This document shows, one piece after another, positions 1 to 32,000 of a stretch of DNA of 32,000 nucleotides (positions are counted from its first letter, which is position 1; each line of letters starts with the position of its first letter). Origin of the DNA: Vibrio vulnificus CMCP6 (lineage in GTDB: Bacteria > Pseudomonadota > Gammaproteobacteria > Enterobacterales > Vibrionaceae); NCBI RefSeq assembly GCF_000039765.1, contig NC_004459.3, positions 840,001-872,000 on the forward strand. The letters are read 5' to 3'. The position numbers were made by a program, and so were the translations under genes. The notes under the pieces were generated by a model. It worked only from the letters and a program-made list of their open reading frames with translations. It was not told the DNA's origin and made no database searches.

Positions 1-291
1 GCTACGTGCGATCAAACGTTGAATTTCCATGGTACGACCGCCTTGCTTGCCATTGGCCGCTTCACGACGAGTACGTGAATGAGTTGCGCGTGGCAGCATG
101 CCATATTCCGCCGTCACCCAGCCTTTACCTTGGCCTTTTAGCCAACGAGGCACCGATTCTTCCACGGTCGCATTACACAGCACCTTGGTATTACCAAACT
201 CAACCAGCACGGAACCTTCCGCATAAGCCGTGTAGTTACGAGTAATTTTAATTGGGCGCACTTGGTCTGCCGCGCGATCATTTGGACGCAT
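1..291 (-). CDS. rph: Ribonuclease PH, N-terminal 97 codons (gene continues past the left edge)
   Basis: Absent from the ORF track because there is no stop codon in the window. The reverse complement from the ATG at 291-289 reads [97 protein letters not shown]. This is almost colinear with the E. coli RNase PH N-terminus, and the frame stays open to position 1. It is divergent from yicC, as in E. coli. Confidence 0.9.
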
Positions 292-483
292 GGATGAATA
301 CCTTTTCTGGGGATCGATTTGATTGGGGGTGAAGTATAGCGGAAACCACCGCAAGGCACTAGGGAAAGGCTCACGGTTTTTAGCTCACAGTTTTAGCAAC
401 AATGCTTCACGCCTAGCCGCAACGCCATTCTGTGCTACTATTGCCAAGCGTTATTTTCAAAGATGATAAAACAGGAAAATTCG

Positions 484-1350
484 ATGATTTACAGCATGAC
501 CGCATACGCGCGCAAAGAGATCAAAGCCGATTGGGGCAGCGCGGTATGGGAAATCCGCAGTGTTAACCAACGCTACCTAGAAACTTACTTCCGTATGCCA
601 GAGCAGTTCCGTGGTCTAGAACCCGTGCTGCGTGAGCGTTTCCGCCAGCGCCTTGCTCGCGGCAAAGTCGAGTGCAGCCTAAGATTTGAAGCCAACCCAG
701 CGGCGCGCAGCGAACTGACGATCAATGAGACCTTAGCGAGCCAAGTAATTGGTGCCGCAAAGCAAATCATGCAGCTCACTGGTGAAGATAGCCGCATCAA
801 CCCATTCCAAGTGATGCAGTGGCCTGGTGTGATGGAAACGCCAGAGCAAGATATGGACGCCATTAATCAGCAATTGTTGGCCGCTTTTGACCAAGCACTT
901 AACGAGTTTATCGAAGCGCGCGGCCGTGAAGGCGACAACATGAAAGCCTTGATTGAGCAGCGCCTAACAGCCATCACCGCGGAAGTGGTGAAAGTACGCG
1001 CCCGCATGCCAGAAATCATTGAGTGGCAGCGTGAGCGTCTGTTCTCGAAATTCGAAGAAGCCAAGGTGGAACTGGATGCTTCTCGCGTAGAGCAAGAGCT
1101 GATCATTTTGGCGCAGAAATCGGATGTGGCAGAAGAGCTGGATCGCCTCGATTCTCACGTTAAAGAAACCACCAACATTTTGAAAAAAGGCGGCGCCGTT
1201 GGCCGTCGTTTGGATTTCATGATGCAAGAGTTCAACCGTGAATCCAACACACTCGCTTCAAAATCGATCGCCACTGACATCACCGCTTCAGGTGTTGAGC
1301 TTAAAGTGCTGATTGAACAAATGCGTGAGCAGATCCAAAATATCGAGTAA
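484..1350 (+). CDS. yicC: YicC-family stress-induced protein / endoribonuclease
   Basis: The ORF 463..1350 is colinear with E. coli YicC from MIYSMTAYARKE to the identical C-terminus LKVLIEQMREQIQNIE. The internal ATG at 484 matches the E. coli N-terminus (MIRSMTAYAR) and has AGGAA 6-7 nt upstream, so the 463 start is probably an over-extension. Confidence 0.9.
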   Translation: MIYSMTAYARKEIKADWGSAVWEIRSVNQRYLETYFRMPEQFRGLEPVLRERFRQRLARGKVECSLRFEANPAARSELTINETLASQVIGAAKQIMQLTGEDSRINPFQVMQWPGVMETPEQDMDAINQQLLAAFDQALNEFIEARGREGDNMKALIEQRLTAITAEVVKVRARMPEIIEWQRERLFSKFEEAKVELDASRVEQELIILAQKSDVAEELDRLDSHVKETTNILKKGGAVGRRLDFMMQEFNRESNTLASKSIATDITASGVELKVLIEQMREQIQNIE

Positions 1351-1374
1351 CTTCTGACTCAATAACGATTTGAT

Positions 1375-1404
1375 AAAGCCCCGAGATTCGGGGCTTTGTT
1401 TTGG
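1375..1404. terminator. Bidirectional rho-independent terminator between convergent yicC and the EamA gene
   Basis: A 9-bp stem AAAGCCCCG / CGGGGCTTT (1375-1383 pairs with 1389-1397) has a 5-nt loop. It is followed by GTTTT on the plus strand and preceded by an A/T run that serves the minus strand. Confidence 0.85.
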
Positions 1405-1417
1405 GTAACGTTCTCGT

Positions 1418-2389
1418 CTAAACGTTCAGCTCCTTCATACATCGCTCGCACAGCACTGGCTTTGACTTAATGCGCTTGCGGCCAAAACGAGCCCAAAACT
1501 GAGGTTCTGCTTTGGTCACAAAAATCCCACCGAGTAGTGGCAACAACAAAACCACCGAGGTCGAGGAAATACTGTTGCCTGACATCCAAGTAGAAAGACT
1601 CAGTGCGATCAACGGGAAAAACAAGAAACAAATCGAAGCGGTAAAGGGCGTTGAAACCTGGCCCAGTTTGAAATAGGCCACAATGCCACCCACGCTGGCA
1701 AAGACCCCCAAGTAAATGACAGATAACATCGACACTTGAGAGAAGACTGAAAACGCCGGCTTTTCAATTATCCAAGATGCCGTCAACAACAGCATGGATG
1801 CCATCAAACTCGGCAGCGCGTTGTACGTCAACACTGGAATGTCTTGGCAATACTTCTGCACGCACACATACATCACGGCATGAATGGCAACTGCGCCACC
1901 AAGCGCAAGAAAACCAAGTAGATAGTCGTCTCCGCCCAGACTCATCTCTTTCGCCAAAATCAGGACCAAACTGAGTACGGCGATCAACAGCCCAGCCGTT
2001 TGCAAACGACGCAACGTCAATCCGAGAAACCATCTCGACGTGATCATCACCGCGATAGGCATGGTGGCAAAAATAATCGAAGCCAAACCTGACGAAATAT
2101 ACTGTTCACCAAAAATCATCAAGGTAAACGGGATCGCAAAATAAAAAATCGCGACGATGAACATCCAATGCATTTTTCCTTTTGGAAAAAAGAGTGGCTG
2201 TCTAAGACGTTGCCCGAGTATGAGCAGCAGAGGGGCGGCAATCAAAAATCGTAGCCCAGTAGCGAAAATAGGCGGAATAGTTTGCACGGCAATCTCCATG
2301 GCAAACCATGTGGTTCCCCAAATTAAACATACCGAGAGAAACAACAACGCAGGTAGAGACTCAGCAAAAGTAAATCGATGAGTTTTCAT
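1418..2389 (-). CDS. EamA/DMT-superfamily (drug/metabolite) inner-membrane transporter
   Basis: The protein is about 10-TM and hydrophobic, with the two-EamA-domain layout (FAESLPALLFLSVCLIWGTTWFAMEIAV...). The likely start is the internal ATG at 2389 (MKTHRFTF...). The track start at 2467 adds 26 non-hydrophobic residues with no supporting evidence. Confidence 0.7.
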   Translation of the reverse strand: MKTHRFTFAESLPALLFLSVCLIWGTTWFAMEIAVQTIPPIFATGLRFLIAAPLLLILGQRLRQPLFFPKGKMHWMFIVAIFYFAIPFTLMIFGEQYISSGLASIIFATMPIAVMITSRWFLGLTLRRLQTAGLLIAVLSLVLILAKEMSLGGDDYLLGFLALGGAVAIHAVMYVCVQKYCQDIPVLTYNALPSLMASMLLLTASWIIEKPAFSVFSQVSMLSVIYLGVFASVGGIVAYFKLGQVSTPFTASICFLFFPLIALSLSTWMSGNSISSTSVVLLLPLLGGIFVTKAEPQFWARFGRKRIKSKPVLCERCMKELNV

Positions 2390-2503
2390 TTTTGAATTCC
2401 TATCACTAGGTGGTGCAAATAGTAATCTATTCACACGCATGACTAATTCACACGGCATAGCGTGCAATAAGGTTTTGGGCAGTAAACCACTGCGAGATAG
2501 GAA

Positions 2504-2884
2504 TTACGCTATTGGGGGACGATAGTGGGTACGCATCTCTGCGCTGGTGTAAATGACAATCGGGCTTGCAATCCATTCATTACGATATGGCGCTTCGTCA
2601 GTATATTGCTGGCTTTCAATCACCGCAGCCCCCATCGAATGTCCATAATGGGTACAACATTGGTTTTGATAGCAGCGACCACCGGGCTCACAACAGCCTG
2701 GCTCGTCCTTTTCTACCGCTTCCAACGACCAATCACAGTAGCTCACATTCGTGATGTCGTTGCTCATCTTATGATGAAGGTTTGATGGTGGCTCCGTCTG
2801 CGCACGTGCAAACCCGCTTGATAGCAACAATGCCATCAAGAGACTCAACAGAAGCAACAGGTTCGCGGTGCCTTTACGCAGCAT
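2504..2884 (-). CDS. Small secreted Cys/His-rich protein of unknown function
   Basis: There is a clear Sec signal peptide (MLRKGTANLLLLLSLLMALLLSSGFARA, then QTEPP). The mature part of about 98 aa has 6 Cys, five of them in CCEPGGRCYQNQCCTHYGH. The ATG at 2884 has a GAGAGAG purine run upstream, and a GTG at 2887 is an alternative start. I recognise no family. Confidence 0.6.
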   Translation of the reverse strand: MLRKGTANLLLLLSLLMALLLSSGFARAQTEPPSNLHHKMSNDITNVSYCDWSLEAVEKDEPGCCEPGGRCYQNQCCTHYGHSMGAAVIESQQYTDEAPYRNEWIASPIVIYTSAEMRTHYRPPIA

Positions 2885-2912
2885 CACACTCTCTCATTCA
2901 GCGGTGAAACGG

Positions 2913-2950
2913 GTCACTGTGACGATACTCATCCAAGGAGTAAGAGACAA
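2913..2950 (-). promoter_or_regulatory. Candidate sigma70 promoter for the Cys-rich gene, with a palindrome at the predicted +1
   Basis: On the minus strand, TTGTCT (2950-2945), a 17-nt spacer and TATCGT (2927-2922) form the candidate promoter. The 5+1+5 palindrome GTCAC-T-GTGAC (2913-2923) overlaps the -10 and +1 region. Confidence 0.3.
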
Positions 2951-3010
2951 GCGGCCTTGAGATGACTTTACACTTTTTTAACCTAGTCACTCCCACCATC
3001 CATTCGGAGT

Positions 3011-3035
3011 GAAATAAACCCGCACGATGGCGGGG
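3011..3035 (-). terminator. Putative terminator downstream of psiE
   Basis: On the minus strand a CCCGC / GCGGG stem (3019-3023 with 3030-3034) with a 6-nt loop is followed by TTTATTTC. The stem is short, so confidence is moderate. Confidence 0.55.
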
Positions 3036-3041
3036 CAATAA

Positions 3042-3476
3042 TCATTCGTCTTTTTCTGCTGTGTGATTATCCACATACGGCCAGTAGTGGTGACCCACAC
3101 GTATCAGCAACGTGGCAGCCGCCAAAACAAACGCAGCAACAGAGAGCCAAACCACAAGGGTCGCATCGAGTTCTTTCATCCCTAACGTGATGTAACGTGC
3201 AATCGCCATCATCGCTATATAAATCGGATAGCGGACTGGAATCTTACCGTTCATCACAAACTGCTGCACCATCGCCAGCACTTCGAGATAAATAAACATC
3301 AAAAGGATGTCGGTGAGTAGCACCCGTTTTTCCACAAACACATGAATGAATTCTTGCACCATGGCATAAAGCGTGGCCAGCGTAATGGCAACCAGCAAGA
3401 CCGCTTCCAAGATATGAAAGATTTTTAAGAATGGGCGACTGAATGATTTAGGTAGATGTGACGGCACTTGTAACAT
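3042..3476 (-). CDS. psiE: Phosphate-starvation-inducible protein PsiE (inner-membrane)
   Basis: This is a 4-TM protein with the PsiE-type core ...FIYLEVLAMVQQFVMNGKIPVRYPIYIAMMAIARYITLG..., comparable to E. coli PsiE (YFLYFEFIALIVKYF...FPLRYFVYIGITAIVR). The start is either the ATG at 3476 or the TTG at 3485. Confidence 0.8.
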   Translation of the reverse strand: MLQVPSHLPKSFSRPFLKIFHILEAVLLVAITLATLYAMVQEFIHVFVEKRVLLTDILLMFIYLEVLAMVQQFVMNGKIPVRYPIYIAMMAIARYITLGMKELDATLVVWLSVAAFVLAAATLLIRVGHHYWPYVDNHTAEKDE

Positions 3477-3551
3477 TCCAAGCAAAACAATGAATTAAGC
3501 TGGCAGTGTAACATGCGGTATTGGCTAAGCAGAAGAGAGCGTCTCTTTCGG

Positions 3552-3589
3552 CTCAGCCAAACACGACAAAAGCCGTGGGTTTGGCTGAG
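3552..3589 (-). other. Strong stem-loop between the ABC operon and psiE (possible weak terminator or RNA-stability element)
   Basis: A perfect 11-bp inverted repeat CTCAGCCAAAC / GTTTGGCTGAG (3552-3562 and 3579-3589) encloses a 16-nt loop. There is no clear U-tract on either strand. Confidence 0.45.
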
Positions 3590-3610
3590 TTGGATCGGAT
3601 GTAAGCGTCG

Positions 3611-4450
3611 TTACGCCACATCTTGTTGCTGCTCGGCTTTGCGTTTGTGTTTGCGATATTTGGGATGGGTAATTGGAATCGCAGACAAGAGTTTTTTGGT
3701 GTAATCGTTTTGTGGATTGGCGTACACCTCTTTGGCGCTGCCCTCTTCCACCACTTTACCAAAGTACATCACTGCCACTTTGTCGGAGACGTGTTTCACC
3801 ACCGACAGATCGTGCGAAATAAAAATGATCGCCAAATTCATCTCTTGCTGAAGCTGCAGCAATAAATTGAGGATCTGTGCTTGCACGGACACATCCAACG
3901 CAGAGACCGACTCATCACAAATGAGCAATTTAGGCTTTAACGCAATCGCGCGTGCAATACCAATACGCTGACGTTGACCACCAGAAAATTCGTGTGGATA
4001 GCGATTGACAGCCTCAACAGGCAAGCCCACTTTCACCAATAACTCTTTCACCCACGTTTTACGCTCCTCCGGAGTGCCTATTTTGTGGATGATGTAAGGT
4101 TCTTCCAAAATCATGCCAATGGTGTGACGCTGATTGAGTGATTCCATTGGGTCTTGAAAAACAATTTGCATCTCTTTGCGCAGTGGGCGCATCTCTTTGG
4201 GAGAAAGCTTGGTGATATCGCGCCCTTCAAAGAAAATTCGCCCTTCCGTTGGTTCATACAGTTTAAGCAGCGTGCGCCCTAAGGTGCTTTTGCCACAACC
4301 CGACTCGCCAACCAAACCTAAGGTTTCCCCTTGGTTGACCGATAAACTGACGCCATCCACCGCTTTGACAGTATAGCCTTTACGAAACAAGCCTTTGCCA
4401 GAGACAAAATGTTGCTTGAGATTTTCAATCCTTAATACTTCTTTACTCAT
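3611..4450 (-). CDS. PepT-family ABC transporter ATP-binding protein (OppF/DppF-like)
   Basis: The protein has Walker A GESGCGKST, signature FSGGQRQR and Walker B LLICDESVSALD. The internal ATG at 4450 (MSKEVLRIENL) has AAGGA 7 nt upstream and sits 10 nt after the upstream gene's stop. The track start at 4531 would overlap that gene by 71 nt. Confidence 0.9.
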   Translation of the reverse strand: MSKEVLRIENLKQHFVSGKGLFRKGYTVKAVDGVSLSVNQGETLGLVGESGCGKSTLGRTLLKLYEPTEGRIFFEGRDITKLSPKEMRPLRKEMQIVFQDPMESLNQRHTIGMILEEPYIIHKIGTPEERKTWVKELLVKVGLPVEAVNRYPHEFSGGQRQRIGIARAIALKPKLLICDESVSALDVSVQAQILNLLLQLQQEMNLAIIFISHDLSVVKHVSDKVAVMYFGKVVEEGSAKEVYANPQNDYTKKLLSAIPITHPKYRKHKRKAEQQQDVA

Positions 4451-4460
4451 CCTGAATTCC

Positions 4461-5330
4461 TTAGCTCCTCTGACTGACTTCAAACATGCTGCTATCCATC
4501 GGCTTAATGTCGATGAGCTGCTTAGGCTCACTGTCCAAGCTTGGCATTAAGCCCATCAACCGCTCAGTGTAAGGGTGCTTAGGATGATCAAACAGTTCAA
4601 AAATCTCTGCGTACTCAACAATCCGACCACCGTACATGACCGCGACGTCATCGCACACTTCCGCCACCACACCCAGATCGTGCGTAATGAAAATCATCGC
4701 CATACCCGTTTCTTGTTGTAACTCGTTCATCAGTTCCAAAATGGATGCCTGAACGGTCACGTCCAACGCGGTGGTTGGCTCGTCACAGATCAAGATATCC
4801 GGCTTGCACGCCAGTGCCATCGCAATCATCACTCGCTGACGCATCCCACCAGATAGGTTGTGCGGGTACTCATTGAGGCGCTTCTCTGGCAGTGGAATTT
4901 TCACTTTTTTCAGCATCTCAAGCGCGTACTCGTTGCGAGCGCGTTTATCCAAATCCGGGCGGTGCAACTCTAAGACTTCGTTAATCTGGCGACCAACGGT
5001 GTGAACTGGATTAAGCGCCGTCATTGGATCTTGAAAAATGATGGAGATTCGATCACCACGCATCGCGTACATCTGCTCAGCAGGCAGCGTCACCAAATCG
5101 GTGCCGCGATAGAGAATTTGTCCATTCACAATCTGACCATAAGGCTTGGGCAACAACCCCATGATCGACATGGAAGTGACACTTTTGCCACTGCCAGACT
5201 CACCAACCAGTCCCAAAGTGCGTCCTGCGCGAACGTCAAAGTTGACGCCGTGCAATACCTTGACTGGGCCATCATCGGTGGTGAAAGAGACCTCAAGATC
5301 TCTGACACTCAGAATCACATCATCCTGCAT
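4461..5330 (-). CDS. PepT-family ABC transporter ATP-binding protein (OppD/DppD-like)
   Basis: The protein has Walker A GESGSGKS, signature LSGGMRQR and Walker B ILICDEPTTALD. The ATG at 5330 (MQDDVILSVRDL) has GAGGGA 6 nt upstream. The alternative ATG at 5360 forms an ATGA overlap with the binding-protein stop codon. Confidence 0.88.
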   Translation of the reverse strand: MQDDVILSVRDLEVSFTTDDGPVKVLHGVNFDVRAGRTLGLVGESGSGKSVTSMSIMGLLPKPYGQIVNGQILYRGTDLVTLPAEQMYAMRGDRISIIFQDPMTALNPVHTVGRQINEVLELHRPDLDKRARNEYALEMLKKVKIPLPEKRLNEYPHNLSGGMRQRVMIAMALACKPDILICDEPTTALDVTVQASILELMNELQQETGMAMIFITHDLGVVAEVCDDVAVMYGGRIVEYAEIFELFDHPKHPYTERLMGLMPSLDSEPKQLIDIKPMDSSMFEVSQRS

Positions 5331-5356
5331 CGTGCTTCCCTCTTTTGGCCAACTTA

Positions 5357-7186
5357 TCATTTATAGGTGTCATCAATGACCGTCACAGGAGCAAACGCCT
5401 TCCCTGCTTTAATGGCTTTTTCAGTTTCTTTCTTCGCGTCTTTATCGATCCAGAATGTCCCTAAACCAATCGCACCACCACTGGTAAATAAGACTTCCGA
5501 TTTTTTGGTCATCGCCTTTTGTGGGTACTTCAACCAGCGCCAGTAACCCACACGGGTATACGGTACCATGTAGCCTGGAACAATCAGGTTCGCATCGCTA
5601 ATAATTTGCTGAATTTGATGGGAATAGCTGTACTTCTTCTCCAAATCAAATTCGTTTTTGTACGCCATGATTAACTTGTCCAGTTCAGGCGTGCTGAAAT
5701 TGGTGTGGTTATTGGTTTGTGGGCGATTCGCATTGGCCGAATGGAAGTACTCCCAATAAGCTGGCACATCGGAAGTACCCATATCTAAGAACGCCAGTTC
5801 ATGCTTTTTCTCGAGGATGAATTTAAACGCAGAGGAACCATCCACCAGTTTTAGTTCAAACTCCAATCCTGCTTTCTTCGCTTGCTCTTTCAAATACGCG
5901 ATACGTGGCGTGTGGTGAGCATAACCATAGGTGATGGCGAAACTGAGACGCTGCCCTTTATCGTTGACCCGCACCCCATCGGCACCAATTTGGTTAAAGC
6001 CCGCCGCTTCAAAGTAACGAATGGCTAATTCCGGATCAAACTTAGGCGGCACTGGGTTAGGCAAGTCGTATTTACCATGGCCAGAACCGAGCGCGTGAGG
6101 CTTACGTGAGTAGTCACCACGGGTGATCTTATCGATCATGCCATCGTAATCTGTAGCATGCATGATCCCTTTACGCACATTGAGATCATCCAGCAGAGGC
6201 GTGGCAACGTTCATCCACAGTCCACCCGCGCCTTGCGGGGTTTGGTTGTAACCCCAGAACTTCTCGATGTAGCCTTTTTGGTACGGTTCTGTGTTGGATT
6301 TGTCGTGCCACAAATCGGGTAGGATTAGGCCAAAAGTATCCAAATCGCCTTTTTCGAAATGCTTCATCGCGATGTCGTTATCGCGGATCACCGTGATACG
6401 GATTTTCTCCACATTGTAACGGTGTTGATAATACTTGTTGCTATACCCCCACCAATCTTGACCAACGTGTTTGAAGGTGACGCTTTTGCCCTTCTTAATG
6501 TCATCAAGGTAATAAGCGTTGGTGGTTGGCTCAGCTTTGAAGTTGTATTTGCGCACGAAGTTATCGTCGATGCCGTCGCCATTTTCATCTTTCGCTGGCT
6601 TGGCATAAAAGTGCGCAGGTCGCGGACGAAGCGCGCCTAAGGTATAGAGAAGATCTTCTTGGTTTTTCTCAACTTTGCTCACCGCCGCGAAGGTGTGCTG
6701 ATCAATTTTCTGCACATCGTCAATCACATTGGTGTAGTACTCGTTATACCAAGGTGCTACCAAATCTTTTGAGCGGTAAAACTTGAGCATAAAAACGAAG
6801 TCATCGGCAGTCACGGGTTTGCCGTCCGACCATTTGGCATTGGGGTTTAATTTGAAATAAACCGTGCGGTTATCCCTAGCGAAGGCCCATTCATTGGCTA
6901 AGGCCGGGATCCACTCCAACGTGTCTGGATGTTGGTCTACCAGCGCAGGTGTCTCATCGAGGAAAAACGAACGCAACCCTGAGTTAGAATCAGGCCCAAC
7001 ACTGCGTAAAGTTTGTGGAAAGCTTTGAATGAAAGTACGGAATGTCCCGCCAAATTTGGCATCTGAAGAAGCAAACAACGGCTCATCCCAGTTGGTCTGC
7101 CAGTTCACATCCGCAGGTAAAGTGGTGGCGTAAACACCAGCACTCATCAGCGATAACGCTGTGGTTAGTAACGTTTTTTTCATCAT
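5357..7186 (-). CDS. Periplasmic substrate-binding protein, solute-binding family 5 (YejA-like, 609 aa)
   Basis: It has a signal peptide (MMKKTLLTTALSLMSAGVYA). Its size and sequence style resemble the large YejA/OppA-type binding proteins. It sits between the permease and ATPase genes of one operon. Confidence 0.85.
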   Translation of the reverse strand: MMKKTLLTTALSLMSAGVYATTLPADVNWQTNWDEPLFASSDAKFGGTFRTFIQSFPQTLRSVGPDSNSGLRSFFLDETPALVDQHPDTLEWIPALANEWAFARDNRTVYFKLNPNAKWSDGKPVTADDFVFMLKFYRSKDLVAPWYNEYYTNVIDDVQKIDQHTFAAVSKVEKNQEDLLYTLGALRPRPAHFYAKPAKDENGDGIDDNFVRKYNFKAEPTTNAYYLDDIKKGKSVTFKHVGQDWWGYSNKYYQHRYNVEKIRITVIRDNDIAMKHFEKGDLDTFGLILPDLWHDKSNTEPYQKGYIEKFWGYNQTPQGAGGLWMNVATPLLDDLNVRKGIMHATDYDGMIDKITRGDYSRKPHALGSGHGKYDLPNPVPPKFDPELAIRYFEAAGFNQIGADGVRVNDKGQRLSFAITYGYAHHTPRIAYLKEQAKKAGLEFELKLVDGSSAFKFILEKKHELAFLDMGTSDVPAYWEYFHSANANRPQTNNHTNFSTPELDKLIMAYKNEFDLEKKYSYSHQIQQIISDANLIVPGYMVPYTRVGYWRWLKYPQKAMTKKSEVLFTSGGAIGLGTFWIDKDAKKETEKAIKAGKAFAPVTVIDDTYK

Positions 7187-7224
7187 TATGTCCCTATATT
7201 ATCCGTTCCAACAGTATTGACCAT

Positions 7225-8268
7225 CTAAACGTAACGGGTGAATTTTTTCGGATCAAAGGCTGCACGAATGGCTTCACCAATAAAGGTCACCATCACCAAC
7301 ACAGCAACGATAGAGCTCACCACTGAGGCCACAATCCAAGGCGAATCCAAGTTTGATTTCCCTTGCTGTAGCAGTTCACCCCAACTTGGCGTTGGCGGCA
7401 TCAATCCTAGTCCTAAGTAATCCAACGCCGTTAATGCCGTAATATTGCCAGCGATGGTAAACGGCGCTAGCGTCACGATCATCACCATGGTATTTGGCAA
7501 GATATGCTGGAAGAGAATCCGCGAAGTTGAAGCACCAAGCGCTTTGGCCGCCAGTACATATTCGCGCGCTGACTCTTTATAGGTCATGGTACGCATGTAC
7601 CACGTCATGCCCATCCAACCAAATAGAACGTTGATGCCAACAAAGAGCGCGAAAGTCGGTTGCACAATCGAGACCAAAATCATGATGACGTACAAAAACG
7701 GCACCATCGACCAGATCTCAATCAGTCGCTGGACAAACAGGTCAAATTTGCCGCCCCAATAGCCCATCGCACAGCCCACCGCAGTACCAATTGTATAAGA
7801 GATGGCCATCGTCAGCAGTGCGAACCCCATCGCGGTCCGAAAACCGTACACCAGTCGCGCGAGAATATCGCGACCAATCACATCGGTACCGAGATAGTGT
7901 TTTGATTCTGCACTGGGCGCTGTCGGCGGAAAATCGCCCGAAAAGTCCTGTTCGTAGGGGTTCCATGGCACAATCGGCATGATCACGAAGTTGCCGGACT
8001 CTTCCGCTGCAAACTGTTTTTGCAACTGGCGATAGTTGGCTTCACCCGCAGACTCTTGCCCAAACTCACTGCCACTTCTCACATCACTGATGACGGGAAA
8101 GTAATAGTGGCCATCGTATTTCACCATCAAGGCTTTGCTGTTGATCAGCAATTCAGCGAACAGCGATAACACCAACATTGCAGAAAGAAGAATGAAAGAC
8201 CAATAGCCACGCTTGATCGCCTTGAAGCTTCTTATTTTCTTTTGAGTTAACGGACTCACTTTGATCAT
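7225..8268 (-). CDS. ABC transporter permease (YejE/DppC-like)
   Basis: This is a multi-TM protein with the binding-protein-dependent transport signature region (...AKALGASTSRILFQHILPN...). The ATG at 8268 has GGAG 8 nt upstream and lies 1 nt after the upstream permease's TAA stop. The TTG at 8280 in the ORF track is less likely. Confidence 0.88.
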   Translation of the reverse strand: MIKVSPLTQKKIRSFKAIKRGYWSFILLSAMLVLSLFAELLINSKALMVKYDGHYYFPVISDVRSGSEFGQESAGEANYRQLQKQFAAEESGNFVIMPIVPWNPYEQDFSGDFPPTAPSAESKHYLGTDVIGRDILARLVYGFRTAMGFALLTMAISYTIGTAVGCAMGYWGGKFDLFVQRLIEIWSMVPFLYVIMILVSIVQPTFALFVGINVLFGWMGMTWYMRTMTYKESAREYVLAAKALGASTSRILFQHILPNTMVMIVTLAPFTIAGNITALTALDYLGLGLMPPTPSWGELLQQGKSNLDSPWIVASVVSSIVAVLVMVTFIGEAIRAAFDPKKFTRYV

Positions 8269-8269
8269 A

Positions 8270-9295
8270 TTAAGCTCCAAACTTCACACGAGGATCGACC
8301 AGCGCAACACAAACATCGGAAATGATATTTCCTAGCAGGAGAAGCACCGCATTAATTGCCACAATACCCATTACAACAGGATAATCACGCTCAATGATCG
8401 ACTCATAGCCTAATAAGCCTATGCCATCGATATTGAAAATAACCTCAATTAAGAACGCACCAGTCATAAAGAAGAGTAAGGAATTACCAAAATGGCTCGC
8501 GATAGGAATTAAACTATTTCGTAAAGCGTGTTTGCGTACTGCCGTTTTAAACGGCAAGCCTTTGGCGATTGCGGTACGAATATAATCCGATGACAAGTTC
8601 TCCATCAGGTTATTTTTCATCGTCAATGTCAACGTGGCAAAGTCACCAATCAAATAACAGATAAGTGGCAATACCGCGTGCCACATGACGTCTTTCGCAC
8701 GCTCAAAAAACGTCTCCAAATCATCAAAATCATCGCCGACAAAGCCCCCCATCGGGAACCATTCCAAATGGTAGGAAAAGAGTGTGATCAGCAGAACACC
8801 CACCACATAACCGGGCAGCGCATAGCCAACAAAAATTAGAATCGACGAGGCGGAATCAAAAACCGAACCATGCCGAAGCGCTTTGTAATAGCCCAGTGGA
8901 ATAGAAATGAAGTAACTGATAAAAAAGGTCATTCCACCGTAGAAGAGGGAAACCGGAAGACGCTCTGCGATCATGTCTCCCACCGGTTCGTAATAGCGAG
9001 TGGACTCGCCGAAATCTAACCTAACCAGCTTGCTTAGCCAATCCAAATACGCCTGTGCAACAGGTTTATCCAAACCATAAAAGGCATTGAGTTCCGCCAT
9101 TTGCTCTTCAGACAGTGCCGAGTTGCCCCCGGCAGTGGTCATGGCCGCAGCACCGTCGCCTTGTGCCTGCATTTTAGACAGCATGCGTTCCACTGGACCA
9201 CCAGGAACAAAACGGGTAATAGCAAAGATAAGAATAGTAATTCCTAGGAAAGTAGGAATGACCAGCGCCAGTCGGCGCAGAAAATATGACAGCAT
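8270..9295 (-). CDS. ABC transporter permease (YejB/DppB-like)
   Basis: The protein resembles E. coli YejB along its length, with MLSYFLRRLALVIPTF... against YLIRRLLLVIPTL, and ...DYIRTAIAKGL...LIEVIFNIDGIGLLGYESIIERDYPVV against [27 protein letters not shown]. The ATG at 9295 has GGAG 9 nt upstream, whereas the TTG at 9301 is too close to that GGAG. Confidence 0.88.
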   Translation of the reverse strand: MLSYFLRRLALVIPTFLGITILIFAITRFVPGGPVERMLSKMQAQGDGAAAMTTAGGNSALSEEQMAELNAFYGLDKPVAQAYLDWLSKLVRLDFGESTRYYEPVGDMIAERLPVSLFYGGMTFFISYFISIPLGYYKALRHGSVFDSASSILIFVGYALPGYVVGVLLITLFSYHLEWFPMGGFVGDDFDDLETFFERAKDVMWHAVLPLICYLIGDFATLTLTMKNNLMENLSSDYIRTAIAKGLPFKTAVRKHALRNSLIPIASHFGNSLLFFMTGAFLIEVIFNIDGIGLLGYESIIERDYPVVMGIVAINAVLLLLGNIISDVCVALVDPRVKFGA

Positions 9296-9639
9296 ATACA
9301 ACTACTCCATGTCGACTGCCTATAAATTAGAGTTTGTTAAATTAATAAATAATCAAATTCTAACTTATCTAGAGAATTAGGAACTTAATTGAAATAAGTC
9401 GGTCGAAATGTTCATCCTGAACAGCTTCAATCTCTGGAATTCAAGTTCAACGCCAGATATTAAGCGCCATATGTATCTTGAAATAACCAAAGCTTCAAGT
9501 ATTTGTGATGAAAGCATGACAAATTACCAACCACATCTAAATTCTATAAATAAATTTGTAAAAAAATATAAAAGACTGCTCATTTTCCAATCACAGAATA
9601 TCAAACTGTAATGAATGGGGCTTTTGCACTACATAAAAA

Positions 9640-9651
9640 TGCAATATTGCA
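9640..9651. promoter_or_regulatory. Perfect 12-bp palindrome TGCAATATTGCA in the divergent control region (candidate operator)
   Basis: The sequence was read directly and is its own reverse complement. TTGCAC occurs at 9624-9629 and again at 9647-9652, 23 bp apart. Confidence 0.3.
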
Positions 9652-9823
9652 CAATAAACAGTCAGCCATTCTAACAGTTAAAAAACGCAAAAACCATGAT
9701 GAGCCCTTATGATACAAGGGGTATCATAATTTGATACCACCAGACTCATCTTACCAGTTTGCACAAAAATGAAGCATAAAACATCATTCAGTTTAAAGCT
9801 TCAGCCAAATGAGATTAATCAAC

Positions 9824-9991
9824 ACATTTCACTACAATAGATCCACCCTCCAACACATACCATTAGATAATGCGCACAACACAAAATACGGTGTTTTATT
9901 GAAACATTTCACAATAAAGTGCGCCAAATCACAGATAATCATGCTGTATATATAACTTAATTTAAAATTTTACATATTTTTTACATTTCAT
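9824..9991 (+). repeat. Three spaced copies of ACATTTCA(C/T)
   Basis: ACATTTCAC occurs at 9824-9832 and at 9904-9912, and ACATTTCAT at 9983-9991. The spacing is 80 and 79 bp. Copies 1 and 2 also share flanking A-rich context (aACATTTCACtAcAAta and aACATTTCACaAtAAag). Confidence 0.6.
9918..9933. promoter_or_regulatory. CRP-like site AGTGC-N6-TCACA
   Basis: The site matches the TGTGA-N6-TCACA core at 8 of 10 positions. The GTG triplet and the whole right half are intact. A TATATATAA run follows at 9947-9955. Confidence 0.3.
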
Positions 9992-10011
9992 TAGCCGTGC
10001 ATCCCACTGGT

Positions 10012-10041
10012 TTGACTTGCAAAATTCATCTCATGTATATC
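10012..10041 (+). promoter_or_regulatory. Candidate sigma70 promoter for the TonB-dependent receptor gene
   Basis: TTGACT (10012-10017), an 18-nt spacer and TATATC (10036-10041) form the candidate. The -10 lacks the conserved final T, so the call is weak. Confidence 0.3.
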
Positions 10042-10047
10042 TGTCGC

Positions 10048-10069
10048 GAAACGTTAACGAAACATTAAC
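10048..10069 (+). repeat. Tandem 11-bp direct repeat GAAACGTTAAC / GAAACATTAAC in the receptor leader
   Basis: The two units match at 10 of 11 positions. The first unit overlaps the perfect palindrome CGTTAACG (10052-10059). The repeat lies 60-80 bp upstream of the ATG at 10129. Confidence 0.7.
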
Positions 10070-10109
10070 GTCACATTTGGTCGTCGTTCAGACCAAACAT
10101 AGGAATTAA

Positions 10110-10129
10110 GCAACACGGAGCAACACGGA
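10110..10129 (+). repeat. Perfect 10-bp tandem duplication GCAACACGGA x2 abutting the receptor start codon
   Basis: The units occupy 10110-10119 and 10120-10129. The junction creates GGAG (10117-10120), the likely Shine-Dalgarno sequence. The last A of unit 2 is the A of the ATG. Confidence 0.8.
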
Positions 10130-12717
10130 TGTATAAAAACACAACAGCCTTATCCGTTGCGATCAGCCTTGCATTGGGTACAGCAGCCATGTCCCCGATA
10201 GCTTTCGCAGAAGAGCAGCAAGTCGAGCAACTACAAAAGATGAAAGTCACCGGTTCACGAATCTCAACCACTGAGATGGAAGGACCTTCTCCTGTCACCG
10301 TCATTACCAGCAAAGATATTGCGGCGAAAGGTTTTAACAGCGCACAAGACATTCTCAACAGCTTGACGCAAAACACAGGTGGTACACTCGCGCAAACCAA
10401 CTCATTCTCGTTCACTCCTGCAGCACAGTCCGTTAACCTTCGTGGTCTAGGCGCTTCACGTACGTTGATTTTGATCGATGGCCGTCGCATGCCGCAGTAC
10501 CCACTGGCACAAAACGGCGTTTCAAACTTCCAAGACATCGGCCAAATCCCTGTATCAGCGATTGAGCGTGTGGAAGTAATGACTGACTCAGGTTCGGCCA
10601 TCTACGGTTCTGATGCGATCGGCGGTGTGGTTAACTTTATCCTCAAGAAAGACTTCGACGGCGTGTCAGTGAAGGCGCGTTATGGCGATGCCACTGAAGG
10701 TGGCTACGAAAACGGCCGTCTTGATATCGTTGCGGGTAAAGACATGGAAGATAAGCGTGTTTTGTTTGTTGCGCAGTTAGCGGGCAACGAAATGCTGCAA
10801 CAAAGCGACAGAAGCTGGGCGGGTGACGATAACTCTGATCGCTCTGCCTTTGGCGCTTACTCTAGCTACGGTGCGAGCTTTGTTGAAAAAGGCACCGGCA
10901 ACGTTCTAACACCTGCGGTCAATGGTAAAACGTGTCAAGACGTTGTGGGGGAACATGGTATCGATCGCGCCGATGGCAAGTGTGGCTTTAACCGCTCAGC
11001 GTATCGCTCCTTAAAACCAGAAAACAAACAAGTCGACCTACTACTTCGTGGTGAAATGGATCTTAATGATGATCTGACTGCGATGGCAGAAGCGCGTTTC
11101 GGTTACAAATCTACCTCTTCCATTTTCGAACCGAACCCATACGACGTTGAAACAGACGCAAAGCACTCACGTGGTGAAGGTAAATACACTCGTCGTTTGG
11201 TGGAATTTGGCCCACGTGAAAGCAATACGGAAGCGAACGCATTTGGCTTGACCACAGGTTTAACTGGTTTACTGGCAAATACCTACGATTGGGAAGTGTA
11301 CGCCAGTTACTCTGAGCAAAAAGTCGAGACCGACAACCCTGCAGTGTTGAACACTCTCGATCAAGCGGTTCAAAACGGTTACATCGACCTACTCGATACG
11401 ATCTCTGCTGCCGACGTTGCCAAATACAGCGGCCGCTCAACCAAAGAAGCGTACTCAAAACTCTACTCCATCAATGGCTCACTTGCTGGCGATCTAGTGG
11501 AACTGCCTGCCGGCATGTCTGGCTTTGCGGTTTACGGTGAATGGAACCGTACCGATTACAACGAATCTATCGATGCGATCACCAAATCAGGCGGATTCTC
11601 TGGTCTAGGCGGCACCTCTGGTGGTGGTGAGCGTGATCAAATCGGTTTAGGTGTGGAAGTGCTTATTCCAGTACTGGAAGACCTAGAAGTGACGCTAGCG
11701 GGTCGTTATGACCACTACTTTGATGATTCAGCAACTGGCGGTGCCTTTACACCGAAAGCGTCGATCGCTTACCGTCCTACCGATACCCTATTGCTACGTG
11801 GTAGCTACGGCCTTGGTTTCCGCGCACCAGACCTAAAACGTCTGTTTGGTGAAGAGACCAAAGCGTTTGGCTCAGGCTTCGATCCACAACTTTGTGCTTC
11901 TGTCGGCGGTACTGGCCCTAACGACACCATTCCTGAGTGTTCAACACAGTACTTTGATACGGTAAACGGTCCAAACGCCGAGCTTGAAGAAGAAACCAGC
12001 ACCAACATCAACTTGGGCCTAGCGTGGGAACCTGTGGATGATCTTGGTTTAACCGTTGACTGGTACCACATCAAAATGGAAAACGTGGTATCCGCACCTT
12101 CTTACCAAGACGTTATCAACGATCCGTCAAAGTACCCAGGTACCCAAGTGGTTCGTAACCCAGATGGCACCATCAAAACCGTTATTTATGGCCCAGTAAA
12201 CCAAGCGTTTGAAACTCGCTCGGGTATCGACTTGTCATTGGGTTATGCGTACGACACGGTGAGCATGGGTTCATTCTCAACCAAGTTCTCTATCACTAAG
12301 ATCTTGATTGCAGAATCTCAAGAAAGCAGCAGTGAGCCAGTGATCGATGAGCGTGACTTCCTACCGGAATACACCGCGACATTGAACCTAGGCTGGGCAT
12401 ACCAAGACGTGAACGTGAACCTATTTGGTAAGTTCCGCGACGAGATGTGTACAAGTTACGCGAACGACTACTACTTCGAAGATTGTGATGCAGCGAAAAA
12501 AGCGGGTTACGAAACCAAGATCTCTAGTATGACAACGTGGAACCTAACAACGTCTTACCAATTCAACGAAAGTGGTCGTGTCACTCTAGGCATCATCAAC
12601 ATGTTTGATAAAGAGCCGCCAAAAGATCCTCTAAACGACACTTCTCCTTTCTACGCAGACACTTATGACGATCCAATTGGTCGCCAAGTGTATGTTGAGG
12701 CGTCTTACGACTTCTAG
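10129..12717 (+). CDS. TonB-dependent outer-membrane receptor (862 aa), substrate unknown
   Basis: The protein has a signal peptide (MYKNTTALSVAISLALGTAAMSPIAFA). A plug region follows (KMKVTGSRIS...VTVITSKDI...NLRGLGASRTLILIDGRR...IERVEVMTDSGSAIYGSDAIGGVVNFI). The long barrel ends in the typical aromatic terminus YVEASYDF. There is no N-terminal signalling (STN) extension. Confidence 0.92.
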   Translation: MYKNTTALSVAISLALGTAAMSPIAFAEEQQVEQLQKMKVTGSRISTTEMEGPSPVTVITSKDIAAKGFNSAQDILNSLTQNTGGTLAQTNSFSFTPAAQSVNLRGLGASRTLILIDGRRMPQYPLAQNGVSNFQDIGQIPVSAIERVEVMTDSGSAIYGSDAIGGVVNFILKKDFDGVSVKARYGDATEGGYENGRLDIVAGKDMEDKRVLFVAQLAGNEMLQQSDRSWAGDDNSDRSAFGAYSSYGASFVEKGTGNVLTPAVNGKTCQDVVGEHGIDRADGKCGFNRSAYRSLKPENKQVDLLLRGEMDLNDDLTAMAEARFGYKSTSSIFEPNPYDVETDAKHSRGEGKYTRRLVEFGPRESNTEANAFGLTTGLTGLLANTYDWEVYASYSEQKVETDNPAVLNTLDQAVQNGYIDLLDTISAADVAKYSGRSTKEAYSKLYSINGSLAGDLVELPAGMSGFAVYGEWNRTDYNESIDAITKSGGFSGLGGTSGGGERDQIGLGVEVLIPVLEDLEVTLAGRYDHYFDDSATGGAFTPKASIAYRPTDTLLLRGSYGLGFRAPDLKRLFGEETKAFGSGFDPQLCASVGGTGPNDTIPECSTQYFDTVNGPNAELEEETSTNINLGLAWEPVDDLGLTVDWYHIKMENVVSAPSYQDVINDPSKYPGTQVVRNPDGTIKTVIYGPVNQAFETRSGIDLSLGYAYDTVSMGSFSTKFSITKILIAESQESSSEPVIDERDFLPEYTATLNLGWAYQDVNVNLFGKFRDEMCTSYANDYYFEDCDAAKKAGYETKISSMTTWNLTTSYQFNESGRVTLGIINMFDKEPPKDPLNDTSPFYADTYDDPIGRQVYVEASYDF

Positions 12718-12742
12718 ATAGCAACACTTTGTAAACCCTTTT

Positions 12743-12769
12743 GGCGCGGGAAATGCCCGCGCCCTTTTC
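12743..12769 (+). terminator. Rho-independent terminator or attenuator between the receptor gene and ttpB
   Basis: An 8-bp GC-rich stem GGCGCGGG / CCCGCGCC (12743-12750 with 12756-12763) has a 5-nt loop and is followed by CTTTTC. It lies inside the over-extended 12741 ORF start. Confidence 0.7.
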
Positions 12770-12800
12770 GACTGACAAAAACACTGACAAGGATGCAACC

Positions 12801-13565
12801 ATGACGTTAAAGAAATTTGGCGTGAGTGCACTCACCGCAGCGATGCTGAGCCTAACAGGCAGCGCGTTAGCCGCAGACGCAGGAAGCGTGATTTCCACTC
12901 AGGCAGGCACCAATAAAGCCGCTCAAGTCTCTCAAGACAAAATCGATGGCTACGCGGATAGTACCGACACCATGCTCGCCGAATACAAGGCCATCATGCG
13001 CCAAGTAGACAGCATGAAAGTCTACAACGAGCAGATCAATCGCATGGTGCAATCGCAGCAAGGCGAACTGGATTCATTAGATCGCCAAATCGCGCAGATT
13101 GACCAAACCGCGATGGAAGTGGTGCCACTGACTTTAAAAATGATTGATGCGCTCGACGAAATCGTCACGCTCGATCTGCCGTTCCAAACCAAAGAACGCA
13201 ACAAACGAATCAACGAACTACGCGAACTAATGGATCGCGCAGACGTCACCACCTCGGAAAAATTCCGCAAAGTGATGGAAGCGTACCAAATCGAAGAAGG
13301 CTTCTCTCGTTCCATCGAATCTTACAAAGCCAGCTTAGATCGCAATGGTGAAGTGGTGACTTACGACTTCCTACGCATTGGTCGTACTGCGTTGCTTTAC
13401 CAATCGCCAGACGGTGTTGAAACCGGTATGTGGAACCAGCAAACCCGCCAATGGGAAGCGCTGCCTGAAAGCTACCGTATTGCCGTGCAGCAAGGAATTC
13501 GTATCGCGAAGAAACAAGCGCCACCGGCTCTGATCAAATTGCCAGTGTTTGCTGGGGAGGAATAA
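12801..13565 (+). CDS. ttpB: DUF3450-type periplasmic coiled-coil protein of TonB2/TonB3 clusters (TtpB-like)
   Basis: The ATG at 12801 has AAGGA 7 nt upstream and gives the signal peptide MTLKKFGVSALTAAMLSLTGSALA. The body is coiled-coil rich. Its position immediately upstream of the large MotA/ExbB-like gene matches the Vibrio TonB2-type operon layout as I recall it. Confidence 0.75.
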   Translation: MTLKKFGVSALTAAMLSLTGSALAADAGSVISTQAGTNKAAQVSQDKIDGYADSTDTMLAEYKAIMRQVDSMKVYNEQINRMVQSQQGELDSLDRQIAQIDQTAMEVVPLTLKMIDALDEIVTLDLPFQTKERNKRINELRELMDRADVTTSEKFRKVMEAYQIEEGFSRSIESYKASLDRNGEVVTYDFLRIGRTALLYQSPDGVETGMWNQQTRQWEALPESYRIAVQQGIRIAKKQAPPALIKLPVFAGEE

Positions 13566-13567
13566 TC

Positions 13568-14929
13568 ATGAAAGGATTCAAAACCATCGCCGCCGCACTG
13601 CTGGCTAGCCTGTTTATGGTCTCCAGCGCGCATGCGGAAGCACCAAAATCACTCAACGAACTGCTCAAGAACGTCAAATCGGAAAGCATCGTTGAGTCAA
13701 AAGAAAACAAAGCGCGTGAGCAAGAATTTCTTGCCGACCGCAACAAACAAGCGGAGCTGCTCAAGCAGGCAAAAGCCCAACTCAAAGCCGAAACGGCACT
13801 GGGTGAGCAACTGAAAGCCACCTTTGACGACAACGACAAAAAGCTGACCGAACTGACTGAAACGTTACGCCAACGTTCAGGCACTTTGGGCGAAATGTTT
13901 GGCGTGGTTCGTCAGTATGCGGGTGAATTCAAAGGCCTATTCAACGCCTCTCAGAACGCAGTTCAGTTTCCACAACGTGACGCTTTGCTCACCAAACTGG
14001 CCGAGAGTAAAGAGCTGCCTTCCACCGAAGAACTCGAGTCGTTCTGGCACACCGTGCTGCAACAGATCATTGTGTCTGGGGAAACCTCAACCACACCTGC
14101 AACCGTGGTTTACGGCGAAGGTAAAGAAGCCGTACGTGATGTCACCTTGGTGGGTGAATTTAACGCCATCGCTGATGGCAAATACGTTACCTACGTCCCT
14201 CAAACCGGCAAGTTCGAAGAGTTGTCTCGTCAACCACGTGCCAATATCACCCGTCATGTAGCGGGATTTGAATCCACCTCTTCAAGCTATGAGCCGCTAT
14301 TTATTGACCCTTCTCGCGGCGTCATTTTATCTCTCTTGGTACAAAGCCCCACCGTAAAAGAACGCATCGACCAAGGTGGTATCGTGGGTTACGTGATTCT
14401 CGCCATGGGTGCATTAGGCGCATTGATTGCCCTATTCTGTTACCTACGTTTACTGGTGATCGGCGGCAAGATGCGTAAGCAAGCCAAATCTGATGCGGTG
14501 ATTGAAGGCAACCCACTGGGTGAAGTGATTCAAGCGTATCAAGATCACAAAGGCGACAACTTGGAAGATCTAGAAGCGAAACTGGATGAAATCATTCTAC
14601 GCAACGCGCCTAAGATCGAGCGATTCATTGTCTCCATCAAACTGTTTGCTTCCGTTGCGCCACTACTGGGCCTCTTGGGTACGGTAATGGGGATGATCGG
14701 CACCTTCCAAGCGATCACTCTCTTTGGTACTGGCGATCCGAAACTGATGGCCGGCGGTATCTCGGAAGCACTCGTGACCACCATGCTTGGTCTGGTTGTG
14801 GCCATCCCACTGCTGTTCTTCTACACCTTAGTACACAGTAAAGGCCGTCGTTTAGTGCAAACCCTTGAAGAGCAAAGCGCTGGCTTTATTGCTCGCTACC
14901 AGGAAAAACTGCACACAGCCGAACGCTAA
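13568..14929 (+). CDS. ttpC: Large MotA/TolQ/ExbB-family proton-channel protein (TtpC-like, 453 aa)
   Basis: The protein has a signal peptide (MKGFKTIAAALLASLFMVSSAHA) and a long periplasmic N-domain. The C-terminal 3-TM channel domain carries LLGLLGTVMGMIGTFQAI. GGAGGA lies upstream of the start, which is 2 nt after the ttpB stop. Confidence 0.85.
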   Translation: MKGFKTIAAALLASLFMVSSAHAEAPKSLNELLKNVKSESIVESKENKAREQEFLADRNKQAELLKQAKAQLKAETALGEQLKATFDDNDKKLTELTETLRQRSGTLGEMFGVVRQYAGEFKGLFNASQNAVQFPQRDALLTKLAESKELPSTEELESFWHTVLQQIIVSGETSTTPATVVYGEGKEAVRDVTLVGEFNAIADGKYVTYVPQTGKFEELSRQPRANITRHVAGFESTSSSYEPLFIDPSRGVILSLLVQSPTVKERIDQGGIVGYVILAMGALGALIALFCYLRLLVIGGKMRKQAKSDAVIEGNPLGEVIQAYQDHKGDNLEDLEAKLDEIILRNAPKIERFIVSIKLFASVAPLLGLLGTVMGMIGTFQAITLFGTGDPKLMAGGISEALVTTMLGLVVAIPLLFFYTLVHSKGRRLVQTLEEQSAGFIARYQEKLHTAER

Positions 14930-14938
14930 GGAGGCGCT

Positions 14939-15466
14939 ATGTGGTGGTTAATTGAAGAGTTAGAGTCCATCAGACGATTCCTTGGCATGGGTGGCGACGT
15001 ATTGGTCGCGATCTTTGTCCTCAGCTTCATGCTGTGGGTCGTTTTGCTGGAACGCTGGTTCTACTTTATCGCCGTCGCTCCTCGTGCCATGAAGCAAGCT
15101 CTTGCCACTTGGACCGAGCGCACGGAGCACACCAGCTGGAACGCCAGAATGATCAGACAGGAGATCATCTCCCGTCAGGATATCGAGAATAAAAAAGGGT
15201 TACCGATCGTCAAAGTGTTGATCGCCCTCTGTCCACTGCTTGGTCTTTTAGGCACCGTGGTGGGCATGATTCAAGTATTCGATATTTTGGCCATCGTCGG
15301 AACAGGAAGCCCTCGCGCCATGGCGTCAGGGATCTCAAAGGCAACCATTCCAACACTTGCAGGAATGGTGGCATCGCTATCGGGGTTGTTCTTTAGCACC
15401 CGCTTAGATCACTTAGCGAAAGTCACCACTCGTAAACTGGAAGATAAGTTGAAGCATATTGCCTAA
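14939..15466 (+). CDS. exbB: ExbB (MotA/TolQ/ExbB proton channel, 175 aa)
   Basis: It has the channel motif PLLGLLGTVVGMIQVF and three predicted TM segments. AAGGAGG lies 5 nt upstream of the start. Confidence 0.88.
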   Translation: MWWLIEELESIRRFLGMGGDVLVAIFVLSFMLWVVLLERWFYFIAVAPRAMKQALATWTERTEHTSWNARMIRQEIISRQDIENKKGLPIVKVLIALCPLLGLLGTVVGMIQVFDILAIVGTGSPRAMASGISKATIPTLAGMVASLSGLFFSTRLDHLAKVTTRKLEDKLKHIA

Positions 15467-15519
15467 TACCAATGGCAGAGCGATCGCCTTTTCTCTCTAT
15501 CGCTCTGGCTGATTTGGTA
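15467..15519 (+). other. Imperfect extended hairpin in the 81-nt exbB-exbD spacer
   Basis: CAGAGCGAT (15476-15484) pairs with ATCGCTCTG (15499-15507) across a 14-nt pyrimidine-rich loop. An outer pair, TACCAA (15467-15472) with TTGGTA (15514-15519), extends the structure. Confidence 0.45.
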
Positions 15520-15547
15520 TCAATAAATGGAATTAGAGGTATAGGTC

Positions 15548-15955
15548 ATGAAAAGACGCTATAGCAGTGACAGTAATGATGAAATGGCCATTGATATGAC
15601 CCCGATGCTCGACATCGTTTTCATCATGTTGATCTTCTTTATTGTAACAACGTCATTTGTAAAAGAAGCGGGTATCGATGTGAACCGCCCTAGTGCCAAC
15701 TCGGCACAAACCGTCGCCAAAGGCAACATCATGGTCGCGGTTGGCGCGGCGGGTGATGTCTGGATCGACAAGCGACGCGTCGAAGTCGATGCGGTCCGTG
15801 CCAACGTTGAACGCCTGCGTGCAGAAAGCCCAGATGGTGCAGTGGTCATCCAAGCGGATGAAGAAGCGAATGCTGGTGTGGTTGTAAAAGTGATGGATCA
15901 GATACGCATGGCTGGTGTAGCCAATATCTCCATCGCCGCGACCAACAAGGATTAA
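15548..15955 (+). CDS. exbD: ExbD/TolR-family protein
   Basis: The protein is 135 aa. It has a single N-terminal TM segment (MLDIVFIMLIFFIVTTSF) and a periplasmic domain typical of ExbD. It lies between exbB and tonB. Confidence 0.88.
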   Translation: MKRRYSSDSNDEMAIDMTPMLDIVFIMLIFFIVTTSFVKEAGIDVNRPSANSAQTVAKGNIMVAVGAAGDVWIDKRRVEVDAVRANVERLRAESPDGAVVIQADEEANAGVVVKVMDQIRMAGVANISIAATNKD

Positions 15956-15959
15956 GCTT

Positions 15960-16592
15960 ATGCGTTATCTGGCCTCAATTGCACTGGCGCTCGTTGTCTC
16001 CCTCGGATTGTTCTGGGGGATGGACAAGCTGGTAAATAAAGAGCGCCACGAACTGGCATCGAACGATGATCTGCGCATGGTGGATTTCATTCGAGTCAAA
16101 CCCGAAGAAAAAGTACAGGAGAAAAAACGCGAGCTACCCAAACCGCCACCACCGAAACGTCCACCACCACCGCCGGAGATGAAGATCACCTCCACAGTAA
16201 AACCGGTGATGGAACAGATCCCTATAGACATGCCCAAGCTGGATCTGCCCGTCAACATTACTGGTGGTTCCGTTCTTGGTCATTATTCCCAAGGTGGCGG
16301 GGCACAAGTAGCTGGCACTGGTGGTCCGATGCCATTAGCGACTTTCCAACCGCAAATGCCGCGTAAAGCCGCCAAAGCGGGATTGGAAAAAGGTTTGGTT
16401 GTTCTTGAGTTCACCGTCAACGAGCGTGGCGGGGTGGAAGACATCAAAGTTCTCAAAGAGGAACCTCGCCGCATGGATTTGGGTAAAGAAGCACGGAAAA
16501 CCGTGTCGAAATGGACCTTTAAACCCAAGATGGTCGATGGCAAACCTGTGAGCTCTCGTATGGCTCAAGAAATTGAGTTCTCGGTAAATTAA
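15960..16592 (+). CDS. tonB: TonB energy transducer (210 aa)
   Basis: It has an N-terminal anchor (IALALVVSLGLFWGM) and a proline-rich spacer (LPKPPPPKRPPPPPE). The C-terminal domain is TonB-like (...GLVVLEFTVNERGGVEDIKVLKEEP...). Confidence 0.88.
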   Translation: MRYLASIALALVVSLGLFWGMDKLVNKERHELASNDDLRMVDFIRVKPEEKVQEKKRELPKPPPPKRPPPPPEMKITSTVKPVMEQIPIDMPKLDLPVNITGGSVLGHYSQGGGAQVAGTGGPMPLATFQPQMPRKAAKAGLEKGLVVLEFTVNERGGVEDIKVLKEEPRRMDLGKEARKTVSKWTFKPKMVDGKPVSSRMAQEIEFSVN

Positions 16593-16602
16593 GGAGTCAA
16601 AC

Positions 16603-17820
16603 ATGATGAAATCATTCAAAAATGTCCTGGCTTCCCTCACCTTGATTGCTGGTGTGATACTCACACCAGCGCAAGCGAAAGAAGCTCCGGAACTGTCTGA
16701 CCGTACCTTCCGTACTGTGAATAAGGTGCAGGAACTGATCGCAACAGAGAAATACTCTGCGGCATTGGAAAAGCTCTCTGACGCGCTGGAAGGCACCACC
16801 AAAAAATACGATCGCGCGGTACTGCTGCAACAAACGGGCTTTTTGTACTCCCTCAAAGAGGATTACAAAAATGCGGCAAAATACTTCGCGGAATCGTTAA
16901 AACTGGAGGCTTTACCGGTTCCTGTGGCTCAGCAAGTGCGTTATAGCTTGGCCCAATTGTACCTTTCTGAAGAAAAGTACAAACAGTCGGTAGAGACGAT
17001 GAAAACGTGGTTTGAAATCGCCAAAACCACCGATGAAAAGCCTCAAGCCCATGCGTACATCACTCTCGCCAGTGCCTACGTTCAAATGGATGATTACAAA
17101 AACGCGATTGCACCTACCAAGCAAGCCATCGCAATGAGTAAGAATCCAAGTGAATCCTGGTATCTGCTGTTGATGGCATCGCACTACGAGCTGAAGCAAT
17201 TGAAAGAAGTGGTGGGCGTTTTAAAAATACTCACCACAAAATACCCAGAGAAAAAACGGTATTGGATGCAGTTGTCGGGAACCTATATGGAACTCAACCA
17301 AGAGCGCAATGCCCTTTCTGCACTCGAAATGGCTTACAAAATGGGGCTACTCGATGAAGAGAAAGAGTTTCTTCGCTTGGTGAATTTCTTAGCGTACCAA
17401 AACATCCCATACCGAGCGGCGAAAACGCTGCAAACGGAACTGGATAACGGCAATATCACGCGAAATCAGGACAATTTGGAGCGTTTAGCCAGTTTTTGGC
17501 AACAAGCAAAAGAACTGGATAAAGCGATCGACACTTATCAACAAGCGTATACTTTGGCCCCTACTGCCAAGAGCCAAATTCGCATCGCGCGTTTGATGCT
17601 TCAAGATAAGCAGTTTGATAAAGCGACCGAGTTTACTGGTACGCCAGCGGCTGATGCCAAATTGGATCAAAAAGCAGAGCTGGAATACGTTCGTGGCCTT
17701 GCTTACTTTGAACTGAAAGATTCTCAGCGTGCGTTACGCTCAATGCAAAGTGCTGCTCAGTCAGAAAAAATGCGCCAAGTGGTTAGCCCTTGGATCACAT
17801 ATCTGGCGGGTCAAGGATAA
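16603..17820 (+). CDS. ttpD: Periplasmic TPR-repeat protein closing the TonB cluster (TtpD-like)
   Basis: It has a signal peptide (MMKSFKNVLASLTLIAGVILTPAQA) and helical TPR-like repeats throughout. AAGGAG lies 6 nt upstream of the start. It is the last gene before a strong terminator. Confidence 0.7.
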   Translation: MMKSFKNVLASLTLIAGVILTPAQAKEAPELSDRTFRTVNKVQELIATEKYSAALEKLSDALEGTTKKYDRAVLLQQTGFLYSLKEDYKNAAKYFAESLKLEALPVPVAQQVRYSLAQLYLSEEKYKQSVETMKTWFEIAKTTDEKPQAHAYITLASAYVQMDDYKNAIAPTKQAIAMSKNPSESWYLLLMASHYELKQLKEVVGVLKILTTKYPEKKRYWMQLSGTYMELNQERNALSALEMAYKMGLLDEEKEFLRLVNFLAYQNIPYRAAKTLQTELDNGNITRNQDNLERLASFWQQAKELDKAIDTYQQAYTLAPTAKSQIRIARLMLQDKQFDKATEFTGTPAADAKLDQKAELEYVRGLAYFELKDSQRALRSMQSAAQSEKMRQVVSPWITYLAGQG

Positions 17821-17883
17821 CCAAACGTCTGAATTGTTAGCAATTCTGGCATCTGGTTAAGTGTGAGTCAGTCGCACGTGTCT

Positions 17884-17910
17884 GGGGAAGCTTGTCTTCC
17901 CCTTTTTTCT
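17884..17910 (+). terminator. Rho-independent terminator of the TonB operon
   Basis: The stem GGGGAAG / CTTCCCC has a 5-nt loop and is followed by TTTTTT (17903-17908). Confidence 0.88.
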
Positions 17911-18024
17911 TCTACACAACAGGCAAATCGCGTTCATTTTGGAGACAACTTCAACTGGCAACCACCCTCAGTTCGTGATACTCTTCGCCTCCATTTTTCT
18001 GGCCGAAAAGTCATCAACTGGTGA

Positions 18025-18729
<705 letters not shown>

Positions 18730-18856
18730 GACCCCAGAAAGCATTCTGTGGCACTAATAATACAACTCAAGGTACCTCAAGCTAGACACTGAGAACTGAG
18801 AGCCTGTATACTTTCTCGTCATTCAAAAAAATTTAGTTAACTAATTTGGAGTTCTC

Positions 18857-19129
18857 ATGGCACGCGTAACTGTTCAAGACGCTGTTGAAAAAGTTGGCAA
18901 CCGTTTCGACTTGGTTCTGATTGCGGCTCGCCGCGCTCGTCAAATGCAAACTGGCGGCAAAGATTCACTAGTGCCGGAAGAGAATGATAAGCCAACCGTT
19001 ATCGCTCTACGCGAAATCGAAGAAGGCCTTATCACTAAAGAAGTGCTTGATGCGCGTGAGCGTCAAGAGCAACAAGAACAAGAAGCAGCAGAACTAGCGG
19101 CCGTTAGCAGCATCGCTCGCAACCGTTAA
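18857..19129 (+). CDS. rpoZ: DNA-directed RNA polymerase subunit omega
   Basis: [31 protein letters not shown] matches the RpoZ N-terminus. GGAG lies upstream of the start. Confidence 0.97.
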
Positions 19130-19163
19130 TTCGCCTTAAAACACAACATCCCGGGCCCATAAT

Positions 19164-21284
19164 TTGTATCTATTCGATAGCCTCAAAGACGTTGCCCAAG
19201 AATACCTTACAGAGCCTCAACTTGAGGCTCTGCGTCAATCTTATGTGGTAGCGCGAGATGCCCATGAAGGGCAAACCCGCTCAAGCGGTGAACCGTATAT
19301 CATCCACCCAGTCGCGGTGGCGCGCATTCTGGCCGACATGCGCCTGGATGTTGAAACTCTACAAGCAGCGTTACTCCACGACGTCATCGAAGATTGTGAC
19401 GTCAGCAAAGAAGATCTCGAAGCGCAATTTGGCCATACGGTGGCAGAGTTGGTTGATGGGGTTTCCAAGCTGGATAAGCTGAAATTTCGCGATCGCAAAG
19501 AAGCACAAGCGGAAAACTTCCGCAAAATGGTGCTGGCGATGGTACAAGATATTCGCGTTATCCTGATCAAACTGGCCGACCGTACTCATAACATGCGTAC
19601 CTTGGGCGCACTTCGCCCAGATAAAAAACGCCGAATTGCCCGCGAAACCCTCGAAATCTATTCACCTTTGGCTCATCGCCTTGGTATCCACAATATTAAA
19701 ACCGAATTGGAAGAGCTCGGCTTTGAAGCCCTCTACCCCAATCGCTACCGCGTATTAAAAGAGGTGGTGAAATCGGCGCGTGGTAACCGCAAAGAGATGA
19801 TCCAACGTATCCACAGTGAAATTGAAGGCCGCTTGCAAGAAGTGGGCTTACAAGCGCGCGTCTTAGGTCGTGAAAAAAATCTTTTCTCCATCTACAACAA
19901 GATGAAAACCAAAGAGCAGCGCTTTCACACCATCATGGATATTTACGCGTTTCGTGTCGTGGTCGATACCGCCGACACCTGCTATCGCGTACTCGGGCAG
20001 GTGCACAGCTTGTACAAGCCTCGTCCTGGTCGTATGAAAGATTACATCGCGGTCCCCAAAGCCAACGGCTACCAATCGCTGCATACCTCGATGGTGGGTC
20101 CTCATGGCGTCCCGGTGGAAGTGCAAATCCGCACCGAAGACATGGATCAAATGGCGGACAAAGGGGTTGCGGCTCATTGGTCTTATAAAGGCAATGGCGA
20201 ACGCACTGGCACTACGGCGCAAGTGAAGGCGCAGCGCTGGATGCAAAGCTTGCTGGAACTTCAGCAAAGCGCGGGTAACTCCTTCGAATTCATTGAGAAC
20301 GTAAAATCGGATCTCTTCCCGGATGAGATTTACGTCTTCACACCGAAAGGCCGCATTGTTGAACTGCCTGTTGGGGCGACGGCGGTGGATTTTGCCTACG
20401 CCGTGCATACCGATGTTGGTAATACCTGCGTTGGTGCACGTGTCGATCGCAATCCATACCCACTGAGCAAAGCGCTGAAAAATGGCCAAACCATTGAAAT
20501 CATCAGTGCGCCAGGCGCCCGTCCTAACGCAGCTTGGCTCAACTATGTGGTGACTTCTCGTGCGCGCACTAAGATTCGCCAAGTGCTGAAAACCATGCGT
20601 CGTGAAGAGTCGATTACTCTTGGTCGCCGTTTGTTGAATCATGCGCTCGGTGAGCACTCACTTGCCGACATCAGCCCAGAAAATCTCAACCATGTCTTGA
20701 GCGATCTCAAAATCCAATCTTTGGATGATCTGCTTGCGGCCATCGGCTTGGGTGAGCGTATGAGTATCGTGATTGCTCGCCGTTTGTTAGGTGATGCAGA
20801 CGAGCTCACAGAACTGCGTTCAAACGACAGCAAAACCAAGAAGAAGCTGCCAATTCGTGGCTCAGAAGGGTTACTGCTGACGTTTGCCAACTGTTGTCAT
20901 CCAATCCCAGATGATCACATCATTGCCCATGTTTCACCGGGCAGAGGCTTGGTGGTTCACCGTGAGACCTGTCCAAACGTACGTGGCTACCAACGCGAGC
21001 CCGATAAGTACATGGCGGTGGCTTGGTCAGACGATTACGATCAAGAGTTCATCGCGGAACTTAAAGTCGATATGCTCAACCATCAAGGTGCTTTGGCAGA
21101 ACTGACTAACGTGATTTCCAAAACGGGTTCAAACATCCATGGCTTATCGACTGAAGAGCGTGATGGCCGTTTGTATACTGTGACGGTGCTGCTGACCACC
21201 AAAGATCGCGTGCATCTTGCGGGCATCATGAAGAAGATTCGCGTCATGCCATCTTGTTCACGCGTGCGTCGTCGCAAGAACTGA
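19164..21284 (+). CDS. spoT: Bifunctional (p)ppGpp synthetase II / pyrophosphohydrolase
   Basis: MYLFDSLKD...ARDAHEGQTRSSGEPYIIHPVAVA...LLHDVIED (HD domain) is colinear with E. coli SpoT. The TTG start is at the same position as the TTG start I recall for E. coli spoT. Confidence 0.97.
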   Translation: MYLFDSLKDVAQEYLTEPQLEALRQSYVVARDAHEGQTRSSGEPYIIHPVAVARILADMRLDVETLQAALLHDVIEDCDVSKEDLEAQFGHTVAELVDGVSKLDKLKFRDRKEAQAENFRKMVLAMVQDIRVILIKLADRTHNMRTLGALRPDKKRRIARETLEIYSPLAHRLGIHNIKTELEELGFEALYPNRYRVLKEVVKSARGNRKEMIQRIHSEIEGRLQEVGLQARVLGREKNLFSIYNKMKTKEQRFHTIMDIYAFRVVVDTADTCYRVLGQVHSLYKPRPGRMKDYIAVPKANGYQSLHTSMVGPHGVPVEVQIRTEDMDQMADKGVAAHWSYKGNGERTGTTAQVKAQRWMQSLLELQQSAGNSFEFIENVKSDLFPDEIYVFTPKGRIVELPVGATAVDFAYAVHTDVGNTCVGARVDRNPYPLSKALKNGQTIEIISAPGARPNAAWLNYVVTSRARTKIRQVLKTMRREESITLGRRLLNHALGEHSLADISPENLNHVLSDLKIQSLDDLLAAIGLGERMSIVIARRLLGDADELTELRSNDSKTKKKLPIRGSEGLLLTFANCCHPIPDDHIIAHVSPGRGLVVHRETCPNVRGYQREPDKYMAVAWSDDYDQEFIAELKVDMLNHQGALAELTNVISKTGSNIHGLSTEERDGRLYTVTVLLTTKDRVHLAGIMKKIRVMPSCSRVRRRKN

Positions 21285-21309
21285 TCTCCGCATTCGATCG
21301 CTTTTCATC

Positions 21310-21345
21310 GCCCTTGAAATCAAGGTTTCAAGGGCTTTTTATTTT
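21310..21345 (+). terminator. Rho-independent terminator directly after spoT
   Basis: A 10-bp stem GCCCTTGAAA / TTTCAAGGGC (21310-21319 with 21326-21335) has a 6-nt loop and is followed by TTTTTATTTTT. Confidence 0.85.
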
Positions 21346-21371
21346 TATCAGAAAGCCAAATTCAAAATGTT

Positions 21372-22058
21372 ATGAATGAAGAACGTTATCAGAGAATCCA
21401 ACAAGTTTTAAAAGCACGTCAAACCGATCTCACCCTGTGCCTTGAAGAAGTGCATAAACCCAATAATGTGTCAGCAATGATCCGCACTGCCGATGCCACG
21501 GGATTGCACAAAGTGCATGCTGTGTGGCCCACCGAGCAGATGAAGACATTGAAAAACACCTCTGCCGGTGCAAGAAACTGGGTGGAAGTGGATACGCATG
21601 ATTCCATCGCAGACGCCGTGAGCGCTTTAAAAGCACAAGGGATGCAAGTGTTGGTGACCAACCTCTCTGATAGCGCCGTCGATTTTCGCCAAATCGATTA
21701 CACCCAACCGACCGCCATCATTTTGGGCAGCGAAAAGATTGGCGTTTCCGAGCAAGCCAAGGCACTGGCGGATCAAGACATCATGATTCCTATGGTGGGC
21801 ATGGTGCAATCACTCAACGTTTCTGTGGCTTGCGCGGTGATTCTGTATGAAGCGCAGCGCCAACGTGAAGCCGCGGGTATGTACCAAAACGACGAAAGCT
21901 CAATTGATGCCGAAACCATCAACCGCATTTTGTTTGAGCGTGGCCACCCGGTGTTGGCCAAAGTCGCCAAACGCAAAGGACTCGCTTACCCACCACTGGA
22001 TGATGCCGGACAAATTGTTGCGGATCCTGACTGGTGGGCAGACATGCAAAAGAAATAG
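21372..22058 (+). CDS. trmH: tRNA (guanosine(18)-2'-O)-methyltransferase
   Basis: The motifs ...VHKPNNVSAMIRTADA...IPMVGMVQSLNVSVACAVILYEAQRQR...PVLAKVAKRKGL are colinear with E. coli TrmH (SpoU). Confidence 0.93.
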   Translation: MNEERYQRIQQVLKARQTDLTLCLEEVHKPNNVSAMIRTADATGLHKVHAVWPTEQMKTLKNTSAGARNWVEVDTHDSIADAVSALKAQGMQVLVTNLSDSAVDFRQIDYTQPTAIILGSEKIGVSEQAKALADQDIMIPMVGMVQSLNVSVACAVILYEAQRQREAAGMYQNDESSIDAETINRILFERGHPVLAKVAKRKGLAYPPLDDAGQIVADPDWWADMQKK

Positions 22059-22061
22059 TCG

Positions 22062-22093
22062 TTATCTAGTTATCTAGTTTTCTAGTTTTCTAG
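22062..22093 (+). repeat. Four tandem 8-bp units TTATCTAG TTATCTAG TTTTCTAG TTTTCTAG
   Basis: The array was read directly. It starts 4 nt after the trmH stop, and each unit carries a CTAG. Confidence 0.9.
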
Positions 22094-22106
22094 TGCCTAT
22101 TTTTTC

Positions 22107-22122
22107 CTGTACAAAAACACAG
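22107..22122. promoter_or_regulatory. LexA (SOS) box-like palindrome CTGT-N8-ACAG upstream of recG
   Basis: CTGTACAAAAACACAG has both 4-nt arms exact and an A-rich centre. It matches the 20-mer TACTGTATATATATACAGTA at 13 of 20 positions. It ends 47 nt upstream of the recG ATG. Confidence 0.45.
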
Positions 22123-22169
22123 CCTAATGGTTAACATAACGCTATGTTTATCATTGTCTTGAGGCCAAT

Positions 22170-24251
22170 ATGTCTGCCCAACTGTTATCTGCTATCCCCC
22201 TCACATCCCTCAGTGGGGTCGGTGCTAAGGTGGCTGAAAAACTGGAGAAAATTGGCCTAAGCAGCGTGCAAGACCTGCTGTTTCACTTGCCACTTCGTTA
22301 CGAAGACCGCACCCGCATCTACCCGATTGCCAAATTGCATGCTGGATTGTGGGCCGCTGTGCAGGGCCATGTGATGCAAGTGGATACCTTGTTTGGTAAA
22401 CGCAAGATGTTGACGGTGAAGCTCAGCGACGGGAATGGCACCATCACGTTGCGTTTTTTCAACTTTACCGCGGCAATGAAAAACAATTTTGCTGAAGGTA
22501 AGTTAGTACACGCTTACGGCGAAATTAAGCGCGGTAATATGGGGCTGGAGATCGTTCACCCAGACTACAAGTTTTTCGCCCCAACGCAGAAGCCCGATGT
22601 GGAACAGAGCTTAACGCCTGTTTATCCTACCACCGATGGCTTAAGGCAAATCACGCTACGTAACCTCACAGACCAAGCCATCGCCCTGCTCGATAAAGCC
22701 GCGGTTCAAGAGTTACTGCCTGCCGGGTTGTATGACCAACAACTGACCATGGGGCAAGCGCTGCACATTATCCATCGTCCTTCGCCGGAGATTAATCTGG
22801 AACTGTTCGACGAAGGGAAGCACCCTGCCCAAGTTCGCTTAATTATGGAAGAGTTGCTGGCTCAGAACTTATCCATGCTCGCCGTGCGCAGCAAAGGTCA
22901 GCAAGATGTCGCGCTGCCACTTCCCCCCGTCCACCAGCTTAAACAACAGCTGTTAGCCCAACTGCCTTTTTCACCGACCAATGCCCAAGCGCGAGTGGTG
23001 CAAGAGATTGAAGAAGATTTGCAAAAAGCGCATCCGATGATGCGTTTGGTGCAAGGGGATGTCGGCTCGGGTAAAACCTTAGTGGCAGCCTTGGCCGCGG
23101 TACGCGCTATCGAACATGGCTACCAAGTGGCGCTGATGGCGCCCACCGAATTGCTGGCCGAGCAGCACGCGATCAACTTCGCCAATTGGTTTGAAAAAAT
23201 GGGCATTCCCGTTGGCTGGCTCGCAGGCAAGCTCAAAGGTAAAGCCAAAGAAGCCGAATTAGCCCGCATTGCCAGTGGCGAAGCGAAAATGGTGGTCGGG
23301 ACACATGCGCTGTTCCAAGAACACGTGGTGTTTGACCATCTTGCTCTTGTGATCATTGATGAACAGCACCGCTTTGGCGTGCATCAACGCTTGGAACTGC
23401 GCGAAAAAGGCGCCAAACAAGGCGCTTACCCACATCAACTGATCATGACTGCTACTCCGATCCCTCGCACATTGGCCATGACCGCTTATGCCGATTTGGA
23501 AACATCGGTGATCGACGAGTTACCGCCGGGACGAACCCCTATCCAAACCGTCGCGATTCCCGACACCAAACGCGAGGACATTGTCGAGCGCATTCGTCAT
23601 GCCTGCCTCAATGAGGGTAAGCAGGCGTATTGGGTCTGTACCCTGATTGATGAATCGGAAGTATTGGAAGCCCAAGCGGCAGCAGACACTGCCGAAGAGC
23701 TGCAACGTAAATTGCCTGATGTGCGCATTGGTTTGGTGCATGGCCGAATGAAACCGGCTGAAAAACAAGCGGTGATGCAAGCGTTCAAAAACAATGAATT
23801 GCATCTTTTGGTGGCCACCACAGTGATCGAAGTCGGGGTCGATGTGCCCAACGCCAGCTTGATGATCATCGAAAACCCCGAGCGCTTGGGTCTCGCACAA
23901 TTGCACCAGTTGCGCGGTCGCGTCGGTCGAGGCTCGGTAGCAAGCCACTGCGTATTGCTCTATCACGCTCCGCTGTCCAAAACAGCGCAAAAGCGCCTCT
24001 CGGTATTGCGCGAAAGTAACGATGGTTTCGTCATTGCTCAGCGCGATCTTGAGATCCGTGGGCCAGGTGAGTTGCTCGGCACCAAACAAACCGGCCTAGC
24101 GGATTTCAAAATTGCCGATCTCGTCCGCGACCAGCGCCTTATCCCCGAAGTTCAGCGCGCTGCACGCTACATTCACCACAATTACCCACAAAATGCCGCC
24201 GCGATTATTGAACGCTGGTTGGGCGAGCGTGATATTTATTCTAAGGCGTGA
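22170..24251 (+). CDS. recG: ATP-dependent DNA helicase RecG
   Basis: The protein is 693 aa. It has a wedge domain, then helicase motifs (GDVGSGKT, DEQHRFG, TATPIPRT, QLHQLRGRVGRG). GAGG lies 5 nt upstream of the start. Confidence 0.96.
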   Translation: MSAQLLSAIPLTSLSGVGAKVAEKLEKIGLSSVQDLLFHLPLRYEDRTRIYPIAKLHAGLWAAVQGHVMQVDTLFGKRKMLTVKLSDGNGTITLRFFNFTAAMKNNFAEGKLVHAYGEIKRGNMGLEIVHPDYKFFAPTQKPDVEQSLTPVYPTTDGLRQITLRNLTDQAIALLDKAAVQELLPAGLYDQQLTMGQALHIIHRPSPEINLELFDEGKHPAQVRLIMEELLAQNLSMLAVRSKGQQDVALPLPPVHQLKQQLLAQLPFSPTNAQARVVQEIEEDLQKAHPMMRLVQGDVGSGKTLVAALAAVRAIEHGYQVALMAPTELLAEQHAINFANWFEKMGIPVGWLAGKLKGKAKEAELARIASGEAKMVVGTHALFQEHVVFDHLALVIIDEQHRFGVHQRLELREKGAKQGAYPHQLIMTATPIPRTLAMTAYADLETSVIDELPPGRTPIQTVAIPDTKREDIVERIRHACLNEGKQAYWVCTLIDESEVLEAQAAADTAEELQRKLPDVRIGLVHGRMKPAEKQAVMQAFKNNELHLLVATTVIEVGVDVPNASLMIIENPERLGLAQLHQLRGRVGRGSVASHCVLLYHAPLSKTAQKRLSVLRESNDGFVIAQRDLEIRGPGELLGTKQTGLADFKIADLVRDQRLIPEVQRAARYIHHNYPQNAAAIIERWLGERDIYSKA

Positions 24252-24267
24252 TCCACGCCTTTCATTG
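24243..24267 (+). terminator. Weak terminator-like hairpin overlapping the recG stop codon
   Basis: AAGGCGTG / CACGCCTT (24243-24250 with 24254-24261) has a 3-nt loop and the tail TCATTG. The U-tract is poor. Confidence 0.35.
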
Positions 24268-24322
24268 ACCATCTTCTCTTCGCTCCCTGTCGAATCCATC
24301 ATCCTGTTTAGTCAATAGAAAA

Positions 24323-24338
24323 TAGCAAACGATTGCTT
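24323..24338. promoter_or_regulatory. PurR-box-like operator TAGCAAACGATTGCTT
   Basis: It matches the core of the pur operator consensus as I recall it (AcGCAAACGTTTgCgT). GCAAACG and TTGC are intact with one central mismatch. It overlaps the -35 of the candidate xanP promoter. Confidence 0.5.
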
Positions 24339-24360
24339 TTTAGAATAATCGCCCTATAAT
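24333..24360 (+). promoter_or_regulatory. Candidate sigma70 promoter of xanP
   Basis: TTGCTT (24333-24338), a 16-nt spacer and a perfect TATAAT (24355-24360) form the candidate. It implies a 5' leader of roughly 140 nt. Confidence 0.5.
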
Positions 24361-24506
24361 GCCGCACAAATTGTGAGGATGACTTTTCTCACCTTCCCAA
24401 CCAGAGCGGATTTCTGAATAACAGCAATCACAGATGATGACATCCGTTCACCTTGGCCTCCCATTCAGCGAGCGCTAAGTCTGCGTACAACAATTAGGAA
24501 CATACC

Positions 24507-25910
24507 ATGACAACGCCGAACCCGACGCGTAAAACGGATCTGATCTATCAACTCAACGATCGTCCACCTTTGCCTCAAACTTTGTTTGCTGCACTGCAGC
24601 ACTTGCTGGCGATGTTTGTCGCTGTGATCACTCCATCCTTGATTATTTGCCAAGCGCTTGGCGTGTCTGCCGAACAAACCAACACCATCATCAGCATGTC
24701 GCTGTTTGCTTCGGGCATTTCTTCCTTTATTCAAATCCGCACTTTTGGTCCGATTGGCTCTGGGCTGCTGTCTGTACAAGGCACCAGTTTTAACTTCTTA
24801 GGTCCAATTATTGGCGCTGGTTTAGCGCTGAAGGCAGGCGGCGCCAGCGTTGAGAGCATGATGGCGGCGATTTTTGGCACCATTTTGGTTGCCTCGTTTG
24901 CAGAGATTCTCCTTTCACGCGTGCTGGAATACGCGCGTCGCATCATTACGCCATTGGTTTCTGGCATCGTCGTGACCTTAATTGGTTTAACCCTGATTCA
25001 AGTCGGCTTGGTATCGATGGGCGGCGGCTACGCGGCCCTGGGCGATGGCACTTTTGGCAGCCTCGATAAGTTGGCGCTGGCGGGCACCGTACTGGGCCTG
25101 ATTGTGTTACTCAATCGCGCCAAGAACCCTTACGTACGCGTGGCGTCGATTGTGATAGCCATGTTGGTGGGCTATGTCATGGCCTACTTCATGGGCATGG
25201 TAGACACTCGCCAAGCCAGCAGCAGCGCACTGATTGCCTTACCAATCCCGATGCAGTTTGGTCTGAGTTTCGACTGGTCGCTGTTTATTCCACTGGTTCT
25301 GATTTTCCTCATCACCGCGCTGGAAGCGATTGGTGATATTACCGCCACCTCGGAAGTGTCTGGCGAACCAGTCAAAGGCCCGGTGTATATGAAGCGCATT
25401 AAAGGCGGCGTATTGGCCGACGGTCTGAACTCGGCATTGGCGGCGGTATTCAATAGTTTCCCAAACTCCACTTTCAGCCAAAACAACGGCGTGATCTTGC
25501 TAACGGGTGTCGCAAGCCGCTACGTCGGTTACTTCATCGCCGGCATGTTGGTACTGCTTGGTCTGTTCCCTGGCGTTGCTGGTTTTGTTCAGTTGATTCC
25601 GGAACCAGTTTTAGGCGGTGCAACCATCGTGATGTTCGGCACCATCGCCGCTGCAGGTGTGCGCATCATTTCTCGTGTTGACCTCGATCGCCGTGCCATT
25701 CTCATCATGGCACTGTCGTTCTCGATGGGTTTAGGCATTGCGCAGAAACCGGAGATTTTGCAGTTTATGCCTGAGTTCATTAAGAGCATTTTCTCTTCCG
25801 GCGTTGCTGCTGGTGGCATTACCGCGATTGTGCTTAACCTTCTTCTGCCTGAAAAGCTTCAGGGTGAAGAAGAGGAAAAGGCGCACGAGCCCGCGACTGT
25901 AAAGCGCTAA
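24507..25910 (+). CDS. xanP: Xanthine permease, NCS2 nucleobase:cation symporter
   Basis: The protein is colinear with E. coli XanP/YicE. Matching stretches include [32 protein letters not shown]..., ...SVQGTSFNF..., ...[37 protein letters not shown]... and ...[19 protein letters not shown]. Confidence 0.9.
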
Positions 25911-25921
25911 TCTACACAAAG

Positions 25922-25954
25922 AAAAAGGGTTGCCGACTGTGGCAACCCTTTTTT
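25922..25954. terminator. Bidirectional rho-independent terminator between convergent xanP and envZ
   Basis: The stem AAAAAGGGTTGCC / GGCAACCCTTTTT has a 6-nt loop, so A and T runs flank it on both sides. Confidence 0.9.
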
Positions 25955-25986
25955 AACCCAATGACCCTTCCTAAATAGGGTTACGA

Positions 25987-27285
25987 CTAACGTTCGCTGG
26001 TCGGAAAGCTCAACTGTACTTTGAGCCCACCTTCGCTGCGGTTGTTCACCACCACCGAGCCGTGATGCTGGCTGACAATACGTTTGACAATGGCCAGCCC
26101 TAAGCCGGTTCCTTCGCTACCACGAGCCGTATCGCCACGGGTGAAAGGTTCAAACAACTTCGCCACTTGTGATTTTTCAATCCCTGGGCCGTTATCTTCC
26201 ACACACACCCACACCAACTTGCTGTCTGCGGTCATCCCCGTGCTGATTTTCACCCATCCATTACCATAACGCAGCGCATTGACCACTAAGTTGCTTACGG
26301 CACGCTTAATCGCAATCGGGCTGCCAAAAGCGGTGCGAATCGAAGGCTGGAAGGCGGTCTCAATCTGCACTTCGTAACCCCCTTCGGAGCTCGCCACATC
26401 CCCAGAAATACCATTGATGTCGACCTCGGTGAAACTTTGCGTATTCACCGGTTTGAGGTAGTCCATAAACTGGCTGATGATCTCATTACACTCTTCAGTA
26501 TCACTGATGATCCCTTCCGCTAAATAGCTGTCTTCTGGTGACATCATTTCAGTCGCAAGGCGAATTCGTGTTAACGGCGTTCTTAAATCATGGCTAATAC
26601 CCGCCATCAACAACGCACGGTCAGCTTCCAACTCTTGAATGCCGCGAGACATTTGGTTGAACGCGCGCGTCACCGCACGGATCTCTGTGGCCCCTTTTTC
26701 TGGAAGCGGTGGAGGGATTTCCCCTCGACCGACTTCCTTGGCCGCCTTCTCCAGCGCGATGAGTGGCCGGTTTTGTAAACGGATAAACAGCCAACCACCA
26801 GCGATGATCAACAGCGCCACAATCAAACTGTTGCGAAACAGTGGAGCGAAATCTTCTTCTTGCAGTTCAGAGAGCGGAATGCGGATCAGTGAGCCTGGAA
26901 GCGCGTCAATTTTCATCCACAAAATGTAGCTTTCGCTGCCCAACAGCAGACGCACTTCGGTTGGCGAACCAAGCTCGTGAGTCATCTCTTCACTCATCAA
27001 ATCGATGGTCATCGCATGGTCAAACTCTTTGGCTTGTTCACTATCTTCCGCGTGCACCGTCACACCAAGTTGCTCCAAAACCTGCCGACGCAACGGCGCA
27101 TCCGCCATCAGTGCGCTGTCGTCATCGAGCACCAAATTCAGCTCATGGGCGAGGATTTTGTTGAACTGCTGCAAACTCGGCAATAGCGCGTAGTTGAACA
27201 CCGCGTAATAGGAGAACACTTGACTGGCGAGCAGCAACGTAATGAAGATAAATATCGATTGGGTAAAGGAACTACGAAAACGCAT
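25987..27285 (-). CDS. envZ: Osmosensor histidine kinase EnvZ
   Basis: The protein is colinear with E. coli EnvZ. Matching stretches include [14 protein letters not shown], the HAMP region, the H-box [23 protein letters not shown], and the N/G boxes [11 protein letters not shown] and DNGPGI...GTGLGLAIV. The ATG at 27285 has GAGG 6 nt upstream. Confidence 0.95.
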
Positions 27286-27319
27286 CAAAGACCTCGGCAG
27301 CTAGGTAGAGTACGAAGGT

Positions 27320-27354
27320 AGAATAAACAACAATCCCTGGTCAAAGCCAGGGAT
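27320..27354 (-). terminator. Terminator-like hairpin inside the ompR-envZ spacer
   Basis: On the minus strand ATCCCTGG / CCAGGGAT (27354-27347 with 27340-27333) has a 6-nt loop and is followed by TGTTGTTTATTCT. It lies between the ompR stop (27378) and the envZ Shine-Dalgarno sequence. Confidence 0.5.
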
Positions 27355-27377
27355 TGGAGAAGAATCATCATGTCAGA

Positions 27378-28097
27378 TTAAGCTGGTTTGCCATCAGGAA
27401 CAAACACATAACCTAGGCCCCATACAGTTTGGATGTAGCGAGGTTTGCTTGGGTCCTCTTCCAACATACGACGTAGGCGAGAAATTTGTACGTCAATGGA
27501 ACGTTCCATCGCGGAGTATTCACGTCCGCGCGCCATGTTCATCAACTTGTCGCGCGACATCGGTTCACGCGCATTGGTCACTAGCGATTTCAGTACCGCA
27601 AATTCACCCGAGGTGAGTGGCATCGGCTCATCACCACGGAACATTTCACGCGTGCCCAAGTTCAGACGAAACTCACCAAACTCGACAATTTTCTCTTCCG
27701 CACTTGGCGCACCTGGCAGCTCGATGGTTTGACGACGCAACACCGCTTTAATACGCGCAAGTAACTCACGTGGGTTGAACGGTTTTGGCAGGTAATCGTC
27801 CGCACCCACTTCTAAACCCACGATGCGGTCAACCTCATCCCCTTTTGCTGTCAGCATCAGGATAGGCAACATGTTGTTGGCATTACGCAGACGACGACAG
27901 ATCGAAAGACCATCTTCACCAGGAAGCATTAAATCCAGTACCATTAAGTGGAAGTTTTCACGGGTCAATAGGCGATCCATCTGTTCCCCATTGGCGACAC
28001 TGCGCACTTGGAAACCTTGTTCTGACAGATAACGCTCCAACAACGCACGCAAGCGAGCATCATCATCAACCACTAAAATTTTAAAATTCTCTTGCAT
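27378..28097 (-). CDS. ompR: Response regulator OmpR
   Basis: MQENFKILVVDDDARLRALLERYL... compares with E. coli MQENYKILVVDDD, and the C-terminus is a winged-helix domain. The ATG at 28097 matches the E. coli N-terminus, while the GTG at 28109 in the ORF track adds 4 residues. Confidence 0.95.
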   Translation of the reverse strand: MQENFKILVVDDDARLRALLERYLSEQGFQVRSVANGEQMDRLLTRENFHLMVLDLMLPGEDGLSICRRLRNANNMLPILMLTAKGDEVDRIVGLEVGADDYLPKPFNPRELLARIKAVLRRQTIELPGAPSAEEKIVEFGEFRLNLGTREMFRGDEPMPLTSGEFAVLKSLVTNAREPMSRDKLMNMARGREYSAMERSIDVQISRLRRMLEEDPSKPRYIQTVWGLGYVFVPDGKPA

Positions 28098-28249
28098 GTG
28101 TCCGTCCACCTATTTCATAAGCTTCCACCAAATCTGGTTCGGTAAAATGTAACACCGATTATCCATTTATGGCGCAAAGAATTGTTAATCTTTATTACTT
28201 TTAGCGGATGCACCACCCGCTTGCAACGTCGTACGTCACTAATCGTTAA

Positions 28250-28279
28250 GATAAAACAAACCCGCACGAGGCGGGTTTG
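28250..28279 (-). terminator. Rho-independent terminator of greB
   Basis: On the minus strand the stem CAAACCCGC / GCGGGTTTG (28279-28271 with 28265-28257) has a 5-nt loop and is followed by TTTTATCTT. Confidence 0.85.
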
Positions 28280-28297
28280 AAAAGGTGACAAGAGAAA

Positions 28298-28780
28298 TCA
28301 CTCCCCTTTATCGTATTCGATCGAGTTGATGAACCACTCTTTGATGCCGCTTGGGGTTGGCACTTGCACTTCGTCATCGACTTCTTTTTTCAACAGCGCG
28401 CGTGCCATCGGCGAGTCAATCGAAATGTAGCCTTTGGCATCACCGTAAATTTCTTCTGGGCCGACGATGCGAAATTTCATCACTTCGCCCGCTTCGTTTT
28501 CAATTTCCACCCACGCACCAAAGAAGACTTTGCCCTCTTGCTGCGGTGCGTAATCAACGATTTTGACTTCCGGTAAAAACTTACTCAAAAAGCGCACACG
28601 GCGATCGATTTGACGTAGCAAACGCTTGTTGTAGGTGTAGTCGGCGTTTTCTGAACGATCGCCGAGGCTCGCCGCCCACGACACTTTCTGCGTGATCTCA
28701 GGGCGGTGCTCTTTCCACAGATAATCGAGCTCTTGCTTGAGCTTGTTGTACCCTTCACGGGTAATCATTTTGGTTTTCAC
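28298..28780 (-). CDS. greB: Transcription elongation/cleavage factor GreB
   Basis: (V/M)KTKMITREGYNKLKQELDYLWKEHRPEITQKVSWAASLGDRSENADY is colinear with E. coli GreB (MKTPLVTREGYEKLKQELNYLW...). The GTG at 28780 has AAGGGA 6 nt upstream. The track start at 28855 adds 25 unsupported residues. Confidence 0.9.
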   Translation of the reverse strand: MKTKMITREGYNKLKQELDYLWKEHRPEITQKVSWAASLGDRSENADYTYNKRLLRQIDRRVRFLSKFLPEVKIVDYAPQQEGKVFFGAWVEIENEAGEVMKFRIVGPEEIYGDAKGYISIDSPMARALLKKEVDDEVQVPTPSGIKEWFINSIEYDKGE

Positions 28781-29015
28781 GAACTTTCCCTTAATGGCTC
28801 GAACGGAATCAGATGGAGCGAAAAGTAACGAGTTTTGCCGCGCTTTGCCAGTCACCTGCGAAGATTTGACGCAATACTCTCAAAAGCGGCGGTAAAACGT
28901 GTTATTGATCACCGACATGAACGCAGGTCACTCAGCCACTCTCCCACAAGGGTAGAAACTGACGCGAACTGTCCCCATATTAGACCCACTAACGAAGAAC
29001 AAAGAGATCCCACGG

Positions 29016-31340
29016 ATGAGCCAAGCTATCTGTCGTCTGATTGCTCAAGAGCTGAATGTTCGCCCTGAGCAAGTCACTGCTGCCGTTGCCCTAATTGATG
29101 ATGGCAACACCGTTCCTTTTATCGCCCGTTACCGTAAAGAGGTAACTGGTGGGTTAGATGATACTCAATTGCGCAACCTTGATAGCCGTTTGTCCTATCT
29201 GCGCGAGCTGGATGACCGTCGCCAAACCATTCTTAAATCGATTCAAGAACAAGGCAAACTTACCGCTGAACTGGAAAGTGAGATCCTCACTGCCGACAGT
29301 AAAACGCGCCTTGAAGATCTGTATCTGCCTTATAAGCCAAAGCGCCGTACCAAAGGGCAAATCGCGATTGAAGCAGGCCTAGAGCCACTGGCCGATACAC
29401 TTTGGAACCACCCACAAACCGAGCCTGAAAGTGAAGCGACCCGCTACATTAATGCCGACAAAGGGGTGGAAGACAGTAAAGCCGCACTCGATGGCGCACG
29501 TGCCATCATCATGGAGCGCATTGCCGAAGACGCCAACTTGCTGGAGAAAATTCGCCAGTACCTCAATCGTCATGCCGAAATTGTGTCACGCGTGGTGGCG
29601 GGCAAAGAGCACGAAGGCGAGAAGTTCAAAGATTACTTTGAGCACAACGAAGCGATCAGCAAAGTGCCTTCTCACCGCGCTTTGGCGATGCTGCGCGGCC
29701 GAAATGAAGGTTTCCTCAGCCTGACGCTCAATGCCGATCCACAGCAAGAAGAAAGTGTACGCCAATCCTATTGCGAGACCCTGATTGCCGATCACTATGG
29801 CGTGACGCTGAGCAGCGCCCCTGCTGACAACTGGCGCAAGCAGGTCATCAGTTGGGCGTGGCGCATCAAGGTTTCAATGCACATGGAAACCGAGTTGATG
29901 GCGGCAATGAAAGAGCGCGCGGAAATCGAAGCGATTGAAGTGTTCGCCACCAACCTCAAAGATCTGTTGATGGCTGCGCCTGCGGGCCCACGCGCAACGC
30001 TTGGCCTTGACCCTGGCCTGCGCACCGGTTGTAAAGTCGCGGTGGTGGACGCCACCGGTAAAGTGCTGGCCACCGACACCATTTACCCACACGTGCCGCA
30101 GAACCAGTACGATCGCGCCATGCAAACGGTGGCGGCCTTGATCAAGCAACACAACGTCGATTTGATTGCGATTGGTAACGGCACTGCTTCACGCGAAACC
30201 GATGCCTTTGCTGCAGATTTGATTAAACGTGGCAATCTCAAAGTACAGAAAATCATGGTCAGCGAAGCAGGCGCTTCGGTCTACTCTGCCTCAGAACTGG
30301 CGGCCAAAGAGTTCCCGAACATGGACGTGTCACTGCGTGGCGCGGTGTCGATTGCTCGTCGCCTGCAAGACCCACTGGCCGAACTGGTGAAAATCGATCC
30401 GAAATCGATCGGTGTCGGCCAATATCAGCACGACGTGAGCCAATCCATGCTGGCCAAACGCCTTGATGCGGTGGTGGAAGATTGTGTAAACGCGGTCGGT
30501 GTGGATGTGAATACCGCTTCTGCCGCACTGCTGACCCGCGTGGCTGGTCTCTCGACCACGTTGGCGCAGAACATTGTCGATTTTCGTGATGAGAATGGCC
30601 GTTTTGACAGCCGTACCACGCTGAAAAAAGTGCCACGTTTGGGGCCAAAAGCGTTTGAACAGTGTGCGGGCTTCCTGCGCATTATGGATGGCAAAAACCC
30701 ACTCGATGCCTCTTCGGTTCACCCTGAAGCCTACCCTGTGGTCAAAGCAATTGCCGAGAAAAACCAAAAAGCGGTCAAAGCGCTGATTGGCGATTCGAGC
30801 TTCCTGAAAGGATTGCGCGCAGTGGATTACACCGATGAACACTTTGGTGTACCAACGGTGACCGACATCATCAAAGAGTTGGATAAACCGGGCCGTGACC
30901 CTCGTCCTGAATTCAAAACCGCCACCTTCGCCGAAGGCATTCATAATGTGTCCGATCTCGAAGTGGGGATGATTCTTGAAGGGGTGGTATCAAACGTGGC
31001 CAACTTTGGCGCCTTTGTTGACATCGGCGTTCACCAAGATGGCTTGGTGCACATTTCAGCGCTGACCGATCGCTTTGTTTCTGATCCGCGTGAAGTGGTT
31101 AAAGCGGGCGACATCGTCAAAGTCAAAGTGATGGAAGTGGATGTGCAGCGCAAGCGTATCGCACTGTCAATGCGCCTCAGTGATGAGCCAGGGCAAGACA
31201 ATCGCAGCCAACGCGCTGCCACACCACGTGGCCAACAAGAGCGCCGCGCTCCATCGCCACGTCGCCATGACAACGACAATACACTTGGCGGTGCCATGGG
31301 TGGTGCATTTGCCGCCGCGTTTGCCAAAGCGAAAAAGTAA
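29016..31340 (+). CDS. tex: Transcription accessory protein Tex (YhgF), S1 domain-containing
   Basis: The protein is 774 aa and colinear with E. coli YhgF/Tex. Matching stretches include [33 protein letters not shown], ...[20 protein letters not shown]..., and the C-terminal S1 domain [31 protein letters not shown]. Confidence 0.96.
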
Positions 31341-31361
31341 CAACCTCATTATCCCCAAATT

Positions 31362-31465
31362 GCTTGGAGTCGCAGGTAGGCGGCAAGTGAGTGAATCCCC
31401 ATGAGCATAGATGAACTATGCAATTGGGGTGAACGAACGTAGCCAACACCGCTTCAGCTTCAAGC
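31362..31465. repeat. ERIC/IRU-like intergenic imperfect palindrome
   Basis: GTGAATCCCCATGAGCATAGAT / GAACTATGCAATTGGGGTGAACG compares with the ERIC core defined by the ERIC1R/ERIC2 primer sequences (GTGAATCCCCAGGAGCTTACAT / AAGTAAGTGACTGGGGTGAGCG). The outer arms are nearly identical, and the centre differs but keeps its self-complementarity (CATAG and CTATG). The flanks GCTTGGAG...CTTCAAGC are also partly complementary. Confidence 0.7.
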
Positions 31466-31494
31466 AAAAAGGGGATGGGTTACTGAACGAAAAT

Positions 31495-31528
31495 AAAACC
31501 CACTATGCTTCCATAGTGGGTTTTTATT
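31495..31528. terminator. Bidirectional rho-independent terminator between tex and the convergent unknown ORF
   Basis: A 13-bp stem AAAACCCACTATG / CATAGTGGGTTTT (31495-31507 with 31512-31524) has a 4-nt loop. TATT follows on the plus strand and AAAATA precedes it for the minus strand. Confidence 0.9.
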
Positions 31529-31555
31529 GTCAGTCACTGCGGTGGTGTTTGCTTG

Positions 31556-31999
31556 CTATAACACCGCAATCACTTCTGAAGGGGTATGAGGCGCGACAGA
31601 GTGACCGTAATGGTACTTGATGATCGCTCGACGCTTCTCCATGATCCCTTCTCTTATCGCCGCATCCAAGATACGTTTGGGCAGACGATAGCGCATTGCG
31701 TAGCCTTTACCCTGTTCTTCACTGTAACTTCGCAGTGCCAGAAGTCCAAAAAGCCGCTCAAGCGTGTCTTTGGGGTCTTCATGATAGACCGAGATCTCTT
31801 GCGTATTGGTTTCCATCTCATAGCCAGGGTGCTCTGAAGGATCCCACGAAGATTGACGTCGGCGTTTATCATCACTTTTGACTTTACGTTCCGCGTTAGA
31901 TTTGGCCAACGCAACGGTTGGCGCCACAGGTTCACGCACTCTATTATCGCGCGCGGCCTGCTCTGTCTGCACATTTACCGATGGGGCGATCAGTGGCAC
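31556..31999 (-). CDS. Hypothetical protein, probably truncated at the right window edge
   Basis: The frame is open from the TAG stop at 31556 to the window edge. The listed start is a GTG in the last complete codon, so the true start probably lies outside the window. The protein has a basic, low-complexity N-part (KVKSDDKRRRQSSWDPSEHPGYE) and a structured-looking C-terminus (LERLFGLLALRSY...RILDAAIREGIMEKRRAIIKYHYG). I recognise no family. Confidence 0.5.
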   Translation of the reverse strand: MPLIAPSVNVQTEQAARDNRVREPVAPTVALAKSNAERKVKSDDKRRRQSSWDPSEHPGYEMETNTQEISVYHEDPKDTLERLFGLLALRSYSEEQGKGYAMRYRLPKRILDAAIREGIMEKRRAIIKYHYGHSVAPHTPSEVIAVL

Positions 32000-32000
32000 A

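Follow-up and report, generated by a model that had tools for sequence, protein, structure and literature searches.

Twelve genes in two divergent operons on chromosome I of Vibrio vulnificus, lying within a window of 32,000 nucleotides (the whole stretch of DNA analysed), probably act as one functional uptake unit. The plus-strand cluster is the published V. vulnificus TonB3 operon, headed by a gene for a TonB-dependent receptor, and the minus strand carries an operon for an ABC importer. That the 12 genes form a starvation-induced, TonB3-powered, envelope-spanning route for oligopeptide uptake is a reading with about even chances, and peptides, judged as the substrate in their own right, are a tentative choice, just short of even.

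Gene content of the two operons

For all 12 genes the families and coordinates proposed in the first-pass annotation were borne out by Pfam, with start codons slightly adjusted. The minus-strand operon begins with a YejB/OppB-like permease (8270..9295, minus strand; Pfam BPD_transp_1), whose likely start is the ATG at 9295 in an ORF running to 9301, and continues with a YejE/OppC-like permease (7225..8280, minus strand; BPD_transp_1), a periplasmic family-5 substrate-binding protein of 609 aa with a YejA-like fold (5357..7186, minus strand; SBP_bac_5), an OppD-like ATPase (4461..5360, minus strand; ABC_tran and oligo_HPY) and an OppF/DppF-like ATPase (3611..4450, minus strand; ABC_tran and oligo_HPY). 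The mechanical ORF of the last extends to 4531, and the 279-aa orthologue of V. parahaemolyticus agrees with a 279-aa product from the ATG at 4450. The gene content is thus as first described, the order (permease-permease-binding protein-ATPase-ATPase) being slightly unlike the earlier wording. Top NCBIfam models all fall below cut-off: the YejB subfamily for the first permease (270 bits against 445), the microcin C permease subfamily for the second (289 against 439), OppD for the first ATPase (335 against 575) and DppF/OppF for the other. Membership of the importer in the Opp/Dpp/Yej family was counted in favour of a peptide substrate.

The binding protein has a Sec signal peptide lacking a lipobox. 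Structure comparison of its AF2 model (pLDDT 82.6) gave as nearest solved folds the YejA proteins of Sinorhizobium meliloti and Escherichia coli, Brucella 4ony and MbnE (TM 0.69-0.74, 18-20% identity). The nearest solved YejA folds carry bound peptide or microcin C7, and this likeness too was counted for peptides; the range of other family-5 ligands, namely nickel, opine or RiPP metallophores and oligosaccharides, was counted against an oligopeptide unit.

The first gene of the tonB3 operon encodes the receptor, of 862 aa and type A as defined below (10129..12717, plus strand; Pfam Plug and TonB_dep_Rec_b-barrel). The window is recognised as the TonB3 locus because this receptor is 99% identical to a V. 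vulnificus protein and the operon has been published as VV0250-VV0244. Its score is below cut-off for every NCBIfam model, including those for siderophore, haem and B12 receptors, and its AF2 model (pLDDT 80) matches generic TonB-dependent transporter folds only, with no near relative among solved structures. Downstream on the same strand are ttpB3 (12801..13565; DUF3450, E = 4e-85), ttpC3 for a long MotA/ExbB-family protein of 453 aa (13568..14929; MotA_ExbB over the C-terminal third), exbB3 (14939..15466, 175 aa; MotA_ExbB), exbD3 (15548..15955; ExbD), tonB3 (15960..16592; TonB_C) and ttpD3 for a TPR protein (16603..17820; TPR families), the ttp genes being named after PMC6957404. The start of ttpB3 at 12801, in place of the mechanical start at 12741, is borne out by an AAGGA ribosome-binding site ahead of the ATG. 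An intrinsic-terminator-like hairpin with a T run (17884..17912, plus strand) closes the operon.

A replaceable receptor cassette

The receptor gene is built as an exchangeable cassette, fronted by a signal-peptide and TonB-box module that stays constant. The types occupying the slot number at least three (A, B and C) and are mutually 29-35% identical; over the remaining 11 genes, V. vulnificus and V. parahaemolyticus share 71-94% identity, and Aeromonas veronii and A. sanarellii 87-99%. The constant module (10129..10263, plus strand) consists of signal peptide, linker and TonB box (…EEQQVEQLQKMKVTGSR); among the Vibrio types the first ~45 residues share ~82% identity and the remainder 15-45%, a pattern that recurs in Aeromonas and Endozoicomonas, the module being near-identical across types within a lineage. 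At the DNA level the breakpoints lie directly past the TonB box on one side and at the stop codon of the receptor on the other. Between that stop and ttpB3 stands a G+C-rich hairpin with an 8-bp stem followed by CTTTTC (12743..12763, plus strand; z = -2.75), which lies where the swappable cassette ends on its 3' side, between-species DNA identity restarting there, and which might act as an attenuator or stabilise the mRNA.

Types A and B are themselves shared between genera, the Vibrio and Aeromonas versions of A being 60% identical and those of B 52%. The binding protein is 92% identical between A. veronii, which has type A, and A. sanarellii, which has type B. Because three types alternate in this position and changes of type are not mirrored in the binding protein, the receptor is not the strictly dedicated partner of this importer that had first been supposed. 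A binding protein that does not co-vary fits a promiscuous peptide binder and, equally, the absence of any substrate coupling.

Linkage and peptidase neighbours in other genomes

The full divergent 12-gene block is present in V. parahaemolyticus, there at the same chromosomal site, in Salinivibrio costicola, in A. veronii, where the flanking genes are unrelated, and in A. sanarellii and one Aeromonas MAG; it is also kept in all seven Vibrio-like metagenome contigs that have sufficient upstream sequence. As the ABC operon and the receptor-TonB cluster are thus co-localised in relatives across two bacterial families, the proposed pairing does not fail on the first of the grounds for refutation that the first-pass annotation had named. 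The importer family is nonetheless independent of a TonB-dependent receptor, because V. vulnificus has at the pyrF site a second, receptor-less ABC operon, with permeases and ATPases 83-87% identical to those here, and in V. cholerae the sole copy of the system is a receptor-less one at the same pyrF site; this independence was counted against an oligopeptide unit. In both species the paralogous operon is followed by a gene for a large Met-zincin lipoprotein.

In Endozoicomonas sp. 4G three receptor genes, of types A, A and B and with one common N-terminal module, precede the same six energiser genes as a tandem array. The divergent operon there codes for peptidases of families S9 and M16 together with a family-5 ABC system that is not orthologous, and a gene for an M3 oligopeptidase comes after ttpD. 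A secreted prolyl oligopeptidase is encoded immediately 3' of ttpD in Salinivibrio, and a Pfam-confirmed S9 peptidase lies within ~3 kb of ~10 of 79 distant receptor homologues. These neighbours, with the Met-zincin lipoprotein, were counted for a peptide substrate. The S9 association is unspecific for peptide nutrition, since S9 peptidases also adjoin iron-regulated receptors in V. parahaemolyticus (PMC12341060), which was counted on the other side, as was the absence of any peptidase gene inside the V. vulnificus locus itself.

The shared intergenic region

Many sequence blocks of the divergent regulatory region common to both operons (9296..10128, unstranded, ~830 bp, 37% G+C) are conserved from V. 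vulnificus to V. parahaemolyticus. A match to the Lrp consensus with one mismatch (9910-9923) has CRP-like half sites on either side (9898-9913 and 9918-9933), none of them significant from sequence alone; as unconfirmed sites they were counted against the oligopeptide reading. The earlier view that the locus lacks a Fur box and iron genes held in a window-wide site scan and gene annotation: no Fur site with three or fewer mismatches exists across the whole window, the best intergenic match having 7/19 mismatches and at best equalling shuffles, and no siderophore, haem or reductase genes are within the window. Searches for Zur and NikR boxes and for Rfam elements returned none.

In the literature, TonB3 is not iron-regulated and siderophore uptake does not depend on it; Lrp binds to it, glycerol minimal medium with low casamino acids induces it, and its function is called unknown (PMC6957404; PMC5554404; PMC10734418). 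The first-pass account of the TonB3 layout, of Lrp and CRP rather than iron control, and of no siderophore role matches these accounts, which, with the absent Fur, Zur and NikR boxes, were counted for oligopeptide uptake. The supplementary Lrp transcriptome list (serum) contains neither the ABC operon nor the tonB3 operon, and this was counted against it.

Relation to known systems

The V. vulnificus TonB3 system (Alice & Crosa 2012; Barnes et al. 2020, PMC6957404) is this locus, with the same gene order and the receptor first. Published accounts (PMC6957404; PMC5554404; PMC10734418) deal with the seven plus-strand genes only; the string 'abc' occurs nowhere in PMC6957404, and the ABC operon, cassette polymorphism and peptidase context are absent from all three, though the 2010-2012 Crosa papers may mention them.

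The YejABEF peptide/microcin C importer of E. coli, Sinorhizobium and Brucella has a binding protein that matches in fold and size class (TM 0.72-0.74) and supplies the best subfamily models for both permeases, and one annotation source calls the homologues a microcin C transport system. However, solved YejA proteins are only 18-20% identical to the binding protein here, NCBIfam scores are all below cut-off, YejF is fused whereas two separate ATPases occur here, the gene order is B-E-A-D-F, and the present system is linked to a TonB-dependent receptor with its own TonB system. In the MbnT/MbnE system a TonB-dependent transporter passes a peptide-derived ligand to a ~600-aa family-5 binding protein (PMC7558416), and MbnE is the third-best structural match; unlike that system, the locus here has neither methanobactin biosynthesis genes nor a sign of copper regulation, and encodes in addition a full ABC permease as well as a dedicated energiser of six genes. 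SppR-SppABCD of Pseudomonas aeruginosa, a putative xenosiderophore/peptide transporter, likewise pairs a receptor gene with an Opp/Dpp-family ABC operon, going by a title cited in PMC12728205, but has no dedicated TonB cluster, its substrate being putative too; the Pseudomonas receptors found are ~27% identical to the receptor here, and the binding proteins ~21%. To call the present arrangement an undescribed functional unit was therefore too strong, since TonB-dependent transporters paired with family-5 binding proteins had already been described. RagAB/SusCD loci of Bacteroidota follow a common logic, in which a TonB-dependent transporter takes in oligomers from surface or periplasmic hydrolases, and RagAB, too, occurs in several allelic forms (PMC11817032). 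The Endozoicomonas locus resembles such a peptide-utilisation locus, but here a SusD/RagB-like lipoprotein partner is absent, the receptor is of classical proteobacterial type and an ABC system handles inner-membrane transport.

Alternative readings

The two operons may simply be adjacent without a common substrate, the receptor and TonB3 serving another nutrient or a general envelope function (an effect on flagellum expression has been reported) and the ABC operon being a second copy of a housekeeping vibrio peptide permease. This is unlikely, though the most credible of the competitors: the receptor-less paralogue, the lone V. cholerae copy, the lack of co-variation, the Lrp list and the distant TonB2-type clusters of metagenomes, which have no adjoining ABC operon, all favour it, but the linkage persists in Aeromonas amid wholly different flanks and through at least two receptor replacements, and Endozoicomonas has independently joined the same receptor types and energiser to a non-orthologous family-5 ABC system. 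Receptor swapping might instead be driven by phages or bacteriocins that enter via the receptor, all types carrying the same substrate. Phages and colicins classically use TonB-dependent receptors, and the fold matches of the receptor here include Cir and FhuA complexes. Its barrel and loops vary with the periplasmic TonB-box module constant, and the binding protein is unchanged across types. Against this, the types are only ~30% identical over plug and barrel, and each is ancient by its Vibrio-Aeromonas identity; the presence of A and B side by side in Endozoicomonas resembles functional diversification and not escape variants. Such selection is an unlikely cause of the polymorphism; being about cause, it is compatible with an oligopeptide unit.

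Import of a metal chelate (nickel, cobalt, copper or zinc with an opine, a histidine complex or a RiPP chalkophore), as in MbnT/MbnE, CntO-CntABCDF or TonB-dependent nickel uptake, is improbable. MbnE is among the three nearest solved folds of the binding protein, NikA/NikZ also score, and the pairing is established for methanobactin (PMC7558416); NikA is even the top NCBIfam model, but at 85 bits against a cut-off of 393. NikR, Zur and Fur operators are absent, none of the loci examined contains a urease, a hydrogenase or a gene for metallophore biosynthesis, a specific chelate predicts a co-variation of binding protein and receptor that is not seen, relatives have peptidases as neighbours, and published regulation is by Lrp and CRP instead of metal sensors. 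Very improbable is an organic nutrient other than a peptide, for instance an oligosaccharide from chitin or another marine glycan. Thermotoga oligosaccharide-binding "Opp" proteins are the top PDB matches by sequence, Vibrio chitooligosaccharide-binding proteins have the same fold, and a carbon source would suit CRP dependence (PMC6957404), but by structure the YejA/MbnE subgroup outranks all sugar binders, the loci examined and their immediate surroundings are free of genes for glycoside hydrolases, sugar kinases and sugar regulators, and Lrp control indicates amino-acid status.

A candidate oligopeptide route

On the oligopeptide reading, scarcity of carbon and amino acids would raise expression through Lrp and cAMP-CRP, a dependence taken from literature on the tonB3 operon only and presumed to extend, by co-regulation, to the ABC operon. 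The outer-membrane receptor, type A in V. vulnificus, would bind oligopeptides exceeding porin size and be opened via its TonB box by the dedicated TonB2-type energiser TtpB3, TtpC3, ExbB3, ExbD3, TonB3 and TtpD3; the YejA-like binding protein would then capture this common substrate in the periplasm, and the two permeases and two ATPases would carry it into the cytoplasm. With a replaceable receptor cassette, species therefore differ in their front end (A, B, C) but share the energiser and importer behind it. The TonB3 operon itself was already known; what is new is its linkage to the ABC operon, the polymorphism of the receptor cassette and the peptidase context in relatives. For a TonB system whose substrate has been unidentified in the literature for more than 15 years, oligopeptide uptake offers a testable idea.

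Gene content and identity of the TonB3 operon

Genes were called by mechanical ORF listing and Pfam scans, with three mechanical start codons revised by reading of the sequence and comparison of orthologue lengths. On the minus strand are two BPD_transp_1 permeases (8270-9295 and 7225-8280), an SBP_bac_5 periplasmic binding protein (5357-7186) and two ABC_tran ATPases with an oligo_HPY C-terminal extension (4461-5360 and 3611-4450). Divergent from these, across an intergenic region of about 830 bp with 37% G+C, the plus strand has a receptor gene (10129-12717; Plug, E = 1e-22, and TonB_dep_Rec_b-barrel, E = 8e-41) and genes for a DUF3450 protein (ttpB3, 12801-13565), a 453-aa and a 175-aa MotA_ExbB protein (ttpC3, 13568-14929, and exbB3, 14939-15466), ExbD (exbD3, 15548-15955), a TonB_C protein (tonB3, 15960-16592) and a TPR protein (ttpD3, 16603-17820), 3′ of which is a terminator-like hairpin (17884-17902). 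All 12 genes and their families had been recognized in the first-pass annotation, whose starts at 9295 and 12801 were also correct, and Pfam scanning of the window likewise found none of the siderophore, haem or reductase genes that it had reported absent. Otherwise the window has ordinary housekeeping content (yicC, an EamA transporter, psiE, gmk, rpoZ, spoT, trmH, recG), together with a xanthine/uracil-family permease, a histidine kinase and response regulator, a greB-like gene and tex. Two minus-strand ORFs lack a Pfam match, one of 127 aa (2504-2887) and one of 147 aa (31556-31999) that reaches the window end.

TonB3 systems have been known since about 2008 in V. vulnificus, V. parahaemolyticus, Aeromonas and Teredinibacter. 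[quoted passage not shown] Barnes et al. (PMC6957404) found no role for tonB3, ttpB3 or ttpD3 in uptake of any siderophore tested and, summarizing earlier work, described TonB3 as not iron-regulated, with induction confined to human serum and to glycerol minimal medium low in casamino acids. In a serum transcriptome (PMC4260858) TonB1 and TonB2 were induced and TonB3 was unchanged. Ho et al. (PMC5554404) identified the operon as VV0250-VV0244, with its promoter bound by Lrp, and termed it ‘of unknown function’, a status that Naka and Haygood still gave it in 2023 (PMC10734418). The account of TonB3 in the first-pass annotation (its layout, lack of siderophore role and non-iron control) was therefore accurate when set against this literature. 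The divergent ABC operon is not mentioned in the TonB3 literature examined, though 2010-2012 reports from the Crosa laboratory may include such a mention; a search of the DUF3450 literature gave nothing beyond the iron-regulated TonB2 cluster of V. parahaemolyticus.

Linkage of the two operons

Neighbourhoods were retrieved by looking up exact proteins and then searched by tblastn with the 12 window proteins. The complete divergent block is present in V. parahaemolyticus, at the psiE/yicC site as in the window, in Salinivibrio costicola, in Aeromonas veronii with unrelated flanks (UDP-glucose dehydrogenase and YitT; YkuD and an S49 peptidase), in A. sanarellii and in an Aeromonas metagenome-assembled genome (MAG). 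A metagenome scan with TtpC3 yielded 13 Vibrio-like contigs, and the ABC operon is on all seven that reach far enough upstream, so that the co-localization proposed initially extends to these contigs as well as to the five genomes named. More distant TtpC homologues in the same scan (36-55% identity) belong to generic TonB2-type clusters from which the ABC operon is absent, which makes linkage a feature of the TonB3 clade. The Salinivibrio block is bordered by mobile DNA, since between yicC and the ABC operon there are genes for an integrase-arm-type DNA-binding protein and an IS-type (rve) transposase (locus record L082, 1555-2981). DUF885 genes recur 3′ of ttpD in distant TonB2-type clusters, namely in Gallaecimonas (L090, 7859-9625) and on four metagenome contigs (L122, L124, L129 and L132).

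A genome-collection scan with the receptor alignment recovered mostly generic receptor motifs, with no Vibrio orthologues among the matches listed. PepT-type ABC genes occur within 10 kb of 10 of 77 other distant receptor-homologue loci among those matches, a proportion not clearly above chance because PepT-type operons are common, and adjacency in such distant homologues was dropped as evidence.

An exchangeable receptor body

In a six-genome comparison the other 11 genes of the block are 71-94% identical between V. vulnificus and V. parahaemolyticus and 87-99% identical between A. veronii and A. sanarellii, whereas for the receptor each pair shows no more than 34-35% identity. The slot upstream of ttpB3 (10129-12717 in the window; in records of other loci, L086 4471-7071, L012 and L018 10001-12540, L098 6681-9161 and L092 10001-19151) is occupied by at least three receptor types, mutually 29-35% identical. 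Type A, that of V. vulnificus, is found also in Salinivibrio (71% identity) and A. veronii (60%); type B in V. parahaemolyticus, A. sanarellii (52%) and the Aeromonas MAG; and type C, of 827 aa and 31-33% identical to A and B, on a Vibrio metagenome contig. All three types are represented among related Vibrio species with 76-92% identity in flanking DNA, and between types their receptor genes can be aligned over only the first ~137-280 bp.

In a sliding window the first ~45 receptor residues are ~82% identical between types, after which identity is 15-45%; receptors of one lineage have this N-terminal stretch in nearly identical form whatever their type. This constant module comprises the signal peptide, a linker and a predicted TonB box (…EEQQVEQLQKMKVTGSR), the candidate box LQKMKVTGSR standing immediately before the plug and being kept in all homologues; the 55-residue N-terminal module, compared with the protein database, matched short fragments only. 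For the Aeromonas pair, DNA identity falls right after the TonB box and returns exactly at the receptor stop codon. The cassette's conserved 3′ edge, between the receptor stop and ttpB3, carries in the window a G+C-rich hairpin with an 8-bp stem (12743-12763; GGCGCGGG-aaat-gCCCGCGCC, followed by CTTTTC; z = -2.75), which may be a partial terminator setting the ratio of receptor to energizer expression.

Upstream of the same six energizer genes, Endozoicomonas sp. 4G has a tandem run of types A, A and B, all three receptors carrying one Endozoicomonas-specific N-terminal module, and because of this arrangement it is plausible that the cassette derives from an ancestral tandem array whose members were lost differentially when common 5′ modules recombined. 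Retention of a constant TonB-box module on interchangeable bodies suggests a private pairing code between TonB and receptor. Swapping of the bodies may be due to diversification of substrates or to phage or bacteriocin pressure, the latter being compatible with the model favoured below.

The intergenic region

No Fur box within 3 mismatches is present anywhere in the window, and the best intergenic match, with 7 mismatches in 19, was equalled or beaten by 275 of 300 shuffles, which bears out the earlier judgement that no convincing Fur box is present. Scans for Fur, Zur, NikR and the full CRP consensus gave nothing better than shuffles (the best NikR-operator match having 4 mismatches in 12), and the one match to the Lrp consensus and a pair of weak CRP half sites, some 200 bp 5′ of the receptor, likewise do no better than shuffled sequence. 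Rfam gave no family, riboswitch or sRNA match in the intergenic region. Co-expression of the two operons gained no evidence from the supplement to the Lrp transcriptome, which has no entry for VV0244-VV0255, and a locus-tag search added nothing. From the literature, Lrp/CRP control and induction at low casamino acids fit starvation-induced scavenging of amino-acid sources.

Half sites alternate at 9710-9738 (TGATAC-aaggg-GTATCA-taatt-TGATAC), and the 19-bp palindrome GGTATCAtaattTGATACC (9720-9738) is kept in V. parahaemolyticus. Nearer the receptor, further V. vulnificus blocks at 9870-9990 and 10043-10128 are conserved to ~80% in V. parahaemolyticus and include CGTTAACGAAAcATTAACGTCACATTTGGTCG, the repeat TTTACAt(n)TTTTTTACATTTC and CACAAAATACGGTGTTTTATT; their conservation suggests either an extended leader or multiple sites for regulators. 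In the Aeromonas pair (L080 9410-9866 against L012) mid-intergenic DNA is replaced, with 30-58% identity, while both edges are 85-90% identical, and regulatory DNA may there have been swapped together with, or independently of, the receptor.

Clues to the substrate

With its SBP_bac_5 protein, two BPD_transp_1 permeases and two oligo_HPY ATPases, the ABC operon is of the Opp/Dpp/Nik (PepT, family-5) kind. The permeases score best against YejB/YejE subfamily models, yet below NCBIfam cut-offs, and the importer differs from YejABEF both in scores (YejB-type 270 bits against 445, YejE-type 289 against 439, YejF 266-304 against 834) and in having two separate ATPase genes where YejF is a fused double ATPase. 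It differs also from the nickel importer NikABCDE (nickel_nikA 85 bits against a cut-off of 393). The AF2 model of the binding protein (pLDDT 82.6) is nearest in fold to YejA of S. meliloti and E. coli, Brucella 4ony and MbnE (TM 0.69-0.74, 18-20% identity), the YejA structures having bound peptide or microcin C7, and this YejA/MbnE group ranks ahead of NikA/NikZ, OppA/DppA and sugar-binding members.

For the receptor, Pfam and the AF2 model (pLDDT 80) give the plug within a 22-strand barrel of TonB-dependent transporters, and the fold search (PirA, PfeA, FepA, Cir and BtuB, E down to 3e-35) returned generic members of that family only, with no substrate clue. The receptor reaches no curated cut-off among NCBIfam siderophore, haem and B12 receptor models, the best scores being 137 bits against 317 for TonB-hemin and 123 against 324 for hemoglobin/transferrin; siderophore and BtuB models, like the PDB sequence matches, cover the plug alone. 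Unlike SusCD/RagAB loci, the window and the related loci examined lack a gene for a SusD/RagB-like surface lipoprotein.

Gene context in relatives points to peptides. Endozoicomonas has, in the operon divergent from the receptors, genes for a secreted S9 peptidase and an M16 lipoprotein peptidase along with a non-orthologous family-5 ABC system, and an M3/PepF oligopeptidase gene is 3′ of ttpD; in Salinivibrio a prolyl oligopeptidase with a signal peptide is encoded immediately 3′ of ttpD. Of the 79 distant receptor homologues among the matches listed, about 10 have an S9 peptidase gene within ~3 kb (nine of nine tested being Pfam-confirmed), by rough estimate some ten-fold over chance. Within the V. 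vulnificus locus itself no peptidase gene was found, and S9 peptidases in V. parahaemolyticus also accompany Fur-regulated receptors (PMC12341060). Pairs of MbnB_TglH_ChrH and HvfC genes (RiPP-like maturation) occur ~5 kb from receptor homologues of 34-38% identity in Gallaecimonas (L090, 17150-18737) and Shewanella (L091, 18099-19717), and are probably unrelated.

One unit or two neighbours

A second V. vulnificus ABC operon of identical gene order adjoins pyrF and has no receptor (L087/L088, 7909-18819), and V. cholerae, which is without TonB3, has its only ABC copy at the pyrF site (L083/L084). Permeases and ATPases of the two V. vulnificus copies are 83-87% identical, the binding proteins only 65%; binding proteins form two clades, with the pyrF-linked V. 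cholerae protein grouping with the TonB3-linked clade. Downstream of the paralogous operon in V. vulnificus and V. cholerae come genes for a conserved 286-289-aa protein with no Pfam match and for a lipoprotein of 1227-1376 aa that has a Met-zincin (DUF4953/M66-like) motif and adds to the peptide-related context above; operon and lipoprotein may form a pair of surface protease and importer.

That the two operons of the block are merely adjacent, with no common substrate, is what a receptor-less paralogue might lead one to expect, as might the lack of co-variation of binding protein with receptor type (92% identity between A. veronii and A. sanarellii). However, linkage has outlived both relocation and receptor replacement, and the pairing has been re-created independently in Endozoicomonas, which leaves mere adjacency unlikely. 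It is probable instead that receptor-TonB3 and ABC importer constitute one functional unit, in which the TonB3-energized outer-membrane receptor would hand its substrate to the YejA-like importer. Oligopeptides are the best-supported candidate for that substrate, at just short of an even chance. Import of a metal chelate would accord with the resemblance of the binding protein to MbnE and NikA, but neither metal-regulator sites nor biosynthesis genes were found, and it is accordingly improbable; an oligosaccharide is more improbable still, given that glycoside hydrolases and sugar genes are absent from all loci examined.

A broader and distinctly tentative proposal is of a modular ‘plug-and-play’ γ-proteobacterial uptake unit. 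A fixed promoter, signal-peptide and TonB-box module would be combined with receptor bodies (at least A, B and C) exchanged by recombination or kept from an ancestral tandem array, with a private six-protein TonB engine and with the YejA-like importer. Such a unit would be a counterpart of Bacteroidota peptide and glycan utilization loci, dedicated to oligopeptide scavenging in carbon and amino-acid starvation, including in serum.

Significance

The TonB3 operon itself is already known. To call its combination with the importer an undescribed functional unit, as the first-pass annotation did, overstates the case because TonB-dependent transporters paired with family-5 binding proteins have precedents in MbnT/MbnE (PMC7558416) and the putative SppR-SppABCD (cited in PMC12728205). 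What appear to be new, so far as checked, are the conserved 12-gene block, the peptidase-rich relatives and the receptor cassette with its constant TonB-box module. Given the conserved link to a peptide-type importer and the peptidase-rich relatives, TonB3 function becomes directly testable. The cassette reveals an unusual modular receptor architecture and is a natural system for study of TonB-box specificity and receptor evolution, possibly informative also on entry of phages, bacteriocins or peptide antibiotics. Confirmation would add oligopeptides to the nutrients taken up by proteobacterial TonB-dependent transporters, and would help to account for vibrio nutrition in niches rich in protein and independent of iron.
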